Part shown: piece by piece, positions 1-64,000 of the stretch
Layout of the letters: every line of letters begins with the position of its first letter
Position numbering within the stretch: position 1 is the stretch's first letter
Origin: an uncultured Nitrospiraceae bacterium
GTDB taxonomy: Bacteria > Nitrospirota > Thermodesulfovibrionia > Thermodesulfovibrionales > UBA6898
Direction: 5' to 3'
Assembly: GCA_963811165.1 (NCBI GenBank)
Contig: CAWEQH010000010.1
Coordinates: forward strand, 896,001-960,000
DNA length: 64,000 bases
Position numbers and translations under genes: made by a program
The notes under the pieces: model-generated
What the model was told of the DNA's origin: nothing
The model's input: the letters and a program-made list of their open reading frames with translations, nothing else
Database searches by the model: none

Positions 1-221
1 CTGTTTCATCTGTGATGTAGAATGGTCTTTGAAAGTCCTGCATGTAAGAAATAAATGCGTTCGACACCAGACCGGATGTTCGTGTAGCAATCTCTATACA
101 TATTGCCAGTGCTTATCTTACTATCTTTTTGATTGGAAGTAAATTTTTCGCCGGTCATCTTTTTATCTTCCCAACTCCTTGACTCCGTCATTTCATTATA
201 TTTGGAGGTCAAACGATAATT

Positions 222-237
222 AGCAAATAGCGTGCTA
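222..237 (-). promoter_or_regulatory. sigma54-like -24/-12 element (TAGCACGCTATTTGCT)
   Basis: One mismatch to TGGCACG-N4-TTGCW, at the normally invariant -24 GG; identical copies at 13029-13044 and 18097-18112. Confidence 0.45.
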
Positions 238-302
238 AGTTTCGCATCTGCGCAATTATGAGTGAGACTACTCCGGACCGCAGTGCGCATAAACTCAGAT
301 TT

Positions 303-372
303 TGTCACGCCGGGCTTGATCTGGAATCCGGGACCCTTGAAATCACCGTATTCCCGCCTTCGCAGGGATGAA
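303..372. repeat. REP-like palindromic element within the duplicated promoter module
   Basis: GTCA..CCGG..ATCC / ATTCCCGCCTTCGCAGGGATGA hairpin pair; homologous copies at ~13115-13190 and ~17952-18026. Confidence 0.5.
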
Positions 373-482
373 GAAGTATTTCACGTAATACACAGATCCC
401 TACTATATTAATTCAGTTAATCATCGACCTTCCAAAAAATTATTTGTCAGGCCGGACCTAATACATTGCTTTTCGATCAGCT

Positions 483-526
483 GGGGTTATTTCACCCCAA
501 AAAGGGTCATTTTAGTCACGCGGTTG
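483..526. promoter_or_regulatory. Tandem palindromic operator / putative sigma54 enhancer (UAS), copy 1
   Basis: GGGTTATTTCACCC-CAAAAA-GGGTCATTTTAGTCAC; recurs 5 times in 1-23 kb. Confidence 0.6.
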
Positions 527-586
527 ATAGATGATCAATCCTGGCTTAGCTCATTTTGCCTGGACTTGAATTCGTTGGCAACCAAT

Positions 587-619
587 AAGAGGGGGGAATG
601 GTTCCCATTCCCCCCTCTT
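587..619 (-). terminator. Stem-loop terminator after the omcE-like gene
   Basis: AAGAGGGGGGAATGG-TTC-CCATTCCCCCCTCTT perfect inverted repeat just past the stop codon. Confidence 0.75.
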
Positions 620-636
620 TCATTGCCTCGAGCAGA

Positions 637-1446
637 CTATAAGGTCGAGCACTTCTTGTGGCAGGTGCAGCAAAGATTACTCGATGTGTTTGAAACCCAG
701 AGGAAGTAATCGCCGTCGTTCTTTGTGTTGTGAACGTCGTGGCAGGAACCGCACTCAACATTGCCGCCGTAAAGCGCGTCGTTGATCGTCATGCCGTGAG
801 TGGACCCGATGAATGCAGTACCCGTCGGCTGGATCTCGTCATCGCCTCCAACTATCACTGCCTGATAACCGATTCCAACTGGATGATGGTTGCTCAAGTC
901 GCCCCCCGCGCCGATCAAGATTCTACCGGTGGCTTTAAGATCACTTGCATTACCCCTAAGGTTGGAGTCGACAGACCCGTAAGCGCCGATCGCGATCGTG
1001 CCGTCATGGCAGCTCAGGCATAGCTTCGAAACTCCGCCCGGCTGTCCAATGACTTGGCCGTTTACTCCGGAATTCAGCTGATGCGCAATGCTGTCGGGGA
1101 TGTAGGGTTGACCGGGGTCGGTATTCTGATAGCCGGTAAAATTCGCCGTTGTTACCGCATGGTTCCAAAGAGGGTAGTAAGTCAGGCCTGCTGCTGCCGC
1201 GTCAGCCGGCTTTATCGTATGGTGCGGAGCGTGGCAGAATATGCAGATTTCATTGTATTGGTTGGGAGTGGCAGGCACCCAAAGGCCTTTTGTTCCCGGA
1301 CCTGTTGAACTGAGGTCGTGGGAAGTACCTTTAATGCCTGATCCAGGACCATTTGGGCCCATCGTCGCAGAGACGAGGGTAAATCCTAATAGAAGTATCC
1401 CCATCGCTATGAAAAGCGCTAAAACATGTTTTCTCATTTTCTTCAT
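637..1446 (-). CDS. OmcE-like secreted tetraheme cytochrome c (nanowire-type)
   Basis: Signal peptide; 4 CxxCH (CIFCH, CLSCH, CGSCH, CCTCH); motif series IKGTSHDLS..ICIFCHAPH..PLWN..SKLCLSCHDG..DLSNHHPV..ECGSCHDVH..FL..S.LC resembles Geobacter OmcE. Confidence 0.85.
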   Translation of the reverse strand: MKKMRKHVLALFIAMGILLLGFTLVSATMGPNGPGSGIKGTSHDLSSTGPGTKGLWVPATPNQYNEICIFCHAPHHTIKPADAAAAGLTYYPLWNHAVTTANFTGYQNTDPGQPYIPDSIAHQLNSGVNGQVIGQPGGVSKLCLSCHDGTIAIGAYGSVDSNLRGNASDLKATGRILIGAGGDLSNHHPVGIGYQAVIVGGDDEIQPTGTAFIGSTHGMTINDALYGGNVECGSCHDVHNTKNDGDYFLWVSNTSSNLCCTCHKKCSTL

Positions 1447-1554
1447 TTCTCCTTATCCTTTTTTTGTCTGTTAAAAATAACCCTTTTTCGCCTATCTCTA
1501 TACCCCCGTATCTTTGATAGGCCATTTCTACTGATGGCAGACAATATTTTAGAG

Positions 1555-1570
1555 AGCAACTATTATGCCA
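1555..1570 (-). promoter_or_regulatory. sigma54 promoter of the omcE-like gene (TGGCATAATAGTTGCT)
   Basis: Canonical GG(-24)/GC(-12) spacing, ~110 nt upstream of ATG 1446. Confidence 0.75.
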
Positions 1571-1575
1571 TCTCT

Positions 1576-1603
1576 AAAGGCAGGCGGTTGCCCGCCTGCC
1601 TTT
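1576..1603 (-). terminator. Intrinsic terminator after the giant cytochrome
   Basis: AAAGGCAGGCGG-TTGC-CCGCCTGCCTTT hairpin just past the stop at 1617. Confidence 0.8.
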
Positions 1604-1616
1604 CTGAGAAGCAGAA

Positions 1617-4600
1617 TTACGGGAACGATACAGGTGTGTTCACACTTGATACCGCAACAGACTTAGTCGAATTCAGGACACCGTATTTGTACGCCTGAAC
1701 TGAATAAGTGCCGGCCGACAGGGTTGTCGCCGTCGTGTAAGCGCCACCTGCATTCGTGGTCCCCTGCGCAACAATCGTCCCGGACGAATTCTTCACGGTA
1801 ATTGTCGCGCCGCTGACAACCGGACTCGTGGTTACAGCGATGCTGTACTTCGTTGTAGCCGTTACCGAAGCCGCAAAGGCGGCTACAGTTGCACTCGGGC
1901 CTACCGATACGCTGCCTGATGCCGGTGTAAGGGTCACACCCGTCTTGAACGGAACAACGGTATAGGTACCGGGCTTCACATTCGTGAAGGTATAAGTCCC
2001 TGCACCAGAAACTGGAGTGTAGGTATTTGCGACAACGGTCGTCCCGCTCTTCAGACTGACAAGCATATTATTGACATTCGGGGAAGCCCCGGTCACTGTG
2101 CCTGTGATCGTGAAGGCAGTGAGCGCACCGCTCGATGCAGTAGCGCTGTTGCTTAGCCCACCCGCATCGGTTGCTCTCAACGTGATGGGGTAAGTGCCTG
2201 CCGCCGTATAGGTGTGCGAGAAAGCTGCCCCCGCATTGCCCGTCGAGGAATAACCGTCACCCCAGGTTACCCTGACAGCATTCGTCGGGAAGGCGGCGTC
2301 GTCTGTGGAAGCATCGGTAAACGACACTGTCCAGGTATTGGCATCCGTGGTCACGGTGCCGATTACAGCAACTGGAGGCTGGTTCACAGATACCGGCGCA
2401 ACCATATGGGACACGCTGGCCGAAAGGCCGGAATCTGCGTTAAGGGTAAGGGTTACGGTTCTCGGCGTGGCATCGCTATAAGTGCGAGAAGTAGTTATGC
2501 CCGTACCCGTCGTCGAATCACCGAAATCCCAACTATATGTGCAAGCTGCGCCGCTTGGACATGTAGACGTACCGGCATTGAAGTTGACTTTGTAGGCTAT
2601 CGTGGAATCGTCTGTCCAAGTGAAATTCGCTGCAGCAGCAACACCTGCAGTAGCAGGGTCCATTAGATGCGCCAGCTGGGTTGATGTGAAACCGAGCAGA
2701 TCGTTTGCGCTGATGTATGTCTTAACGTTGACACACTTGTCGGCAGATGTACCATCCTGTCCAACGCAATACCCTGTTCCTGTCATCCCGCACGGAACAT
2801 CAGGCCCCATAAACCCATAATTTGTAAGACATCTTGCTGCCTGGTCCCATCCTGCCGCATGAGCTGGGTTGTCAGGATTCTTCTCTGCAAAGATAGGCCA
2901 TGTTAAATCCAGCGGACCATTGCTCTGCAGCACGACCTTATTGTGTGTACGCGATTGTGCCCTTGTGTACATAAGGGAACCCAAACTGCCGAACGGATCT
3001 CGGCCAAACTGGAACAATGCCTCGCTGTCAGGAAGGCTACCCTGGCAATCGGCATTTACCGCGCAAGCCTGACCTGCCCTGAAACCGCCATTGTTACCTG
3101 CGCCAGTGGAAGCGCACGTATGGGGCCAAGGTGACCCCGGCAGTGGTGCACCTGTACACTGACCGGCAAACATCTGGCCAACCGGCATGTCAAAACCAAT
3201 CATACCGGCCGTCGGCGCAACAAATGTAGGACTCGGCATACAGTTGTTGACGTTCACAGGGAAACCTAAAGCATCAGCCTGACTCTTCATGCCGGCCATA
3301 GGATTACAGCCGTGTGAGGTGCCATCCTGCGTCTCCCTCAGGAAAAGGCCCTGAAGCCCTGCTATCCCGTCGTTAAAGCCCATCATGCCGGCGGTGCTGG
3401 CAGCATGGGTTGCATCGATGCCTGTATGCGGCATGCCCATCATCGCGTCAAAGCCCGCGTTCATTAATGCGGTGCATTGACCGATGGTGGTGATTCCCAT
3501 GCCAGACAACAGACTATTTGGTGAACATGCTGCATTAGGATCATTCAGATTGCCTGTCATCTGATTGAAATAATAACTGTCCGGTGTCAACGGGAACATG
3601 GAATCTAACATCCCTGCGGGGTTCGTCATCCCATGAAGCATCGACCCAAGCATATCCAGACCTGCTACGCCGTAAACGTTCTGTGTCGAACAACCTGAGC
3701 CGCCGCATGTGTTGGCTCCGCAGAACTCTTTGGCGCAGTCGAAGTCTGCGAACAGCGCCACAGGGTTCTTAATGAGATCGAATTTTCCGACAAAGAAAGC
3801 GCCGATCATCGGGACCATGTTGTCGATCTGATTGACATCACCGGCTGCGAATTGAGGAGTGGCCCTCTCCGTGTACGGCTGAAGGCCCTCGAAGAAGCCG
3901 ACAGAATACGGCGAATAGTTGGGATTTGGACCATTGGGCATTCCATGGGCGTCAAACGTGTAAGGCTGCGCGCTCGAGTGGCAGTTTAAGCAGCCGCCTC
4001 TTTCAGTCGCGCCCAGAGCCCACTCTTTCGGAGCTACGCCGTGGGTCTCATCAAAGGAGGCATGGAATATCTTTTCGAGCTTCAGTTGTTTACTGGAGTC
4101 GCTAGAGAACATCGTGGCACTCTTGGCCCTCATAGCGTTCCTCTTTGCTATGGTGTCCATTGCGAGATTGTCCGTAAGGACCCAGTTGTCAAACACAGGC
4201 GCCATAGAGCCGCCGTTGATACGGACGCCTTGCAATGATCCGTCCGCTATCGCTGCCGCCGCTACGTCGATAATGTCCCTCGCCATCGAAGGAGTTACAT
4301 TGGCCGCATTGCCAGGCCGGCAAGCGCCCGGGATGCCCGTTGCGCCCATGTTCATGTCCGGGTAGGTCGCATAGCCGGGACAGTCGGCGTCAGAGTTACA
4401 TGTCCACAAGACCTTGACGCCACTCTGACATGTCTTGATAGCGTTTGGTTCATTGTCGAGGTTAAAAATGGTTGTGTTATCGTTGTTGGCCGGGTCCTCA
4501 TTGGCTGCATCCACCCCGGTGTCATTGCCAGGAGAGTTCAGAACCAGCGGGTCACTCGTTGTGAGTCTCGACGTGGCCGAAGTGCCGAAGGTGCCGGGGG

Positions 4601-6704
4601 TCCAATTGTTGATCACGCTTATCCAGTTAGGAACTTCAATAGGCGTGACCGGGTAGATCTTCGTTTCGCCATACTTGTGGGCCCATTGATGGAGCTGCTT
4701 GGTAGAATCGCCGGAAGCGGTGACAAAGTCGTAACTGAAGTCGTATACGTTTCTGTTGCCGCCGGCCGCCTCTGTGCCTCGTTTAAATTTGCCCGCCGTG
4801 AAATCTCTGTACTTCAGTTTGAAAGGTTGAATATAGATTTCCGGTATATGGCAGGTCGTACATCCGATCTTGGCAAGATGTAACGCAGGGAAGCTGCTGT
4901 GTGTCGGGGTCGGAGGGAAAGGACTCACCGACTTAGGCGTGCCATCTGCATTAAAATATCTCGGATGGGTATTGTCGACGTGGCAGCTTTCGCACGAGAC
5001 AGTGCCGTCAATGTGGTTAGTGCCATAGGCGTCCTTGAGCGAGTCGCCCTGCGCGAAATTGTGGTCGATGCCCTGAATCACCTCCTGGGGATAGGCCACG
5101 CCGTGATCGGTCGCTGCGGGAATGGTCACCGCGCCGCCCTCAAGGATAGACGAGCCTAATCCATAATGGCAGGTTGCGCACTGCATGCCTGCCGCGTCAT
5201 GGACATCCTGATCAGGCATTTTCGCTTTGGTCACCAGGGGACCAAGTTGCGTTGTGTAAGTGTGATCTGTAATAGGCGTACCCGGCATAATGCCGAGACC
5301 GAACATTGCACTGAACATGCTCATACCCCATTTATCATTCGGGCCTGCGCCGGTCTTATCGCCTCTTTTGCCCATACCGGTCTTGCAGCCCAGTTCCATC
5401 CACCGCACAGGGTTCGAATTGTCGGCGGATAGGCTTCCCGGGTCGACGTCTAAAACAGTGCTTTTAGGGTTGATGATGAGGTAGATACCATACCCGTATC
5501 TCACCGGATTCAGCATGCCCGGGAGACCCGGTGTGTTGTCGTCACGTCCGTGACACACCGTACAGTTCTGGCTGTTCGGCGTGCCCTGGATCATGCCGGC
5601 CGAGATTGTTGACGGAACGCCGCTTATGCCGGTAATGTGCAGATGTCCGTCGGGAGCCATGGAAAGACTTGCTTTGGCTCCTATACCCAGCGAAGCGGCC
5701 AGGTTGAACTGTTGGTCCTGTATCGCCAGTGTTCTGTTGAACGAGTCGTATTTTGTGCCTGGCAGATACATGCCGGCGCCGTTTCTGCCCATCATATTGG
5801 GATCGGTCAGCGCAGGATCGGTACCATTAGGAGCCAACTGATATGCGCAGTAAGGATCGTTGATTGGTCCGAGCTGTACACCTGAACCTAACACGCTACG
5901 GCCTGCGCAGTCGATGGAATTAAGGAACGCACGACCGTTGCCCGATATGTTCGAACTATCATGCAGGTGGCAGAGGAGACAATCGACTTCTGCCTTGTTG
6001 GTACCGCTCATGTGGGTTGCGGTGATCCCGCCAATGGGATCATCGAGCGTCGGAGGTTTGAAATAATAGAAGTCGCCGCTTCCCTCCCCGGCCGAGCCAT
6101 AATCATTCCTGTCCCTGTCATATTCCAGCTGACCGCCACCGGCGTGACAGTGACCGCAGCTGAATGCCCAGTCCTGCATGCCGGTTTCCATCGATTTTGC
6201 TAATTGTGCTGGTGTATCAGAAGGTGAGCCCTTTGCCGCCAACTGGCGGTTTGAGGGTGGTCAATACTTGCCGTACATGCCCGCGGTGCTGGTGAAGAAC
6301 AGATCACCGAATTGGGCCCTGTACGCGTTGGTATAGGTTTCGTTACGTCCCTGATTCATGTGTTTTCCAACGGAAACACCATGCGCAAAGGACTTGGTCT
6401 GCGACGCTTCCCAGGTAACAGAAGAATCACTGCTTGCAAGCACACCCTGAACGTGCGTCGAATATTTATCTCCCGAGCCGTAGTCGTGGCCTGCAAAATC
6501 GATGATGTCACCTGATGAAATGTGGCATGCGCGGGCGCAGGTCGCCTTCGGGCTGTACGGCGTTGCGCTAGTCACCGGACTGCCGTTGGCCTGCAACAGC
6601 GGTACATCTCCGCCGGAATGGGCGGCCATTGCCACCGCGGAACCGGCGAAGAACAATATAGCAGAGAAAACTGCTATATATACTTGTAAACTAATTTTTT
6701 TCAT
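1617..6704 (-). CDS. Giant secreted octaheme cytochrome c (OTR/MmcA-like core plus PKD/Ig domains), predicted selenoprotein with Sec at UGA 6263-6261
   Basis: ORFs 6261..6740 and 1617..6242 are in the same frame, separated only by TGA plus 6 sense codons (..GMYGKY*PPSNRQLAAK..); ATG 6704 has a GAGGAG RBS and a signal peptide; 7 CxxCH plus 1 CxxxCH; C-terminal PKD-like repeats. Confidence 0.8.
6229..6260 (-). promoter_or_regulatory. Putative bacterial SECIS element
   Basis: mRNA UGA-CCA-CCCU-CAAA-CCGCC-AGUU-GGCGG-CAA-AGGG: two-part hairpin whose apical loop starts 16 nt after UGA, with G at loop position 2. Confidence 0.7.
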
Positions 6705-6937
6705 AAACTTCTCCTCTGTTTTAGATTCTTGTCGATGCAAGTAAAGGATGAAGGGGGGACTTTTGCGAGATTGTGAGTGGGGCTGTCAGGCGCATCCTCT
6801 AACAGAGAATCGCCGCCAGCATCTGCGGTAACATCGGTCACGGCATGGTAAGAGGCTGCCGTGGTTTCCCGAAGGCCCGCCACAAACACAAATGAGGACA
6901 AGACCATATTACCGAACTCTAATCTTAGGTTCTCCAC
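6701..6937 (-). CDS. Small hypothetical protein / upstream ORF coupled to the cytochrome start
   Basis: AGGAGG RBS before GTG; its TGA overlaps the cytochrome ATG (ATGA). Confidence 0.35.
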   Translation of the reverse strand: MENLRLEFGNMVLSSFVFVAGLRETTAASYHAVTDVTADAGGDSLLEDAPDSPTHNLAKVPPSSFTCIDKNLKQRRSL

Positions 6938-7192
6938 AAATCCCTCCTAAAGGAATTGCTTCATTCTCACCGGAATCAGGCTTCTGGTCCCGACAATTCC
7001 GCCTTGTGAAACTTAAGTCAACAATATATTCAAGTTACGTCGGCTACCTCCTTGGTCCCATTTTTCACAAACATCTTTACGAATAGGTCCTCGTAAGATT
7101 TCTGACCTCGAAATAAAAAATCTGATTTTTCTCCTTCTCACCTCCTCCTTGAGTCTGCCATTAAATTTTGGGGGTACAATATCTTTATCCAT

Positions 7193-7209
7193 TACAATAG
7201 CCATGCCAA
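7193..7209 (-). promoter_or_regulatory. sigma54-like promoter (TTGGCATGGCTATTGTA)
   Basis: -24 GG intact, -12 GT instead of GC; UAS motif ~125 nt upstream. Confidence 0.55.
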
Positions 7210-7331
7210 GTTGCATATCTTCGAATTTATGAAGTCCGGATGTTGATTAAGTATTTGATCCTGTTAACAATTCACTTTCATGAAATTATTTCTGAGGCCC
7301 GCATGCCGAATTGCCCCCCTCCGGACAACGA

Positions 7332-7375
7332 GGGTCATTTCACCCCAAAAAAGGGTTATTTTAGTCACACGGTTG
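7332..7375. promoter_or_regulatory. Putative UAS, copy 2
   Basis: GGGTCATTTCACCC-CAAAAAA-GGGTTATTTTAGTCAC. Confidence 0.65.
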
Positions 7376-7451
7376 GGTCCTATCGAAAAAAAGAGTTTTA
7401 CTAAAAAACTACGTTTTCGTGTTACAGCCAACAAAAGACGAGGAGGATTTG

Positions 7452-7640
7452 ATGACCGGGCGAAACCCTTTCACGTGGCCTATTTTGAAGCGCAGATTCT
7501 GGTTTTATGTACGCCGGTATTTGAAATTTCTTTATGCTACCGGACCGTTAAGGAAAAGGTGATAGAGAGGGCTTTTGATAGATCATGCCATAATCTACCG
7601 GTGGGTACAGCATTATGCTCCTGAGATCAAAAAGATAAAC
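7452..7640 (+). pseudogene. IS6-family transposase N-terminal remnant
   Basis: Frameshifted fragments KPF..FEAQIL.LC..CYRTVKE..ER and IDHAIIYRWVQHYAPEIKK match the IS6/IS26 Tnp N-terminus (..VDHSTIYRWVQRYAPE). Confidence 0.75.
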
Positions 7641-7730
7641 GGAGGTTCATTTCAAACGACGGTGGGATCGCGGCCGCCTACTGCTAACCTCATTTCAAAA
7701 AGCTCAAACAGTGCGGATTTTAGTCTCCTT

Positions 7731-8303
7731 TCATTCTTTCCACCGAAGTTCGTATGCAATCTCCCATGTGCCTGCCGATACCATGGACTTGCTTTTTGCC
7801 TGCATCGTCAAATCCCTGCCGCCGGCCATTTCAACGGCTTTTTTTGAGTATCCGAGACATGCGGGGGGCAGCCAGTCCAGAAATATTTCCGGCAGGGTGA
7901 ACTTCACTACCGCATGCCCTTTTTCGCTCAACGGCACTTCTACCTTCCCGGAATTAAAAAACTTGTCCCAAAGTATGGGGTAGTTCTTTATCACGAAGGA
8001 AGGGTTCGCAAAAGTAAAGAAGATCTTATATATTTTGTTCAGGCTTTGGTCGGCGATATACTCGTAAATGCAGGCGATCTCGGAGTCCTTAGCAGACTCT
8101 AGCTCCCTGGTGAGTACCGATATCATCTCCTTAAACGCGGTAAAAGGATATTCATGGTTAACGAGAATCCCGGCTTCCCAGCTTTCCTGAGATTCCTTTG
8201 ACAGCGATTCCATGATCCGTGCCCATACATCCCCTCCGTATTTAGCTTCTATGAAGCGTTTAGAATAGAGAAAGTTGACTCCTTTGGCTAACACCTGTTT
8301 CAT
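7731..8303 (-). CDS. DUF2378/TIGR02265-like (H-NOX/V4R-fold) protein, paralog 1
   Basis: KG..F..FI..KYG..W..I N-terminus, YP(F) and LW..FF..G motifs; RBS GGAGG; 4 paralogs in the window. Confidence 0.65.
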   Translation of the reverse strand: MKQVLAKGVNFLYSKRFIEAKYGGDVWARIMESLSKESQESWEAGILVNHEYPFTAFKEMISVLTRELESAKDSEIACIYEYIADQSLNKIYKIFFTFANPSFVIKNYPILWDKFFNSGKVEVPLSEKGHAVVKFTLPEIFLDWLPPACLGYSKKAVEMAGGRDLTMQAKSKSMVSAGTWEIAYELRWKE

Positions 8304-8624
8304 ATCCTGCCCTCCTTTAGAAATTGTCCGTTCCTCATCCTCACGCTGTCGCCGCCTATGTTCGTTAGTTGAACTGGATGGCAGATTTCAGTATTCTTCA
8401 TGCGGCGTATTTGGCCCAATATTTTTCCTGTGGAATAAGATGCCAACATTTTTGTAAAGAATAATATACCCAACCGCAAGGCTTGTCAATAACTGCAGAT
8501 TTTATATGGAAGCAAGGCAAAAAGGCCGAACGAGACAAATTCAGACAGCTACTTTCGTTAGAAGCGCCATCATACTTTCTTATATACTGCGTTCTCAGCG
8601 GAATACCTCATCATTATTCTCCTT

Positions 8625-9194
8625 TCATTCTTTCCACCAGAGTTCGTACGCAATCTCCCATGTGTCTTCCGATATCATGGACTTGCTTTTTGCCTGCATC
8701 GTCAAATCCCTGCCGCCGGCCATTTCAACGGCTTTTTTTGAGTATCCGAAGCATGCGGGGGGCAGCCAGTCCAGAAATATTTCCGGTAGTGTGAACTTCA
8801 CTACCGCATGCCCTTTTTCGCTCAACGGCACTTCCACTTTCCCGGAATTGAAAAACTTGTCCCAAAGCCTGGGGTAGTTCTTTATCACGAAGGAAGGGTT
8901 CGCAAAGGTAAAGAAGATTTTATATATTTTGTTCAGGCTTTGGTCGGCAATATACTCGTAAATGCTGGCTAGCTCGGAGTCCTTAGCCAACTTTAGTTCC
9001 CTGGTGAGTGCCGATATCATCTCCTTAAACGCGGCAAAAGGATATTCCTTGTAAACGAGAAGCCCGGCTTCCCAGATTTCCTGAGATTCCTTTGACAGCG
9101 ATTTCATGATCTGTGCCCATACAGCCTCTCCGTATTTAGATTCTATGAAGCGTTTAGAATAGAGAAAGTTGACTCCTTTTGCTGCCACCTCCAT
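8625..9194 (-). CDS. DUF2378/H-NOX-like protein, paralog 2
   Basis: Highly similar tandem duplicate of 7731..8303. Confidence 0.65.
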   Translation of the reverse strand: MEVAAKGVNFLYSKRFIESKYGEAVWAQIMKSLSKESQEIWEAGLLVYKEYPFAAFKEMISALTRELKLAKDSELASIYEYIADQSLNKIYKIFFTFANPSFVIKNYPRLWDKFFNSGKVEVPLSEKGHAVVKFTLPEIFLDWLPPACFGYSKKAVEMAGGRDLTMQAKSKSMISEDTWEIAYELWWKE

Positions 9195-9437
9195 ATCGTG
9201 TCCTCCTTGATAAAACTATTCTTCCTGTCTGAAATTACCCGGGTCATTATCAAATCCTCTTCATTTAAGGTGTTTTTTTTGTTCGGTGTTGTACCCTTCG
9301 GCTCATGGTAACTAAACCTCAACATCCATGGCGGCGTACGCTATGTCCAAGGTCCTTTTGCTTGCGTTGTCCGCCCTCCTCTTTCTTGAGAGAACCCGAC
9401 AGTCCTATACCCATTTCTTCTGTTTCTTGATATTTTT

Positions 9438-10220
9438 TCAGTTGTTAGTCGCCCTTTCGGACACAATTTCTATTTTTGCGTCTTTCCTCAGTTCATTATT
9501 CCATTCTTCGCGCCTCTTTCTACTTTTCTCCGATTTGATTTTCCTCTCGAGAAATTCTCTTGTCTTTTCAAAAGACAACTGTCGCGGAGGATTGTCTTTC
9601 GTCATCAATGTAGCCTTCTCTTTTTCGTATGCGGCCCTGAGTGCCTCGTCATCTACTTTTATTTTTTCATATATCTCGATAGCGGTTATGCTTTCAAAGA
9701 GTCGGCTTCTTTCGATAATCTTCCTCAGATCATCTTCATTCACGTTGATCTGTTCAAGATATTTTTTATACGCCTCATCTGAACCAGCCTGCGCCTTCAT
9801 TTTACTTATCACATCCTCGACAGCTTCCGGTTTGATCCTTATGCCTTCGTTTATTGCCTTTTGAACAGCCAATTCTTTAAATATCAAGTTGTTCAATGCC
9901 TCTTTCTTTATTTTCGTTGTCAATTCCGGAGTGGTCGGCTGTCCATGCGCGACAAACTTCGGAGCGATCGCATTCATCTCTCTCACAAGAAAATACGTGG
10001 TTATCTCCGCTCCATTCACTCTGGCGACCACGATATTTTTTGATTCTTCGACCCCCTTTTTGATCTCATCCATCCGTTTTGCTTGCTCCGGAGTTATCTT
10101 TGGCCCCTCCTTCTTTATCGCATTCGTCGAGACACCCTCCCTTTTGGCGCAGGAAAAGCATGTGAAAAGCACCGCGAGGGCCATCGACATCCCTGCCACT
10201 GTCATGATTATCCTCTTCAT
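9438..10220 (-). CDS. SurA N-terminal domain lipoprotein (periplasmic chaperone)
   Basis: Lipobox FSC; VARVNGAEIT..ALNNLI..EL..Q.A...GI; C-terminal LRKDAKIEI. Confidence 0.75.
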   Translation of the reverse strand: MKRIIMTVAGMSMALAVLFTCFSCAKREGVSTNAIKKEGPKITPEQAKRMDEIKKGVEESKNIVVARVNGAEITTYFLVREMNAIAPKFVAHGQPTTPELTTKIKKEALNNLIFKELAVQKAINEGIRIKPEAVEDVISKMKAQAGSDEAYKKYLEQINVNEDDLRKIIERSRLFESITAIEIYEKIKVDDEALRAAYEKEKATLMTKDNPPRQLSFEKTREFLERKIKSEKSRKRREEWNNELRKDAKIEIVSERATNN

Positions 10221-10228
10221 TTCATCTC

Positions 10229-11365
10229 CTATTCCTGTTTCCCGGCATCTTTTTCCATATTCTTATTATCGAGCAAAATCTCGATTTTTGCATTTTGTCT
10301 TAGTTCTCTTTCCCACTCTTCCCGTCTCTGGTCCTGGGCAGGAACAAGGAATTTAGGCTCTATTGCGCCCCTTGCTTCTTCAAACGTGGCTTGGTGCGAG
10401 GGCTCCTTTTTGACGACCTTTATGATATGAAAACCGTCCTTGTCTTTCATGATACCGCTCAGGTCGCCTACCTTCATGTCGGTCATGGCCTTATAGATCT
10501 CCGGATATTTTTCTTTTTTGATATTTATCTTTCTCACGATGAACGAACCATCCAGCACGAGTTTCCAGACATCGTTATCGTTCTTCATGATCGTTTTCAG
10601 TATCTGTTCGGCTTTTCCCCGTGTTGCCTCCTCATCCTTCCCCTGCAGAAAGAAAACGTCTTCGACAACAAAATTATCAGGCAGGATAAATTTTCCCTTC
10701 TCCTTTTCATACTCGTCATGAAGAAGCTTCTCGTCCACCTTGACCTTCCTGTAAACCTCTCTTGCGGTGATCAGTTCGTAACGCTGGCTTCTCTCTATAA
10801 TCTTCTTAAGGGCATCTTCGGTAAGACCGGCTTTATCAAGATAATCACGGTAGCCCTGCTCCGATCGCATGTTTTGCTTGACCTGGGCCACTACCTTCCC
10901 GATCGCCTCAGGCGCAGGATTTATGCCCTGCTTAACGGCCTCCTGCACAGCCAGTTCCTCAAATATCAGCCTGTCCAGTGCCTCCCTCTTTATCTTTGCG
11001 GTCGTTTCCGGCGTCACTGCCTCACCCTCTTTGACATATTTCGGTGCAACTCTGTTCATGGCGCGCGTAAGCATTAACATGTTAATGTCCGCGCCGTTCA
11101 CTCTGGCTACAATATTTTTTTTTGCTTCCTCCGCAGCTTTTCTTTCTCCTTCAACCTTCTTTGTCTCCTCTGCCTTTTGGGCTTCCGCTGCTCTTACCGA
11201 CTCTTCGTCCTTCTTTTCATCCTTGGGAGATTCTTTGATAACATCATGCCGCTCTGCTGCAGCAGCGCCATTGTCGATGCTGTTCCCACCGGCGTGTAAA
11301 CGGCCGGTTAAGCCAGGCACAACCATGATAATTGCAACCGCCAGAATAATAAGTGTTTTTCTCAT
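10229..11365 (-). CDS. SurA_N plus PpiC-type peptidyl-prolyl isomerase
   Basis: Signal peptide; VARVNGADI; rotamase-like MKVGDLSGIMKDKDGFHIIKV. Confidence 0.8.
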   Translation of the reverse strand: MRKTLIILAVAIIMVVPGLTGRLHAGGNSIDNGAAAAERHDVIKESPKDEKKDEESVRAAEAQKAEETKKVEGERKAAEEAKKNIVARVNGADINMLMLTRAMNRVAPKYVKEGEAVTPETTAKIKREALDRLIFEELAVQEAVKQGINPAPEAIGKVVAQVKQNMRSEQGYRDYLDKAGLTEDALKKIIERSQRYELITAREVYRKVKVDEKLLHDEYEKEKGKFILPDNFVVEDVFFLQGKDEEATRGKAEQILKTIMKNDNDVWKLVLDGSFIVRKINIKKEKYPEIYKAMTDMKVGDLSGIMKDKDGFHIIKVVKKEPSHQATFEEARGAIEPKFLVPAQDQRREEWERELRQNAKIEILLDNKNMEKDAGKQE

Positions 11366-11492
11366 CCTATCTCCATTCTCTCCTATGATTACCGGTTTTC
11401 AGCACATTATATGCTGCGTCTCACGAGTCTCGGACATCAATAGACTCTGATTAATACTGTTTTACGAAACACTGCGTCATCGGTATCTGGAA

Positions 11493-12065
11493 TTATTCTA
11501 CCCAATTCAGCTCATAGATGATCTCCCATGTGTTGTCGGACAATAAAGACTTGCTTACCTGATGAATCGTGAGGTCTTTGCCTCCGCCCATTTCTACGGC
11601 CTTCTTTGAATAACCGCGACATGCCGGTGAAAGCCAGTCCAAAAAAATCTCGGGAAGTGTGAACTTCACTATCGCGTGGCCTTTCTCGGTCACAGGAACT
11701 TCAACCTTTCCCGCATCGAAGAAACGGCTCCATAGCTTCGGATAATTTTTTATGACAAACGAAGGATTCGTCAGCTGAAAGAAAATCTTGTAAAGAACGT
11801 TCAGACTGTTTTCTGATATATATTCATAGAGGCGGGCGGTCTCAACCTCTTTCTGCATTCCCAATACCTTTGAAAGTGAAGTCACCACAGACTTGAAAGC
11901 CCCGAACGGATAGCTTGAAGTAAAAAGAGGCGTATCCCTCCAGATTGTGGCGACATCGGATGGAACAGAAGCAAGAAGCTGTTCCCATGCAGCTGCTCCA
12001 TATTCTTGAAGGATAAACTTTTTTGCAAAAACGAAATTCGGACCTTTTGCCATCACTTCCGCCAT
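11493..12065 (-). CDS. DUF2378/H-NOX-like protein, paralog 3
   Basis: Same family motifs; RBS AAGGAG. Confidence 0.65.
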   Translation of the reverse strand: MAEVMAKGPNFVFAKKFILQEYGAAAWEQLLASVPSDVATIWRDTPLFTSSYPFGAFKSVVTSLSKVLGMQKEVETARLYEYISENSLNVLYKIFFQLTNPSFVIKNYPKLWSRFFDAGKVEVPVTEKGHAIVKFTLPEIFLDWLSPACRGYSKKAVEMGGGKDLTIHQVSKSLLSDNTWEIIYELNWVE

Positions 12066-12275
12066 AGCTTTGTCTCCTTATCCCATTAAAAAATTAAATC
12101 ATATATGCTCTTTTAGAGTATTGGCGACTGTATAACTCTTATGTGTCGGACCCGAGGAAAAAGATCCGCTATATTATAATATGTGAGCCCGCCAGTACCA
12201 CCCGTTTCATAAAGTCCGAGGAGTCCAGGGACTGAAGGGCCCGTTTGCGCCCATAGTCCCCTTCCACGGTTCCGG

Positions 12276-12965
12276 CTAATTAATAAACTCCACATAGGAC
12301 GGGGGAGGGTCTGCCAATCCGACCTGGATATAGCGCCTGTCCATAGCCTGAGAGTTGTTCCGGCCTATGAGTTCTCCTTGCATGGCGATCGCGCGGTTGC
12401 CGGGGAGACGGAGGCGGACACATATTCTGCTTCCATCCTGCAAGTGTCTGTAATAATTATTGTCGGGAAGTATGAGCATCCCCCTCTCTGAAAGACCGAT
12501 CGACATGCCAGGACATCTGCACTCATTAAGACATCTGCAGTCATCAAAGGTGAGTGTCACTTCCATATGACGGCCCTCGGCATACCGGGCCTTAACGAGG
12601 TCAGGGTTAAGCATGCAGTTAAGCAGTTCGTTAAGCTCGTCTGTGGAAAACGGTTTCTCCAGGAGGTCGAAGGCGCCGAGGCGGAACGCCTTGCACCTGC
12701 TGTTTTCGGTAGAAGAGGCGGTCATCATCAATACTTCAGTAGAAGGCGAAGTCGACCTTATCATGGGGAGAACTTCCCACCCACTTATGTCAGGCAGGTT
12801 TATATCAAGGAGCACCGCATCAAAACGATCTTGGGACAGCTTCCCCATCGCCTCTTTGCCTGAAGCAACCGCCACGACGTAATACCGCCGCTTTGTAAGG
12901 AGTATTCTCAGCATATTAAGCAAGAGCTCATTGTCTTCAACGATCAAAATTTTGTTGGCGGCCAT
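12276..12965 (-). CDS. Response regulator (REC plus degenerate PilZ-like domain), copy 1
   Basis: ILIVED..LLDINLPD..MMTA..LEKPF; C-terminal R...R / GLSERGM beta-barrel pattern. Confidence 0.8.
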   Translation of the reverse strand: MAANKILIVEDNELLLNMLRILLTKRRYYVVAVASGKEAMGKLSQDRFDAVLLDINLPDISGWEVLPMIRSTSPSTEVLMMTASSTENSRCKAFRLGAFDLLEKPFSTDELNELLNCMLNPDLVKARYAEGRHMEVTLTFDDCRCLNECRCPGMSIGLSERGMLILPDNNYYRHLQDGSRICVRLRLPGNRAIAMQGELIGRNNSQAMDRRYIQVGLADPPPSYVEFIN

Positions 12966-13028
12966 CTTTTTATCTTCCTGCCTCCTTAACTATGTAATTT
13001 TATTGTCTTCGGAGGACAAACGAGAAAT

Positions 13029-13044
13029 AGCAAATAGCGTGCTA
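13029..13044 (-). promoter_or_regulatory. sigma54-like element upstream of REC-PilZ copy 1
   Basis: TAGCACGCTATTTGCT. Confidence 0.45.
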
Positions 13045-13304
13045 AGTTTAGAATTTGTGCAATTATACGGTTGGGATATTACCGGACTTGAGCCCGCGTA
13101 TAAACTCAGATTTTGTCGTACCCCGGCTTGACCGAGCAATCGGGGACCCTTGAAATCACTGGGATTCCCGCCTTTCGCAGGAATGGACAAAAGAGGAAGT
13201 ACTCCACGTGACACACATATCCAAATTATGTGATTCGCTATCATTATGACCTTTTGAAAAAATGATTTGTAAGGTCTGCTTAATTCGTTACTTCCTGATC
13301 ATCC

Positions 13305-13348
13305 GGGGTCATTTCACCCTAAAAAGGGTTATTTTAGTCACGGGGTTG
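13305..13348. promoter_or_regulatory. Putative UAS, copy 3
   Basis: GGGTCATTTCACCC-TAAAAA-GGGTTATTTTAGTCAC. Confidence 0.6.
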
Positions 13349-13611
13349 AGAGGCGGATAAATCCCGTCAGAGATTCAGACGAAAAGCTCAGGCTGCCAAG
13401 CCCAAAGGACAGCCTTGTGGTATGCTGCCTCATTAGAGGTTCAAAGGAAACGGCAATGCTGTCAGTGTACGGTTTGGAAAAAGCGATAGAAGAACTGCAT
13501 GAAAAAGCCGGTAGTGTCCAGGACACTACCAAAAAGCAGCCCGGATCGCTCATGGGTCGAAAAGTAGGGTGATGAAGGAATCCATCCGGGACTACTGCTC
13601 GTAAATTGTGA

Positions 13612-15933
13612 TCAGAATGTTCGTTTCGGTGAGCGACCCTTTCCCTGCCCTAAATCCCGCCGTCCGGGGTCATCACTCTGCAGGTTCTCCCAGACTATTG
13701 TCAGCAACTCCTCCACATCAAGCGGTTTCGATATGAACTGAAGATTTTCATCAAGAATACCGGTTGCCGTGATGATGTCATCGGTATAACCGCTTATAAA
13801 AAGGGTTTTTATATCGGGTCTGTCGCTTTTTATAAACTCATGGACTTCGCTGCCGTTCTTCCCTGGCAATATGACATCTAAAATAAGCATATCGATAGAA
13901 TCTCTGTTTTCCTGGTATTTCCTGATCGCCTCTTCTCCATCCTCCGCCAGTATAACGGTATAACCTCTTTTAGTAAGCAGCTTCTGGAGAAATTGTCCCA
14001 CCAATACATCATCCTCTGCCACCAATAAAGTACCTTGCCCCGGAGTTATCGTCTTACGTTCCGAAGTCGTTGAGGGCATTTCAGAATCATGCACCTGGGA
14101 TACAGGAAAGAAAATCTTGAAGGTGGTGCCTTTATCCACTTCGCTTTCCACATCTATGTAACCGTTGTGCTGATGGACTATGCTATGGACGATAGTAAGT
14201 CCCAGTCCCGTACCCTTGCCGCTTCGCTTAGTGGAATAAAAAGGCTCAAAGATGTGGTCCATGGTCTTAACGTCCATTCCTGTTCCTGTATCACGCACAG
14301 AAAGCACCATATATGTTCCCGGCGTTACCGTGGAGTATTTGCCCGTATATGTCTCCTGCAGTTCGATAAGGCCCGTCTTGATATGGAGCTCACCGCCGAG
14401 GGGCATTGCGTCCTTTGCATTGGTGCAGAGGTTTATAATCATTTGCCCAATTTGATAGGGGTCCGCAAAGATGGGAATTCCGTCCTCGGCAAGAGAAATC
14501 TTCAATGCAATTTCTTCGGTAATAAGCGTCTTCAACATATCCGATATGGTGTTTATTATCTGACACACTTCCACATTTACCGGATTCATAATCTGTTTAC
14601 GTCCGAAAGTGAGAAGGTTGGACGTGAGGTTTTTCCCGAACTTGACAGCGAGAGATATCTGTTCGATACATTCCGCCGAATCCTTATCTTTGTCCCCGAG
14701 GTCATCGCTGAGAAGATGGGTGAACCCCCCTATTGCAGTAAGAACATTGTTGAAGTCATGGGCGATCCCGCCCGCGACTTGGCCAAGGGATTCCATCTTC
14801 CGGGATTGCAAAAGTTTATCTTCCAGCTTCTTTTTTTCCGTTATGTCCCTGTTACTTGCCCTTCTTCCGAGAAATTCTCCATTTACATAAATAGGTCCGC
14901 AAACATGGGACAACCACCTCACTTGTCCGTCCTTGGCAATGATGCGGAATTCCTTGTCCGGATGCAAAGGCTCCCGAAAATCGATGATGTCATTCTTATA
15001 GGCATCCCTGTCGTCAGGATGGATGATACTGTTAAGAAGATCGGGTTTTTCCATGAATTCACGCGGGCTGTATCCTGTTATTCGTTCGGAGGACGGAGAC
15101 ATGAAAACAAACTCGCCATCTTCCTTGATCCAGAAGTCGAAGTCATTGGCGAACTCCGACACAATGCGAAACTTCCTCTCGTTTTCCTCGATCGCCCGCT
15201 GATACCGCCGAAGCCCGCCGGAGAACAGCACAATCGTTCCGGTTCCGATCAGCCACAGTAAAAAATGGGTTATGAGAGTAATCCTGGTTGTCTTAGTCGC
15301 AGCTGAATAATAGGGCTGCATCGGCACGGCTATACTCATGGCGCCACGGATGTCTCCCACCCTATAGCCCTGTTGGCCGTGACATTTCACACAACCCTCA
15401 TATGTCATATAGGGCCAGATGACGCGCATATACGGAAGACCGTTTATCTCGGTAATTTGACTAAACTCTGTCTGACCCTTTTCAAATGCACTCAGGGCTT
15501 TTGTTTCCCATGCGTCAGGCGTATTTGCAGGGTTGAGAGGCTTCAAGCTGATCGTCCGGTTTATGGAGGCCAGCGGTGACTGGTTGCGGAGCAACTCGTA
15601 GGCTTGCTTTGTCATCTGAAAAGGGTTTATAAGCGTGAGCTTTGTACCGTCTGTCGTAACGACGTCTCTTTTAGGGGAAACGATATAAGGGTTCGGCCGG
15701 TCCTCATTCGTGACTTCTACATAGACGCCTCCGTGTGCGGTATTCCATCGTCTGTAAGCCAGGTTATGCTGAAAAATTGTCTGTGCCTCAATGCGCGCTC
15801 TCTCGAGCGTTTCTTCATGATTTTGATAAAAATTCAAAATCACCGAAGCGGCAACGAGAAGTGTCCAAAGAACCAGAAAAACGGCAAGATAGTTTTTCGT
15901 CCATATCCTCTCAATCAAGGCTCGGAGCTTCAC
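13612..15933 (-). CDS. Hybrid sensor histidine kinase with heme-c (DUF3365/Tll0287-like) sensor, PAS, HisKA, HATPase and REC domains
   Basis: TM-periplasmic domain with CVKCH-TM; PAS IHPDD; GGIAHDFNN H-box; GTGLGL; C-terminal REC. Confidence 0.9.
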   Translation of the reverse strand: MKLRALIERIWTKNYLAVFLVLWTLLVAASVILNFYQNHEETLERARIEAQTIFQHNLAYRRWNTAHGGVYVEVTNEDRPNPYIVSPKRDVVTTDGTKLTLINPFQMTKQAYELLRNQSPLASINRTISLKPLNPANTPDAWETKALSAFEKGQTEFSQITEINGLPYMRVIWPYMTYEGCVKCHGQQGYRVGDIRGAMSIAVPMQPYYSAATKTTRITLITHFLLWLIGTGTIVLFSGGLRRYQRAIEENERKFRIVSEFANDFDFWIKEDGEFVFMSPSSERITGYSPREFMEKPDLLNSIIHPDDRDAYKNDIIDFREPLHPDKEFRIIAKDGQVRWLSHVCGPIYVNGEFLGRRASNRDITEKKKLEDKLLQSRKMESLGQVAGGIAHDFNNVLTAIGGFTHLLSDDLGDKDKDSAECIEQISLAVKFGKNLTSNLLTFGRKQIMNPVNVEVCQIINTISDMLKTLITEEIALKISLAEDGIPIFADPYQIGQMIINLCTNAKDAMPLGGELHIKTGLIELQETYTGKYSTVTPGTYMVLSVRDTGTGMDVKTMDHIFEPFYSTKRSGKGTGLGLTIVHSIVHQHNGYIDVESEVDKGTTFKIFFPVSQVHDSEMPSTTSERKTITPGQGTLLVAEDDVLVGQFLQKLLTKRGYTVILAEDGEEAIRKYQENRDSIDMLILDVILPGKNGSEVHEFIKSDRPDIKTLFISGYTDDIITATGILDENLQFISKPLDVEELLTIVWENLQSDDPGRRDLGQGKGRSPKRTF

Positions 15934-16088
15934 AGAAAATGTCCCTCCCGGATGGGTAAGACTATGGAATGCCAGAAATTCATGCTATGTAAGCTCTGTG
16001 ATAAAAATAATGCGCAGCCGAAGCGGACCAAGCCCGTCTTCTTCGATAAGGTCTAATGCCGGCATATCGAAGAAATCATATCGCGGTC

Positions 16089-17495
16089 TCATTCGTGCGT
16101 GTCCTTTTTCTCTCGAAGATGCGTCAGCCCCATCTTTTTGAGGCGGTACCGGAGAGTGTCCCTGCTGATGTCAAGTAGCCCCGCCGTCTTCCTCTGGTTG
16201 CCGTTGGTCAACGCAAAGGCCTCCTTAATTATGGCTTCTTCCATATCCTTGAGGGACGTGCTGTTCCGGTCCTTGTTCCCGCTTATTTCCACCGGTATCG
16301 CTTCACTCTTTCCGGGGAAAAGACCCTGTTGGACATCGCGGTCCGTGATCTCGTCTCCCTTTGACAAAATGACCATCCTCTCGATCAAATTCTTCAGTTC
16401 CCTCACATTGCCGGGCCATTCGTATTCCTGTAAACTCGTCATGGCCTTCGCGGACAAGCCCTTCGGCTTTAACCCGTATTTTTCACCACTCTCATCCAGA
16501 TAGTATTGAAGGAGCAAAGGTATATCGATTTTCCGCTCCCTTAGCGGAGGCATCTCGATCGTTGCGATATTGAGGCGGAAAAAGAGGTCAAGTCTGAATT
16601 TCTTGGCGTGTACAAGGTCCTGAAGATCCCTGTTTGTCGCGGCCAGTATCCTCACGTCGGCATGTATGTAATCAAGCCCTCCGATTCTCCGGAACCTTTT
16701 TTCTTCGATCAGAGTGAGGATTTTTGACTGCATCCCGTAAGGCATGTCGCCGATTTCATCAAGCAGCACCGTGCCGCCCTGAGCCATCTCAAAGAGCCCC
16801 TTCTTTGTTTCTTTCGCATCAGTGAATGCACCCTTTTTATAGCCGAAGAGCTCGCTTTCTATGAGATGGTCCGGTATGTTCGAGCAGCCAATCTCCACAA
16901 ACGGCATATTCCTACGGGAACTCATCTCGTGGATCCTCCTGCAGAGGAGATTCTTCCCCGTACCGCTCTCCCCGAGCACAAGGATCGTTACGTCGGACTT
17001 TGCCGCCAAACTGTCTGCGATCCTGATGACCTCTCTCATCGTGTCGCTCGCAAAGACACCATCGCCTATCCTGTTGTTCTTATCTATTGGTTGTTTTTCT
17101 TTCTTTAGGGTTCGTAGAACGTTAGTGATGCTGGCAAAATCGAGAGGTTTTTCAAGGAAATCATAGGCCCCCATCTTCATGGCCTCGACGGAGCTTTTTA
17201 TGTCGGCATACCCCGTGATCACGATAACCACGGTTTCGGGATTTACCTCTTTAATGGTTTTAAGGAGATCAATCCCGCTCGAATCGGGTAACCTGACATC
17301 CAGTACAACGATTCCCGGGGTCTCTTCTTCCAAGATTTTTAATGCGGAGGCGCCGGAACTTGCCGTCAAGACGGTAAATCCCTCTTTCTCGAAGAGCTTT
17401 TTCAGCGAAAGTCTAATCAGCGCTTCATCATCAACGATCAAACTTTTTTTCTGGATTATGGCGGAACTGGGTTTAGGGAATTTCTTCAGTTTCAC
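16089..17495 (-). CDS. sigma54-dependent response regulator (NtrC/AtoC family), copy 1
   Basis: REC; GESGTGK; ESELFG..GAFTDA; WPGNVREL; Fis-type HTH. Confidence 0.92.
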   Translation of the reverse strand: MKLKKFPKPSSAIIQKKSLIVDDEALIRLSLKKLFEKEGFTVLTASSGASALKILEEETPGIVVLDVRLPDSSGIDLLKTIKEVNPETVVIVITGYADIKSSVEAMKMGAYDFLEKPLDFASITNVLRTLKKEKQPIDKNNRIGDGVFASDTMREVIRIADSLAAKSDVTILVLGESGTGKNLLCRRIHEMSSRRNMPFVEIGCSNIPDHLIESELFGYKKGAFTDAKETKKGLFEMAQGGTVLLDEIGDMPYGMQSKILTLIEEKRFRRIGGLDYIHADVRILAATNRDLQDLVHAKKFRLDLFFRLNIATIEMPPLRERKIDIPLLLQYYLDESGEKYGLKPKGLSAKAMTSLQEYEWPGNVRELKNLIERMVILSKGDEITDRDVQQGLFPGKSEAIPVEISGNKDRNSTSLKDMEEAIIKEAFALTNGNQRKTAGLLDISRDTLRYRLKKMGLTHLREKKDTHE

Positions 17496-17799
17496 ATTAT
17501 CCTTTCCGCGGGTCTCTAATCTATGCCGCCGGACATACCCATAATCCTTCCATCTTCGTTTTCCGGTTTATCAGCGATATATATTCGTGCTCTAATGTTA
17601 CTATCATAATAAGAAATAAATCAATATTTCTAAACTATTTTTTCTAAGCTTCTTTGAAACCAATGGACAATAGATGACCGTACGAGTCTTTGATCGGTAT
17701 CCATAAAGTTCGAGCAGACAATGATGCTGTCTTTTGGAGCCCATGGCCCTAAGTTTTTTCACCTGAATCTAACCCAGGACTGATCCATCTATCACCCGT

Positions 17800-17837
17800 G
17801 TGACCAGAATAACCCTTTTTAGGGTGAAATGACCCCG
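17800..17837. promoter_or_regulatory. Putative UAS, copy 4 (inverted)
   Basis: GTGACCAGAATAACCC-TTTTTA-GGGTGAAATGACCCC. Confidence 0.6.
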
Positions 17838-18096
17838 GATGATCAGGAAGTAACGAATTAAGCAGACCTTACAAATCATTTTTTTAAAAGGTCATAATGA
17901 TAGCGAATCACATAATTTGGATATGTGTGTCACGTGGAGTACTTCCTCTTTTGTCCATTCCTGCGAAAGACGGGAATCCCAGTGATTTCAAGGGTCCTCG
18001 ATTGCTCGGTCAAGCCGGGGTACGACAAAATCTGAGTTTATACGCGGGCTCAAGTCCGGTAATATCCCAACCGTATAATTGCACAAATTCTAAACT

Positions 18097-18112
18097 TAGC
18101 ACGCTATTTGCT
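18097..18112 (+). promoter_or_regulatory. sigma54-like element upstream of REC-PilZ copy 2
   Basis: TAGCACGCTATTTGCT. Confidence 0.45.
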
Positions 18113-18175
18113 ATTTCTCGTTTGTCCTCCGAAGACAATAAAATTACATAGTTAAGGAGGCAGGAAGATAAAAAG

Positions 18176-18934
18176 ATGGCCGCCAACAAAATTTTGATCG
18201 TTGAAGACAATGAGCTCTTGCTTAATATGCTGAGAATACTCCTTACAAAGCGGCGGTATTACGTCGTGGCGGTTGCTTCAGGCAAAGAGGCGATGGGGAA
18301 GCTGTCCCAAGATCGTTTTGATGCGGTGCTCCTTGATATAAACCTGCCTGACATAAGTGGGTGGGAAGTTCTCCCCATGATAAGGTCGACTTCGCCTTCT
18401 ACTGAAGTATTGATGATGACCGCCTCTTCTACCGAAAACAGCAGGTGCAAGGCGTTCCGCCTCGGCGCCTTCGACCTCCTGGAGAAACCGTTTTCCACAG
18501 ACGAGCTTAACGAACTGCTTAACTGCATGCTTAACCCTGACCTCGTTAAGGCCCGGTATGCCGAGGGCCGTCATATGGAAGTGACACTCACCTTTGATGA
18601 CTGCAGATGTCTTAATGAGTGCAGATGTCCTGGCATGTCGATCGGTCTTTCAGAGAGGGGGATGCTCATACTTCCCGACAATAATTATTACAGACACTTG
18701 CAGGATGGAAGCAGAATATGTGTCCGCCTCCGTCTCCCCGGCAACCGCGCGATCGCCATGCAAGGAGAACTCATAGGCCGGAACAACTCTCAGGCTATGG
18801 ACAGGCGCTATATCCAGGTCGGATTGGCAGACCCTCCCCCGTCCTATGTGGAGTTTATTAATTTACCGGCGCTGGGGAAGGGGACTATGGGCGCAAGCGG
18901 GCCCTTCAGTCCCTGGACTCCTCGGACTTTATGA
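18176..18934 (+). CDS. Response regulator (REC plus PilZ-like), copy 2
   Basis: Identical to 12276..12965 for 229 aa, with a 23-aa longer C-terminus. Confidence 0.8.
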   Translation: MAANKILIVEDNELLLNMLRILLTKRRYYVVAVASGKEAMGKLSQDRFDAVLLDINLPDISGWEVLPMIRSTSPSTEVLMMTASSTENSRCKAFRLGAFDLLEKPFSTDELNELLNCMLNPDLVKARYAEGRHMEVTLTFDDCRCLNECRCPGMSIGLSERGMLILPDNNYYRHLQDGSRICVRLRLPGNRAIAMQGELIGRNNSQAMDRRYIQVGLADPPPSYVEFINLPALGKGTMGASGPFSPWTPRTL

Positions 18935-19067
18935 AACGGGTGGGCTCATAGTAACAAAGCGGATGGAGGCTTTAAGATTCGGGTTTATTCCTATAGCGGG
19001 ATGGGCAATAGATCATGCCCGACGGTTACGGCAGCATATTTGCTTTAATTTTTAAGGAGACAAAGCT

Positions 19068-19640
19068 ATGGCGGAAGTGATGGCAAAAGGTCCGAATTTC
19101 GTTTTTGCAAAAAAGTTTATCCTTCAAGAATACAAGGCGGACATATGGGTAAAACTTCTTGCTTCTGTTCCATCCGATGTCGCCACAATCTGGAGGGATA
19201 CACCTCTTGTTACTTCAAGCTATCCGTTCGGGGCTTTCAAATCTATGGTAACGTCACTGTCAAAGGTATCGGGAAGACAGGAAGAGGTTGAGACCGCCCG
19301 CCTCTATGAGTATATCGCAGAAAACAGTCTGAACGTTCTTTACAAGATTTTCTTTCAGCTGGCGAATCCTTCGTTTGTCATAAAAAATTATCCGATGTTA
19401 TGGAGCCGTTTCTTCGACGCAGGGAGGGTCAAAGTCCTTGTGGCCGGGAAAGGCCACGCGATAGTGAAGTTCACACTTCCCGAGATTTTTTTGGACTGGC
19501 TTTCACCGGCATGTCGCGGTTATTCAAAGAAGGCCGTAGAAATGGGCGGAGGCAAAGACCTGACGATTCATCAGGTAAGCAAGTCTTTATTGTCCGACAA
19601 CACATGGGAGATCATCTATGAGCTGAATTGGGTAGAATAA
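19068..19640 (+). CDS. DUF2378/H-NOX-like protein, paralog 4
   Basis: Close paralog of 11493..12065. Confidence 0.65.
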   Translation: MAEVMAKGPNFVFAKKFILQEYKADIWVKLLASVPSDVATIWRDTPLVTSSYPFGAFKSMVTSLSKVSGRQEEVETARLYEYIAENSLNVLYKIFFQLANPSFVIKNYPMLWSRFFDAGRVKVLVAGKGHAIVKFTLPEIFLDWLSPACRGYSKKAVEMGGGKDLTIHQVSKSLLSDNTWEIIYELNWVE

Positions 19641-19739
19641 TTCCAGATACCGATGACGCAGGGTTTCGTAAAAAAGCATTAATTAGAGTCGGAAAGTTGT
19701 GAGAGAGAAGCAGAATGGACATGCGCGACGGGACGATTT

Positions 19740-20126
19740 ATGACAGAACGTAATTTCAGGTTTATATTAGGGTTTTCCCTGATGGTATTTCTTTTTTTTG
19801 AGCTTCATGCGCTCATATACGCGTATATAGGACTGCTGATCTTTGAGGGTACCACCAATTTGCGTATCCCCATTTTGGTCTCACGTCTGAGATTCGGGAA
19901 GGACCGGCCTGACACTGAAGAAGAAACTTCCCGCGCATACAAACTAAATTTCGAGGCTGAACGGGGTTTCCGTTTTGTCATTGCAGGCACATTGATAATC
20001 ACTTCTGTGGTTTTTCATGAAGCCGCATGGTTTGTGCCGTGGCTGGTGGGGTTCGGACTTACAATGGCCGGGATTACAGGTATCTGTCCGGTCGCGATTT
20101 CCTTGCGCTGGGTTGGTTTCAGATAG
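19740..20126 (+). CDS. Small membrane protein (DUF2892/YgaP-like)
   Basis: Four hydrophobic segments; ER..R and AGITGICP motifs. Confidence 0.6.
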   Translation: MTERNFRFILGFSLMVFLFFELHALIYAYIGLLIFEGTTNLRIPILVSRLRFGKDRPDTEEETSRAYKLNFEAERGFRFVIAGTLIITSVVFHEAAWFVPWLVGFGLTMAGITGICPVAISLRWVGFR

Positions 20127-21751
20127 TGAAAAAAATAGCTGGCGTATCCGACGACTGGATAGAGAACTGGCAGGCCAGCATCGCAGTGAAGATCACCGCC
20201 GCAGTTTTATATGCCATTGTAACAGTCGGGGTCGCGATCACAGTAATTTCCCTGCATAACGTTAAAAAGAATCTTCAGGAAAACTATTCCGCAAACGCCG
20301 ACCGTATCGCCTATCAACTGGGAGGCTTAGTAGATTACAACCCCGGACTCTCACCGGGTGAGATTGAAAACAAGGCGCAGCAGCTTATGGCGGACTTTGA
20401 CCTGCAATCCATAGATATCACAATCGGGAGCAGGACGATCTCACTTGGCCGACGGGTTACGGATTCCTATGTTCTGGACAGAGCAGTAAACACATCTCCC
20501 AGCCATTCCCAGGACCGGATAATTCGCCTTAAAATCTGTTATCCCCCGCTTGTCAAAACCGTCACCCATCTCAGACACAGATGGTTTGCCATTACAGGAC
20601 TTGTCACTCTGGTTTCCGGGTTCTTACTTGTCTGGGTCATCAGGATATTCATTACCCGGCCCTTCACAACGTTGATTAACGCGACAAAAGCTGTTTCCGC
20701 GGGGAATATTGATGCGAGAATAGCGGTCAACAGAAAAGACGAATTCGGCTATCTTTCCATGTTCTTTAATCAAATGATGGACAAAATTCTCAGCGAACTT
20801 ACCGTGCGCAAACAGGCAGAGGAGTCTTTAAAGGAGAGAGAAGAACGTCTGATGACCGTGATGGATTCCGTACTGACAGGCATTATAATTATAGACGCGG
20901 AAACATTCAGGATTGATTATGTAAATCCGGCGGCGGTGGAAATGATAGGGACGCCGAAGGAGGAGATTATCGGGAAGTCATGCCGTGACTATATTTGCAT
21001 TAGCGACGGGGATTGCCCGATGGCCGATTACGGTAAGACCCTTGACCGGATGGACAGCGTTTTGAGGAAACCCGGAGGGCAGAGACTTCCGATACTTAAA
21101 AGTGTCACAACGGCAACGCTCAACGGAAGGTCACATATTATTGAAAGCATGATCGATATTACCGAACGCAAACGTGCAGAGGAGCAGATCACACATATGG
21201 CTTACTACGATCATCTCACGCAGCTGCCTAACCGCTTATTGTTCAAAGACCGTTTATATCAGGCAATCTCTCATGCTAAACGTAACGAGGGGAAAACAGC
21301 TGTTCTGTTTCTTGATCTGGATAATTTCAAACGGATAAATGATTCTCTCGGGCATAGGATTGGAGACCTGCTTTTGACTGAAGTTGCCGGGAGACTTGCT
21401 GCATGCACCCGGAAGACGGATACTATAACCCGTAATGTGGCTGGACCCTTTGGCATTACCGTAGCTCGGCTGGGAGGTGACGAATTCACTATCCTCCTTT
21501 CAGAGATAAAAGACCCTGCATCGGATATCAGGAAGTTTGTGCATCGTACTCGTAGAATGCTTGCTAGACCCTTTATGCTTGAGGGCCATAAGATTTTTAT
21601 AACCGTAAGCATAGGTATTTCTGTATATCCATACGACGGCGAGGACATTGAGAGCCTGATTAAGAACGCTGACATCGCCATGTATCATGCCAAAGAACGA
21701 GGCAAGAACAACTTCCATTTATATGGACAACATATGAATTCAGCCTCTTGA
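20126..21751 (+). CDS. Membrane diguanylate cyclase (HAMP-PAS-GGDEF), probably missing a former EAL domain
   Basis: GTG overlaps the upstream TAG; HAMP DEFGYL; DHLTQLPNR; DLDNFK.IND; RLGGDEF; ADIAMY.AK. Confidence 0.85.
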   Translation: MKKIAGVSDDWIENWQASIAVKITAAVLYAIVTVGVAITVISLHNVKKNLQENYSANADRIAYQLGGLVDYNPGLSPGEIENKAQQLMADFDLQSIDITIGSRTISLGRRVTDSYVLDRAVNTSPSHSQDRIIRLKICYPPLVKTVTHLRHRWFAITGLVTLVSGFLLVWVIRIFITRPFTTLINATKAVSAGNIDARIAVNRKDEFGYLSMFFNQMMDKILSELTVRKQAEESLKEREERLMTVMDSVLTGIIIIDAETFRIDYVNPAAVEMIGTPKEEIIGKSCRDYICISDGDCPMADYGKTLDRMDSVLRKPGGQRLPILKSVTTATLNGRSHIIESMIDITERKRAEEQITHMAYYDHLTQLPNRLLFKDRLYQAISHAKRNEGKTAVLFLDLDNFKRINDSLGHRIGDLLLTEVAGRLAACTRKTDTITRNVAGPFGITVARLGGDEFTILLSEIKDPASDIRKFVHRTRRMLARPFMLEGHKIFITVSIGISVYPYDGEDIESLIKNADIAMYHAKERGKNNFHLYGQHMNSAS

Positions 21752-21772
21752 AAAGCTGAAAATAGAGACAGT

Positions 21773-22009
21773 TTGCGGCAGCAACAACAGAGACAGGAGC
21801 TAAGACATCAAAGGCAAGAGCAATATCAAAAGAGGCCTGAGGTTCAGCAACATCCTCAGCGGAGACAAGGGCAAAAAAGACAATACCAACAAAAACAACC
21901 CCGGGTTCGGCAACCTCTGAGACAAGAGCAAAAACCTCACGCACAGCAACTACAACACTCTCAGCCTCAAGGAAAACCTGAACGAGGAGATGAAGAACAT
22001 AGAAAGTAG
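21773..22009 (+). pseudogene. Gln/Arg-rich low-complexity 3' gene fragment
   Basis: Imperfect repeats (GGTTCAGCAAC../GGTTCGGCAAC..GAGACAAG) encoding RQEQ-type units; no convincing start. Confidence 0.4.
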
Positions 22010-22277
22010 GAGGACAAGAAGTTAAGAAATGTTGCCAGTTTAGCCCGGACCGTTTCAGAACCTTAATCTCGCCCGCGGGCAGCAGCATTTCTTCCGGTTC
22101 GTAAAGAGATTAAATCCTTTCATCTCCTTTCCCTCATTCTCTTCGAAGCCGGCACTTACCTCCATTTTTATAGAGCTTCAGCTCTTCATCCTTATTAATG
22201 ATGTGGTCTCCCAGTAGGTATAGACCACTTTGACGCGATAAAGGTCACATTTCGAAAAGTCCCCATCTTCCGTACCA

Positions 22278-22312
22278 GGGCATATCACCCAAACGAGGGT
22301 AATTTTAGTCAC
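22278..22312. promoter_or_regulatory. Putative UAS, copy 5 (degenerate)
   Basis: GGGCATATCACCC-AAACGA-GGGTAATTTTAGTCAC. Confidence 0.5.
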
Positions 22313-22432
22313 CAGATATTGATTAATCAAATATTATAGTGTTAGGATATTTCGTCGCTGATATGCCGAAAACGAAGGGAAAAAATGGCTATGTCCGGCG
22401 GAATAAACATGAGACCTGGGGGAAAGGATAAT

Positions 22433-23818
22433 GTGAACCTGAAGAGGTCCATGCAGTCCCGCTACGCCACAATCCACAAAAAAAGTTTGATCGTCGACGA
22501 TGAGGCTATGATCAGACTGTTGCTGAAAAAGGTCTTCGAGAAAGAAGGGTTTTCCGTCGTTACGGCAAGTTCCGGCGCCTCCGCATTAAAAATCTTGGAA
22601 GAAGAGACCCCGGGAATAGTTGTACTGGATGTCAGGTTACCCGATTCCAACGGAATCGACCTCCTAAGGACCATTAAAGAAGTAAATCCCGAAACCATTG
22701 TCATCATGATCACAGGGTATGCCGACATAAAAAGCTCTGTCGAAGCTATGAAGATGGGGGCCTATGATTTTCTTGAAAAACCTCTGGATCTTGAGAATAT
22801 CGGCAACATGCTCTCGGCCCTCAAAAAAGAAAAACCACAGAAAGATAAGAACAGCAGTATGGGTGATTTTGTTTACGCGGGCGACACGATGAAAGAGGTC
22901 GTCAGGATTGTGGACAGTCTGGCGACAAAGTCCGACGTGACAGTCCTTGTGCTTGGGGAAAGCGGTACGGGGAAGAATCTCCTCTGCAGGAGGATCCACG
23001 AGATGAGTTCCCGTAGGAATATGCCGTTTGTAGAGATCGGCTGTTCGAACATCCCGGACCATCTTATGGAAAGCGAACTCTTCGGCTATAAGAAGGGGGC
23101 ATTCACTGATGCAAAGGAAACAAAAAAAGGGCTTTTTGAACTAGCCCTCGGCGGCACGGTGCTGCTTGATGAAATCGGCGACATGCCTTATCAGATGCAG
23201 TCGAAGATCCTCACTCTGATCGAAGAAAAAAGGTTCCGGAGAATAGGAGGACTCGATTACATGCATGCCGACGTGAGGATACTGGCCGCGACAAACAGGG
23301 ATCTTCAGGACCTTGTGCATGCCAAGAAATTCAGACTGGACCTTTTTTACCGGCTCAATGTCGCAACGATCGAGATACCCCCGCTAAGGGAGCGGGAAAA
23401 AGATATCCCTTTTCTCCTTCAATATTACCTTGATAAGAGCTACGAAAAATATGGGCTAAAGCCGAAGGGCTTGTCCGCGAAGGCCATGACGAGTTTACAG
23501 GAATACGAATGGCCCGGCAATGTGAGGGAGCTGAAGAATTTGATCGAGCGGGTGGTCATCTTATCAAAGGGAGACGAGATCACGGTCAACGATGTCCAAC
23601 CTTGTCTTTTTCCTGGAAAAAGGGGAACGGCACAACCCCAGATGGGGACGACCCTCAAGGCCATGGAAGAAGACTTGATCAAGGCGGCCTTTGAGCTGAC
23701 ACATGGCAACCAGAGGAAAACGGCGAACCTGCTCGACATCAGCAGGGACACCCTCCGGTACCGCCTCAAAAAAATGGGGCTGACTCAGCCGCGGGAAAAA
23801 AAAGCCCCGCACGAATGA
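22433..23818 (+). CDS. sigma54-dependent response regulator, copy 2
   Basis: Paralog of 16089..17495; GTG start and leader homologous to 17495-17640. Confidence 0.92.
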   Translation: MNLKRSMQSRYATIHKKSLIVDDEAMIRLLLKKVFEKEGFSVVTASSGASALKILEEETPGIVVLDVRLPDSNGIDLLRTIKEVNPETIVIMITGYADIKSSVEAMKMGAYDFLEKPLDLENIGNMLSALKKEKPQKDKNSSMGDFVYAGDTMKEVVRIVDSLATKSDVTVLVLGESGTGKNLLCRRIHEMSSRRNMPFVEIGCSNIPDHLMESELFGYKKGAFTDAKETKKGLFELALGGTVLLDEIGDMPYQMQSKILTLIEEKRFRRIGGLDYMHADVRILAATNRDLQDLVHAKKFRLDLFYRLNVATIEIPPLREREKDIPFLLQYYLDKSYEKYGLKPKGLSAKAMTSLQEYEWPGNVRELKNLIERVVILSKGDEITVNDVQPCLFPGKRGTAQPQMGTTLKAMEEDLIKAAFELTHGNQRKTANLLDISRDTLRYRLKKMGLTQPREKKAPHE

Positions 23819-23825
23819 GGCCGCG

Positions 23826-23878
23826 ATGAAGCTGCAGGCCTTGATTTTCCTCATTCGCGGTTACACCGATGACATCTC
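23826..23878 (+). pseudogene. Deletion scar of the hybrid kinase paralog
   Basis: MKLQALI (cf. kinase N-terminus MKLRALI) fused directly to FLIRGYTDDI (cf. kinase REC LFISGYTDDI). Confidence 0.7.
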
Positions 23879-23913
23879 AATTCGGCGGGCGGTATTTGGC
23901 GGGAAAATATGTG

Positions 23914-24153
23914 TTAAGTCCGGGCCTTCTTCGGTTTCAATGCATGGCACCTGAGACATTCGAATTTCGGCGGATGGGTCTTCTTTAACTCATTTTTCTT
24001 GCCCGGTCCATGACACTCCATGCAGGAAGAATTATCCCCTGCCGATTTATGCAAATCATCATCCGGGATGGGAGGATACGTCTTGCCGGGGAAAAGCAGC
24101 AGAAGTCCGACCACAATGGCAACGAAGACAATAAACCCTAATATGCCCTTCAT
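23914..24153 (-). CDS. Small membrane-anchored diheme cytochrome c
   Basis: N-terminal TM; CMECH and CLRCH. Confidence 0.8.
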   Translation of the reverse strand: MKGILGFIVFVAIVVGLLLLFPGKTYPPIPDDDLHKSAGDNSSCMECHGPGKKNELKKTHPPKFECLRCHALKPKKART

Positions 24154-24321
24154 AGCACATTTTACCATTGGCTCTTTTAATTCCCAAACTTTTGCTATTG
24201 GGTCAGTCTCATGGCTGACACACTATCCTTACTAAATAAATCCAGCCGTTTATCACTTGTCTTTTATCGTCTCCTGTCTTACACTGAGAGAATAGTTCAT
24301 AGGTAACTCATCCGGAGTCAT

Positions 24322-24648
24322 ATGAAAAAGAAAAACAAAGGCCCTTTCGTCCCCGAGGAGAGGCATGAGACCGTCCGCCGGCAGATAATGTCAATCCTTA
24401 AGGAGGGGACTTTTTCTGCAAAAGATATTTCCGCCGAGGTGAGGATCCCGGAAAAAGAGGTTTACGGCCATCTCGAACATATCAGAAAGACGACGGACAA
24501 AAAAGAACGTCATATGACGATCACCCCTGCCGAGTGCGTCAAATGCGGCTTCGTCTTCGGTAAGAGAGAGAGGCTAAAGAAACCGGGAAAGTGTCCGGTC
24601 TGCAAAGGGGAACTGATCCGGGAACCGTTTTTTTCGATCAGAGACTAA
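24322..24648 (+). CDS. wHTH plus Zn-ribbon transcriptional regulator (COG3357-like)
   Basis: EKEVYGHLEHI; CVKCGF..KPGKCPVC. Confidence 0.8.
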   Translation: MKKKNKGPFVPEERHETVRRQIMSILKEGTFSAKDISAEVRIPEKEVYGHLEHIRKTTDKKERHMTITPAECVKCGFVFGKRERLKKPGKCPVCKGELIREPFFSIRD

Positions 24649-26582
24649 GTTTTCTTTTCGACAATTGGACCTGCTGCGGCCTTCTCCTTCGACCCCTTTA
24701 TGATTTTTTCGATCTCTTCCTTGTCGAGCATCTCTTCCCTGATGAGGGCCTCCGCCAGACTATCGAGGACATGCCTGTTACGAACAAGTATATCTTTAGA
24801 CTTCTCCTCAGCTTCAATAATAAACCTTTGAATCTCCTTGTCCATGAGCCAGGCCATTTCCTCGCTGTAGCGCTTCGGCATCGAGAGTTCACGCCCCAGA
24901 AAAGGATGTTCCTCCCCCCTTCCGAGATTCACGGGGCCGACCTTATCGCTCATCCCCCATTGGGCGACCATCTTTTCTGCCAGGGTAGTCGCTTCTTTCA
25001 GATCGCTCTGGGCGCCGCTGCTGACGTCGTTGAAGACAAGTTTTTCCGCATTCCTCCCCCCAAGGGCCACGCACAACCTGTTCATAAGATACGCCTTCGG
25101 ATAATAATGTCTATCTTCCTCAGGAAGGAGTTGTGTCACCCCCATCGCCACCCCCCTGGGGATGATACTAACTTTGTAGATGGGATCCGTGCCCGGCAGT
25201 TCCCATGCAACCAGGGTGTGGCCCGCCTCGTGATAGGCAGTTATCTTTTTTTCCGTGTCACTGATAGTCTCTTCCCTTTTGGACCCCATCAAGATGATGT
25301 CCATTGCCTCCTCAAAGTCGCTCATGTCGAGCGTGTCCTTATTTTTTCTCAGGGCGACAAGGGCGGCCTCGTTCGTAAGATTTTCGAGGTCCGCGCCGGT
25401 CATACCCGGCGTCCCCTTCGCTATGGTTTCGAGATCGACATTATCGGCAAGGGCCTTCCCCCTCACATGCACCTGGAGTATCGCCTTCCGCTCCTTCCAA
25501 CCGGGTCTGTCGATAACGATATGCCTGTCGAAACGCCCCGGCCGCAGAAGTGCCGGATCAAGAACGTCCGGCCTGTTGGTGGCGGCCATGACGATAACCT
25601 CGTCATGGGGGTCAAAACCGTCCATCTCGCTTAGGAGCTGATTCAAGGTCTGTTCCCTTTCATCGTGACCGCCGCCGAGCCCTGTGCCGCGCGTACGACC
25701 TACGGCATCGATCTCGTCTATAAAGATAATGCTCGGATGGGACGCCTTCGCCTTCTGGAACATGTCTCTCACGCGGGACGCCCCGACCCCTACAAACATT
25801 TCTATAAACTCCGAGGCGCTTATGCTGTAAAAAGGCACCCCTGCCTCACCTGCCGTGGCGCGGGCAAGAAGCGTCTTCCCTGTCCCCGGAGGTCCGATCA
25901 AGAGAACTCCTTTAGGTACTTTTGCTCCGATCTTCAAGTACCGGGAAGGGTCCTTCAGAAACTCGATCGTCTCCCTGAGTTCCTGCTTTACGTTTTCCAT
26001 ACCCGCGACGTCCTTGAAAGTCACCCCCGGCTTTTTCACATCAAACAACTTTGCCTTGCTCGCACCGAAGGTAAAGAGCCCACCCGGTCCGCCCTGTATC
26101 TGCTGTTGGGCGCGTCGCATAATCAGCATCCATACCCCGATAATCACTACCCAGGGAAGAAGCCCGATAATGAATTGCCAGAAGAGCGATTTTTCCCCCG
26201 CCGGTTCGACATTGATGACCACGTTCTTTTTTTCGAGTTCTGAGAGCAGGCCTTCGCCCTGAAAAGAAGGCAGGTTGGTCTGAAAATCCTTCACCGCCAG
26301 CGGTTTTTTCGCTCCGGGGAGGATGATATTCACTTCCTTGATGAACTCGCCGTTTACCTGCAGCTTCCTTATTGAAACGGATTTAATGTTGCCTGCGTTG
26401 AGTTGTTCGAAGAACTGACTGTAGCTTACCTCATACCGCTCCGGCCCCGTCGGTGTAAAATACTGAGTCCAGACAAATAGAATAATAAAGACGAGAATGG
26501 CAACAATGCTTGTCCTCCATTGGGGGCTTCTCAGCTTGTCGGCAACGTCCTCTTTTTTTGCAGGCCCTTCGTTTTCATCCAT
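24645..26582 (-). CDS. ftsH: ATP-dependent zinc metalloprotease FtsH
   Basis: 2 [26 protein letters not shown]. Confidence 0.97.
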
Positions 26583-26753
26583 GGATCCATTGTATCATTT
26601 TCCCCTTAGATTACAAGGGGTATTAGCCTCTGCGACCACGTTGCCTCCTGTGTTTCTTATCCTTTTTTTCCCTTTGCAAAGGACTCCCAGAAGGGATAAA
26701 ATGAGATTAGGAGGTACGAAAAATCATCTTATTTTTAAGAAAGAAGGGATGGT

Positions 26754-27203
26754 ATGAAGAACGTAATCATTGCTGCGGATCTTGGACATTTCAGGGCCTA
26801 TCGTGTAACAAAAGACAAATGGGAAAGCCCGCGTGTGGAATTGATAGAGAGTTATGACTCCACCGAGGGTCACGGGAAGTTATCCGAAAAATACAGCGAC
26901 GCCAACGGGAGATTCGGACTGATGGGGGGCAAGAACGGCTCTGCCAGCGGTAACGGCGAGTCCCATAACGTAAAGCGGGAGGCGGAAAGGAGGGTGACGA
27001 GACTACTTGCGAAAGACATCAACACCCTAATAACCAGGGAAGGCGGCGGAAGATGGTACCTTGCCGCACCTGAAGAGATAAACAGGCAGATAGTGGAAAA
27101 CCTTGACCCTTTGGTAAAGGGCAAACTCTCGAAGAATTTAAGTGAAGATCTGACAAAGACAAAAAAGTCGGAAATCCTGAGTCACTTCGAGACCGTCACC
27201 TGA
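26754..27203 (+). CDS. Host attachment protein family (eRF1-like)
   Basis: IIAAD...RAY; LAAP; L.KNL..DLT motifs. Confidence 0.7.
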   Translation: MKNVIIAADLGHFRAYRVTKDKWESPRVELIESYDSTEGHGKLSEKYSDANGRFGLMGGKNGSASGNGESHNVKREAERRVTRLLAKDINTLITREGGGRWYLAAPEEINRQIVENLDPLVKGKLSKNLSEDLTKTKKSEILSHFETVT

Positions 27204-27204
27204 T

Positions 27205-28302
27205 ATGGTCATAGGGGTACCAAGGGAAATAAAGAAGGAAGAATACCGGGTCGGCATCATTCCTTCAGGGGTGAAAGAACTTAAGAGCGCAGGCCACACG
27301 GTCCTTGTGGAGGAGTGCGCCGGTATAGGGAGTGGGTTTTTAGACGACGAGTACCTTGACGCCGACGCTGACATCGTAGGAAAAAAGGTCCTATTCGAAA
27401 AATCCGATCTCATCGTAAAGGTTAAGGAACCGCTGCCTGCGGAGTATGACTTTTTCCGACCGGGACAGGTTGTTTTCACATATCTGCATCTCGCACCGAA
27501 CAGGGAACTTACCAAATTCCTCTTGCAAAGGGAGATAACGGCGATCGGATACGAGACCCTCGAAAAAGACGGCCGGCTTCCCCTTCTTTCCCCCATGAGT
27601 GAAATCGCCGGACGAATGGCGCCGATCATTGGTGCTTACTATCTTCAGATGATCTATGGAGGCTCCGGCGTCCTGGCCGGCGGTGTTGCGGGGGTACGGC
27701 CCGCCAAGGCATTGATACTCGGCGGTGGAGTGGTCGGGTCTAACGCGGCGCGGGTAAGCATCGGACTGGGAATGGAAACGGTTGTAATAAACAAGGGGGT
27801 CGAGAAACTCCAGAAACTGGACGAACTGTTCATGGGCAGGGTACACACCCTGCCCTTCACCATGCACGATGTCGCCGTGGAGATCAGGGACGCCGACATA
27901 GTAATAGGCGCGGTGCTCGTGCCTGGGGGCAGAACACCGGTTCTGATTTCAAGGGAGATGCTCGGGACTATGAAAAAAGGAGCGGTAATTGTTGACGTCT
28001 CGGTGGATCAGGGCGGATGTGCCGACACCTCAAGTCCGACTACTCACGACAAGCCGATATATTCCGTCGATGGAATTATTCACTATACTGTTGCCAATAT
28101 GCCCGGTGCCTATCCGAGGACATCGACCCTTGCTCTGACGAACGCAACGCTTCCTTACATCAAGACGATCTCAAATGCAGGGATTGAAAAAGCGATAAGT
28201 GAAGACCCGGCTATAAAAAGCAGTCTAAACACCCTTCGCGGGGAAATTGTCCACCAGGGCGTGGCAGAGGCCTTCCGGACATACTCATCAGACCATAAGT
28301 GA
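27205..28302 (+). CDS. ald: Alanine dehydrogenase
   Basis: IGVPREIK; KVKEP; YLHLA; PMSEIAG; VDQGGC; VANMPGA. Confidence 0.96.
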   Translation: MVIGVPREIKKEEYRVGIIPSGVKELKSAGHTVLVEECAGIGSGFLDDEYLDADADIVGKKVLFEKSDLIVKVKEPLPAEYDFFRPGQVVFTYLHLAPNRELTKFLLQREITAIGYETLEKDGRLPLLSPMSEIAGRMAPIIGAYYLQMIYGGSGVLAGGVAGVRPAKALILGGGVVGSNAARVSIGLGMETVVINKGVEKLQKLDELFMGRVHTLPFTMHDVAVEIRDADIVIGAVLVPGGRTPVLISREMLGTMKKGAVIVDVSVDQGGCADTSSPTTHDKPIYSVDGIIHYTVANMPGAYPRTSTLALTNATLPYIKTISNAGIEKAISEDPAIKSSLNTLRGEIVHQGVAEAFRTYSSDHK

Positions 28303-28305
28303 AGG

Positions 28306-29439
28306 CTACTTCTCGGTTTCGACCCGTTTCAGTTCGGCCGTGACCCTCCCGATAGAGACCTTGGTCTCAACCTTAAGGGGCAGTCGATTTTCGTCATTTG
28401 AAAGCCAGATCCTTATATCACCCTTATTTTGGAAGAGACCATCCGACTTAAGAATGGGTTTCACAATAATGGCCTCTATCTCTCCTCTTTCAGCGAATTT
28501 GACCCTTTCCCTGCCGAGCACGTTGACCTCGGCGTTCAATACCTTGTTACTGTCGAAGATATCGATAAAGACCGTCTTATCAGGGTCAAGACCCTTCGTC
28601 CTAAGATAGTAAAAACCAGAGATCACGTCCCAAAAAGTACCGCCTGCGTCGAGATGCTCCTCCTTGATCCCTTTCAGATAATCGTAGTAAGTGATCCTCT
28701 TGCCGTCGGCGTCAAATATTGTTTCCTTGTCGCTTCTGTATCTGCCCTCGTGTTGCCTTATCCTGAAGCTAAAGGGCCTTCCTTCTACGACCCTGCTTTC
28801 AGCGAAATCTTCTACCTTGTAGATTGTGGATATGACAGGCGAGGAATGGACCCGGGAGGTGATCCTGATGATACCGCCCTCATTGACCGCTTCGAGGACC
28901 GCTTTCCCCACATATATGCCGAGCCAGAATATGTCGTAAGAAAACTTCTCCCTCTTAAAATTAATTATCTTGGGAGCCTGGCTGTGTTTAGGGGATTTCA
29001 CAGTCCATTCCGGCACAATATATTTAGCGACTTTAGCGGCATCTTCTATTCCCCTCCCGTCCGTGGGGTCTTCAAGCGCGGTCGCCTTTTTTTCATCACT
29101 AGGCGGTGTAGTTTCACGGGCCCTTTTCATGTCCGCATCTGCCGCGGCCCCGTCTTGGGCTGTCGTACCTTCTTCATTTTTTCCTTCGGGTCTTACGCCC
29201 TTTTTAGCGGATATGCGGGGAGGAGAATACACCCCTGAGTACTTTTCAGCCGCGCGACTCGCATAAGGTTTCGCCCGCGACTCCTCCAAAAGATCTGCAG
29301 AGAGACTTTTTTCGGAAGAAAGTCCGGCAATACCCATCACGCCGATTCCGGGGACAGAGACGATTGCTGCGGCATGAAGTATCCCCGAAATGACAAGCGA
29401 GACCAGCAAAGGGATAGAAATATTTCTGAAAATTCTCAC
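28306..29439 (-). CDS. DUF3108 domain protein
   Basis: EKFSYDIFWLGIYVG..WLSNDENRLPLK pattern; N-terminal anchor and linker. Confidence 0.75.
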   Translation of the reverse strand: MRIFRNISIPLLVSLVISGILHAAAIVSVPGIGVMGIAGLSSEKSLSADLLEESRAKPYASRAAEKYSGVYSPPRISAKKGVRPEGKNEEGTTAQDGAAADADMKRARETTPPSDEKKATALEDPTDGRGIEDAAKVAKYIVPEWTVKSPKHSQAPKIINFKREKFSYDIFWLGIYVGKAVLEAVNEGGIIRITSRVHSSPVISTIYKVEDFAESRVVEGRPFSFRIRQHEGRYRSDKETIFDADGKRITYYDYLKGIKEEHLDAGGTFWDVISGFYYLRTKGLDPDKTVFIDIFDSNKVLNAEVNVLGRERVKFAERGEIEAIIVKPILKSDGLFQNKGDIRIWLSNDENRLPLKVETKVSIGRVTAELKRVETEK

Positions 29440-29570
29440 ATGTATCCATTCGGACAGCTCAATAGTCCGCCTCTTTACCTTATGCTAAACAAAATAATCG
29501 TATTAATTCAAATGGTGGGCATAGACACAAGAGTGGGCGCAATTCATATATAGACTTCTCTGCAGGCAGT

Positions 29571-29709
29571 AAACATGCAGGAGTGTGGACTGCCTTTGAG
29601 CGGCTTCAATTACTCGTATTACCCGCCTTAAGCAAGGCGAGAAATTCCTCGGCGGCCCCGGTTTATTGGATCCGAGATGAGAGAGGAGACGGTCCACTCC
29701 TGCATGTTT
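29571..29709 (+). ncRNA. Unassigned structured element, copy A
   Basis: Terminal inverted repeat AAACATGCAGGAGTG(TG)GAC/GTCCACTCCTGCATGTTT; internal hairpins; homologous to 63659-63788. Confidence 0.5.
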
Positions 29710-29751
29710 GGTTATTGCTAAGAATTCCGAATTGACAAATGAGGTATCAGA

Positions 29752-30837
29752 TCAGAGTCTCAGGACATCGCAGGCATTCGTAAAGATCGACTCATGGATT
29801 CCGAAGTCTTTCAGTACCCTGTAATGGATGTCAAGAAGGTTTCCCTGCCCGCTGATATGTTCCCGCAGTTCATTCGTATTGAGAGGTTCTTTCACAACGT
29901 CACTGTCCACTGCAGGCATCGGGAAATCGCTACCGTAAAGAAAGCGTTTAGGACTTATCCTTCCCTCTTCTATTTCCCTCTTGATTCTCTGGAGATATTC
30001 TATTTGGGAGGGTGCGCAACAGGCAGATATATCGGCATACAGGTCCCACTTTTTTTCTTCCGCCGTCCTAAGCATCTCAAGCAGACATTGCACACCTCCC
30101 CCGTTCCCGCCGGGTGACGCATAATGAGACACAATCACTTTGACGCCTATGTCGAGAGCGCTCTTCAGCTTTCTCGGATCGCTGTAGGTAATTGTCCTGA
30201 TGTCGGTCATGCGCGCCGAAGACATGCTGCCCGTGTGAAAGAGAAGCGGAATGCCTTCTTTCGCCAGACATACATAAAATGGTATGCACCTGTCATCCTC
30301 AGGGTTTATCTGCTGGTCGGAGGGAGACCACATGAAAAGCGCTGCACCCTCATCTATGCAGCGTTTCGAAACGGCCAACATAGCCGCCGCCTCGCGGTAG
30401 GGGTGCACAGAGGCTCCGAAAAGCACTTTTTTGTACGTCCTGGAAAGATCGATTATGTAATCGTTGGGGACCATAAGTTGCGTCTCCTGCGAAACGAATT
30501 TACCGTTTTTGTAAACACCGTCCATCGCGAGAAAAACCGCGTAATCGGTATTCTCGGAGCTATTGACAACTCCAAGAAGGTTTTCGATTATCTCCCCGTC
30601 GCTTAAGGCAGAGGTCTTAAGAGTCATGAGAATGGAGGAAAAAACGGGGCCGGAGACAAACTCCTGCGATGCGGTGACCCCCATTAAGGTATCACCTCTG
30701 CTCACGGCGTGCACATGGATATCGATGACCTTCCCCTCAAGCATACAATTCGTGCTCCTGAACCTCTCACTCCGCCCGAACACTTTATCGTTCATTCTTC
30801 CATTTCCTTCAAGGCCATCATTCACCACGAAAGCCAT
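29752..30837 (-). CDS. Amidohydrolase family protein (TIM-barrel metal hydrolase)
   Basis: IDIHVH; ASVHP; LFHTG; YGSDFP. Confidence 0.85.
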   Translation of the reverse strand: MAFVVNDGLEGNGRMNDKVFGRSERFRSTNCMLEGKVIDIHVHAVSRGDTLMGVTASQEFVSGPVFSSILMTLKTSALSDGEIIENLLGVVNSSENTDYAVFLAMDGVYKNGKFVSQETQLMVPNDYIIDLSRTYKKVLFGASVHPYREAAAMLAVSKRCIDEGAALFMWSPSDQQINPEDDRCIPFYVCLAKEGIPLLFHTGSMSSARMTDIRTITYSDPRKLKSALDIGVKVIVSHYASPGGNGGGVQCLLEMLRTAEEKKWDLYADISACCAPSQIEYLQRIKREIEEGRISPKRFLYGSDFPMPAVDSDVVKEPLNTNELREHISGQGNLLDIHYRVLKDFGIHESIFTNACDVLRL

Positions 30838-30848
30838 ACCATTTCTTA

Positions 30849-31115
30849 TTACTTATCGTCTATATCCTGATTGGCGGCTATGGAAACCGCCTGCATCCTG
30901 TTGATAACACCAAGCTTTCGCATGATATTATTAACGTGGTAATTTACTGTCCTTTCGCTTATTCGCAGGATCACTGATATGGCCCATGACGTCTTGCCTC
31001 GCCGGAGCCACATGAGGACTTCCCGCTCCCTTGGAGAAAGGGACTGTAAAGGATCCATGTCGGTTACGGTCTTCTTCCCCCTCATATCCCCGTTTGCCAT
31101 TTCCCCTATTGTCAT
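30849..31115 (-). CDS. Stand-alone LuxR-type HTH regulator
   Basis: LSPREREVL.W...GKTSW.IS.IL.ISERTVNYH..NIMRKL. Confidence 0.85.
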   Translation of the reverse strand: MTIGEMANGDMRGKKTVTDMDPLQSLSPREREVLMWLRRGKTSWAISVILRISERTVNYHVNNIMRKLGVINRMQAVSIAANQDIDDK

Positions 31116-31152
31116 CTCATCAAAATTTTATGGAAAGAGATACATTAATTCT

Positions 31153-31168
31153 TGCAAAGAGAAGGCCA
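31153..31168 (-). promoter_or_regulatory. sigma54 promoter (TGGCCTTCTCTTTGCA) of the luxR-amidohydrolase pair
   Basis: GG/GC at -24/-12 spacing, ~38 nt before the ATG. Confidence 0.65.
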
Positions 31169-31309
31169 GAAATGAGAAAGGCATAACACGCTGTTTTATA
31201 TGAAGTTATCTCCCCATGTCATGTCATGGGGCAGCTAAAGACCCTTATAAAAGTTTGTAGGATTATATGGAAAGTTATATAGTTTGGGAGAGAGAGTATC
31301 TGAGTGGGG

Positions 31310-32653
31310 CTACTTAATGCCGTATTCTTTTATCTTTGCAAAAAGGGTCGCATAGCTCAGGTCGAGCAAATCCGCGGCCTTGGTCTTGTTCCCTTCCGTC
31401 TTCGCAAGCGCCTGGATGATAATCCTTTTTTCAAGGTCCCTGACAGCCTCTTTAAGCGGCATGACGGAACACGCACTCTTCTCTCTTCCTTGATGACTCA
31501 TCAACACCTCTACGCATGTCTGGTCGATCACATCGCCTTCGGCAAGAAGGGTCGCCCTCCTTATGACGTTCTTGAGTTCCCTCAAATTGCCGGGCCACGA
31601 ATATTTCATGAGGACAGCGAGTGATCCCCCTTCGATCTCCCTGATCTGCTTGTTCAGTTCTATCCCGGCCTCGAAGGCGAATTTGCGCGCAAAAAAAGGA
31701 ATGTCCTCGACCCTCTCTCTAAGCGGCGGCAGCGTGATGAAGAATTCTCCCAAGCGGTAGAAAAGGTCCTCTCTGAACTCCTTCTTCTCTACACTTTCTT
31801 TCAAATCCTTGTTCGTCGCCGCGATAATACGGATATCCACGTCCACCGGGCTTGTGCTTCCCAGTGGGTAAATCCTTTTTTTCTCTATGACGCTCAGGAG
31901 TTTTCCCTGGACATGAGGCGACATGTTTTCTAACTCGTCTATGAATATCGTGCCGCCGTGGGCGGTCTCGAAATAACCGGCCTTGTCGCGGTCGGCGCCT
32001 GTAAAGGCCCCTTTCTTATACCCGAACAGCTCACTTTCAACAAGAAGGTCAGGGATCAGTCCGATGTCGACGCTCACGAAGGGCTTCCCGGACCTCGCGC
32101 TCAGGTTCTGTATGGCACCTGCCACCACCGACTTTCCCGTGCCTGTCTCCCCCTGGATTATTACCGAAAAATTCGTCTGCGCCACCTGCTTGATCCTGTC
32201 GACGACCGTCTTCATTGCGCCGCTTCGGCCGATCTGGTGTTCAAGCGACGACTCAAGCGCTGTGGTGGTCCTTTTGACCTCAATCTCAAGCCGCCGCTTT
32301 TCTAGGGCCTTCCTGAGGGTAAAAACGAGCCTGTCGAATTCGGGAGGCTTAATCAGAAAATCATAAACACCGTGCTTTATCGCATCAACCGCGGTAGGGA
32401 TGTCGCCGTATGCGGTAAGAATAATAACGGGCACGTCCGGGCCGATTTTCCTGATCTCCTGCATCGCATCGATACCGTTCATGTAAGGCATATTCAGATC
32501 GAGCAGAACCGCATCCGGGGGGTCCTTTCTGAAGAGTTTGATGGCGCTGATGCCATCCCCGGCCTCGGTCGTAGCGAAGCCCTCTTCTTTCAACACGTCC
32601 CTGACTACACCTCTTAAGTCCCTGTCGTCATCGACAACGAGTATTCTTTCCAT
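31310..32653 (-). CDS. sigma54-dependent response regulator
   Basis: REC; GETGTGK; GAFTGA; WPGNLREL; HTH. Confidence 0.93.
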   Translation of the reverse strand: MERILVVDDDRDLRGVVRDVLKEEGFATTEAGDGISAIKLFRKDPPDAVLLDLNMPYMNGIDAMQEIRKIGPDVPVIILTAYGDIPTAVDAIKHGVYDFLIKPPEFDRLVFTLRKALEKRRLEIEVKRTTTALESSLEHQIGRSGAMKTVVDRIKQVAQTNFSVIIQGETGTGKSVVAGAIQNLSARSGKPFVSVDIGLIPDLLVESELFGYKKGAFTGADRDKAGYFETAHGGTIFIDELENMSPHVQGKLLSVIEKKRIYPLGSTSPVDVDIRIIAATNKDLKESVEKKEFREDLFYRLGEFFITLPPLRERVEDIPFFARKFAFEAGIELNKQIREIEGGSLAVLMKYSWPGNLRELKNVIRRATLLAEGDVIDQTCVEVLMSHQGREKSACSVMPLKEAVRDLEKRIIIQALAKTEGNKTKAADLLDLSYATLFAKIKEYGIK

Positions 32654-34240
32654 TTATCGGTCCTCTTCGCCTGCGTCCTCTGCCGCCCCGTCTTCCACAT
32701 CTCCCTCTGATGCTCCAACTAGGGGCAGGTATATTGCAAACTCCGTTCCCTCCCCCTTCTTCGTATCAACTTCTATCCGTCCTTTATGCCGTTCTATTAT
32801 ACCGTATACAATCGAAAGTCCGAGGCCTGTTCCCTTGCCCACGTCCTTTGTAGTGAAATAGGGCTCAAATATCCTCTCTTTGACCTGTTCATCCATGCCG
32901 GGCCCCGTATCACTTACTGAAATTACCGCGTATGTCCCGGGATTGAGAGACTTGCTTCCCTCCCCCACACTGGCGGACCTTGTAGTTACCGTAATCACCC
33001 CTCCGTCGGGCATCGCATCGCGCGCGTTCGAACAAAGGTTCATAAGGACCTGCTCCATCTGAAGGCGGTCCGTCAGTGCTGTCAGACGTTCCTCCGAAAG
33101 AGAGATAATCAACCCGATCTCTTCTCCCGCGATATTCAGAAGCATCGGCCGCAGGTCTCTGATGATAGTATTTATGTTCATCGGGTGTAAATTGATTGTA
33201 TGCGTTTTGCTGAAGGCAAGCAGTCCGCGTATCAGGTTCTGGGCCTTTGTTATCGAATTATGCACCTGCTCGGTATACTGCCTCAAGTTGACCTGCTCTT
33301 GAAGCTTCTTCTCCATAAGGTAGATGGACCCCCTGAGGGTTGCGAGGATATTGTTGAAGTCATGTGCAATTCCCCGTGCTAGGGTCCCTATCGCCTCCAT
33401 CTTCTGGGCATGTCTGAGCCGCTCTTCGAGGGCCTCTTTTTCCTCTTCCCTCTTTTTAAGGTCCTCGTACATAATGTTGAAATCGACGGCGAGTCTTCCT
33501 ATCTCGTCCATCGACTCCACAGGGACTTTCTCGATCGTCTCCCCCCTGCCAAGAGACCTCACGGATAGGGCAAGTCTCGTGAGAGGCTGGGTGACCCTGT
33601 GGATGGCGATATAGATGGCGATGCTGCCCGCAAGGAGAAAAACCAGAGCAATGAGGGCGTTCCTTAATATAATGACTTTCATCTCCCGCCTAAGTATGTC
33701 CTTATCGAGTATGACCTCTACGTAACCGATCACACTTCGTTCGCTTGACGGAGCGGAGACATCAAAATAAAGCGCCTCCTCTGCATTTCTATAGGTCTCA
33801 AGATAGACAGGGGCGAGAAAAACGATGGTATCTTCCCTTTCCACAGGCTCGGGTATCCTGTCGCCGGGGTCTGGCGCAAATGCTTCAGGGACAAGCGAGG
33901 TCGTCTTCGGGACCTCTTGCTCCGTGGTCTTCCTGGTCTCAACGAGCAGCGCCTTCTTCTCCATGTTATATATCGCTACGGCGAGGACGTTCTTCTGGCC
34001 CATTATCCCCTGCACCGCATCTTTAAGCATGTCCTTGTTCTCAGCGAAGACCCACGTCCTGGTATTGTAGGCGAGCAGGTCGGCAAGCATCTTTCCCTCG
34101 TTGTAAAGGTCTTTTCGGACTGCCCTGTTTTCATGATAGATGAAAAAGGCTGTGAAGCCCGCAAAAACCAGGAAGATCGAGACCGCAAACGACCTGAATA
34201 CTTTGAAACTGAAACTATTTTTTGTCCTTTCAGTCAACAT
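32654..34240 (-). CDS. HAMP-domain sensor histidine kinase
   Basis: 2 TM; HAMP DEIGRL; GIAHDFNN; GTGLGL. Confidence 0.92.
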   Translation of the reverse strand: MLTERTKNSFSFKVFRSFAVSIFLVFAGFTAFFIYHENRAVRKDLYNEGKMLADLLAYNTRTWVFAENKDMLKDAVQGIMGQKNVLAVAIYNMEKKALLVETRKTTEQEVPKTTSLVPEAFAPDPGDRIPEPVEREDTIVFLAPVYLETYRNAEEALYFDVSAPSSERSVIGYVEVILDKDILRREMKVIILRNALIALVFLLAGSIAIYIAIHRVTQPLTRLALSVRSLGRGETIEKVPVESMDEIGRLAVDFNIMYEDLKKREEEKEALEERLRHAQKMEAIGTLARGIAHDFNNILATLRGSIYLMEKKLQEQVNLRQYTEQVHNSITKAQNLIRGLLAFSKTHTINLHPMNINTIIRDLRPMLLNIAGEEIGLIISLSEERLTALTDRLQMEQVLMNLCSNARDAMPDGGVITVTTRSASVGEGSKSLNPGTYAVISVSDTGPGMDEQVKERIFEPYFTTKDVGKGTGLGLSIVYGIIERHKGRIEVDTKKGEGTEFAIYLPLVGASEGDVEDGAAEDAGEEDR

Positions 34241-35171
34241 GTTCCGCCCTGTGTAGGATGTCGTCCCTCACCTTTATTCCGAATTTTCTGATAATCTTCC
34301 CGTTGACCGCAAGGACCGCACTTCTGGCGTCTGTCCTTACAGCCTTGGGGTTCTTCTCTGCGACCAGCTTCCGTGCTATCTCTCCTGCCTGAACGCCTAT
34401 GTCGAAAGGCGAGCTATAGAGACCGGCGGCGGACCCCATCTCGACATATTTCTTCGAAAATGTAAATATAGGGACCTTATTCCTGAATGAGAAAAGGAGA
34501 AGGTATTTCACTGTCTCGGGGTTAATCACGGTCGTATCGGGAAGCATCCAAAAGACGTCTATTTTGTCCTTCATCGAATCCACAAGAGCAGGGATATCGG
34601 CCTGTCTTGAAGCTTTTCTAAGGACAAGTTCTACGCCCCTGCCCTGTGCTGATTGCGAGGCTTCCTTTATATATGCCTCCGAGTTTCTGGGGTCGTATAT
34701 CACACCTATTCTCCTTAAGCCGTGGAAGACGTCGAGCATGGAGCCTATATACTTGTCGGGCTGGATATACATACTGACGCCGGAGAGGGGCTTCGCTCCG
34801 GCACTCAGGGTCTGGGAATTGGGGACCATGGCATATATGACCGGGATGTCCCTGACCGACCTTGCGAGGTTAAGTGCGTCCATCCCGATGGCAAAGACCG
34901 CCACTATGTCGGAATCATGGACTTTACTAAGGATGTCTGAGGGCTCCGCCTCGGCCATGACCACTTCACTTACGTCATGATCGCAGGAAGTCCTAAACCC
35001 CTCAAGCGCATCGTTATAAGGCTTTATTTCTGCACTTTTTATCGCGACGATCTCGCCCGCCTCTGACGAGGCTGCGAAACCAATGAGGAAGAGCAACGTA
35101 ATTATTACAAAAAAAGAAGATCTCTTGTTCAATCCGTCCCCACGGAGAATTTTATCAGTTGAATATAACAA
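34230..35171 (-). CDS. ABC-transporter-type substrate-binding protein
   Basis: Signal peptide; RRIGVIYDP; FWMLPD; IG.QAG; start uncertain. Confidence 0.8.
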   Translation of the reverse strand: MLYSTDKILRGDGLNKRSSFFVIITLLFLIGFAASSEAGEIVAIKSAEIKPYNDALEGFRTSCDHDVSEVVMAEAEPSDILSKVHDSDIVAVFAIGMDALNLARSVRDIPVIYAMVPNSQTLSAGAKPLSGVSMYIQPDKYIGSMLDVFHGLRRIGVIYDPRNSEAYIKEASQSAQGRGVELVLRKASRQADIPALVDSMKDKIDVFWMLPDTTVINPETVKYLLLFSFRNKVPIFTFSKKYVEMGSAAGLYSSPFDIGVQAGEIARKLVAEKNPKAVRTDARSAVLAVNGKIIRKFGIKVRDDILHRAEHVD

Positions 35172-35219
35172 AAGCGGGTGAATAACACAATAATATTATA
35201 GATTATTCGACAATTACGC

Positions 35220-35247
35220 GTAGGGGCGTGTTGCAACGTGCCCCTGC
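35220..35247. repeat. GTAG-type REP palindrome
   Basis: GTAGGGGCGTGTTGCAACGTGCCCCTGC; similar element at 53056-53083. Confidence 0.6.
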
Positions 35248-35406
35248 ATTTACTCGCCCCCCTGCCTCTATAGAATTACCCTGTGTTTTGTGTCTTACCA
35301 CTACCCCTCCGCACCTCCCCTTACAAAAGGGAAGATTTCAGGAGGCCATTTCCCTGGCTTCATCCCCTCCTTAGCAAGGAGGGGTGAGGTGAGCTAGTTT
35401 CTTCTC

Positions 35407-36723
35407 TTACTTCCCGACCAGTCCGTACTTTATGTCTTGCTTCACAACGGCCTCGAGCGTGGCGTCAAGGTATGGTTTCTTGCAGTCAACTCCTTCCATA
35501 TTTCCATCACGGACGAGTTTCATGTGACGGCATCCTCCGAAACAGAGGGGGAGATACACGCAGCTTAGACACTCTTCATTCTTCCAGCAGTCTTTGCCGT
35601 GAGGCTGCATTTTATACTTGATGCCGGTCCTGAGATCGCCGACCTTGAATTCCTCGCGGCCGACTAGCGAGGGGCACTTGTAGATACTTCCATCGTAATT
35701 CACAAGATAGTTATCTTTCATGTCTAGTGAACATACACCAGGAACCGTACTTCGCGGGCCCTTGTAGCCCCGCTTAAGCACCTCCCCGCTCAGATAGACA
35801 CTCGCCTCAAAGAGCCAAGGCTCATTAAAGCTGCAGCATCCTTCATTGAAATCAGCCGGTCCGTATCCGTAACTCTCTGCCGTCACCGGATTGAACCTCA
35901 CGGACTCAACTTTGTCTGGAGTAAGGCCATTGGCGAGCATAAAATCGAGAAGATAGGGAAATTCACGGTAATTGTCCTGCATATAATTTCCGCCGACCTG
36001 GATGCCGATCATTTCACAAACTTCTTTCAGGTTTCCAAAAATCCTTTCAAAGCTGCCCTTGCCGGAGGTAAAAGGCCTGAAAAGGTCGTGTAGTTCCTTA
36101 GTACCGTCGAGCGTAACAACGGCTCCTCTCACCCCATGAGGTGTAAGCCTGGACACTACATGCGGGGTGAGAAGGGTCCCGTTCGTAACAATATAGGCCG
36201 CATATCCTATACCCTTTTCTTCGGAAAACCCTTTTATCCTTTCTGAAACGCAGGCCACAAGGTCCAAGCTCAGAAGGGGCTCCCCACCATAAAAGGTTAT
36301 CGCTATCTTCTCATCGCCGGTCCTTCCGTCAAGCCCTTCCGCCCATCTTTCAACAAAGCCGATAAAAAGGTCGGCGGTCTCCTGTGTCATATAGAATTTC
36401 CCCTTGCGCTGGCCTTCGAAACAATACTTGCATGCAAGGTTGCAATCGAGGTTCATCACGATCTTCGCGGCGAAGGTGCGGGAAATTGCATTGAGGTCAT
36501 CGATAAAACCGAGCATCTCTTCATGCTCTGAATCAGCACCTTCGCTAAGGAAACCGAGGGCCGACAGGGTCTTCAGCTCCTCCCCTGAGATGCGGCCGGA
36601 TTCGATCTCAGCGAACATGCCTGAAGGAATGCTGATTATCGAACCCTTTTTCGCAGAAAAAAGGATGAGCGCTCCAGGCTCATCCCAGTTGTTAAAGATC
36701 CTCAGATACCTTGTTAAAATCAT
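35407..36723 (-). CDS. Radical SAM/SPASM peptide maturase (geopeptide-maturase-like)
   Basis: CNLACKYC; FYGGEPLL; TNGTLL; SPASM YKCP..CLSCVYLPLCFGGC; start set at ATG 36723. Confidence 0.88.
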   Translation of the reverse strand: MILTRYLRIFNNWDEPGALILFSAKKGSIISIPSGMFAEIESGRISGEELKTLSALGFLSEGADSEHEEMLGFIDDLNAISRTFAAKIVMNLDCNLACKYCFEGQRKGKFYMTQETADLFIGFVERWAEGLDGRTGDEKIAITFYGGEPLLSLDLVACVSERIKGFSEEKGIGYAAYIVTNGTLLTPHVVSRLTPHGVRGAVVTLDGTKELHDLFRPFTSGKGSFERIFGNLKEVCEMIGIQVGGNYMQDNYREFPYLLDFMLANGLTPDKVESVRFNPVTAESYGYGPADFNEGCCSFNEPWLFEASVYLSGEVLKRGYKGPRSTVPGVCSLDMKDNYLVNYDGSIYKCPSLVGREEFKVGDLRTGIKYKMQPHGKDCWKNEECLSCVYLPLCFGGCRHMKLVRDGNMEGVDCKKPYLDATLEAVVKQDIKYGLVGK

Positions 36724-36736
36724 ATATCTTCGAAAT

Positions 36737-36767
36737 AACCGGGGAGAAGCAGTTTCGCTCCCCGGTT
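36737..36767 (-). terminator. Stem-loop between precursor and maturase
   Basis: AACCGGGGAG..CTCCCCGGTT inverted repeat. Confidence 0.65.
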
Positions 36768-36775
36768 CCGGGGCA

Positions 36776-36877
36776 TTACCTCGCCAGCTTCCCTGTCGGC
36801 GCTGAGGTACAGCACGCCATTGCAGCCAGGTCTTTCTTTTCCACTCCCTTTTCCAGGATAACAATCCGCTTTACCAT
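36776..36877 (-). CDS. Geopeptide-like RiPP precursor, 33 aa (MVKRIVILEKGVEKKDLAAMACCTSAPTGKLAR)
   Basis: Manually translated; GGAGG RBS; LEKG leader and CC core; directly upstream of the rSAM/SPASM gene. Confidence 0.85.
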   Translation of the reverse strand: MVKRIVILEKGVEKKDLAAMACCTSAPTGKLAR

Positions 36878-36921
36878 TCTTCCACCTCCAATTAAGAAAT
36901 GCGCATCCCAATGGACACGGG

Positions 36922-38814
36922 TCACAATTTTACCCTCAAGCCTCCCTCTATCCATCTTTCGGCATTCTTGTAGTTTTCTATCCAGTACTGAGCGCCGTTG
37001 AACAGATTGTGCATTGTCAAGAAGACCTCTGCGCTATATGAGTTGCCCCTATAGACAGTCTTTATCGCATTGAAATCGAAGATAAAGCCGTTGTATTTGG
37101 CGTTGAAATCTGCAGATGCATTCCACCATATATAATGACCCTTCAGGAGTGCCCGGAAAGATTTTTTGTCGTCGTACTGGAGACCTATATCATAAGTATA
37201 CGTGGGATTGCCGCTTATCTCTTCTCCTGTTTCACGGTCCTCGGTGTGGATGAAGGAGGCAGCGGCCGAAAGCGTGAAATTATATATAGGGACAGTCTTG
37301 ATCGCCGCCTCGAGTCCTTGCCTTCTCACCCTGTCCCTATTAATGTAAGTCCATGTCCCTTCATCGATTGAAATGTCCTCCCTCGTTATCGCGTCGCGGA
37401 TATCGTGCCTGAATCCCGAGACCTTCAGCCAGAGGTATTTCAACGCGCCGGTCTCGACCCCGAGCTGGTAAGACCAAACCTTTTCAAGTTTGAGATCAGG
37501 GTTATTCACAAAGAATGGGCCACTGGCATAGAGAAATGTCACCGCCGGAATATTGAACCCTCTTGCAACAACACCTCTTAGTATTGTCTTGTCCGCGATC
37601 TCATAGGTAGCGCCCAGGCTAGGGCTAAGGGTATTCGACTTTAGGCTCGTTCCGTCAACATCGACACTGTCAACCCGCAGACCGGGGATGACCGTAAATC
37701 TCCCCAGCGAGATGGTATCGTTCAGATAAGCTGCTGCTATATGCTCGTCGAATTTCGTATCCCCAAAATAAGATCCCTTCACGCGATATAAGTCATAGTC
37801 TCCGCCAAAGACAAGGGAGTGGATTCCCTGTCTGAACTCACCCTTTACGCTCGCCCCATATTTATTGTCCTGAAGGTTGCTCGGTGTGACTGTTCCCTCA
37901 ACAAGGTCCGTCGTGGTACCGGATGACAACTTCTGCTCGGCCCTTGCAGAAACGTCAACCGAAATAGTATCGCTCAGCCTGCTCTTGACGCCAAGAGAGG
38001 AAAGAAGGACCTCATCCTGCGTATCGAAACTGAGGCCGAAGGCCTCGAAGTCACCGCCCTGGTTTCGCGCCTTATTATAAAAAAGGCTGTAAGTGACAAC
38101 TGTGTCTTTCGAAAAATCATAAGAAAGTTTTCCGTAAAGACTGTTTCGGGAACTTATATCATGGGTCGTCAGACCGTCGGTCTGGAGCCTGCCGCTATAG
38201 AGATAGTAGCCGATCTGATCTTTTTTTCCGCTCAACTCGGCCCTGAAGTCGCCGGTGTTCCTTTCGCCGTACGACCCGGAGATGACCCCGCGAGTTCCAT
38301 CACCCGAGGGAGTCTTTGTAATAACATTGACTATGCCCCCCAACGATGAACCCCATACCGAAGATGCCGGCCCCTTGATCACCTCGACCTTATCGATCAT
38401 CTGCACCGGTATAAGGTCAGCGTCAGCAAAGCCCCCGGAAAGGTCACTGATACGGACGCCGTCGATGAGTATGACTACATGATCGACCCTGGAACCCTGT
38501 ATCTGTGCGTTTGCTATACTGCCCGGACTTCCGCCGCCAAAGCTCACCTGCACCCCGTTCACCGTATTCAAAACATCTCCGAGCGTATGGGCATTCATAA
38601 GTTCGATGTCTTCTTTAGTCACGACCTCCACATTCTCCGCAATGCGCGTGATCGACTTGAGGCTCCTTGTTGCGGATATGACCTGGATCTCGTCTTCCTT
38701 GAAATACATAAGAAGGAAACTCTTCTCTTCCTCAGACATTGCAAACGCAGGGGTAGAGAAAGGTGATAGGATGAAGATCAAAAAAAGAACGAATGCGGTC
38801 TTACTGAAAGACAT
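36922..38814 (-). CDS. TonB-dependent receptor
   Basis: Plug motifs VISATR, ILIDG, IDKVEVIKGPASSVWGS; beta-barrel C-terminus. Confidence 0.92.
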   Translation of the reverse strand: MSFSKTAFVLFLIFILSPFSTPAFAMSEEEKSFLLMYFKEDEIQVISATRSLKSITRIAENVEVVTKEDIELMNAHTLGDVLNTVNGVQVSFGGGSPGSIANAQIQGSRVDHVVILIDGVRISDLSGGFADADLIPVQMIDKVEVIKGPASSVWGSSLGGIVNVITKTPSGDGTRGVISGSYGERNTGDFRAELSGKKDQIGYYLYSGRLQTDGLTTHDISSRNSLYGKLSYDFSKDTVVTYSLFYNKARNQGGDFEAFGLSFDTQDEVLLSSLGVKSRLSDTISVDVSARAEQKLSSGTTTDLVEGTVTPSNLQDNKYGASVKGEFRQGIHSLVFGGDYDLYRVKGSYFGDTKFDEHIAAAYLNDTISLGRFTVIPGLRVDSVDVDGTSLKSNTLSPSLGATYEIADKTILRGVVARGFNIPAVTFLYASGPFFVNNPDLKLEKVWSYQLGVETGALKYLWLKVSGFRHDIRDAITREDISIDEGTWTYINRDRVRRQGLEAAIKTVPIYNFTLSAAASFIHTEDRETGEEISGNPTYTYDIGLQYDDKKSFRALLKGHYIWWNASADFNAKYNGFIFDFNAIKTVYRGNSYSAEVFLTMHNLFNGAQYWIENYKNAERWIEGGLRVKL

Positions 38815-39134
38815 ATTTCGAATCCTCCGAAAGTTTTTTATTTGTCTATTTTTACGCCGTTTTTTCAGCCCTTCTAAATATTAATTTTTCGAAGTATATT
38901 CTATTCAAACCGCTGCTGTCTAGAGAAAAATAAGCAATTGCGCATCCCTGCAGTTATGGGTAAGACCCACCCCTCCCAAGTGGGAGACAAGACAGAACTC
39001 GGGACACACTTGCGATGCCTCCACTTAGCATGCACTGAAAAAGATCAATTCTACGATGGAGGGAGGTCACTCATTGCTCACGATATCAGGAACGCTCCGC
39101 CGGCGACGATATTTAAGCGGCTTCAATCCAGAAT

Positions 39135-39170
39135 AAAAAAAGGGTCTGCAGACAAACTCTGCAGACCCCT
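39135..39170 (-). terminator. Intrinsic terminator of the atp operon
   Basis: GGGTCTGCAGA..TCTGCAGACCC followed by a T-run on the minus strand. Confidence 0.85.
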
Positions 39171-39201
39171 GCTAATCTATATACTTCATACTTCCCGAAA
39201 G

Positions 39202-39615
39202 CTATTTGACTCTTCTGATTTCTACAATTTGGGCCCTGGTGACCGCCCGTTCGAGCGCTGACTCGGCCCTTGCGAAGTCGACATTCTCGGCGTGCTTCAG
39301 CCTTTCTTCAGCCCTCTTTCTGGCTGCGATGGCCCGCTCGACGTCGATCTCCTCGGACTTCTCGGCGCTGTCCGCAAGGATCATCACCTTTTCGTGGCCG
39401 ACCTCCGCATAGCCCCAGTTCACAAAGAAGAACTTGGACTCGTTACCTTTCTTGCAGGCCAGCATGCCTATCTTGAGCGTCGTGACAAAGGGCACGTGAC
39501 CGGGAAGGACCCCGAATTCACCTTCGCTTCCTGAAGCGGTGACTTCGTCGACCTCGTCGCTGAAGACCAGACCCTGCGGGGTCACTATTTCGAGAAGGAT
39601 TTTTCCCTCTGCCAT
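39202..39615 (-). CDS. atpC: ATP synthase epsilon subunit
   Basis: EIVTP; GEFGVLPGH. Confidence 0.96.
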   Translation of the reverse strand: MAEGKILLEIVTPQGLVFSDEVDEVTASGSEGEFGVLPGHVPFVTTLKIGMLACKKGNESKFFFVNWGYAEVGHEKVMILADSAEKSEEIDVERAIAARKRAEERLKHAENVDFARAESALERAVTRAQIVEIRRVK

Positions 39616-39618
39616 CGT

Positions 39619-41037
<1,419 letters not shown>

Positions 41038-41088
41038 CTACCCCCAAATGTATTTTCACTTAGTGTATTCATTGCGTATCCTTTATCT

Positions 41089-41959
41089 TTATCCCTTTAG
41101 GGCCTCGACGCCGCCGACAATATCCATGAGTTCCTTGGTAATGGTGGCCTGTCTCGCCTTGTTATACTGGAGCGAAAGAGCATCGATCATATCGTTGGCA
41201 GCCCTTGTCGCATTTTCCATCGCGGCCATCCTGGCGGCTTCTTCCGACGCCTGCGATTCAAGGAGCGCCCTGAAGACCTGGATCTCGACATTCTTCGGAA
41301 CAAGCCTGCTGAATATCTCCTGCTTAGAAGGCTCATAGATAAAGTTGTACACAGGAAGAGACTCTTCGCTCGCCTTGATCGGCTCAAGAGGAAGCAGTCT
41401 CTGGACCACAACCTGCTGTGCGATAGCGGACTTGAACTCGTTATATATAAGCACGACCTCGTCGATCGTTTCGTTCGTATAATTTTCGATAATATCCGCC
41501 GCTATCTCCTGGGCGTTCCCATACGATATCTTCCCGGAGATGCCGGTCCATGCTTTTGCCATCTCGATTCCGCGCCTTTTGTAATAGTCGCGGGCCTTTC
41601 TTCCGACAATGCTGATACCGACCTCATAACCTTCTTTCTTCAGCCCCTCGGTATGCCGTGTGCGCAGCCTTAAGTATATTGGTGTTAAAGGCGCCGCAAA
41701 GCCCTCTGTCGCTCGTCAGCACGAGCACCTGGATGTTCTTCCTCGGCCTCACTGCGAGAAGTGGGTGAATCTCCCCCTCCGCGCTGCTTGCGAGGCTGGA
41801 CAGTATGCCATTCATCCTGTCGGCATACGGCCTCATCTCAAACATCCTTTGCTGGGCCTTCCTGAATTTCGCGGCGGCGACCATCTTCATCGCCTTTGTG
41901 ATTTTGCTCGTGCTCTGTACCGCTTTTATTCTTCTTTTTATGTCTCTCAGTGTCGCCAT
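41089..41959 (-). CDS. atpG: ATP synthase gamma subunit (frameshift near 41660, probably a sequencing error)
   Basis: KITKAMKMVAAAK, SDRGLCG, ARMAAM..AT, RQATITKE in two frames. Confidence 0.92.
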
Positions 41960-42039
41960 GTTCTTATCCTTTATCGTGACCGTTAATGAGTGATATTCCT
42001 TTTTTTCTACTCACTATTCACTAATCACTATTACTGTCT

Positions 42040-43549
42040 TTAAGGCTGAAACCCTTTCTTGAAGTCCGTGATCGCAGCGACCAGTTTGGCCTTGAGATCA
42101 TCGTCGATCGCCTTCTTTCTGTTCGAGTTCCTTCAAGACGTCGGCCTTGCGGTCCTTCATATAGCGGAGGATCTCCTCCTCGAATTTCCTTACGGATTCG
42201 ACGGGTATGTCGTCGATGAATCCCTGTGTAGCGGCAAATAGTACCGTGACCTGTTCAACCATGGACATAGGGACGTACTGGCCCTGCTTAAGGAGTTCGA
42301 CCATCCTCTTACCTCTTTCGATCTGAGCGAGGGTAGACTTATCGAGGTCGCTTCCGAACTGCGCAAACGCAGCAAGTTCCCTGAACTGTGCAAGGTCGAG
42401 CCTGAGCGTACCGGCCACCTGCTTCATAGCCTTCGTCTGGGCGGCGCCGCCGACACGACTGACCGAAAGTCCGACGTTGACCGCGGGTCTCACGCCGGCA
42501 TAGAAAAGTTCCGGTTCGAGGTATATCTGACCGTCAGTGATCGAGATAACGTTAGTCGGGATATAGCCCGAAACGTCACCGGCCTGCGTCTCGATGATCG
42601 GCAGTGCCGTCAAAGACCCGCCGCCGAGCGCATCAGAAACTCTCGCGGCCCTTTCAAGAAGCCTCGAATGGAGATAGAAAACGTCGCCAGGGAAAGCCTC
42701 TCGACCCGGCGGACGTCTAAGAAGAAGTGAGAGCTGCCTGTAGGCGGTCGCCTGCTTACTCAAGTCATCATATATGATCAAAGCGTGTCTGCCGCTGTCC
42801 CTGAAAAATTCTCCCATTGCGCAACCGGTATATGGGGCGATATATTGAAGTGGGGCAGGCTCGCTCGCCGTTGAGGAAACGATGATCGTATGTTCCATGG
42901 CGCCGTTTTCTTCGAGCGTCTTCATGACGCGGGCGACGTTCGAACGCTTCTGACCGATCGCCACATAGATGCAGGTCACGTCCCCGCCCCTTTGGTTGAT
43001 GATCGCATCTATGCCGATTGCGGTTTTTCCCGTCTGACGGTCGCCGATGATAAGCTCTCTTTGTCCCCTTCCGACCGGGATCATCGAGTCTATAGCCTTA
43101 AGTCCCGTCTGAAGCGGCTGGTTGACCGGCTGCCTTTCGATGATACCTGGGGCGACCATGTCGACGATCCTCAGTTCCTTGGTGTTGATGGGGCCTTTCC
43201 CGTCGATAGGCTGGCCGATGGCGTTGACGACCCTTCCGCGAAGTTCATCGCCTACGGGGACCGACATGATCCTGCCGGTACGCTTCACCACGTCCCCTTC
43301 ATGGATAAGTGAGTCTTCGCCGAAGAGGACCGCTCCGACGCTGTCTTCTTCCAGGTTGAGGGCCATGCCCATAACTCCGCCGGGGAACTCTAAAAGTTCC
43401 GACGACATGCATTTGTCGAGGCCGTAGACCCTGGCGATACCGTCACCTACGGAGATTACCGTGCCGACTTCGCTTACATCGACCTTCTTTTCAAAGTCAG
43501 TTATCTGTTTCCTTAAAAGCTCACTTATCTCGTCTACTTTAATCTCCAT
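42040..43549 (-). CDS. atpA: ATP synthase alpha subunit (frameshift near 42117)
   Basis: [17 protein letters not shown]; removing one A restores [25 protein letters not shown]. Confidence 0.95.
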
Positions 43550-43553
43550 CTGA

Positions 43554-44093
43554 TCACCCCTTTATAAGCTCATCTTTTAGAAGCCTAAGTTGGCCTTTTA
43601 CGCTGCTGTCATACATGGTGCTGCCCACCTTTACGAGAACCCCGCCAAAAAGAGATGGGTCGAGCACATATTCAATGTCGACGTCCCTCTCGATCAGTTT
43701 CTTCAGTGACGCCTTGAGTCTCTCCTCGTGGTTCTTGCTCACCTCAACCGGCGTCATAACCACCGCCTTTGCGCGCTTCTTCTTTTCCAGATAAAGCGCG
43801 GTCGCAATTTTTATGATGTCAGAAAGGGCCGCGATCACCTTGATAGCGGTAAGGTGCATAACAAACTTGACGACCTTGTCGGAAAGTCCTGCCTTCGCGG
43901 CTACCTGCTGGAACGCCTTTTCCCTCTCTGCACCTGTAAAGCCCGGGTTCACGAGAAGGCTGCCGAACTCCCTGCTCTTTTGCATCAGGTCCGCAACCAT
44001 GCCGAGTTCGGCCAAGGCCTTGGGCATCTCCTCGACGCCCACTACGCTGATCAATGTCTTTGCGTATTTCTTTGCCTGTTTTACCGGTTTCAA
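43554..44093 (-). CDS. atpH: ATP synthase delta subunit
   Basis: [21 protein letters not shown]. Confidence 0.93.
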
Positions 44094-44686
44094 TTTTTTC
44101 CCTCGATCTTTGTAACGGATTCTTCAAGCAACTTCAGCTGCTCTTCCTTTGTCAGTTTCTCCCTGAGTTTCTTTTCGGCGAGCTCCATTGCTATCTCGAC
44201 AGCCTCTTTCTTGATCGTCGCCTTCGCCAGCTTCACCTCGAAATCTATGTTTGTCTTCGCCTGTTCCAAGATCTTTTCCTTCAGTTTGTCGCCCTCTTCT
44301 GTTAGCCTGCCCTTCTCATTTTCACCTGACAGTTTCGCGGAGGCGATGATCTCCTCAACCTCTTTGTCCATCGTCTTGAGCCTGCCTTCTACTTCGGCAA
44401 GAGCCTTCTGCGCAAGTTCCTTGGCCTCCCTCGCCTCCTTAAGGCTCTGTTCAATAAGCTCAGTTCTCTTCCTGAAAAATCCCTTGATATCGCCTTTCTT
44501 CATCGCATATGTCAAAAGGACGATGAGGAGTATGAAATTTATGACGGGCCAGAAATACGCCTTTAAGAGCGAGGGCTCAGCCTCTGTGCCTTCACCTGCA
44601 AACACCGCAACACAGGTGAAAAGTAAAAAACAAGCAGTAAACAGTGCGTAATGAAAGACCTTTGAACTCTGAACTTTTTTCATCAT
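44090..44686 (-). CDS. atpF: ATP synthase F0 subunit b
   Basis: INFILL TM plus coiled coil; operon position. Confidence 0.9.
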   Translation of the reverse strand: MMKKVQSSKVFHYALFTACFLLFTCVAVFAGEGTEAEPSLLKAYFWPVINFILLIVLLTYAMKKGDIKGFFRKRTELIEQSLKEAREAKELAQKALAEVEGRLKTMDKEVEEIIASAKLSGENEKGRLTEEGDKLKEKILEQAKTNIDFEVKLAKATIKKEAVEIAMELAEKKLREKLTKEEQLKLLEESVTKIEGKN

Positions 44687-45105
44687 GCCTTTACCAACTT
44701 CCTGACGATCTCATCGGAGAATTTCTCTACGTCTCCTCTGAGCGCCTGTGTTGCCTTTGCGACCTCGGCCTTCAGCTCCTCCCTCGCCTTCTGGAGCAGG
44801 TCGGCTGCTGCTGCTTCAGCGCTGGAAAGGGCCTGCTTCTGGGTGTTAAGGCCTTCATTCCTCATGTTCTCAAATACACCCTTTGCCTTCTTCCTCGCCT
44901 CTGCAATCTCCTTGTTCATCTTTTCGATGCCGGCCTCTTTGCTGGCGTCCATGTCCTTGGCGGCATCGAGGAACCCCTTGGTCGAGGCCTCTCTGTCCTT
45001 GAATATCTTGAGAAGCGGTTTATAAAGAATGATATTGAGGACGAACATCAGGACAATAAAATTTGCAGCTAAAATTAAAAGCCAGTTGACGTGTATGTCA
45101 AGCAT
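44683..45105 (-). CDS. ATP synthase F0 subunit b'
   Basis: ANFIVLMFVLNIILYKP; operon position. Confidence 0.88.
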   Translation of the reverse strand: MLDIHVNWLLILAANFIVLMFVLNIILYKPLLKIFKDREASTKGFLDAAKDMDASKEAGIEKMNKEIAEARKKAKGVFENMRNEGLNTQKQALSSAEAAAADLLQKAREELKAEVAKATQALRGDVEKFSDEIVRKLVKA

Positions 45106-45377
45106 CTTATCCCTCTTTTATCGAGATTTTTTGCTTAGAAACTCACGAAGATTAGCATAGGGACAAAAGTTTGTCAAGATTTTTTATATTTAAAAATAAG
45201 AGGTTACCTAAAGATTTACCTATAGGCTGATAAGTAATTTTTATTATTATTCTATAAAAACCTGAATTTGCGGGCCCAATTCGTGTTTATTGTAAAGACA
45301 AGGCTTTCTTGACCCGCATCACGGGACTGGGATAAAATGAGCAGTATGGTAAGTGGAAGGTCTGCGCCGGTAATATA

Positions 45378-45764
45378 ATGAGTCCTATTTTCTCAGTGCT
45401 GCTCATGGTAAATAATTACTGTCATGACATCGCTACGGCGATGCTTGCGGCAAGCGGCATTACGATGTGGGTAATAATGAGGCAGCTCGAAAAAACAGGA
45501 AGCCGCGAAGTCCTGTCACTGCTGTTTTCCCTCTATGGCAGCATTTCAAAGATCGTCACATTCTCTCTTATATGGATCGCCGTCGGCGCAGTACCGAGGA
45601 TCCTGACATTCTCGACTTTCGAATTCGCCGATGCCCTTGCCGATAACCGCCTGCCCGGATTGATGGCCAGGCATATCTTTTCTTTCGCGATGGCCCTTGC
45701 CGGCGCATATCTCTGGATCTCGCTTATCAAAAGGATAAAAGAGTTAAGGGGCCAGACGTTATAG
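45378..45764 (+). CDS. Hypothetical membrane protein
   Basis: About 3 hydrophobic segments; NNYCHD N-terminal motif. Confidence 0.65.
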   Translation: MSPIFSVLLMVNNYCHDIATAMLAASGITMWVIMRQLEKTGSREVLSLLFSLYGSISKIVTFSLIWIAVGAVPRILTFSTFEFADALADNRLPGLMARHIFSFAMALAGAYLWISLIKRIKELRGQTL

Positions 45765-45798
45765 GTGCATAGGCCTGCCCTTCCCGCCTGAAAAAACC

Positions 45799-48159
45799 AT
45801 GGATAAGACCTCTCTTGATTCCCTCGAATTTCATAAACTCCTTGAACTGGTCGCAGGATTGACACACAGCGAAGCCTCGGAAAAAGCCGTGCGGGAAATC
45901 GTCCCCTTCGACCGGATGCAGGACATACTCACAAGACAGGGCCGCGTCCTGGAAATCATGCGGATGTCCGATGAGGGGACGCCTCTGAGGATTTCCTATT
46001 TCCCAGACATATCTTCCCTTATCGCCAAGGTCAGGCCCGAAGGCGCCGTGCTCGACGGGCATGAGGTCGCAGGTTTTATTCCGGTGCTCGACATTTCCGG
46101 AGACATCTCCTCGCAGACTCACGAAAACGACTGGCTGCCCTTTCTCAGGGAATTGGCCTCAGGACTCACAGGCTTTCCCGACCTGCTTCGCATGCTAAAA
46201 AGGTCCGTCGACAGCGAGGGCAATATCCTCGACAGCGCATCCGCCCTGCTTGCCGACCTGAGAGAACAGATAAGGAGGCTCGAGGGCCGCATCAGGAAAA
46301 AGCTCGAGGAGATGGTGAGGGACGACAATATCGCCATCTTTCTCCAGGACAATTTTGTTACGAAGAGGTCCGGCAGGTGGGTGATACCGGTGCGGATGGA
46401 TGCGAAGGGACAGGTAGCCGGCGTCGTGCACGACGTTTCAAAATCGGGAGAGACCGCCTTTATGGAGCCGCTTGCGATCATCCATATCGCAAACGAACTC
46501 GAGAACCTCGTTGCAGAGCAGAAGGCCGAAGAAATACGCATCCTGAGGAGCATTTCCTCCAAGATCCGGGAGTCGGCTGAGGGCATCAGCGCCGAATATT
46601 CTGTCCTCGTTCATCTGGACCTCCTTAATGCGATCAGCGGCCTGGCCGACAAACTGCACATGGAAATACCTCGGGTTATGGACTCCGGCAGCATCACCCT
46701 TATTGGAGCGCGACATCCCCTTTTGCTTCTGGCACTGAGGAGAACAGGCGGGTCAAGGGAAGTCGTCCCACTGGATGTCAGTCTCGGGGACGATAACACT
46801 GTTATGGTAATAACCGGATCGAACGCCGGCGGCAAGACAATCTCAATAAAAACGGTCGGCCTGCTCTTAGTCATGGCTCTTTCGGGAATGCCGGTCCCTG
46901 CTTCCTCCTCATCGGCCTTTCCCCTCGTACGCAGGTTGCTGGTGGACATAGGCGACGAACAGTCGATCGAAAGCAGCCTGTCGACATTTTCCGCGCATGT
47001 GGCCAACATATCGAGGATACTGAAGGCCGCGGAGCCGATGTCCCTTGTCCTCATCGATGAACTCGGTACCGGCACCGACCCCGACGAGGGTGGCGCTCTG
47101 GCATGCGCGGTGCTGAAGGAATTGAGGGAAAGCCGTGCGCTTGTCTTTGCGACAACCCACCTGTCCGAAATAAAGGGATATGTGCACAGGACGGAAGGGA
47201 TGGTGAATGCGTCCATGGAATTCGACCAGAAATCCCTAAGCCCGCTCTACAGGCTGCGTATAGGAGAACCAGGACAGTCCCACGCCCTCGAAACGGCAAA
47301 GAGATACGGACTTCCCGAACGCATTATCGATTCCGCAAAGGCCATGCTCGGCGGCATCAAAATCGAGTTCGATGCCCTCATCTCAGACCTCAACCGAAAG
47401 AGGGCCGACTATGAAAAAGGCATCGCTGAACTCGAAAAACAGAAGGCCGACCTCGACGAGAAAAAGAGGTTGATCGAAAAGAGACTTTCCGAGGCGGAAG
47501 CACTGAGAAAGGAGTCGCTCGAAAAGGCCTACACCGAGGCTTCTGAAATCGTGAGTGTGGTGAAGAGGCAGATGCATGCGCTCATGGAAGATATGAAGAA
47601 AGCGGAGAAGGCCAAAAGCCGGGACATACTAAAGGAAGTCGGCGAAAGCCAAAAGCAGATATCCCAAAAACTCAGGGAATATGATACGGCTGACATGGGC
47701 TCTCCCTCAGTGGATGACCTCAAAGAGGGCGACACTGTTTTTGTGAGGTCGTTAGGCTATGACGCATCGGTGCTGAAGATCAGCAGTAATCAGCGCCTGA
47801 GAGTTATAGCGGGCGACAAGGAGATAGAGATACCCGTGAGTGATGTCGGTATCGGGCGTGGAAAACCTGTAGGCAAGGATGCCGTTCAGATAAAGACAGA
47901 CACCGGCGATGAACCCGTTTCAACCAGGCTCATGCTTATAGGCACGAGGGTCGAAGAGGCCCTTTCGAGGCTTGAGCCGTTCCTAAACCATGCCTCTCTG
48001 GCGGGTCTTTCAGAGGTGACCGTAATCCACGGGTTGGGGACGGGAGCTCTGTCGCGCGCGGTAAGGGAACATCTTGAAGGACATCCACTGGTAAAGAAAT
48101 TTCGTAAGGGGGAACAGTCCGAAGGGGGCAACGGGGTAACGATTGTAACTCTGACATAA
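45799..48159 (+). CDS. mutS2: Endonuclease MutS2
   Basis: ITGSNAGGKT; DEQSIE.SLSTFS; DELG.GTDP; C-terminal Smr IHG.GTG.L. Confidence 0.95.
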   Translation: MDKTSLDSLEFHKLLELVAGLTHSEASEKAVREIVPFDRMQDILTRQGRVLEIMRMSDEGTPLRISYFPDISSLIAKVRPEGAVLDGHEVAGFIPVLDISGDISSQTHENDWLPFLRELASGLTGFPDLLRMLKRSVDSEGNILDSASALLADLREQIRRLEGRIRKKLEEMVRDDNIAIFLQDNFVTKRSGRWVIPVRMDAKGQVAGVVHDVSKSGETAFMEPLAIIHIANELENLVAEQKAEEIRILRSISSKIRESAEGISAEYSVLVHLDLLNAISGLADKLHMEIPRVMDSGSITLIGARHPLLLLALRRTGGSREVVPLDVSLGDDNTVMVITGSNAGGKTISIKTVGLLLVMALSGMPVPASSSSAFPLVRRLLVDIGDEQSIESSLSTFSAHVANISRILKAAEPMSLVLIDELGTGTDPDEGGALACAVLKELRESRALVFATTHLSEIKGYVHRTEGMVNASMEFDQKSLSPLYRLRIGEPGQSHALETAKRYGLPERIIDSAKAMLGGIKIEFDALISDLNRKRADYEKGIAELEKQKADLDEKKRLIEKRLSEAEALRKESLEKAYTEASEIVSVVKRQMHALMEDMKKAEKAKSRDILKEVGESQKQISQKLREYDTADMGSPSVDDLKEGDTVFVRSLGYDASVLKISSNQRLRVIAGDKEIEIPVSDVGIGRGKPVGKDAVQIKTDTGDEPVSTRLMLIGTRVEEALSRLEPFLNHASLAGLSEVTVIHGLGTGALSRAVREHLEGHPLVKKFRKGEQSEGGNGVTIVTLT

Positions 48160-48160
48160 T

Positions 48161-48190
48161 AAAAGGCAGGGGTAAACCCCCTGCCTTTTA
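48161..48190. terminator. Bidirectional terminator
   Basis: AAAAGGCAGGGG..CCCCTGCCTTTT between convergent genes. Confidence 0.85.
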
Positions 48191-48210
48191 TGGTAAGACG
48201 ATCACTTATC

Positions 48211-48567
48211 TTACTTCTTTTCGTCGGCTTTCTTTTCGCCAGCTGCCTTGTCTTCAGCCGCCTTCTTCTTGGCTGCCGCCTTCTCCTCAGCTGCTGCCTT
48301 CTTGGCTGCCTTCTTCTCAGCTGCTGCCTTCTTCTTGGCTGCCTTCTTCTCAGCTGCTGCTTTCTTCTTGGCTGCCTTCTTCTCAGCTGGAGTCATCTTC
48401 TCAGGAGCTGCCTGGTCGTCAGCTGCCTTCTTGTCGGTAGAGACTGCCTTCTTGTCAGCTGCCTTCTTGTCGGCTGCCATCGGAGCTGTTGTATCAGCAG
48501 CGAACGAAACTGCTGAAATAGCAAACACGAAAAGAACTGCAACGATCATCGCGATAAACTTCTTCAT
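48211..48567 (-). CDS. Secreted Lys/Ala-rich repeat protein
   Basis: Signal peptide ending SFA; AAEKKAAKKK repeats; RBS GGAAGGTGG. Confidence 0.8.
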   Translation of the reverse strand: MKKFIAMIVAVLFVFAISAVSFAADTTAPMAADKKAADKKAVSTDKKAADDQAAPEKMTPAEKKAAKKKAAAEKKAAKKKAAAEKKAAKKAAAEEKAAAKKKAAEDKAAGEKKADEKK

Positions 48568-48752
48568 TGATATCACCACCTTCCTAAATAGATTGGTTAC
48601 TACTTCCGTTTGCTTCCATATCCAAGAAATGTGCCATCCTGAATAGACAATAAAATCAATTCCTTGCAACCACCCAAATTAATAATATATATATTTCATC
48701 CTCTTTTGAGAAATAGTTATACCTTTTAGGGAATTAGGAAACTAAGAGCTGC

Positions 48753-49286
48753 TCAGTCCCCCTCAAACTCGGTCAACGAAAATATCTTATATCCTTTTTC
48801 TTCGAGCCTCTTTTCCCCGCCAACTTCGGGAAGGTTGACGATAAAGGCCATTTCAGAGACTATTCCCCCGAGTTTCTCGATCAGGGTGGCCGCGGCAAGA
48901 GCAGTCCCCCCTGTTGCCAGGAGGTCGTCGATGAGGAGGACCTTCTCTCCCTTTGTTATGGCGTCCCTGTGCATCTCAATAACGTCCGTCCCGTATTCGA
49001 GTTCGTACTCATGACTGACCGTCTCGGCAGGGAGCTTGCCCTTTTTTCTCACCGGGACAAAACCTTTGCAAAGGGTATAGGAGAGAGCTCCTCCTATAAT
49101 GAACCCGCGGGATTCGATGCCAACGATAACGTCGAAATCCACGTCTCCTTTTATATACCTTTGGGTCAGACCGTCTATCACAAGCCTGAACCCGACGGGG
49201 TCCTTTATGAGTGTCGTGATGTCCCTGAACATTATCCCTTTCTTAGGATGATCAGGGATAGTCCTTATCTTCGATTTGATCGGCAT
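48753..49286 (-). CDS. apt: Adenine phosphoribosyltransferase
   Basis: GIMFRDIT; YELEYG; IDDLLATGGT. Confidence 0.96.
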   Translation of the reverse strand: MPIKSKIRTIPDHPKKGIMFRDITTLIKDPVGFRLVIDGLTQRYIKGDVDFDVIVGIESRGFIIGGALSYTLCKGFVPVRKKGKLPAETVSHEYELEYGTDVIEMHRDAITKGEKVLLIDDLLATGGTALAAATLIEKLGGIVSEMAFIVNLPEVGGEKRLEEKGYKIFSLTEFEGD

Positions 49287-49299
49287 CGCCTTCCTCCTG

Positions 49300-50064
49300 T
49301 CACCTGCATGAGCAGTCCGTATTATTGATTTTCGGAATCGTCTTTATTATCAGTCCCTTAACGTTTTCCGCGTTCTTTTTCATTATGGACAGTATCATCT
49401 CCCACGTTACCGGCTCTTCTCCTTCTTTCCAGCAGTCGTAATCCGTCGACATAGCGATAGTCTGGTAGCAGATGCCGGCTTCCCTCGCGAGAACTACCTC
49501 GGGGACGGTAGACATGTTGATCACGTCCGCACCGAGTTTCCTGAACATGAAAGATTCGGCCTTCGTCGAAAACCTTGGTCCTTCGATCGTCACGACAGTG
49601 CCCTTTTTATGATGCCTGAGCCCGAGCTGTTTTGCAGAGTCTACGAGCAGCGCGCGGAGATACCCGCAGAAGGGTTCTGCCATTGGGGTATGGATCACCT
49701 TTTTGTCATGGAAGGTAAGGAGCCTGCGCCTGGTAAAGTCGATGAACTGGTCTACGAAGACCAGGTCTCCCGGCCTCATCTTTTCCCTCAGGGACCCAAC
49801 CGCGGTAGTAGCCAGGATGTGAGTGCACCCCTCCTTTTTGAGCGCATGGATATTCGCCCGGTAATTCACACCCGTAGGATAAATGGAATGGTCCTTCCCG
49901 TGCCGTGCCAGTATGACGGCATCGACACCGTGTATCTCCCCTATAGTAAGTGCAGACGACGGATTTCCATAGGGAGTCCTTACCTTCTTTTCTTTCATGC
50001 CTTTCATCAGCCCGGGGTCGTCCAGGCCCGAGCCGCCGATAATGCCTATCTTTACGTTGGCCAT
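49300..50064 (-). CDS. mtnP: S-methyl-5'-thioadenosine phosphorylase
   Basis: GIIGGSG; ARHG; EGPRFST; TDYDCW. Confidence 0.93.
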
Positions 50065-50146
50065 GCACTCTCCTCAAACAGTTCGATTCGCGTAAAAAGA
50101 TATCCGAAGGGAAGAAGGCTTGTCAAGAAAACGGACGCCCGACGAC

Positions 50147-50794
50147 CTACCCTTTTTTCGCCTGCCCCCGGAGCCAATCCATCCACTGAGAAATGCCCTC
50201 GCCGGTCCTGCAGGAGACTTCGAATATCTCTAGTTTGGGGTTGAGGGATGAGGCGTCTCGTTTGATCTTGCCGATATCGACGTCCGTATGAGGCAGCAGG
50301 TCGATCTTATTGAGGATAAGCGCCGAGGACTCCTGAAACATAAGGGGATATTTGAGAGGCTTATCATGGCCCTCGGCAATGCTCAGGAGCATCACCTTCA
50401 TGTCCTCGCCGACCTTGAATTCGGCCGGGCAGACGAGATTGCCCACGTTTTCGATAAACAGGACGTCTATCTCACTAAGCGGAAGGTCCCCCAGCACATC
50501 GGAGATCATGTTTGCGTCGAGGTGGCAGGCCCCTCCCGTATTGATCTGTACGACCGGGGCCCCGAATTTTTCGATTCTCTCCGCATCATCGCTGCCGGCG
50601 ATATCGCCTTCTATGACGCCGATCCTAAGGTCTTTTTTGCCCGAGAGGGTTTTTTCGAGCAATGACGTCTTTCCCGCACCCGGCCCGCTCATGAGATTGA
50701 CTACGAACACCCCTGCACGGTCGAATATTTTCCTGTTTTCAAGCGCAATCCTGTCGTTTGCTTCGAGGATCTTTGTTGCGACCTTAACTTTCAT
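50147..50794 (-). CDS. hypB: Hydrogenase nickel incorporation GTPase HypB
   Basis: GAGKT; CHLDA; ENVGNLVCPA; KPLKYP. Confidence 0.96.
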   Translation of the reverse strand: MKVKVATKILEANDRIALENRKIFDRAGVFVVNLMSGPGAGKTSLLEKTLSGKKDLRIGVIEGDIAGSDDAERIEKFGAPVVQINTGGACHLDANMISDVLGDLPLSEIDVLFIENVGNLVCPAEFKVGEDMKVMLLSIAEGHDKPLKYPLMFQESSALILNKIDLLPHTDVDIGKIKRDASSLNPKLEIFEVSCRTGEGISQWMDWLRGQAKKG

Positions 50795-51135
50795 GAAACC
50801 TCCATATCGATTACATCCAGTTCGCGTCCACCGGTCATGCGGAACGACCCTCCCCCGCAGCGCGGACAGCCCAAAACATACTCCTCTTCGGTGGTAAAGG
50901 TATTATTGCAATCAAAACAGTGGCCCGAGACAGGGACCTCTTCTATCTCAAGGACCGCCTCTTTCGCCAAGGAGTCCTCTTTAAGCGCTTCGAATGCAAA
51001 AACAAGGGCGTCAGTCATAATGCCCGACGCCCTGCCGATCTTCAGGTGTATCGATTCTATCTTGCGGTAACCGCTCCTTTTACACTGACTGGAAACTATT
51101 TCAAGCAGGCTTGCAGCTATCGAAGCCTCATGCAT
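50791..51135 (-). CDS. hypA: Hydrogenase maturation nickel chaperone HypA
   Basis: MHE N-terminus; CxxC..CPxC; G.EL. Confidence 0.95.
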   Translation of the reverse strand: MHEASIAASLLEIVSSQCKRSGYRKIESIHLKIGRASGIMTDALVFAFEALKEDSLAKEAVLEIEEVPVSGHCFDCNNTFTTEEEYVLGCPRCGGGSFRMTGGRELDVIDMEVS

Positions 51136-51445
51136 TTTGCTCTTTGGAAAGTCTCTCTTTCTCCCTATCGTAGGCCTCTTTGCCCGCCTCAATCGCCGAC
51201 TTCACGATAGATTTCTTCTGTTCGTAAAGTCCCTTGCCCTCGTCTACATAGGACGTGAGCTTCTCCTTGGTCTTCTCAACGTAATCCGTTGTCTTGTCCT
51301 TTACGTCGTCCGTAAGATCCTTGATCTTCTTCCTCGTTTCTTCACCGGACTGCGGGGCAAGAAGGAGCGCAAGCCCCGCCCCGACCAAACCGCCCAAAAG
51401 AAACGACAACAGCATCGAACCTGAACTGTAACCCTCGTCTTTCAT
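51128..51445 (-). CDS. YtxH domain protein
   Basis: FLLGGLVGA..ALLLAPQSGEETR. Confidence 0.88.
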   Translation of the reverse strand: MKDEGYSSGSMLLSFLLGGLVGAGLALLLAPQSGEETRKKIKDLTDDVKDKTTDYVEKTKEKLTSYVDEGKGLYEQKKSIVKSAIEAGKEAYDREKERLSKEQNA

Positions 51446-51825
51446 TCTCTCTCTCCTTTTTTCAGTATATGAGCTAATAAATATCCGAGTCCGGCCCTCA
51501 TCCCGGCCTTCATGCTGACGGCCTTGACGGCAGTCGACGCGCCTAAACTCCCGATAAGAGTGTTCACCGCGCCGACCGTCCTGCCCATTTCGCCGACTGA
51601 ATGAGAAAGCTGCTTCACCTCTTCGGTAACAACACCGACATTGTCGGTAATTGTTCTGGCGCTTTTAAGCATAAGATTGAGTTCCTCCAGGGCAGGATTG
51701 AGATTCTCCTCGGTCATCTTCCTAAGAGAAACGACCGTCCTTTTGAGCTCTATAAGTAAAGGAATAAGATATGCCGCTACGCCTATCAAGACAGCGGCTA
51801 TCACTGCCATCAAGACTATATTCAT
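51442..51825 (-). CDS. DUF948 (YoxC-like) protein
   Basis: N-terminal TM plus coiled coil; usual partner of YtxH. Confidence 0.75.
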   Translation of the reverse strand: MNIVLMAVIAAVLIGVAAYLIPLLIELKRTVVSLRKMTEENLNPALEELNLMLKSARTITDNVGVVTEEVKQLSHSVGEMGRTVGAVNTLIGSLGASTAVKAVSMKAGMRAGLGYLLAHILKKGERE

Positions 51826-51944
51826 CCCGCCTCCTCCTCACCATTATATCACAGATTCTCCCGATGTCTCGAAAGACCCGCGGTATTTAAATTTTAGTGA
51901 TAAATATATTACATGTAAAGCATTTTATGGTATCCTGTAACGCG

Positions 51945-53054
51945 ATGGTAAATGAATTTTACATGAAAAAGGCCCTTGCCCTCGCAGCCCGTGCAAAGGG
52001 GATGACGAGCCCCAACCCTATGGTGGGCGCCCTGCTTGTAAAAAACGGCAAGGTGGTTGCCGAAGGGTATCACAAAAAGGCGGGGACGCCTCACGCAGAG
52101 GCAATTGCAATAGAAAACGCCGGACAGAGGGCAAGGGGCGCAACCCTTTACGTCAGTCTTGAACCCTGCTGCCACAAAAACAAAAGAACGCCCCCCTGTA
52201 CCCGAAAGATAATCTCCTCCGGAATAAAAAAGGTCGTCATCGCCATGAAAGACCCCAATCCAAAGGTATCGGGAAAGGGGATGGAGGAACTCGAAACCGC
52301 AGGGCTCAAGGTTGTTTCGGGCGTGCTCAGCGACAAGGCGGCCGAACTCAATGAATTTTACATAAAACATATAACGACAGGAATGCCCTTTGTCGTCCTT
52401 AAGGTCGCTATGACACTCGACGGAAAGATAGCCACGCCGGAAGGAGAATCAAAATGGATCACGGGCGAAAAGGCCAGGACTGCCGTGCACGCCCTTCGGG
52501 GCTCTGTCGATGCGATACTGACGGCCATCGGAACGATAAAGTCCGACAACCCGCAGCTGACCTGCAGGACCGAAGAGGACAACAACCCTGCCCGCGTCAT
52601 CATCGATCCTTCTTTGGAGGTAAGGCCTGACTCGAATGTATTGTGTATCCCGCCCGAGACGGTCATCGTGATGAGACGGCCGGAAGAGACAAGCGCCGGG
52701 CCTGAAATTCTCGAGAAAAAAAGGGTATTGCTCCATAGGGGAGCACAAATCATAGAGTATAGCGGAGACAAAGTCGACATGAAGTGGCTTATGAAAGAGC
52801 TGGGCACAAGGGGCATCATTTCCGTCTTGGTAGAGGGAGGCTCTTCCCTTAATTCATATTGTCTCGAAAGCGGGATAGTGGACAAGGTCATGTTCTTCGT
52901 TGCGCCGAAGATCATCGGCGGAAAGAGCTCATTCCCGGCGGTCGGCGGCAGGTCGTTTAGGAGGCTCGAAGAGGCTTACCGGATACATAACGTCGGGGTA
53001 AAAAGGATCGGCGAGGACATCCTCATCGAGGGGTACTTACATAACCATTCTTAA
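51945..53054 (+). CDS. ribD: Riboflavin biosynthesis deaminase/reductase RibD
   Basis: PNPMVG; HAE; LEPC..TPPC; TLDGKIA; VEGG. Confidence 0.96.
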   Translation: MVNEFYMKKALALAARAKGMTSPNPMVGALLVKNGKVVAEGYHKKAGTPHAEAIAIENAGQRARGATLYVSLEPCCHKNKRTPPCTRKIISSGIKKVVIAMKDPNPKVSGKGMEELETAGLKVVSGVLSDKAAELNEFYIKHITTGMPFVVLKVAMTLDGKIATPEGESKWITGEKARTAVHALRGSVDAILTAIGTIKSDNPQLTCRTEEDNNPARVIIDPSLEVRPDSNVLCIPPETVIVMRRPEETSAGPEILEKKRVLLHRGAQIIEYSGDKVDMKWLMKELGTRGIISVLVEGGSSLNSYCLESGIVDKVMFFVAPKIIGGKSSFPAVGGRSFRRLEEAYRIHNVGVKRIGEDILIEGYLHNHS

Positions 53055-53055
53055 A

Positions 53056-53083
53056 GTAAGGGCAATTCCTGGATTGCCCCTAC
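53056..53083. repeat. GTAG-type REP palindrome
   Basis: GTAAGGGCAATTCCTGGATTGCCCCTAC. Confidence 0.6.
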
Positions 53084-53109
53084 AAACGATCAACCAGTGG
53101 TGATGTGAC

Positions 53110-54081
53110 ATGAAAAACATCTTGGCAGCTGACATCGGCGGCACACACAGCCGGTTTGCGCATTTCAGCTCCGACGAAAAGGGCAACCTTTCCCTTCTTG
53201 ATACCAGGTGGCTCAATACGGCCGATGCCTCCTCCTTTGCACAGCTAATAGACAGCCTGAAAACGTCCGGCATGTCTCTTAGGCCCGGGGATGCGGATAT
53301 AGTCGTTATCGCAATCGCCGGACCGGTCGAACAGGGCATGAGAAGTTCGCCCCCTTTAATACCGTGGGAGGTGGATCTTTCCTCAGCACGTACGGACTAT
53401 GGCTTCAGACAATTTGCCTTGATCAATGACTTTATCGCCCAGGCGCTGGCCTGCCTTACGGAAGTGGGCGGGTCGGCAATGGAGATTCTTCACGGCGAAC
53501 CGGTAAAAAACGCCCTAAAGGCAGTTATCGGAGCGGGTACGGGGCTGGGACACGCTGCCCTTGTGCCTGACGGGAAAGGTCAATATTTGGCAGCGGCCTC
53601 AGAGGCGGGCCATGCGAATTTTCCATTTGTCTCGAAGCGGGAGTACGAATTTCAGGAGTTCCTTCTCAAGGAACGGGGTGATCGGTACATTACCGGAAAT
53701 ACGGTCGTCTCGGGGCAGGGACTGAGCTACATCCATCGTTTCCTCACGGGCGAGAAGCTTGCCCCCGCCGGGGTCTCAGAAAAATTCCCTCACCATCCGG
53801 AGACGCTCGAATGGGCCGCCAGGTTTTACGGGAGGGCTTGCAGGAACTTCGCCGTCGGCACCCTGGCTTTGGGCGGTCTCTATATCGCCGGAGGGGTGGC
53901 CGCAAAAAGTCCGGAACTGGTTACCCATAAATATTTCGAGGAAGAATTCCGGGCTTCGGATACGCTCTCTGCCCTGCTCGAAAAAATTCCCGTATACCTC
54001 ATTACTGACGAAAACAGCGGGCTATGGGGGAGCGCACTATTCGGGCTCCGACTGTTAAACAATTACCCGCGTGAAAAGTGA
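53110..54081 (+). CDS. glk: Glucokinase
   Basis: ADIGGT; AGPV; INDF; GAGTGLG; EAGH. Confidence 0.93.
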   Translation: MKNILAADIGGTHSRFAHFSSDEKGNLSLLDTRWLNTADASSFAQLIDSLKTSGMSLRPGDADIVVIAIAGPVEQGMRSSPPLIPWEVDLSSARTDYGFRQFALINDFIAQALACLTEVGGSAMEILHGEPVKNALKAVIGAGTGLGHAALVPDGKGQYLAAASEAGHANFPFVSKREYEFQEFLLKERGDRYITGNTVVSGQGLSYIHRFLTGEKLAPAGVSEKFPHHPETLEWAARFYGRACRNFAVGTLALGGLYIAGGVAAKSPELVTHKYFEEEFRASDTLSALLEKIPVYLITDENSGLWGSALFGLRLLNNYPREK

Positions 54082-54118
54082 TGCAGGTGGCCGCCAATGC
54101 GTTTCTTTCGAGGCTGTT

Positions 54119-54421
54119 CTACCCCGGCAGCTTGGCAGCGAGGACCTCTATCTTCTCGATAATAGGCGGCTGCGACAGCAGATCAGGCGCCTTCGCCATC
54201 AGTGCTGCGGCGACACGTCCGGAGAGATGGGCCTGACGGCCTGATTCGTCCGGAAAGGCATCGAATATACCGAAAGTAGAAGGCCCGAGACGGATCGCAA
54301 ACCAGGCTGTAGTTGCAGGCTCCTCCTGGACGACCTGCAGTCCTCCGCGGAGAAAGTTTTCGACCTCGGCCTCCTTCCCGGGTTTTGATTCCAACCGAAC
54401 AAACAACGCTACTGTGACCAT
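54119..54421 (-). CDS. Antibiotic biosynthesis monooxygenase (ABM) family protein
   Basis: LESKPGKE; FGIFDAF; R.AHL; RBS AGGAG. Confidence 0.85.
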   Translation of the reverse strand: MVTVALFVRLESKPGKEAEVENFLRGGLQVVQEEPATTAWFAIRLGPSTFGIFDAFPDESGRQAHLSGRVAAALMAKAPDLLSQPPIIEKIEVLAAKLPG

Positions 54422-54632
54422 GTCTATTCTCCTTTCTCCTGACCTGCTGGTTCTGTTTCGTACTCCTACGAAAAATGTTACCACGAAAATACGGCGCCGC
54501 ATATCCCGGTTTATTCACAAACTTGGTCCGGTGCCGGAAAGGGATGAATTTAAATGGTAGTGGGTCAGTTTACCCACTACCATTTATTACGATTTCTCTG
54601 GTCTGAGTCACTTTGTTCTGATAGAATAGGAC

Positions 54633-55385
54633 ATGTCGTCCAAGTCCAATATAAACATAGTCTCGGGTCTCTGCCAGGAATTCAGCAGCAATTGCAGCGT
54701 CGGCGGCATCACGTACCATGTGCAGACCGAAGATATGGGCACTAAGACATGCAAGATCATCTCCCGTGTGTATCAGAAGGGAGAGGTAGTCATGAGCCGA
54801 AAGTCGGACTACTCCCACATCGTGGAACTGAAAGACCGGAAAGAGAAGCTTAAGACCCTCATGGAGAACCATCACAAGGCAACGATCGACACTTTTACAA
54901 AGGGCATGTCGAAGAAGCAAAAGACCAAATCCGACTATTTCGAAGAGGCCAAGAAACTCTTACGGAAAGGCAGTGGAAAGGCGGCCATGGGGACGCTTCG
55001 GGAGTCACTCGAGAATTTCCCTTCTGACCCTTTTCTTATGTCGTATTACGGCTGTCTGGTCGCTGTCGTCGAAAACAATCCGAAAGAGGGGATAAGACTA
55101 TGCCGGGAGGCTATCGGCGGGATCCGGAATTCATTGCCCTTCGGCAGTGAATTCTTTTACCCTGCCCTCTACCTTAATCTGGGGCGGGCCTGTCTGAAGG
55201 GCAACCGCAGGGCAGAGGCCGTCGATGCGTTTCAGACAGGTCTGAAGAACGACCCTGATAATCATGATCTCTTATGGGAGTTGAGGAAACTCGGCATGAG
55301 GAAAAAACCTCCGGTCCCTTTTCTGCAGAGAAGCAACCCGGTCAACAAATATATAGGCCTGCTCGTTTCAAAAGTCGCCAGGTAA
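54633..55385 (+). CDS. TPR-containing protein
   Basis: YHVQTED N-terminal domain; YLNLGRA TPR motif. Confidence 0.75.
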   Translation: MSSKSNINIVSGLCQEFSSNCSVGGITYHVQTEDMGTKTCKIISRVYQKGEVVMSRKSDYSHIVELKDRKEKLKTLMENHHKATIDTFTKGMSKKQKTKSDYFEEAKKLLRKGSGKAAMGTLRESLENFPSDPFLMSYYGCLVAVVENNPKEGIRLCREAIGGIRNSLPFGSEFFYPALYLNLGRACLKGNRRAEAVDAFQTGLKNDPDNHDLLWELRKLGMRKKPPVPFLQRSNPVNKYIGLLVSKVAR

Positions 55386-55388
55386 ACG

Positions 55389-56267
55389 CTATCCGACTAT
55401 AATACGGTAAATCTCCCGATACCTCTCGATCGCCTTTTCGACTATATGGCCGGGAAGGACCGGTCCGGGATAAGTCTGGTCCCAATCGAGAGTCAGCAGA
55501 TAGTCCCTGATAATCTGTTTGTCATAGCTGTCCTGCCCCTTCCCCGGCTCATACGTCTTCATCGACCAAAACCGCGACGAATCCGGGGTGAGCACTTCGT
55601 CTATGAGTATGAGCTTGCCGCCATACATGCCGAATTCGAATTTGGTGTCTGCGATGATAATACCTTTCTTTTCGGCCATGTCTCCGGCCTTTTTATAAAT
55701 CCTGAGGCTTGCGTCCTTTAGTCTTTCTGCCTTCTCATCGCCGACCATATTTTTCATCCTGTCGAAGCCTATATTTATGTCGTGTCCTTCTTCGGCCTTC
55801 GTGCTCGGCGTAAATATCGGCTCCGCAAGCCGCGATGACTCGACGAGACCAGAGGGAAGAATAATGCCGCATACCGTACCCTTCGCCTTATATTCTTTCC
55901 ATCCGGACCCCGAAAGATAGCCCCTGACGATGCATTCGACCGGCATGGGGTCGGCCTTTTTTACAAGCATGCTCCTCCCTTCAAGTACTTCCCGGTATTT
56001 GTGCAAAACCGCGGGGTAATCTTTTACCTCGGTCGCCACGATATGGTTTTCGATTATGTCCCTCACCTGGCCGAACCAGTAAAGCGATATCTGGGTCAGG
56101 ACCTTGCCCTTCCCTGCGATTCCGTTTGGCAGTACCACGTCGAAGGCGGATATACGGTCTGTAGCAATGATGAGGAGGAATTCCCCAACCTCATACACGT
56201 CCCTCACCTTGCCCCTTCTGAGGAGCTTTATGTCCGGCAGATTAGTTTCAACGATCACTTTTTCCAT
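55389..56267 (-). CDS. purC: SAICAR synthetase
   Basis: [31 protein letters not shown]. Confidence 0.97.
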
Positions 56268-56482
56268 GAGTGCCCTCTTAGCCCGTAAAATTTAATACAC
56301 AAATAAGGCTTGATACGGTATTCGAACGGTTTCTTTTGCCGATATTCCTACAGTACCCCCCTTACCAAGGGGGGATGTAAGGGGGGTGAGGCAAAAGCCT
56401 CGGAGTCCCGAAAGTCGGGACGAGAATGAGAGAGAATGCCGTGTCACGCCTTACTCTTACCATAGTTTATTGAAAATGTGGT

Positions 56483-57910
56483 TCAGCCAAGTTTTTTCTT
56501 GAGCAGCTCGTTTAGCATCTTAGGGTTGGCCTTCCCCTTCGTCGCCTTCATCACCTGCCCGACGAAGAACCCCAAAAGTTTTTCGTCTCCGGACCTGAAC
56601 CTCTCGACCTCCTGCGGATGCCCGGCGATCACTTCGTCGACCGCCTTTTCGATCGCGGATTCATCGCTTATCTGCAGAAGACCTTTTTCCTTTACGATTT
56701 CTTCTGCGTTCTTCCCGCTCCTATACATTTCTTCAAAGACCGTCTTGGCGATCTTTCCGCTGATGGTCCCCTTCTCTACGAGCACCAGCATCCCGGCCAG
56801 TTGTGCCGGCTTTAGCGGGCATTCATCTATGAATTTATTGTCCTCGTTCAAAAGTCTCATGAGATCGCCCATCATCCAGTTGGAGACCGCCTTGGGCTGG
56901 CCGCCGGCCTTTATCGCCTCCTCGAACCACCCGGCAATCGCCTTCTCTGAAGTGAGAAGGTCGGCATCGTATTCGGGTATCCCATACTCCGATACGAAAC
57001 GGCTTCTCCTTGCATCAGGCAGCTCGGGAAGCCCGGCCTTTATCTCCTCTACCCAGCCCGGATCGGCCGTGATCGGCACCAGGTCAGGCTCGGGAAAATA
57101 CCTGTAGTCATGGGCCTCTTCCTTTGAGCGCATCGATTCCGTAATGCCCTTTCCCGAATCCCAGAGCCTCGTCTCCTGGACGATCTTTCCGCCCTCTTCG
57201 ATCACCTTTATCTGCCTCTTTATCTCGTACTCGACCGCTTTTTCGACAAACCTGAAGGAATTGATGTTCTTCACCTCGGCGCGGGTACCGAATTCCTTCT
57301 GACCGACCGGCCTTACCGAAACGTTTGCGTCGCACCGAAGCGAGCCCTCTTCCATGTTGCCGTCGCATACGCCCAAATACCTAAGTATAGACCTGAGCTT
57401 CTTCATATACTCGGACGCCTCTTTAGGACTGCGGATGTCGGGCTCGGAGACTATCTCCATCAGGGGGACTCCGGCCCTGTTCAAATCCACAAAGCTGTAG
57501 TTGCCCCCTCCTTCGTGGATGTTTTTTCCGGCGTCCTCCTCCATATGTATCCTCGTGATGCCTATCCTTCTGGCCCCGCCGTCCGCCGCGATCTCGATAA
57601 AGCCGTGCTCGCAGATCGGGTGTTCGAATTGGCTTATCTGATAGCCCTTCGGGAGGTCGGGATAGAAATAATTCTTCCGGGCAAACCGGCTGTAAGAGGA
57701 TATGCTGCAGTGCGTCGCCAGTCCGGTCCTTATCGCAAATTCAAGCGCCTTTTTATTAAGGACCGGAAGGACACCCGGCATGCCTATACAGATCTCGCAG
57801 GTCTGCGTATTGGGCTCGGAGCCGAACTTTGTAGAGCAGCCGCAAAACACCTTCGTATCCGTAAGCAACTGGGCATGAACTTCTAGTCCTATTACCGCCT
57901 CGTATTTCAC
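56483..57910 (-). CDS. gatB: Asp/Glu-tRNA amidotransferase subunit B
   Basis: [35 protein letters not shown]. Confidence 0.98.
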
Positions 57911-59361
57911 AGCGCCGGCCTCCTCTTATGCCAGTCTGTAGATTGCTCATAGGCAGAAGACGCCCTAAGCAGCGTCTCTTCACCGAAGTGTTGTCCGATC
58001 AACTGGAGCCCTATCGGCAGACCTCCGGATGTAAACCCGCAGGGGATCGAAATGCCCGGGACACCCGCAAGGTTAACCGATATCGTAAAGATGTCGGCCA
58101 GATACATCTGCAGAGGATCTTCCGTCTTTTCTCCGATCCTGAAGGCGGCGGTCGGAGAAGTAGGGGTCACAACGATATCGACTTTCTTGAACGCATTTTC
58201 GAAATCGTTTTTGATGAGCGTCCTCACCTGTTGCGCCTTTTTATAATATGCGTCGTAATAGCCGGATGAAAGCGCGTAGGTGCCGATCATGATCCTCCTT
58301 TTCACCTCTGCGCCGAACCCCTGGGCCCTTGATTTCATGTACATGTCGATCAGGTCCTTGCCTTCGGCCCTGAAACCGTACTTGACGCCGTCATAACGGG
58401 CAAGGTTTGAACTCGCCTCCGAAGTCGCAAGCACATAGTAGGTGGCCACGGCATAACCGGTATGAGGGAGGGAAACCTCGACGGGCACTGCGCCCAGCGA
58501 CTCGAATTTTCCGATAGCCTCTTTCACGGCCCTTTCGACCTCGGGGTCGAGTCCTTCGATGAAGTACTCCTTCGGTATGCCGATCTTAAGCCCCTTGATA
58601 TCTCTTCCTACGACCGAGGCAAAGTCGGGGACGTCCACGGGAGCAGACGTGGAGTCGCGGGGGTCCCTGCCTGACAAGACATTCATGAGTATCGCGCAGT
58701 CCCGCACATTCTTTGTTATCGGACCTATCTGGTCCAAAGAGGACGCAAAGGCGACAAGGCCATAGCGTGAGACCCTGCCGTAGGTCGGCTTCAGGCCTAC
58801 GACCCCGCACAACGACGCAGGCTGTCTTATCGATCCGCCGGTATCGGAGCCCAAGGCCGCGATACATTCACCCGCGGCAACCGCAGCAGCGGACCCGCCG
58901 CTGGACCCTCCGGGTATCCTTCCGGTGTCCCATGGGTTTCTCGTCGTATGAAATCCTGAATTCTCAGTCGATGACCCCATCGCAAACTCGTCGAGGTTCG
59001 TCTTTCCCGTAAGCACATAGCCGTCTTTCCGCAGCCTTGCGGTAACAGAACTTTCATAAGGAGGAACAAAGTTCCGAAGGATCTTCGACGAGCAGGTGGT
59101 CTTTATCCCCTTAGTGCACATGTTGTCCTTGATCGCGATGGGAATTCCCAGGAGTGTACCGGACCTGCCTTCAGACCTTTCTTTGTCGGCGGCACCGGCC
59201 ATCTCAAACGCCTCATCCCGCGTCAGGGTAACGTAGGCCCTGATCTTCTCCTCCACCGCGTCGATCCTTCCATAGACAGAGGAGATGACCTCCACGGCAG
59301 AGATCTCCTTTTTTTCGAGCATCCGCTTAAGATCATGGATTCCAAGATTGAAAAGCTCCAA
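57907..59361 (-). CDS. gatA: Asp/Glu-tRNA amidotransferase subunit A
   Basis: [22 protein letters not shown] start. Confidence 0.97.
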
Positions 59362-59469
59362 AAAAACCTCCGGGAAAATTGGGATTTAAAAGTTTAGCAC
59401 TCGCAGATTGCTGATTGCAATATTTTCACAGTTGAAAGAATATCTATCTATATTATTATTCGTTAGTTC

Positions 59470-59692
59470 TCACCGCCGGAGCCCTTTTTGATAATTTTAG
59501 GTTTGCGACAAAGGCCGAAGGTTAAAAATTTCAGGCTGTCTGAGCCCCGAAAACTTTCGGGGCGAGTTCCTAAAATTTACTGAGGCCGACCGAGCAAACC
59601 GTGAAGAAATTATCATGGGGTGCCCTTCTTTCGGCTACATTTCTTGGAGCAAGCAAGAAATGTAGCTCGGGTATGGGGCGAAGCTCCATAAA
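59470..59692. repeat. Probable non-autonomous palindromic (MITE/REP-like) element
   Basis: Stacked hairpins GCCCCGAAA..TTTCGGGGC, GCTACATTTCTTG..CAAGAAATGTAGC, ATGGGGC..GCTCCAT in non-coding DNA. Confidence 0.45.
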
Positions 59693-59743
59693 AAAGATAA
59701 TTGATCATATCTTGCATATTCTTCACCACTAACTTTTCACTAT

Positions 59744-60175
59744 TTACTTCTTCTTATTAAAATCGACCCTGACGACTTTATTGCCGGACGATTTCGCAGG
59801 CTTTCCGCCGGGTTTCGACGCCCGTTTTTTCGCGTGGAGTTCGTTTTTTCCAGGATGCGGTGCCTCCTCGGACGCCGAAAACTGGGCAGAGAGCTCAGGA
59901 GAAAATACCGATATGATCGACTCAAGCGGGATAAAACATTGATGAGTGACGGCACCGAAAACGAGTTTTGCCGATATCCCGTCCCCGCCCCACTCGAAAT
60001 TCATCCTTCTGTTAAACACAAGGACAATCCCCTTTTCCTTCTCCTCGGGCAAAAACCCCCGCTCGCCGATGACGACGTCCGGAGAATAACGCGCAAGGAT
60101 AAAGACCCTGCCGACAAGATCGAGCATGTCAAAGAATATCCTTTTTTTCAGTTCATTCAGGTTCGATACCGTCAT
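59744..60175 (-). CDS. SspB-like ClpXP adaptor
   Basis: GISAKL.FG..CFIP..SI; C-terminal KVVRVDF.KK. Confidence 0.7.
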   Translation of the reverse strand: MTVSNLNELKKRIFFDMLDLVGRVFILARYSPDVVIGERGFLPEEKEKGIVLVFNRRMNFEWGGDGISAKLVFGAVTHQCFIPLESIISVFSPELSAQFSASEEAPHPGKNELHAKKRASKPGGKPAKSSGNKVVRVDFNKKK

Positions 60176-60413
60176 CTCGTTCTCCGGCGGCCGGCTTCTC
60201 CTGCCGGTCCCTCATCATCTCTTCAGCCGCAGCCCTGTCCTCTTCCTTTACAAGCACCTTCACTTCTCCCATCTTCCCCATATTCACCGGATAGGGCGTC
60301 ACCTTCGAAGACCGTATCTCGGCCTTTATGCCGCCGCTTTCCAAGAGGTCTTTGATCATCTCGGCCTCTAAGGAATCATATGTCACGATCAATTCAATCC
60401 ATTTACCGGGCAT
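60153..60413 (-). CDS. DUF2007 domain protein
   Basis: EAEMIKDLLESGGI..VKVLV.EED. Confidence 0.8.
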   Translation of the reverse strand: MPGKWIELIVTYDSLEAEMIKDLLESGGIKAEIRSSKVTPYPVNMGKMGEVKVLVKEEDRAAAEEMMRDRQEKPAAGERDDGIEPE

Positions 60414-60714
60414 GGTTAAGCATAAAATTATGGAGAAGACTAAGTCAAAATTTTTGGCCCCGAGTCGGACAACTTCCTTAGAAGACCTTCGCCCCTCTAC
60501 CGGGGAACTCACACGGGCATTGCCTCCGTGTTCGCTTAAAAAAATATTATTTTCCCCTGCCGCAAGCGCATGGCTTTCTAACGGGATGAATTGCAGCAAC
60601 CTGCTTTGTGAAATTGGGATCACGGGTTCGTGTTACACCGACACCCATTTAGAGGACAAATAAATACTTCAGCCGTGATGGAAGAGATATCGATTACCGA
60701 TTAAACTCTGCAAC

Positions 60715-60744
60715 AAAAAAGGGCGAGTGAAGATTGCTCGCCCT
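60715..60744 (-). terminator. Intrinsic terminator
   Basis: GGGCGAG..CTCGCCC hairpin with T-run. Confidence 0.75.
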
Positions 60745-60762
60745 GCGGAATTAGTATTCCCG

Positions 60763-63105
60763 TCACTGTGCCATCCAGTATTTTTTCTCTCCGGGGTTTG
60801 CGCAATTTGGTCCCAGGATATAGTACCCTTTGATTGTATGGGGATATATCAGTGTTCCCGTATAGTATGAAACACAATCCTTGCCGTCTGTCGGCGTGAG
60901 TGTGATAGTCGAGCCGGCCTGCGTCCAGCTGCCATGATAGTCCGGCCTTGCCATGTCGGAAGAGGCGAAAATATCGTACTGATGATTTGTATAAAACTTC
61001 AGATAGTTCGGCACGGGATAACAGGACGTGGATGTCTCGTCACAGCTCTTGTATATGTCCCAGCTATAAGTGAACAGGTCGACGGTATTTGTCGTCTCAG
61101 GTTCCATACGGACCTCGTCGTAGGCCCAACTCCCGATGACCTCACCGTAGCGCATGACCACATCCTCGATGGCATAATCCAATAGCGCAAGGGCATCGAC
61201 AAAGCTGAAAAGTGGTGAGGGAGTCTCTAAAAGTTGAGTATTGATATAGGCCGTCGGCAGGTCATGGGCCAGATCCTCGAAAGTCCTCTTGAGATTGTCC
61301 CGGCCCAGTGCCGACCAGAGATTGCCATTGCCGGTGTACCATTCACTGGTAGCGTACATCGCCAGATTGCAGGCTAAGTTCATTATAGGTTCTGTCGCCT
61401 CGGTGAGATCTCCCGTGGCCCAAAGAAGTCTGAAGCCTTCAAAAAACATGGAGGCGAGATCTATATTGTTCAGGGCGTTGACGAGCTTCGGGTCCTTTTG
61501 GTTGCCGAGTTCGAGCCCTTCTATTTCAAGGCCGGTTATCTGGCTCGGCAGCCCCCGAAGCAACGCGAGCACCTGAGAGCCGATGCTATCCTCGCCTGAG
61601 AGTATTGAGAAGAAATGCGGCAACAACCGCCAGGTTGCCCCGAATGTCTCTATCGTAAGGGAGCTTGAGTCTAAGTCGAGGCTCTCTTCGTTGTCGTTAC
61701 TCGCATTAAACCATTCCCCCGTATACCCCAACTTGGGGCCAAAATACGTGCCGATAAGCCGGAGCAGATTATTATCGAAATAGCGGGCCGGAGGTGACAC
61801 AAAGAAGGGGCCGCTCCCGTCCGTGCCCTCTATCGCAGCCCACCGATGGAACTGGTTCGTGGCATCCACTATTTTCTCGGCGAGCCTTGTGAGCTTAACT
61901 CCGGTCTTTAGGGTCAAAGGGTTCGCATAAGTGAGGAGTTGATCACTGGTTGCGGCATCGAGCCCTGAAGCGGCGGCCGAAGGATTATCACCAAAGTAGT
62001 CCATGACAAATAGCCCGACGGACCTGCGGGTCGTATCATCGGAGATGGCTACGTTGCCGAGTGCGGTGTTATAAAGATAGGCCTTTCCCGACTTGACAAC
62101 CCCAACCAGGGTATTCTCCGGCACCGAGGCAGTTTGGTCGTAGTACTGCCCCTTAATAAGTATTTGTGAGTTAGGAATAAACAATGTCCCGTCAGCGAAG
62201 CCCGCGCTGCCGTCGGCGACATTTTCCGGTCCGGGCTTTACGTAGTAGGAAGTAGTCCAGATGTAATAGATGTCCGTTCGCCCGGCAGGTCCCGCCCCGA
62301 AATAGAGGTCATACCTCCCCGGGGGAAGTCCCGAAAGAGGACGATCCCCAAAGATATTCTCACTCAAAGGCCCCGTAACATTCCTGCGCCAAGGGACATA
62401 GCCGGCGGAAAACGGTTTTAATTGGTTATTTTCCGCCAGTAGATAGATGTTCTTTGAGTCAATAGGATTGGCACGGACTCCGACGTAGAGGTCAACCGGG
62501 GCCGCAAATCTCTGGGTCTCGACCTTGACCGTAATTGTCTTACTACCCGAGACGGAGGGTTGGATACAAATCGGCTTGGAACTCGCGGCATCATAGTTTG
62601 CGACGCACGTTCCGGTTGGTTGATAAGCCCAGATTTCCTGTCCGGTCGGAACCGGCAGTGCGCCTATCGGCACCTCCACAGTGGCGGTCAAGGTGAAAGA
62701 AGTTCTTGTGCCGTTCAGATTCAGTGTCGCGACATACCACACGCCTTCGCGAAGGGGAGGGGTTGTCTCAGGTGTCAGCACAATCGTTTCATCCGCCGTC
62801 CACCCTATCGATCTAGCGTCAGCATTCGCGTACAATTGCTCCGGAGTATTGCCTTGGGCGGGACTGCCGTACTTCAAATAGAGATCGAGATCGCCGCTTC
62901 CGTTTCTGATGGTGACAGTAAGTTTTGTGGCACCTGAAGGTATGTAGATATCCGTATTGGCATATGTCATGGACTCGAGATACGTGTCGAAGGGAACACC
63001 GCTTTGGAGCGACGCTTCAGAGTTGAGGGGAAAAGTAAGAACCAAGAAAAAGACAGATATAATTAGTGATGATACTGCTCGCGCGTGTCCCATACCCACC
63101 TCCAA
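60763..63105 (-). CDS. Secreted protein with N-terminal PPC-like domain
   Basis: Signal peptide; IPSGATKLTV..GSGDLDLYLKYG..E.I..G.WYV. Confidence 0.7.
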   Translation of the reverse strand: MEVGMGHARAVSSLIISVFFLVLTFPLNSEASLQSGVPFDTYLESMTYANTDIYIPSGATKLTVTIRNGSGDLDLYLKYGSPAQGNTPEQLYANADARSIGWTADETIVLTPETTPPLREGVWYVATLNLNGTRTSFTLTATVEVPIGALPVPTGQEIWAYQPTGTCVANYDAASSKPICIQPSVSGSKTITVKVETQRFAAPVDLYVGVRANPIDSKNIYLLAENNQLKPFSAGYVPWRRNVTGPLSENIFGDRPLSGLPPGRYDLYFGAGPAGRTDIYYIWTTSYYVKPGPENVADGSAGFADGTLFIPNSQILIKGQYYDQTASVPENTLVGVVKSGKAYLYNTALGNVAISDDTTRRSVGLFVMDYFGDNPSAAASGLDAATSDQLLTYANPLTLKTGVKLTRLAEKIVDATNQFHRWAAIEGTDGSGPFFVSPPARYFDNNLLRLIGTYFGPKLGYTGEWFNASNDNEESLDLDSSSLTIETFGATWRLLPHFFSILSGEDSIGSQVLALLRGLPSQITGLEIEGLELGNQKDPKLVNALNNIDLASMFFEGFRLLWATGDLTEATEPIMNLACNLAMYATSEWYTGNGNLWSALGRDNLKRTFEDLAHDLPTAYINTQLLETPSPLFSFVDALALLDYAIEDVVMRYGEVIGSWAYDEVRMEPETTNTVDLFTYSWDIYKSCDETSTSCYPVPNYLKFYTNHQYDIFASSDMARPDYHGSWTQAGSTITLTPTDGKDCVSYYTGTLIYPHTIKGYYILGPNCANPGEKKYWMAQ

Positions 63106-63228
63106 TGGCTGGACATAGAGGGGAGGGTCGCTATTGCCCTCTCAATTGACTTCTATCATGGATACATGCGGTTGTCAATTTATAATTTGAGGTTCCTACG
63201 TCATTTCACAGAGTAAAGCAAGAGCTCG

Positions 63229-63633
63229 TTATCCTACTGATTTCAACTTGAACGCTTCAATTCTGAGTTCCCTGATAATGGCCTCATTGGCGGCCGGAAA
63301 ATCGAACGCGTCAAGTCCCTCTGGCGCGACCCACGCAGAGGCATCGTGCACACGAAGGGTAATCTCTCCCGAAAGATGCCTTACTCGGTACGCAAGCAGT
63401 TCCACCTTGATATGAGGATACTCATAAGTGCTTGAGCAGATAAAGGCCCCGACTTCCGTTTCGATGTCGAGCTCTTCGCGCAACTCGCGCCTGAGGGCCT
63501 CCTCGGGAGTCTCTCCGCTTTCGAGCTTGCCTCCCGGGAACTCCCATTTGTGGGCGAGCTTGTCCCCTTTCATTCTCCGCACGATAAGGAACTTCCCGTC
63601 TCTTTCGATCACTCCCGCGACTACCTTGACCAT
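63229..63633 (-). CDS. NUDIX (MutT/NudG-like) pyrophosphohydrolase
   Basis: [26 protein letters not shown]udix box. Confidence 0.92.
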
Positions 63634-63658
63634 AATAACCTCAATTCACCATAACCTT

Positions 63659-63788
63659 TGCGTGGGGACTTCATCTGAGCGGATTCAGCGACGCGTATTG
63701 CATCACCATCCTGGTGATGCGCGACGGTGCCCTCGGAGGTCCGGCGTTGCGCCGGATCGAGAATGAGCGAAGATGTTGTCCTCATGCA
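63659..63788 (+). ncRNA. Unassigned structured element, copy B
   Basis: Closing stem TGCGTGGGGAC/GTCCTCATGCA; conserved blocks shared with 29571-29709. Confidence 0.5.
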
Positions 63789-63867
63789 TGCATTTTTGAT
63801 GACAAATTCTGGAATAACCCCCTCATTTGATTTATTGGCGCTGCCCCTTTTATCTTAAATGTGCAGC

Positions 63868-64000
63868 ATGAAAAAGGGAAGAAACCTGCAGCTTGAATTC
63901 GAAGCCGTCCTCACGCACGAGGGTATCTCGCGCCGTTCGATCTCTCTCTTTAGAAAAATGATCTATGACCACTACCAGCGGGAGGAACGCCCATTGCCAT
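63868..64000 (+). CDS. A/G-specific adenine glycosylase (MutY-like), 5' part only
   Basis: FRKMIYDHYQREERPLP(W) N-terminal motif; divergent from the NUDIX gene; runs off the window. Confidence 0.6.
   Translation, partial: MKKGRNLQLEFEAVLTHEGISRRSISLFRKMIYDHYQREERPLP

Follow-up and report, generated by a model that had tools for sequence, protein, structure and literature searches.

The joining of selenocysteine (Sec) to multiheme cytochromes has been described before. MccSep is a Sec-containing multiheme polysulfide reductase according to the accessible part of PMC13510729, and a Sec form of the octaheme tetrathionate reductase OTR, annotated in GenBank as WP_331457571.1, is listed in PMC13188914. 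OTR itself reduces nitrite and hydroxylamine besides tetrathionate (PMC10153276). For the nanowire cytochrome OmcE, the available part of PMC13712944 gives mineral, electrode and cell-cell electron transfer as roles. As for elemental sulfur (S0), no genomic markers of its disproportionation were identified according to the Thiovibrio frasassiensis preprint (10.1101/2022.10.27.514068). Here we analysed a 64,000-nucleotide stretch (the window) from an uncultured Nitrospiraceae bacterium, in which a gene of the omcE type lies beside a giant gene for a Sec-containing octaheme cytochrome (Table 1). An earlier note had called this a candidate undescribed system. That description fits the giant family and its omcE link; it does not fit Sec-multiheme sulfur chemistry, published for MccSep, or the Sec-type canonical OTR, also already published. 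We did not find the giant family in the accessible literature on selenoprotein families, multiheme cytochromes, extracellular electron transfer, Thiovibrio, sulfur disproportionation and selenolate heme ligation, and it is absent from the table of 119 prokaryotic selenoprotein families in PMC13188914, save for the distant canonical Sec-OTR entry.

Read through its UGA, the giant gene yields a product of 1707 residues (~175 kDa) with eight heme motifs (CARACH and seven CxxCH; hemes at residues 68-921) and a C-terminal tail of two PKD and two Ig-like domains (PKD/carboxypeptidase-regulatory Ig), so that the UGA-containing octaheme/PKD protein described in the earlier note is indeed encoded here. 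The N-terminus carries a predicted signal peptide, and the sequence has neither a lipobox nor a membrane anchor. Sixteen cysteines lie past heme 8. The Cys-rich domain (residues 922-1370), compared as residues 930-1375 (pLDDT 76), finds no fold match above Z 2.4, which is no proof of a new fold, and sequence searches of the protein against solved structures return PKD domains only. The tail shares 67% identity over 346 residues with that of a CxxxxCH cytochrome of the omcE cluster.

Comparative genomics indicates that UGA160 is almost certainly decoded as Sec. Across 91 distinct codons aligned to residue 160, a set that takes in the window's copy and a distant subfamily with Cys, 65 are TGA, 26 are TGY and none is anything else. 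The hairpin 3' of the UGA is near-invariant; it shows compensatory changes in TGA forms (variants in L065, L071, L079, L083 and L095) and is decayed in Cys forms. At least four to five Sec/Cys changes have occurred across the family, judged from a quick tree. The genes selA, selB and selD and the tRNA-Sec gene selC, i.e. the selABCD set named in the earlier note, are all present in the source genome, and selA is found in 28 of 31 carriers of the giant gene. The source genome's selD itself contains one TGA. Database entries split the family at the UGA: 93 of 110 homologues begin downstream of residue 160, all 35 N-terminal fragments terminate at G[KR]Y, and the pieces are labelled hypothetical, PKD or InlB proteins. 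Could the UGA instead terminate translation, or stem from an error in the assembly, leaving a split or dead gene? The assembly does contain frameshifts elsewhere, with dsrA in four pieces, but 65 distinct loci have the same UGA and hairpin, all others have Cys, and the downstream part alone would be without a signal peptide. The TGA/TGY-only column and the conserved hairpin lead us to reject this reading, whose residual probability is negligible.

With regard to fold, comparison with 48,161 chains gave a single match with Z of at least 5, namely OTR (1SP3; Z 8.6, middling on the scale of that comparison tool; rmsd 4.0, 324 aligned residues), and OTR is also the sole Foldseek match at E<=0.001. 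Profile-profile alignment to OTR reaches 98.6% probability but is slipped by two hemes and thus cannot place Sec160; homologues of the giant protein score 20-37 bits against TIGR04315. In the Atlas, a natural Cys homologue matched generic multiheme clusters only. The catalytic heme motif (heme 2) is retained in 90 of 90 rows of the family alignment. Seven conserved non-motif His are available for eight hemes, with Cys452 (93% conserved), Met155 and Sec160 as further candidate ligands; in the model, pLDDT falls below 50 at residues ~126-158, immediately before Sec160. Eight residues before U/C160, Ser is found in 79 of 93 sequences and Lys in none, an offset for the OTR Lys ligand that presumes U160 to be equivalent to the NNFC Cys of OTR, and position -2 is Lys (65) or Arg (28). 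That NNFC Cys, in the interval between hemes 1 and 2, is encoded by UGA in one of 29 canonical OTRs; we take it to be Cys64.

The neighbouring tetraheme cytochrome is OmcE-like, as the earlier note had it, and the remaining canonical omcE cluster lies directly left of the window (L007), so that the system extends at least 14 kb beyond it. This part comprises genes for an NHL lipoprotein, a pentaheme cytochrome, a putative beta-barrel (a 684-aa product so called by position, size and synteny; no NCBIfam match), SurA/PpiC, a further NHL protein, an 11-heme cytochrome, two CxxxxCH/PKD cytochromes and a c7-type cytochrome. Among 31 related loci, a SurA-like gene is nearby in 25, omcE in 17 and a close paralogue of the sigma54 activator in nine. 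With a close OmcE defined by E<=1e-38, a threshold set at the observed gap, all ten own-phylum genomes with a TGA copy have one, vs. 18 of 401 overall; in Desulfobulbales the counts are 13 of 19 carriers vs. two of 20 non-carriers, and in 12 of those 13 both genes sit on one contig within ~17 kb. Six of the 19 Desulfobulbales carriers, and genome G017, lack a close OmcE, which implies that the enzyme has no strict need of the wire. A single-protein pattern scan of the species genomes, too insensitive for this purpose, recovered one locus only. The family is widespread in dsrAB-bearing anaerobes, and dsrA is present in 28 of 29 carriers; it is equally common in the 13 non-carriers tested. One RefSeq member, WP_448551135.1 with its upstream ORF, comes from the cultured Thiovibrio sp. 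JS02; the type species of this genus, a different strain, disproportionates S0 (10.1101/2022.10.27.514068).

The giant gene and omcE also appear to share regulation. Of 73 upstream regions homologous to that of the giant gene, 42 score at least 14.2 of 16.5 for a sigma54 site (shuffle rate 0.3%, vs. 3% for the omcE upstream regions). By strict pattern, the GGGT-N6-ACCC enhancer occurs in 24 of these 73 and in 12 of 25 omcE upstream regions, where 1.1 and 0.3 would be expected. The tandem form (UAS) has seven copies in the 3.66-Mb genome, six of them within this cluster. In two lineages the promoters and the enhancer have been kept in front of the giant gene and of omcE alike, and the shared UAS and -24/-12 motifs pointed out earlier thus hold up, which suggests common sigma54/enhancer control. 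Loss of synteny or of co-regulation, named in the earlier note as speaking against a joint system, was not seen: neighbourhood and shared motifs are both conserved. Two REC-AAA+-HTH proteins confirm the presence of sigma54 activators, and the one with the GAFTDA loop is the likely UAS binder.

Table 1. Features of the giant cytochrome locus (positions in the window)
Feature	Position	Strand	Remarks
omcE-type tetraheme cytochrome (nanowire subunit)	637..1446	-	match to 9YUQ E 2e-18, 7TFS E 4e-16
Giant Sec-containing OTR-fold octaheme cytochrome gene	1617..6740	-	likely start ATG 6704
In-frame UGA, almost certainly Sec160	6261..6263	-	motif G-M-x-G-[KR]-Y-U-P-P-S-N-R-Q; sole in-frame UGA of the giant gene
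SECIS-type hairpin core	6236..6249	-	14-27 nt from UGA
sigma54 -24/-12 site before omcE	1556..1570	-	conserved in 22/25 omcE upstream regions
sigma54-like site before giant gene	7194..7208	-	-12 C>T
TAGCAC-variant sigma54 sites	223-237, 13030-13044, 18097-18111		
UAS and TAGCAC-type sigma54 site	223..519	-	before NHL/barrel operon left of window
Tandem enhancer (UAS) GTGACTAAAATAACCC-n-GGGTGAAATGACCC	7332..7368	-	
Further UAS copies	484-519, 13306-13341, 17800-17835, 22278-22312		one more left of window
Two tandem DUF2378-like (V4R/H-NOX-like) paralogues	7731..9194	-	without heme His; accessory, local
Two SurA-like exported chaperones	9438..11365	-	SurA-like gene is the giant gene's most constant neighbour
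V4R-like paralogue and REC protein with degenerate PilZ-like tail	11493..12965	-	inverted copy 18176-19640(+)
Hybrid histidine kinase	13612..15933	-	periplasmic Tll0287-type domain, CVKCH (residue 181), then PAS, HisKA, HATPase, REC
REC-AAA+-HTH sigma54 activator	16089..17495	-	loop GAFTDA; inverted paralogue 22385-23818(+)
HAMP-PAS-GGDEF protein	20027..21751	+	inside duplicated block

Other genes of the window fit the proposed system less well. A local inverted duplication (11443-13426 vs. 17713-19690, 92%; 16080-17577 vs. 22355-23827, 84%) accounts for the doubled REC, V4R-like and sigma54 activator genes and for two of the UAS copies, and the promoter block of the REC gene has a further copy, at 75%, in 141-549. 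H-NOX proteins are defined by a proximal His and a YxSxR motif. The four V4R-like paralogues, each of ~190 residues, have no YxSxR and no His at the ligand position, their only His being residue 130 in a strand motif; one of the four matches Pfam HNOB, at 21.2 bits below the 25.5 cut-off, and their Atlas neighbours are unnamed or DUF2378. We therefore reject the H-NOX label, and the heme sensing ascribed to these proteins is not supported. PilZ receptors of c-di-GMP are defined by RxxxR and D/NxSxxG motifs; the corresponding part of the REC proteins has no Pfam match and lacks the RxxxR/DxSxxG motifs, and this label is likewise rejected. Neither the REC-PilZ regulators nor the GGDEF enzyme, both proposed as parts of the system, recur in any of the 31 loci. 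The CxxCH-sensor kinase is present with its Tll0287-type sensor but adjacent in only three of the 31. Finally, both chaperones called SurA/PpiC are SurA-like, with a PpiC domain only in 10229-11365.

The reading that we tentatively prefer is a sigma54 regulon in which an exported Sec-containing octaheme enzyme of the OTR fold cleaves S-S bonds of polysulfide or S0. It would probably work on the cell surface or beyond it, and OmcE filaments would be the likely electron conduit. UGA160 is almost certainly read as Sec, and a phosphorylated REC-AAA+ activator bound to the GGGT-N6-ACCC tandem enhancer would open the sigma54 promoters that serve the giant gene, the barrel operon and omcE. The motifs themselves are present and conserved; that the REC-AAA+ protein is the enhancer binder and the CxxCH kinase its signal source we regard as probable. 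The giant protein would then be exported by the Sec pathway, loaded with hemes and folded with the neighbouring SurA-like chaperone, as suggested by the signal peptide, by three cytochrome c assembly genes in the source genome and, for the SurA-like role, by synteny. Given the seven conserved non-motif His and the motif order, there is a good probability that seven hemes serve as bis-His wires and that Sec160 lies at the open face of heme 2 or next to it, replacing the Lys/water site of OTR. The selenolate would attack an S-S bond and be reset by the heme chain, as proposed for MccSep; by this analogy such chemistry seems slightly favoured. Catalysis could run as reduction or as the oxidative arm of disproportionation. 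The Ig tail would bring the protein to the surface for electron trade with OmcE and the CxxxxCH/PKD cytochromes, a step that is conceivable though hardly assured: MccSep is periplasmic despite an Ig-like domain or stem (available part of PMC13510729), and Ig domains are thus no proof of surface location.

The periplasmic location of MccSep also lends some weight to a different arrangement, in which the same Sec sulfur enzyme works in the periplasm like MccSep and OTR, and shares a sigma54 regulon with omcE, without physical wiring, because both are needed on insoluble acceptors. The missing lipobox and membrane anchor agree with this, as do Thiovibrio-type loci, which retain the SurA-like gene and c7-type cytochromes and have no omcE. 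Against it stand the size of the protein (~175 kDa), its 16 Cys past heme 8 and a PKD tail in common with a cluster CxxxxCH cytochrome; omcE adjacency is kept in two lineages, and periplasmic MccSep already occurs in 17 of 29 carriers. The last count also weighs against the preferred reading, as these carriers have no evident need of another polysulfide reductase. We consider a periplasmic enzyme unlikely.

A role without S-S chemistry is conceivable too: like MmcA, the giant protein could be the terminal redox protein that deals with metals, humics or partner cells, with Sec ligating or tuning a heme. The linkage to OmcE and its described roles point in this direction, as do the missing OTR Lys, absent from MmcA as well (PMC10153276), and similar cytochrome/PPIase/propeller clusters proposed for ANME partners (PMC5539420). 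Yet MmcA has lost the catalytic heme motif that the giant family keeps throughout, the Sec/Cys-only column and the maintained SECIS point to a reactive chalcogen, and carriers without omcE exist; the chance of this function appears small. Still less probable is a reductase of nitrite, hydroxylamine or selenium/tellurium oxyanions, with what is a side activity of OTR or MccSep as the main job. OTR does reduce the two nitrogen compounds and MccSep, in the accessible part of PMC13510729, selenite, but the giant family does not conserve the Lys-ligated site characteristic of OTR, and no N-oxide or Se-oxyanion genes recur among the neighbourhoods listed.

In a bolder form of the preferred sulfur-cleaving reading, Sec160 would itself coordinate heme 2 as axial ligand, giving a c-type heme naturally bound by selenolate, and the enzyme would sit at the surface, plugged into OmcE nanowires and activating extracellular solid S0. 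We hold this to be quite unlikely; if true, the enzyme, hidden by the UGA split, would be a candidate for the elusive step with which Desulfobulbales and Nitrospirota begin to reduce or disproportionate S0. More generally, the giant enzyme would be a further, independent case of a heme chain joined with selenocysteine and, among enzymes of this kind, the first genetically tied to cytochrome nanowires, and its family is a concrete candidate for the attack on insoluble sulfur.

How does this locus compare with its relatives? The OmcE cluster of Geobacter sulfurreducens and Desulfuromonas soudanensis (7TFS, 9YUQ) has the same tetraheme subunit; it also has two multiheme cytochromes, a pair of beta-propeller lipoproteins and a large putative barrel, and counterparts of these are encoded left of the window. 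In the source genome, omcE has the Sec octaheme gene and SurA-like genes at its side and a regulon with a sigma54 enhancer around it; the available part of PMC13712944 mentions no such enzyme. MccSep/ExtKL (GSU2937-2936, NF040886), the model for the proposed chemistry, is exported, as predicted for the giant protein; both have several c-type hemes and combine a single Sec and a SECIS with an Ig-like part, and the host phyla are the same. MccSep has five hemes, one of them a His/Cys heme, and Sec325 in a C-terminal Ig domain, as opposed to eight hemes and Sec between hemes 1 and 2 in the giant protein (comparison based on the accessible part of PMC13510729). The NF040886 profile does not match the giant protein and has no hit over cut-off in the source genome; given the heme number and Sec position as well, identity with MccSep is rejected. 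OTR (SO4144, PDB 1SP3, TIGR04315) shares the order of eight heme motifs, similar flanks and a Cys/Sec between hemes 1 and 2. The giant protein nevertheless scores 19.8 bits, below the TIGR04315 cut-off of 375, and has a CxxxCH heme 1 motif, unlike OTR, and its family does not conserve the Lys ligand of heme 2. Its core spans ~900 residues vs. ~440, with the Cys-rich domain and PKD/Ig tail added; it is mostly Sec where OTR rarely is and, unlike OTR, is linked to omcE and SurA. MmcA of Methanosarcina (TIGR04314; PMC10153276) is, like the giant protein, an OTR-related multiheme protein without the Lys ligand, but it is Rnf-linked and has lost heme 2, whereas the giant family has kept heme 2 and almost certainly added Sec.

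Reading a single TGA as selenocysteine (Sec) joins a 159-aa and a 1541-aa ORF into one frame of 1707 aa, the giant gene, which is predicted to encode a Sec-containing octaheme cytochrome (see table). All genes named in the earlier note were found, at 637-23818, and its Sec reading of the UGA-containing octaheme/PKD gene stands. Present in the genome are selA, selB, tRNA-Sec and a selD that has one TGA of its own. Only TGA or TGY aligns at the UGA position: the 91 distinct aligned codons from DNA loci, among them that of the giant gene itself and those of a distant Cys subfamily that is membrane-bound, are TGA in 65 cases, TGC in 14 and TGT in 12. TGA forms share a near-invariant hairpin 14-27 nt from the UGA, with paired changes in several; in Cys forms it has decayed. 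Among non-self long homologues, 93 of 110 start downstream of residue 160 and 15 of the 17 spanning it have Cys there. Short homologues that match the N-terminal piece (35, self excluded) all stop at G[KR]Y, directly before the codon. On a quick, non-exhaustive tree, 54 Sec and 11 Cys rows (65 in all) require five Sec/Cys label changes, four of them forced by strong branches, and selA is present in 28 of 31 genomes carrying the family. On these sequence patterns the UGA behaves as a Sec codon, and a dead gene seems extremely improbable. In public databases the gene is cut in two: the Thiovibrio sp. JS02 member in RefSeq begins past the UGA and is labelled an InlB-repeat protein.

Features of the window and of related loci (window coordinates unless a contig, C, is given; G000, own genome; other G numbers, genomes searched; L numbers, homologous DNA loci)
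Feature	Position	Strand	Description
Giant gene	1617-6740	minus	signal peptide, single UGA, eight heme motifs, Cys-rich region, PKD/Ig domains
UGA codon, residue 160	6261-6263	minus	only UGA in frame
Heme motifs, giant protein	residues 68; 195, 254, 393, 521, 583, 627, 917		CARACH at 68; CxxCH at the others
Genes of the omcE side	left of window		NHL lipoprotein, pentaheme cytochrome, 684-aa putative barrel, SurA/PpiC protein, second NHL protein
Further cytochromes	left of window		11-heme cytochrome, two CxxxxCH/PKD cytochromes, c7-type cytochrome
TAGCAC boxes	223-237, 13030-13044, 18097-18111		-24 box variant (G-25 to A)
142-aa ORF	21660-22088	minus	low-complexity; overlaps GGDEF gene end, downstream of an enhancer copy; no Pfam match
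Receptor region	35407-38814	minus	apparent TonB-dependent receptor, then radical-SAM/SPASM-like gene and two-component system (labels by sequence appearance)
atp genes	41089-41959		split-looking
Seventh enhancer copy	G000:C10:738096		between YbhB-like and Ysc84-like genes (labels from N-termini)
OTR-like gene	G000:C10:1068238-1069703		split-looking
dsr region	G000:C8:231886-243583		dsrAB and several dsrMKJOP genes broken by many frameshifts
Second omcE-like gene	G000:C8:641308-641925		at contig end
Second SurA/NHL/multiheme set	G000:C7:1171-8443		at contig start
Canonical OTR, L187	G508:C171:2105-3454		NNFC cysteine UGA-coded
Shorter membrane-anchored subfamily	L149, L150, L096, L098-L108; G695, G438, G616, G715, G700		G numbers from Desulfobulbaceae-order genome search

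The shorter (~760-900 aa) membrane-anchored octaheme subfamily has the heme1-heme2 region in common with the giant family; Cys is usual there (GNYGGNWCSPAP), but UGA accompanied by the same hairpin also occurs (GRYUSAAP, GKWUGASF), which extends the Sec-OTR superfamily beyond the giant form. Several genomes hold two family paralogues, in many cases a Sec form and a Cys form (L040/L109, L063/L113, L067; G458, G466, G515, G548), and in G466 and G458 the Sec paralogue, not the Cys one, adjoins omcE.

Residues 40-960 were modelled with AlphaFold2 (mean pLDDT 78.5, pTM 0.84), and the model was compared by VIA-align with 48,161 chains, of which octaheme tetrathionate reductase (OTR, 1SP3) was the sole one with Z of at least 5 (Z 8.6, rmsd 4.0, 324 aligned residues); Foldseek matched 1SP3 at E 7.7e-4 and nothing else at E<=0.001. 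These structure matches give moderate support to an OTR fold relationship, with which motif order agrees, the eight heme motifs pairing one by one with those of OTR with flanks in common. The fold search gave no match for the Cys-rich domain. Sec160 and the OTR NNFC cysteine, UGA-coded in one of 29 OTRs recovered, fall in the same heme1-heme2 interval, and we infer that they are positional equivalents, although the profile alignment slipped register and model confidence drops immediately ahead of Sec. According to the available portions of PMC10153276 and PMC3769277, OTR heme 2 is catalytic and Lys-ligated. Conserved non-motif His number seven for eight hemes (120, 127, 514, 560, 614, 621, 900), which leaves one heme with a non-His face, most simply heme 2.

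As the earlier note had it, the 269-aa gene product is OmcE-like, matching filaments 9YUQ and 7TFS. The genes left of the window form the same set as the minimal omcE cluster in the available part of PMC13712944, here plus extras. The tail of one CxxxxCH cytochrome is 67% identical to that of the giant protein over 346 aa, which suggests a shared destination for the two. A proposed check for T2SS, cytochrome c assembly and sel genes turned up GspD over cut-off and three assembly genes, as well as the sel genes listed above. The second omcE-like gene and the second SurA/NHL/multiheme set are possibly one further nanowire cluster divided between contigs. The broken dsr genes (a frameshifted dsrA among them), the OTR-like gene, a split-looking gspD on C10 and the atp genes probably reflect assembly indel errors rather than true decay.

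Upstream of 42/73 family genes and 22/25 omcE genes there is a sigma54-type site with a score of 14.2 or more out of 16.5 (shuffle rates 0.3% and 3%); the site of the own giant gene, at 13.8, is under this threshold. The strict palindrome GGGT-N6-ACCC, derived from the window itself, precedes 24 and 12 of these genes, respectively (expected 1.1 and 0.3). Since both exceed these rates, co-regulation of the giant gene and omcE is well supported by sequence. The claimed sharing of enhancer and -24/-12 motifs is thus borne out: six of the seven tandem enhancer copies in the genome lie within the cluster, the seventh being remote, and sites recur at homologous genes. The TAGCAC variant recurs at the expected position, in homologous loci (L037, L048) too, and so may be functional in the host lineage. 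Regulators are abundant partly for local reasons: REC, V4R-like and activator genes were doubled by an inverted duplication, and the barrel-operon promoter was copied to give the REC promoter block. The four V4R-like proteins, taken earlier for H-NOX heme sensors, resemble DUF2378-type proteins and lack the heme residues of H-NOX; the kinase alone, through its predicted Tll0287-type CxxCH domain, is a credible heme sensor.

Neighbours were counted at 31 distinct loci that had 6 kb or more of flank. SurA-like genes (25) and omcE (17) recur, as do the barrel (14), a close sigma54 activator (9), a CxxxxCH cytochrome (5), the CxxCH kinase (3) and V4R-like genes (2), with REC-PilZ and GGDEF genes at none. 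The distribution is patchy, since the system is absent from all seven same-genus genomes. In the own phylum, 16 of 401 genomes have matches: ten a TGA copy (own included), two Cys copies only and four the distant subfamily. Close OmcE occurs in 18 genomes, at a threshold placed at a gap in E-values, and these include all ten TGA carriers. In the order containing a Desulfobulbaceae MAG, 29 of 301 genomes matched, 19 strongly; close OmcE occurs in 13 of these 19 (12 of them with both genes on one contig, some 17 kb apart or less) and in two of the first 20 non-carriers listed, counts that are descriptive, kin genomes not being independent. As for dsrA, it is found in 28/29 carriers, yet also in 13/13 non-carriers tested.

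The analysis shows how the gene is built, its Sec signals, the relationship in fold, the synteny and the common motifs; active-site geometry, location, wiring to OmcE, substrate and direction of the enzyme are inferred. In the chain we tentatively favour, with confidence somewhat short of even, a sigma54 activator would jointly induce the omcE cluster and the giant gene, the octaheme would be exported with SurA assistance, Sec at heme 2 would break or make S-S bonds of polysulfide or S0, and at the cell surface the giant protein and OmcE filaments would pass electrons to one another. The enzyme could instead be periplasmic and unwired, which we consider unlikely; six of the 19 carriers, and genome G017, have no close OmcE, and Thiovibrio-type loci keep the SurA-like gene and often c7-type cytochromes. 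That it is a redox terminal facing metals or a partner seems rather improbable, and an N-oxide or oxyanion reductase more doubtful again.

The favoured sulfur chemistry recalls MccSep (ExtKL), the Sec-containing multiheme polysulfide reductase, found in 17/29 carriers and, over cut-off, not in the own genome. The giant protein is not itself MccSep: it has eight hemes, whereas MccSep, in the available part of PMC13510729, has five, with Sec325 within its Ig stem. No NCBIfam model matches the family over cut-off, a term search of the accessible part of BSepDB (PMC13326102) gave no matching entry, and the family is not among the 119 prokaryotic selenoprotein families tabulated in the available portion of PMC13188914, which include ExtKL, a GSU2204-family protein and a GenBank-annotated OTR. 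It is built like OTR in fold and in its eight motifs, yet falls far under the OTR family cut-off, and the residue eight before U/C, in contrast to the Lys that ligates OTR heme 2, is Ser in 79/93 loci and Lys in none. Outside both families by their defining tests, the giant family is MccSep-like in its proposed chemistry and OTR-like in its build.

Follow-up and report, generated by a model that had tools for sequence, protein, structure and literature searches.

Gene organization of the locus

The window is a 64,000-nt stretch of a contig from an uncultured Nitrospiraceae bacterium. Two of its minus-strand ORFs, 6261..6740 and 1617..6242, lie in one reading frame and are parted by the TGA at 6263..6261 alone. 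Translation from the ATG at 6704 runs through this TGA as codon 148 and gives a product of 1695 residues with U at position 148. The complete CDS (P0001, 1617..6704, minus strand) thus has 1695 codons plus the stop codon, the TGA is the sole interruption in the frame, no further stop or frameshift was found over 5 kb, and homologs align on both sides of UGA-148. The original prediction, made from the letters of the sequence, had joined two "separate" ORFs through this codon. The single frame agrees with it, and the junction peptide that it quoted, GMYGKY-U-PPSNRQLAAK, is exact.

A Shine-Dalgarno-like sequence, GAGGAGAAG (6708..6716, minus strand), is located 3 nt ahead of the ATG at 6704, as judged by eye. 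The N-terminus, MKKISLQVYIAVFSAILFFAGSAVAMAA, also judged by eye, looks like a signal peptide: a Sec-type signal peptide is predicted at about residues 1-27 (...AVAMAA; 6624..6704, minus strand), and relatives have similar hydrophobic N-termini. The upstream part was said to hold this signal peptide and the first heme motif. Both are present, but the motif is CX3CH (CARACH, residues 56-61; 6522..6539, minus strand) and not CxxCH. C56, C60 and H61 are kept in 42 of 43 rows of the alignment, and the motif is CxxCH in most relatives. Heme motifs 2 to 8 are CxxCH at residues 183, 242, 381, 509, 571, 615 and 905 (3978..6158, minus strand). With seven CxxCH, one CX3CH and a signal-like N-terminus (by eye), the product has the features of a c-type cytochrome. 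The heme core is followed by a Cys-rich region at about residues 940-1340 with 16 non-heme Cys (2685..3887, minus strand), which is conserved in relatives, where conserved Cys and other columns continue beyond residue 1000. Next come two PKD domains at residues 1356-1523 (2136..2639, minus strand; PF18911 at E 1e-19, PF00801, and the ColH PKD domain at E 8.5e-9), and domain matches to SdrD_B and CarboxypepD_reg-like families mark C-terminal Ig-like beta-sandwich repeats (1620..2087, minus strand).

The downstream ORF contains seven CxxCH motifs and, as had been claimed, lacks both a signal peptide and a Shine-Dalgarno sequence. The "TTG start" of its 1541-aa form is a Leu codon within the hairpin described below, and no Shine-Dalgarno sequence was seen by eye ahead of this TTG or of the next ATGs. 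Two sets of neighbors are conserved. A downstream gene with its own RBS encodes a tetraheme c-type cytochrome of 269 aa (637..1446, minus strand), and at least 10 related loci have its homolog as a neighbor. The other set is a pair of genes for SurA-like chaperones/PPIases (9438-10220 and 10229-11365; together 9438..11365, minus strand), whose homologs are neighbors in at least 21 related loci.

Conservation of the UGA codon in reads and homologs

The TGA at codon 148 is not an assembly slip. A check of the raw reads at 6261-6263 had been proposed, and the codon was kept in the contigs of seven sequencing runs, with no base difference. Four of these runs belong to one study, possibly that of the source sample, and show 0 differences at 6261-6263. 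Contigs of related strains from three runs of three further studies (X5, X7 and X8) differ elsewhere and are identical at codon 148; in a fourth run examined beside them (X6) the codon lies outside the coverage.

Together, the loci retrieved comprise 39 distinct TGA genes, counting the own gene, and 5 Cys genes that share the motif. Their retrieval relied on two peptide patterns, which makes the sample a biased one. The 39 TGA genes are spread over two phyla and the flanks of the column are invariant; the loop between heme motifs 1 and 2 reads SSPGM(F/Y/W)G(K/R)(Y/F)-U-PPSNRQLA. Within the order, 13 of 301 sampled genomes carry a homolog, and the 18 non-self matches have exactly one TGA at the column in 15 cases, Cys in 3 and Asp in 1. 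The distribution of the gene is patchy: the search gave no homolog in any of 7 further genomes sampled from the genus. Cys at codon 148 is encoded by TGC or TGT in 5 loci and is present in 3 divergent loci and in more of the HMMER matches. Ser or Asp occurs in distant paralogs only, and Trp was never seen among the homologs. The column is therefore TGA or Cys apart from the distant paralogs, and the Trp that would have spoken against selenocysteine (Sec) is absent. The reading frame of the Cys forms is uninterrupted. In a quick, midpoint-rooted tree they are nested within Sec clades in at least 3 places.

Public protein sets split the family into a stump of roughly 150 aa and a leaderless "hypothetical protein" of roughly 1,300-1,500 aa, as the original prediction had expected of standard annotation. 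The automatic call in the window is a 1520-aa protein (P0002). When 1.84 billion representatives were searched exhaustively with HMMER, 168 matched, and among the 150 matches listed, 31 are stumps of 86-177 aa that end exactly at query residue 147. Of 99 database homologs, the 11 that span the site all have Cys, and the other 88 begin downstream of it. As a result of this systematic splitting, metabolic reconstructions and cytochrome censuses miss or misread the family.

These gene calls are what a genuine stop would produce; the locus would then be either a pseudogene or a pair of genes, one for a secreted monoheme protein of 147 aa and one for the 1520-aa protein. We consider this very improbable. 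The downstream part has no signal peptide or Shine-Dalgarno sequence, yet it carries seven heme motifs that need export. A single TGA stands in the same column of 39 genes from two phyla with invariant flanks, the Cys forms are uninterrupted, other stops and frameshifts are absent over 5 kb, and constraint at the RNA level begins straight past the UGA, as described next.

A minimal SECIS-like hairpin follows the UGA codon

A 14-nt hairpin, CCGCC-AGUU-GGCGG (6236..6249, minus strand), begins 11 nt past the UGA and encodes part of N-R-Q-L-A. It has 5 bp, a 4-nt loop and an MFE of -8.3 kcal/mol. The original prediction named a SECIS after the UGA as the mark of Sec codons in bacteria, and a SECIS-type hairpin is conserved there in 39/39 TGA genes. 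Pairing holds in 195 of 195 cells, among them one compensatory change (C-G to U-A) and one G-U pair. Covariation is thin, in that four of the five pairs are invariant and 27 of 500 shuffles reach the same level; the case for the hairpin rests on the invariance of synonymous sites, which are frozen throughout the 39 TGA genes. Codons +1 to +3 (Pro, Pro, Ser) use four codons each, and one ACT is also found at +3. Codons +4 to +8 are AAC (39/39), CGC (37, with 2 CGT), CAG (39/39), UUG (38, with 1 GUG) and GCG (38, with 1 ACG). Constraint at the RNA level thus sets in directly past the UGA. Where Cys forms encode the NRQLAAK peptide, they do so with different codons (CUG, GCC, AAU, AGA, CUU), and 4 of 5 have lost the hairpin.

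The bSECIS model described in PMC13188914 has a loop of 3-9 nt with G in one of the first two places, a stem of 4-16 bp, a distance of 16-37 nt from the UGA, and an MFE of -7.5 or lower. The hairpin fits this model: its loop AGUU (G second) lies 16 nt from the UGA on a 5-bp stem, and its MFE is -8.3 kcal/mol. It stands at the small end of the model and at the minimum spacing, and it offers a very compact SECIS for study. No Rfam family matched it. In the own gene the hairpin can be extended by an outer stem (CCCU...AGGG; 6229..6257, minus strand; -15.1 kcal/mol for the UGA plus 42 nt), which is unconserved in relatives.

Predicted selenocysteine decoding

The genome was expected to hold the Sec machinery if the prediction was right. 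It has selA, selB and selD, each above its curated cut-off, and a tRNA-Sec found by ARAGORN; its selD itself carries an in-frame TGA. Taken alone, the decoding of UGA-148 (6261..6263, minus strand) as Sec is very probable. SelB-GTP-Sec-tRNA(Sec) would bind the hairpin on the translating ribosome and insert Sec at UGA-148, thereby joining hemes 2-8 to heme 1 and the signal peptide. Read-through by a near-cognate Trp- or Cys-tRNA, or under a reassigned code, would yield a full-length protein as well; nothing specific speaks for such selenium-free decoding and we regard it as very improbable. TGA ends 12 of the 23 ORFs of at least 300 aa in the window and is thus an ordinary stop there, so the code is not reassigned. 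The whole Sec machinery is kept, down to a selD with TGA; the column alternates with Cys, not Trp; and the conserved hairpin matches a SelB-binding element in position and loop.

The TGA/Cys column, the reads, the sel genes and the hairpin give strong support to the predicted selenoprotein. On this evidence, which is that of comparative sequence analysis, gene 6704..1617 probably encodes one secreted eight-heme c-type cytochrome with a predicted Sec at UGA-148.

Distant relationship of the heme core to octaheme tetrathionate reductase

The nearest known relative of the heme core, though a distant one, is octaheme tetrathionate reductase (OTR; Shewanella oneidensis, PDB 1SP3, TIGR04315). The core is roughly three times the size of OTR, and motifs 3 and 5-7 are in register. 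HMM comparison by hhalign against the OTR family gave a probability of 96.6% (E 4.9e-10) over hemes 5-7 and 93.5% over heme 3. Foldseek returned 1sp3 as the sole match in PDB (E 7e-3, probability 0.77). In VIA-align, 1sp3 scored Z 7.4 (a range that, according to the tool, can reflect a common arrangement) with rmsd 4.4 Å over 321/436 residues; the next match had Z 3.1. The TIGR04315 HMM gave 19.8 bits (E 3e-4) against a curated cut-off of 375 bits, below family level. Motif order together with profile and structure similarity to 1SP3 places the protein in the OTR-like octaheme fold at superfamily level.

Like OTR, the protein has eight heme motifs in the same order, the eighth far downstream, and a conserved loop between motifs 1 and 2, with Cys in OTR and Sec here. 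In contrast to OTR, large insertions make the heme domain about threefold longer, and a Cys-rich region and a PKD/Ig tail are added. In work that Mowat and colleagues reportedly published in 2004, Lys56 is a ligand of heme 2, the active heme of OTR. The Sec loop and the OTR K56...NNFC64 loop occupy the same inter-motif segment; the two are unaligned at sequence level, and the Sec loop (residues 110-156) is below pLDDT 50 in both models. OTR-family matches occur in 52 of the 301 genomes of the order, 36 of them above the curated cut-off, and unlike the Sec gene none of the matches listed has an internal stop.

In PMC13188914, a Sec-containing TIGR04315 octaheme member and a "GSU2204 family CXXCH-containing protein" (NF041027) are listed as selenoprotein families. 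They resemble the 1695-residue protein as heme-motif proteins annotated with Sec. The 1695-residue protein has a family-level match to neither.

Comparison with MccSep/ExtKL

To our knowledge, MccSep (2026) is the only multiheme selenoenzyme characterized. MccSep/ExtKL (GSU2937-2936), a multiheme selenoenzyme of Geobacter sulfurreducens, is a polysulfide reductase (PMC13510729, Sci Adv Aug 2026), and its family is NCBIfam NF040886 according to PMC13188914. Its catalytic Sec, a nucleophile located next to a heme, serves as a precedent (PMC13510729). ExtKL had been named as a precedent in the original prediction; this stands as an analogy only, and homology to ExtKL/MccSep is not detectable. BLASTP gave a best E value of 0.28, hhalign 18.7% with heme motifs only, and the 1695-residue protein had no match to NF040886 at E <= 0.01.

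Both are periplasmic or secreted multiheme c-type cytochromes whose annotation is split by an in-frame UGA. In both, Sec alternates with Cys, the Cys forms being nested among the Sec forms, and a SECIS hairpin lies at most 30 nt from the UGA. Both occur in Desulfobacterota and Nitrospirota, and they have the local motif U-P-x-x-N-R in common. MccSep differs in its size of about 430 aa, in its 5 hemes, all ahead of Sec, and in the location of Sec in a C-terminal Ig-like domain (PDG-U-P[ST]PNR). The protein described here does not have this architecture: its Sec is at 148 of 1695 residues, with one heme motif before and seven after, and the hairpin sequence is different from that of MccSep. The window's own genome contained no MccSep motif; the two families co-occur in at least 6 sampled genomes. 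We read the 1695-residue protein as a putative member of an undescribed heme-selenoenzyme family, with Sec predicted in a second multiheme-cytochrome lineage without detectable homology to MccSep.

Possible function

A catalytic Sec acting on a chalcogen substrate is, in our judgment, about an even bet. The Sec would sit at the catalytic heme, its loop occupying the segment between hemes 1 and 2 that in OTR bears the invariant Lys56/Cys64 loop, and would act as a nucleophile on polysulfide/S0, tetrathionate or thiosulfate, or selenite. These substrates are proposed by analogy; on the other side, an extracellular octaheme locus of a related organism was reported to respond to nitrate ammonification by induction (PMC12142623), although that locus could not be linked to the family described here. 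The tetraheme cytochrome encoded at 637..1446 is the likely redox partner of the Sec cytochrome, and electrons would arrive via this conserved neighbor. The SurA-like PPIases probably help to fold the Sec cytochrome, and the PKD/Ig-like tail probably anchors it to the cell surface or to a solid substrate.

Alternatively, Sec may be inserted into a protein that is an electron-transfer conduit or surface "wire", in which it serves as an axial heme ligand, as a metal ligand or as half of a selenylsulfide that tunes potential or stability. A large secreted multiheme protein with a PKD/Ig-like tail and a small multiheme neighbor is indeed what extracellular electron-transfer systems have. With only seven conserved non-motif His for the eight hemes, Sec/Cys could take a ligand position, and His/Cys ligation is known in MccSep and TsdA (PMC13510729). 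We nevertheless think a conduit unlikely. The protein has about 22 kDa per heme, far above electron-carrier cytochromes and in the class termed "peptide replete" and catalytic in PMC7096707. The nearest fold is that of an enzyme, OTR; Sec is characteristically found in the active sites of selenoproteins, as stated in PMC13188914; and the repeated replacement of Sec by Cys fits a redox-active residue.

Sulfur-cycling Desulfobulbales and Thermodesulfovibrionales carry the family widely, and it supplies a concrete candidate enzyme for extracellular sulfur/selenium redox chemistry. More tentatively, and with somewhat less than even probability, this giant secreted OTR-derived octaheme may be the third independent heme selenoenzyme. 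One of the smallest conserved bacterial SECIS hairpins would place Sec at the catalytic heme, and sulfur-disproportionating or -respiring Desulfobulbales and Nitrospirota would attack extracellular or insoluble chalcogens with a dedicated tetraheme partner and SurA-like chaperones. If so, the cryptic sulfur (or selenium) cycle would gain an enzyme that had been missing from it, hidden by database splitting. The family offers a natural Sec/Cys series, and the pattern Y/F-UGA-CCN-CCN-UCN-AAC-CGC-CAG-UUG-GCG-G can be used as a rule for annotation repair.

Gene structure and the in-frame UGA codon

The two minus-strand ORFs at 6261..6740 and 1617..6242 share one reading frame and are separated solely by a TGA codon at 6263..6261, in agreement with the original prediction that they form a single gene. 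Translation from the ATG at 6704, with GAGGAGAAG ahead of it, and with TGA read as selenocysteine (Sec, U) gives a protein of 1,695 residues with U148 (minus strand, 6704..1617), designated P0001. The peptide first quoted around the site is identical to this translation. The heme-motif count was right for the part after the UGA codon, where seven CxxCH motifs are found at residues 183, 242, 381, 509, 571, 615, and 905; the single motif before it is CARACH (residues 56–61), which is CX3CH in P0001 and not CxxCH as in most relatives. The 1541-aa downstream ORF was said to lack a ribosome-binding site. By eye, none is found ahead of its "TTG start", and this TTG is the Leu codon of the conserved N-R-Q-L-A stretch.

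The codon was checked against sequencing data. Contigs from four runs of one study (possibly the source sample) cover it with no differences. Related-strain contigs in three runs, each from a different further study, vary at other sites and leave the codon unchanged; the fourth run of this set (X6) has no contig over the UGA and is outside the TGA count. In a library labeled metatranscriptomic but flagged as "probably DNA", the contig extends just 13 nt beyond the UGA, and a look-up of RNA data sets gave none for the locus. Elsewhere TGA is an ordinary stop, terminating 12 of the 23 long ORFs in the window. A scan for promoters and terminators returned counts close to the shuffled expectation. 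A GC-rich hairpin seen by eye after the stop codon (1579–1600, minus strand; GGCAGGCGG-GCAA-CCGCCTGCC followed by TTT) escaped the terminator scan owing to its short T tract.

TGA and Cys codons at the same position in relatives

When the first 350 residues were searched in six frames against 301 genomes of the order, 13 genomes had homologs. Exactly one TGA was reported in 14 of the 18 non-self matches, and locus L021 is a fifteenth with TGA; the same search gave three divergent paralogs with Cys and one with Asp. Scanning a single genome per species for the pattern and then running tblastn added 37 loci from Desulfobulbales, Thermodesulfovibrionales/Nitrospirota and a few loosely named MAGs. 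Querying this related-locus search with a single protein found nothing; an alignment query succeeded. After deduplication, 39 distinct genes (the window's own counted) carry TGA at this column and five carry TGC or TGT in the same motif. Among 99 database homologs, 88 start downstream of the site, and all 11 that span it have Cys in the context GM(F/W)G(K/R)(Y/F)-C-(P/M)PSNRQ. The homolog P0024, from a Thiovibrio isolate, carries an annotation as truncated at its N-terminus. The residue that homologs carry at this column, on which the selenoprotein reading was said to depend, is thus predicted Sec (TGA) or Cys, with Ser or Asp in distant paralogs.

In a quick maximum-likelihood tree (midpoint-rooted; 44 rows, each of at least 600 aa) the Cys forms are nested in Sec clades in at least three places. 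This nesting fits repeated replacement of Sec by Cys, as reported in an excerpt of PMC13510729 for MccSep (ExtKL, NF040886), the Geobacter sulfurreducens multiheme selenoenzyme put forward as a precedent. Three distant database relatives (P0181, P0188, and P0199) and locus L031 keep the loop as GMFGKF-S-IIPNRQL or GVYGGY-D-PATGRRL, Ser or Asp replacing Sec/Cys. One Nitrospirae MAG contig (L068; the same DNA as L020 and L030) encodes two family paralogs about 4 kb apart; both have a TGA, and the hairpin is identical in the two. The main clade contains one of them, and the "...NRQLADLT" paralog clade the other.

A SECIS-like hairpin downstream of the UGA codon

In the 39 TGA genes, codons +1 to +3 after the UGA (Pro, Pro, Ser) use four codons each, the third also one ACT. 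Codons +4 to +8 are near-invariant at every base (AAC in 39/39; CGC in 37 and CGT in two; CAG in 39/39; UUG in 38 and GUG in one; GCG in 38 and ACG in one), and variation returns beyond them. A hairpin, CCGCC-AGUU-GGCGG, begins 11 nt past the UGA. Standard pairs are present in 195/195 cells, including one gene with a G-U pair and one with a compensatory C-G to U-A change that costs an Ala-to-Thr substitution. The covariation is thin (27 of 500 shuffles score equally high), because four of the pairs never vary. A stronger argument comes from a natural control, in the comparison of coding sequences: Cys forms encoding the identical NRQLAAK use CUG, GCC, AAU, AGA, or CUU, and four of the five have lost the hairpin. 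The fifth (L044) has as its close sister a Sec gene from its own MAG.

The hairpin (loop AGUU, stem of 5 bp, spacing of 16 nt) falls within the bacterial SECIS constraints listed in an extract of PMC13188914: loop of 3–9 nt with G in the first two places, stem of 4–16 bp, distance to the UGA of 16–37 nt, and MFE ≤ -7.5. In the P0001 gene the hairpin has an MFE of -8.3 kcal/mol, and the UGA plus 42 nt one of -15.1 kcal/mol. Single-sequence folding energy is not the evidence for the hairpin: the fold z-score of the 86-nt stretch around the UGA is unremarkable (-0.98). An Rfam scan of window 5900–6900 at E ≤ 10 returned no family.

The original prediction made the reading conditional on Sec machinery, and tRNA-Sec, adjoining selB and selA, and selD are all in the genome. 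The selD gene (own-genome contig C8:482523-483443) contains one in-frame TGA and therefore encodes a selenoprotein form of SelD. Four independent lines, namely TGA conservation, Cys homologs, the RNA signal and the machinery, support UGA as a predicted Sec codon. Decoding of UGA-148 as Sec is very likely, and we predict with high confidence that the gene encodes a selenoprotein.

Splitting of the family in public gene calls

HMMER, run exhaustively against 1.84 billion cluster representatives, retrieved 168 relatives at E ≤ 0.001. Among the 150 matches listed, 31 are stumps of 86–177 aa whose match stops both at their own last residue and at query residue 147, just before the UGA, and many long matches start at query residues 160–194. 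At least 20 stumps literally terminate in SSPGM(F/Y/W)G(K/R)(Y/F). From these two classes of matches we conclude that gene callers split the family everywhere, as was anticipated for standard annotation of this gene.

Relationship to octaheme tetrathionate reductase

Pfam recognized only the tail of P0001 (two PKD domains and Ig-like SdrD_B/CarboxypepD_reg repeats), and the PKD domains were the sole match in a PDB sequence search. The only NCBIfam match was sub-threshold, to TIGR04315 (octaheme tetrathionate reductase, OTR; 19.8 bits vs a cut-off of 375). An AlphaFold2 model of residues 1–1000 built from 86 rows has a mean pLDDT of 74 and a pTM of 0.80; a model of residues 1–250 from 24 full-length rows has a mean pLDDT of 50. 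Foldseek of the larger model against the PDB returned a single entry, 1SP3, the OTR of Shewanella (E 7e-3, probability 0.77). The Foldseek-independent VIA-align also placed 1SP3 first (Z 7.4, rmsd 4.4 Å, 321/436 residues, 20% identity; model 27–939 against chain 2–423), the next match having Z 3.1. Profile-profile comparison with ten true TIGR04315 members gave 96.6% probability and E 4.9e-10 over heme motifs 5–7, and an N-terminal comparison aligned heme motif 3 (93.5%). On these fold and profile matches, the heme domain is placed as a remote OTR relative, roughly three-fold expanded, that keeps the order of the eight motifs. A conserved Cys-rich region, the PKD domains and the Ig-like repeats come after it.

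The architecture is conserved in relatives: a signal-like N-terminus, heme motif 1, Sec at residues 132–188 and seven further heme motifs. Conservation in the family is among the highest in the Sec loop (SSPGM-x-G-x-x-U-PPSNRQLA) and at H108, H115, R120, R129, M143, and R153. Only seven non-motif His are conserved for eight hemes. In the OTR family, the segment between the first two heme motifs, where P0001 has its predicted Sec, contains the invariant K56 and NNFC64; there is no alignment between the two loops. An equivalence of K146 of P0001 to OTR Lys56 was dropped, since family members have either K or R there. Both AlphaFold2 models give the Sec loop a pLDDT below 50, and therefore Sec-heme geometry cannot be claimed from them. 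Two loci from Nitrospirota MAGs (L061 and L062) have extra heme motifs (10 and 13 CxxCH vs 8). The true TIGR04315 homolog in the window's own genome (contig C10:1068325-1069610) matches the profile as two overlapping segments (positions 2–173 and 156–440) that are in different frames, which points to a frameshift, a pseudogene or an error in assembly.

Comparison with MccSep and possible function

A Sec-containing multiheme cytochrome hidden by UGA is of a kind already known. In an excerpt of PMC13510729 (August 2026), MccSep is described as a tetrameric polysulfide reductase of about 430 aa with five hemes, heme 2 being His/Cys-ligated, followed by an Ig-like domain with U325 in PDG-U-PTPNR. 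Membership of P0001 in the MccSep family was rejected: six MccSep homologs from relatives' genomes gave a best BLASTP E of 0.28 against P0001, and hhalign of the two families gave 18.7% over two heme motifs only. Beyond the shared idea, the two families have just a short U-P-x-x-N-R resemblance in common. Of the 301 sampled genomes of the order, 46 have the MccSep motif, and at least six genomes carry it together with the P0001 family; neither the window's genome nor the 53 sampled genomes of its taxonomic family yielded it. Heme-related entries of the prokaryotic selenoprotein table, as excerpted from PMC13188914, are ExtKL (NF040886), the GSU2204 family (NF041027) and a GenBank-annotated TIGR04315 member, and P0001 reaches none of these three models in the NCBIfam search. 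A literature search, with most subscription papers outside its coverage, found no description of the P0001 family as a selenoprotein, and no link could be established to the D. dismutans octaheme locus reported to be induced under DNRA (PMC12142623). P0001 stands for a family of OTR-like octaheme cytochromes that is widely distributed, systematically mis-split and as yet undescribed.

In the proposed mechanism, SelB would read the hairpin so that Sec is inserted, and P0001 would be exported and matured as one chain. Sec would lie at a catalytic heme, given its place between heme motifs 1 and 2, the segment of K56 and NNFC64 in OTR. P0001 is very peptide-rich (about 22 kDa per heme), and peptide-rich cytochromes are described as a catalytic class in the part of PMC7096707 consulted. 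The PMC13510729 excerpt also states that Sec beside a heme in MccSep can cleave S-S bonds. Favored candidate substrates would be polysulfide/S0, tetrathionate or thiosulfate, or selenite. Nitrite or hydroxylamine may be considered as alternatives since OTR is reported to be promiscuous (cited in PMC13510729, same excerpt). For a catalytic Sec acting on a chalcogen substrate, taken as a joint mechanism, we see an even chance.

Neighboring genes

Conserved neighbors are a tetraheme cytochrome, present in at least 10 related loci, and SurA-like chaperone/PPIase genes, present in at least 21 (with flanks of just 1.5–2.5 kb). Three paralogous 190-aa proteins (7731–8303, 8625–9194, and 11493–12065, minus strand) are encoded upstream of the cytochrome gene, interleaved with SurA-like genes. 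They lack a signal peptide and have no family match save a weak H-NOX (HNOB) match for one (E 3e-4); they may be heme or gas sensors tied to the cluster. Just upstream of the cluster (12276–17495, minus strand) lie possible regulators of it, encoded by genes for a response regulator, a sigma-54 activator, and a hybrid histidine kinase whose sensor domain is Tll0287-like (heme-binding, PAS-like).

Follow-up and report, generated by a model that had tools for sequence, protein, structure and literature searches.

The geopeptide system of NCBIfam, composed of a precursor peptide (TIGR04229) and a radical SAM/SPASM maturase (TIGR04280), was defined by comparative genomics. A literature search on this system yielded no relevant paper, which agrees with the first-pass annotation of the locus presented here, where the product and role of such peptides were described as uncharacterised. 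Several better known systems resemble parts of it. Thioether (ranthipeptide) maturases of the CteB/SCIFF type act on Cys-bearing core peptides, while LuxP-LuxQ and TorT-TorS are binding-protein-dependent sensor kinases. In the SusC/SusD uptake systems of Bacteroidota, hybrid two-component sensors detect the glycan in the periplasm after its import, and methanobactin operons combine genes for a copper carrier made from a modified peptide with those for a periplasmic binding protein and a TonB-dependent transporter. Peptide signalling is textbook knowledge for Gram-positive bacteria, but bacteria that possess an outer membrane rarely use it, since peptides larger than about 600 Da are too large for porins.

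We analyzed a 64,000-nucleotide window from the genome of an uncultured Nitrospiraceae bacterium; all coordinates refer to this window. Profile searches and sequence reading confirmed the gene set listed in the first-pass annotation for the block at positions 29752-38814. Every named gene was found, and all are read from the minus strand, in the order TonB-dependent receptor, precursor, maturase, PF04392 binding protein, kinase, sigma-54 activator, LuxR-type regulator and amidohydrolase. The reported absence of an ABC permease or ATPase from the block was also confirmed, and no gene for an exporter or a leader peptidase was found within it; an MFS gene occurs in only 6 of the 52 maturase loci used for comparison. 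These loci, each with a maturase scoring above the family cut-off, come from 44 of 401 genomes of the phylum, and 33 of them have full flanks (5 kb or more on each side).

The maturase (35407-36723, minus strand) matches the TIGR04280 geopeptide model with 538.7 bits (cut-off 400; E 1e-161) over model positions 1-427 of 428. A SPASM domain (TIGR04085, 49.9 bits; cut-off 27) and a radical SAM core (PF04055, 40 bits) were distinguished, and the CxxxCxxC motif is readable in the translation. As the TIGR04280 match opens at residue 48 of the long open reading frame, the most likely start codon is the ATG at 36723, in preference to a start at 36864, and the predicted protein has 438 amino acids (aa). 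The nearest solved relative is CteB (5WGG; 78 bits, E 4e-21). Like CteB/SCIFF-type maturases, the enzyme combines a SPASM domain with an extension N-terminal to the radical SAM core, and the core of its presumed substrate contains cysteines, but it scores far below the cut-offs of all of these families, and in the core peptide here the two cysteines are neighbours, with 7-13 residues forming the tail. The maturase is predicted to cross-link the precursor, putatively through a thioether bond, for which the invariant Cys-Cys pair and the kinship with CteB are indirect hints.

The precursor gene (P0004; 36776-36877, minus strand) lies immediately upstream of the maturase gene (36723-35407) on the same strand. 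It is a 33-codon frame preceded by a Shine-Dalgarno sequence, and its geopeptide-like product of 33 aa has a short Lys-rich leader and a Cys-Cys core; the 59-aa and 63-aa frames from a mechanical ORF list were rejected in its favour. The score of this peptide against TIGR04229 (14.5 bits, E 0.024) is below the cut-off of 30, yet homologous Cys-Cys frames with the same leader type and the invariant motif Cys-Cys-x-Gly/Ala/Ser were identified in 46 of the 52 related maturase loci, so we regard it as a divergent relative and not as a model-level member. An attenuator hairpin in the gap between the precursor and maturase genes is unsupported (-22.4 kcal/mol, z -1.37; 19 of 200 shuffles did as well). 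The locus resembles the NCBIfam geopeptide system in having a maturase above the curated cut-off, a short Cys-Cys precursor directly upstream and recurring neighbours. It differs in the low-scoring precursor, in its wiring to a sigma-54 activator with LuxR-type and amidohydrolase output, and in its host, a relative of Nitrospirota (the nearest named record is a 'Candidatus Sulfobium' genome) and not of Geobacter.

The gene upstream of the precursor encodes a TonB-dependent receptor of 630 aa (36922-38814, minus strand; Plug 76 bits, barrel 131 bits). Pfam detects only the Plug domain (residues 57-160) and the barrel, with no N-terminal signalling extension. As the receptor has no signalling domain, surface signalling of the Fec type (FecA-FecR-FecI) was rejected; sigma and anti-sigma genes are also absent from the block. 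The whole genome, which is 95% complete, contains two Plug domains, both in geopeptide loci. The notion that TonB receptors serve geopeptides alone holds for this genome (2/2) but fails in the phylum, where Plug domains are present in 340 of 401 genomes. A single TonB_C protein was found in the genome, and the sole ExbD-type gene is the tolR gene of a Tol-Pal cluster. Methanobactin operons likewise have a modified-peptide precursor gene placed beside genes for a periplasmic binding protein and a TonB-dependent transporter; here, however, the maturase is a radical SAM/SPASM enzyme, the ECF sigma/anti-sigma pair is missing and the binding protein has a kinase as its partner. No maturase genes of the MbnB/MbnC type were found in the block.

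The producer genes are separated from the sensor genes by a structured spacer (35172-35406, minus strand) with a fold energy of -83 kcal/mol (z -3.6), matched by none of 200 shuffles; three G+C-rich hairpins can be read in its sequence. Beyond it lie the genes of a secreted orphan PF04392 binding protein (34230-35171, minus strand; 89.7 bits), whose signal peptide is readable and whose mature form starts at about residue 39, and of a sensor histidine kinase (32654-34240, minus strand). Domain profiles divide the kinase into a transmembrane segment, a periplasmic sCache_4 domain (about residues 36-190), a second transmembrane segment, and HAMP, HisKA and HATPase domains. The first-pass annotation had proposed that the binding protein feeds the kinase and not a transporter, and this is supported by the predicted complex described below and by three further observations: the end of the binding protein gene overlaps the start of the kinase gene by 11 nt, ABC transporter genes are absent nearby, and all four PF04392 proteins of the genome are encoded beside signal transducers. 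Within 9 kb on either side of the maturase, an ABC-like ATPase frame (Walker A plus ABC signature) was detected in 3 of the 52 loci, each time at least 5.7 kb away from it, and the BPD_transp_2 permeases of this genome are encoded elsewhere, away from the block. As in LuxP-LuxQ and TorT-TorS, the gene of a secreted binding protein that lacks a transporter adjoins the gene of a kinase having a periplasmic domain, and a complex of the two proteins is predicted here; unlike in those pairs, the partners are a PF04392 protein and an sCache_4-like sensor, and the same block holds genes for a TonB receptor and a candidate ligand.

The mature binding protein (residues 39-313) was modelled in complex with the sensor domain of the kinase (residues 36-190), a prediction suggested in the first-pass annotation, and the model has an ipSAE of 0.78 (0.75-0.81 between runs), compared with 0.02 for the best of three controls. 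At least 93% of the contacts are common between runs, and the pLDDT of the partner is at least 74. Of 157 solved complexes, 116 attain this ipSAE mark, as do 2 of 215 mismatched pairs; these counts apply only roughly, since our own alignments were used here. The sensor domain has no solved sequence relative at E ≤ 1, so a memorised structure is unlikely to account for the pass. The predicted interface is more conserved than the remaining residues in both the binding protein (0.66 versus 0.54 elsewhere; matched by 37 of 5000 random residue sets) and the kinase sensor (0.56 versus 0.41; 50 of 5000). Its residues include Tyr52, Gly96, Met115, Phe238 and Lys241 of the binding protein (kept in 40-42 of 42 aligned rows) and Glu155, Leu157, Tyr158 and Phe159 of the kinase (kept in 26-30 of 35 rows). 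The model supports docking of the binding protein on the sensor domain and, as the conserved aromatic residues of the kinase loop contact a conserved face of the binding protein in it, docking may be independent of any ligand.

The kinase gene is followed by a gene encoding a sigma-54-dependent response regulator (31310-32653, minus strand) with features of the NtrC family: REC, AAA+ and HTH_8 domains were recognized by profiles, the GAFTGA loop is present, and rpoN is encoded in the genome. A -24/-12 site (31153-31168, minus strand; two mismatches, GG and GC intact) is situated 38 nt before the LuxR-type gene, and judged by sequence it is a sigma-54 promoter fronting the LuxR-type and amidohydrolase genes. 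Such a promoter was found immediately behind the activator gene in seven of the eight loci of the sigma-54 type, the exception being L090. The first gene under its predicted control encodes a small GerE/LuxR helix-turn-helix protein of 88 aa (30849-31115, minus strand; PF00196, 80 bits) without a receiver domain, whose orthologues follow the same type of promoter in L082, L083 and L088. The second encodes a PF04909-type amidohydrolase (29752-30837, minus strand; 36 bits, cut-off 26.4), for which no solved sequence relative was found at E ≤ 0.01. This is a recurrent output gene, with orthologues in L083, L088 and L094, the last of them 52% identical and likewise placed behind a sigma-54 promoter.

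The receptor-precursor-maturase operon is preceded by a sigma-70-like promoter (38893-38922, minus strand; 10 of 12 hexamer positions matched), and when five loci are aligned, its -35 and -10 blocks prove to be conserved. No sigma-54 site with at most two mismatches and intact GG and GC was found before the receptor or precursor genes; a candidate with three mismatches (36895-36910) was rejected, as it lacks the GC at -12 and overlaps a ribosome-binding site. The producer operon, whose conserved promoter is of the sigma-70-like kind and which lacks a sigma-54 site, thus gives no sign of an autoinduction or feedback loop.

According to the first-pass annotation, the proposal of a signalling system would fall if the precursor-maturase pair were usually found without the sensing genes. 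A survey of gene neighbourhoods, which it had advised, gave the opposite picture. A second geopeptide copy (L009), divergently arranged and not co-oriented as here, was identified 65 kb away in the same genome, and each copy has its own receptor, binding protein and kinase. Among the 33 full-flank loci, the receptor was found in 32, the binding protein in 28, the kinase in 30 and all three in 27; the corresponding numbers for all 52 loci are 46, 44, 44 and 36. The same core is present in 3 of 5 above-cut-off loci of a second lineage, in which 20 genomes were searched. Given the differently arranged second copy and the recurrence across the phylum, the linkage read from these sequences is far beyond chance. 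The input side is constant, while output modules vary by locus (sigma-54 activator, NarL-type regulator or hybrid kinase). Exceptions are L055, L084 and L086, which lack the binding protein, and L087, L118 and L119, in which the maturase stands alone. Six members of the receptor clade are lone receptors. In four loci of this clade (L095, L096, L098 and L107) the receptor, binding protein and kinase occur without a maturase, and in two others (L099 and L102) they accompany a maturase in pieces; the broken maturases, being in metagenome-assembled genomes, may be assembly errors. On the tree, receptors from maturase-less and broken loci are interspersed among the producer-linked ones.

Co-variation with the peptide tail was analyzed by Mantel tests on 24 loci. 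Tail distance correlates with the distances of the receptor (r 0.44) and the maturase (r 0.40), compared with 0.11 for the kinase catalytic domain, and the tail and receptor are still correlated after controlling for the maturase (partial correlation 0.215, p 0.023). In the same 24 loci no co-variation with the tail was found for the binding protein (r 0.17; partial correlation given the maturase -0.23) or for the kinase sensor domain (r 0.14; -0.16). A division of labour is likely, with the receptor reading the variable tail and the binding protein, whose docking face is nearly invariant, reading the invariant cross-linked Cys-Cys-x-Gly-Ala part.

The conserved block of peptide, maturase, importer, transporter-less binding protein, kinase and sigma-54 regulator suggests that this anaerobe likely imports and senses its own peptide. 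In the proposed circuit, the geopeptide-family enzyme would cross-link the 33-residue Cys-Cys precursor, presumably by a thioether, and the product would leave the cell after putative leader removal and export, for which the block holds no gene. The peptide would then return to the periplasm, likely through its dedicated TonB-dependent receptor, and there the orphan binding protein, for which docking on the sensor domain of the kinase is predicted, would likely mediate its action. In turn, the promoter before the LuxR-type and amidohydrolase genes would be switched on by the sigma-54 activator, activation being the presumed direction of the response. We give this circuit as a whole, from the self-made peptide through uptake and sensing to the sigma-54 output, an even chance of being correct. 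A more ambitious reading, put forward tentatively, is that of a private peptide channel of anaerobic diderms, in which a receptor co-evolving with the tail retrieves the peptide, a binding protein seated on the conserved Leu-Tyr-Phe loop of the kinase reads it, and genomes with only receptor, binding protein and kinase eavesdrop; it would be the first TonB-gated pheromone system based on a modified peptide. The design would share with SusC/SusD the delivery of a molecule above porin size by a TonB-dependent transporter to a periplasmic two-component sensor, but the would-be ligand here is a self-made modified peptide, the binding protein is separate, and neither SusD nor degradative enzymes are encoded. 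If the circuit is real, a conserved cassette of peptide, energised outer-membrane gate and periplasmic sensor would be the answer of diderm anaerobes to the porin limit. It would also assign a role to a modified-peptide family that is named in databases and unstudied, and that is present in 44 of the 401 sampled genomes of this phylum. Its carriers here are relatives of sulfate-reducing Nitrospirota, and the database name implies relatives of Geobacter as well. Concrete residues for experimental work come from the docking motif predicted here, and a reporter site from the sigma-54 promoter.

The sensing arm could, however, read a different cue, a small periplasmic molecule such as an aromatic amino acid, beside a separate, neighbouring or co-regulated receptor-peptide-maturase operon whose peptide is antimicrobial or otherwise extracellular. 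The ligands of the three solved PF04392 proteins are free L-Trp, L-Tyr or L-Phe, and not peptides (PMC10443332). The lack of tail co-variation in the binding protein and sensor domain fits such a division, as do the structured spacer and separate promoters between the producer and sensor units, and the other PF04392 proteins of the genome, which are paired with transducers in the absence of peptide genes. On the other hand, the binding protein and kinase stand beside the maturase in 27 of the 33 full-flank loci, whether the genes are co-oriented or divergent and in each of two lineages, which makes separate, unrelated units improbable, and in the maturase-less loci the receptor still occurs with the binding protein and kinase. 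We consider a separate cue unlikely.

As a peptide metallophore or shared nutrient carrier, the cross-linked Cys-Cys peptide would bind metal outside the cell, the receptor would retrieve it, and its arrival would be reported by the binding protein and kinase, loosely as in methanobactin operons. Its composition argues otherwise: a further Cys occurs in the tails of none of the 46 peptides and a His in just three, and tail sequences differ greatly from species to species, an unusual trait for a metal ligand. An inner-membrane importer is also absent nearby. These points make a carrier role rather improbable, even though the two cysteines are invariant, the receptor gene directly adjoins the precursor gene in 46 of the 52 loci, the only receptors of the genome are the geopeptide ones, and the receiver-only loci look like piracy of foreign siderophores. 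Export over the outer membrane by a TonB-dependent protein has reportedly been described for one myxobacterial protease, and the receptor could likewise be the exit for the matured peptide, with the binding protein and kinase monitoring the periplasmic pool. No alternative outer-membrane export route is encoded, and the co-variation of receptor and tail would suit transport in either direction. Nevertheless, the plug domain and N-terminal TonB-box-like segment are ordinary for importers, and an exporter would hardly account for loci that have the receptor, binding protein and kinase yet lack the peptide genes, so this reading appears very unlikely beside the make-import-sense circuit.

On its downstream side the block is adjoined by a gene encoding a DUF3108 protein (28306-29439, minus strand; PF11306, 120 bits), whose membership of the block is uncertain; its synteny is shared by the closest relatives only (L083 and L088). 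The upstream boundary is marked by an intrinsic terminator after atpC (39140-39170, minus strand), with a 13-bp stem followed by a T-run. The atpG gene of the same metagenome-assembled genome is frameshifted.

Annotation of the minus strand of the window between positions 29752 and 38814 revealed a block of co-oriented genes, bounded upstream by a strong terminator (39170-39140) behind the F1 ATP synthase epsilon gene. The first gene encodes a TonB-dependent receptor consisting of a plug and a barrel with no other domain, the second a Cys-Cys precursor of 33 codons (36776-36877), and the third a radical SAM/SPASM enzyme matching the "geopeptide radical SAM maturase" model (TIGR04280) with 538.7 bits (cut-off 400). 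A highly structured spacer of 235 nt (35172-35406; z -3.6) separates the maturase gene from that of a PF04392 binding protein whose signal peptide is readable. The binding-protein gene overlaps by 11 nt a gene encoding a sensor kinase, in which an sCache_4-type periplasmic domain between two membrane helices precedes HAMP, HisKA and HATPase domains. The block continues with a sigma-54 activator carrying the GAFTGA loop, a sigma-54 -24/-12 site (31168-31153), an 88-residue GerE/LuxR helix-turn-helix protein and, as the last gene, a PF04909 amidohydrolase. This gene list had been given correctly in the first-pass annotation, except that the precursor and the start of the maturase had to be re-called; the precursor scores 14.5 bits with TIGR04229 (cut-off 30). 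The spacer contains three strong G+C-rich hairpins without T-runs, for which transcript processing, termination and a repeat element are candidate roles.

The circuit is real, conserved and unstudied. A second geopeptide maturase (618.7 bits) is encoded 65 kb away in the same genome, at locus L009. Its neighbours are a receptor, a Cys-Cys precursor of 33 residues and a split MFS gene, and this set faces the genes of a PF04392 protein and a hybrid kinase, which are transcribed divergently from it. The receptors of these two copies are the only Plug-domain genes in the 95%-complete genome. A maturase above the cut-off was found in 44 of 401 sampled genomes of the phylum, and 50 further loci of this kind were mapped by phmmer searches started from the proteins of both local copies. 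Among all 52 loci, a receptor within 1.5 kb was present in 46, a binding protein in 44, a kinase in 44, all three in 36 and an MFS gene in six. For the 33 loci flanked on each side by 5 kb or more, the corresponding values were 32 for the receptor, 28 for the binding protein and 30 for the kinase, and 27 had all three. Of the six receptor-less loci (of 52), five stop at a contig boundary. Among the incomplete full-flank loci, six in all, two fall short of score thresholds only (the kinase of L051 is in two weak pieces, and the binding protein of L076 scores 73 bits); the binding protein is absent from L055, L084 and L086, and L087 combines the maturase with nothing but an MFS gene. Five loci above the cut-off came from a second lineage, entered via a "Pseudomonadota bacterium" record; three carry the cassette in its divergent form and two have the maturase by itself. 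The output side differs among the 52 loci (sigma-54 activators at 8, hybrid kinases at 15 or more and NarL-type regulators at 14 or more). A full-text search of the literature outside subscription journals yielded nothing relevant on the geopeptide system or its models.

A Cys-Cys frame lies 5′ of the maturase gene in 46/52 loci, and both cysteines are invariant in these 46 precursors. The second residue after the pair is Gly in 31 of them and the third is Ala in 27 or Gly in 11. The peptide tails comprise 7-13 residues and never contain an additional Cys (0/46); three include His and 24 an aromatic residue. In 38 loci the leader is short and rich in Lys; the other eight, which include the same-genus orthologue L088, have long Lys/Ala-rich repeats instead. 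Leaders of this long type can reach 88 residues and recall histone-H1-like tails [L088 10331-10597 (-), L049, L052, L053, L056, L062 and L068]. Since, among solved proteins, the maturase is closest to CteB (78 bits), an enzyme that forms thioethers, thioether cross-linking of the precursor is a reasonable prediction of the product chemistry.

At eight loci a sigma-54 activator gene follows the kinase gene, and in seven of these a -24/-12 site (at most two mismatches, GG and GC intact) is located behind it, on the same strand and within approximately 150 nt; L090 is the single exception. Downstream of the site there is a small GerE/LuxR protein (window, L082, L083 and L088) or a receiver-only protein (L067 and L094), and an amidohydrolase in the window, L083, L088 and L094 (52% identity for L094). 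The genome encodes rpoN. The receptor-precursor-maturase operon has a sigma-70-like promoter with both hexamers conserved across five aligned loci; judged from this placement of promoters, the activator most likely drives the LuxR/amidohydrolase unit. An inverted repeat (7+7, 6-nt spacer; 31209-31228, minus strand) approximately 45 nt upstream of the -24 element is a candidate activator-binding site. Positive feedback on signal production is a hallmark of quorum sensing; none on peptide production is visible from the promoters of this circuit, which the first-pass annotation had tentatively likened to a quorum system with an imported peptide signal.

The same annotation had proposed that the binding protein feeds the kinase and not a transporter. 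This is supported by the gene overlap, by the missing transporter and by the genomic setting of PF04392 genes, with docking of the two proteins added as a prediction. An ORF with an ABC signature and Walker A motif occurs within 9 kb in 3/52 loci, in none nearer than 5.7 kb. All four PF04392 genes of the genome adjoin transducers (two geopeptide kinases, one chemoreceptor and one kinase pair), and its branched-chain-type permeases are located elsewhere, away from these genes. The third PF04392 protein (L125; G000:C10:747437-753630) has on one side a multihaem cytochrome with an MtrB/PioB-like porin and on the other a chemoreceptor (sCache_3_2-HAMP-MCPsignal), another transporter-less pairing of this family with a transducer.

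Complex prediction for the mature binding protein (alignment of 42 rows) and the sensor domain of the kinase (alignment of 35 rows) gave a score of 0.78 (runs 0.75, 0.78 and 0.81; best control 0.02), with at least 93% of contacts common to the runs and a partner pLDDT of at least 74. A score at this mark was obtained for 116 of 157 solved complexes and for 2 of 215 mismatched pairs, counts that apply here only approximately because the present prediction used our own alignments. The model supports docking of the binding protein to the sensor domain. No sequence relatives of this domain were found among solved proteins, so recall of a known complex is an unlikely source of the result. The predicted interface, formed by Phe65, Glu67, Asn68, Glu155, Leu157, Tyr158 and Phe159 of the kinase and Pro51, Tyr52, Gly96, Met115, Val116, Pro211, Phe238, Ser239 and Lys241 of the binding protein, is more conserved than the remainder (equalled by 37/5000 and 50/5000 random sets for the two proteins, respectively). 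The binding-protein residues are drawn from both halves of the chain, and we infer that the predicted docking face is the side with the ligand cleft.

Whether the modified peptide is the ligand has to be judged from evidence on both sides. In its favour, the receptor clade, present in 54/401 genomes, nearly coincides with the maturase (48/401 at E <= 1e-80), and five same-family genomes without a maturase have distant receptors only (at most 105 bits). Across 24 loci, divergence of the peptide tail follows that of the receptor (r 0.44) and of the maturase (0.40), which likewise favours the peptide. Against it, the correlations with the binding protein (0.17), the sensor part of the kinase (0.14) and its catalytic part (0.11) are slight, and once the maturase is controlled for, the partial correlation is negative for the binding protein; for the receptor it remains 0.215 (p 0.023). 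These are Mantel tests, whose significance is overstated for related sequences. Six lone receptors in the clade also count against it, and solved PF04392 proteins are described as binding free aromatic amino acids (PMC10443332). Further points in favour come from 20 other receptor-clade loci, of which four (L095, L096, L098 and L107) retain receptor, binding protein and kinase without a maturase; L099 and L102 retain them beside a fragmented one, in L099 with the precursor still present. On the other side, gene breaks of this kind may be artefacts in metagenome-assembled genomes. Receptors from loci lacking an intact maturase are scattered among producer-linked ones in a 56-row tree, with at least four label changes for receiver-only and at least five for lone-receptor loci; as the tree has no root, gains are indistinguishable from losses in these counts. 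Points for and against would both fit a receptor reading the variable tail and a nearly invariant binding protein reading the invariant cross-linked part.

The circuit joins known kinds of system, namely modified-peptide biosynthesis, TonB-dependent uptake and binding-protein-dependent kinases. We give about an even chance to the reading that the cell makes a modified peptide, takes it back up through the peptide's own receptor and senses it with the binding protein and kinase, the output in the window copy being the sigma-54-driven LuxR/amidohydrolase unit. No exporter or leader peptidase is encoded in the block. The genome has one TonB_C protein, standing alone (L124; G000:C1:196259-197107), and its only ExbB/ExbD-type pair is TolQ/TolR of the Tol-Pal cluster (L123; G000:C8:143400-152100); therefore both TonB-dependent receptors are without dedicated ExbBD.

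The F1 ATP synthase gamma gene of the window [41089-41959 (-)] is broken up into two ORFs that are not in the same frame, with 41624-41959 covering Pfam positions 1-100 of 285 and 41089-41562 positions 133-285. A frameshift in this essential gene suggests an error of assembly or of long-read sequencing. In L009 the MFS gene is split likewise (7576-8160 and 7087-7554). The window also contains three large inverted repeats, i.e. 12198-13385 with 17756-18943 (1188 nt, 98%), 11443-12080 with 19053-19690 (638 nt, 93%) and 16299-17507 with 22421-23629 (1209 nt, 87%), and three 300-nt copies in direct orientation (at 7720, 8614 and 11482). These repeats may be duplicated genes or mobile DNA.
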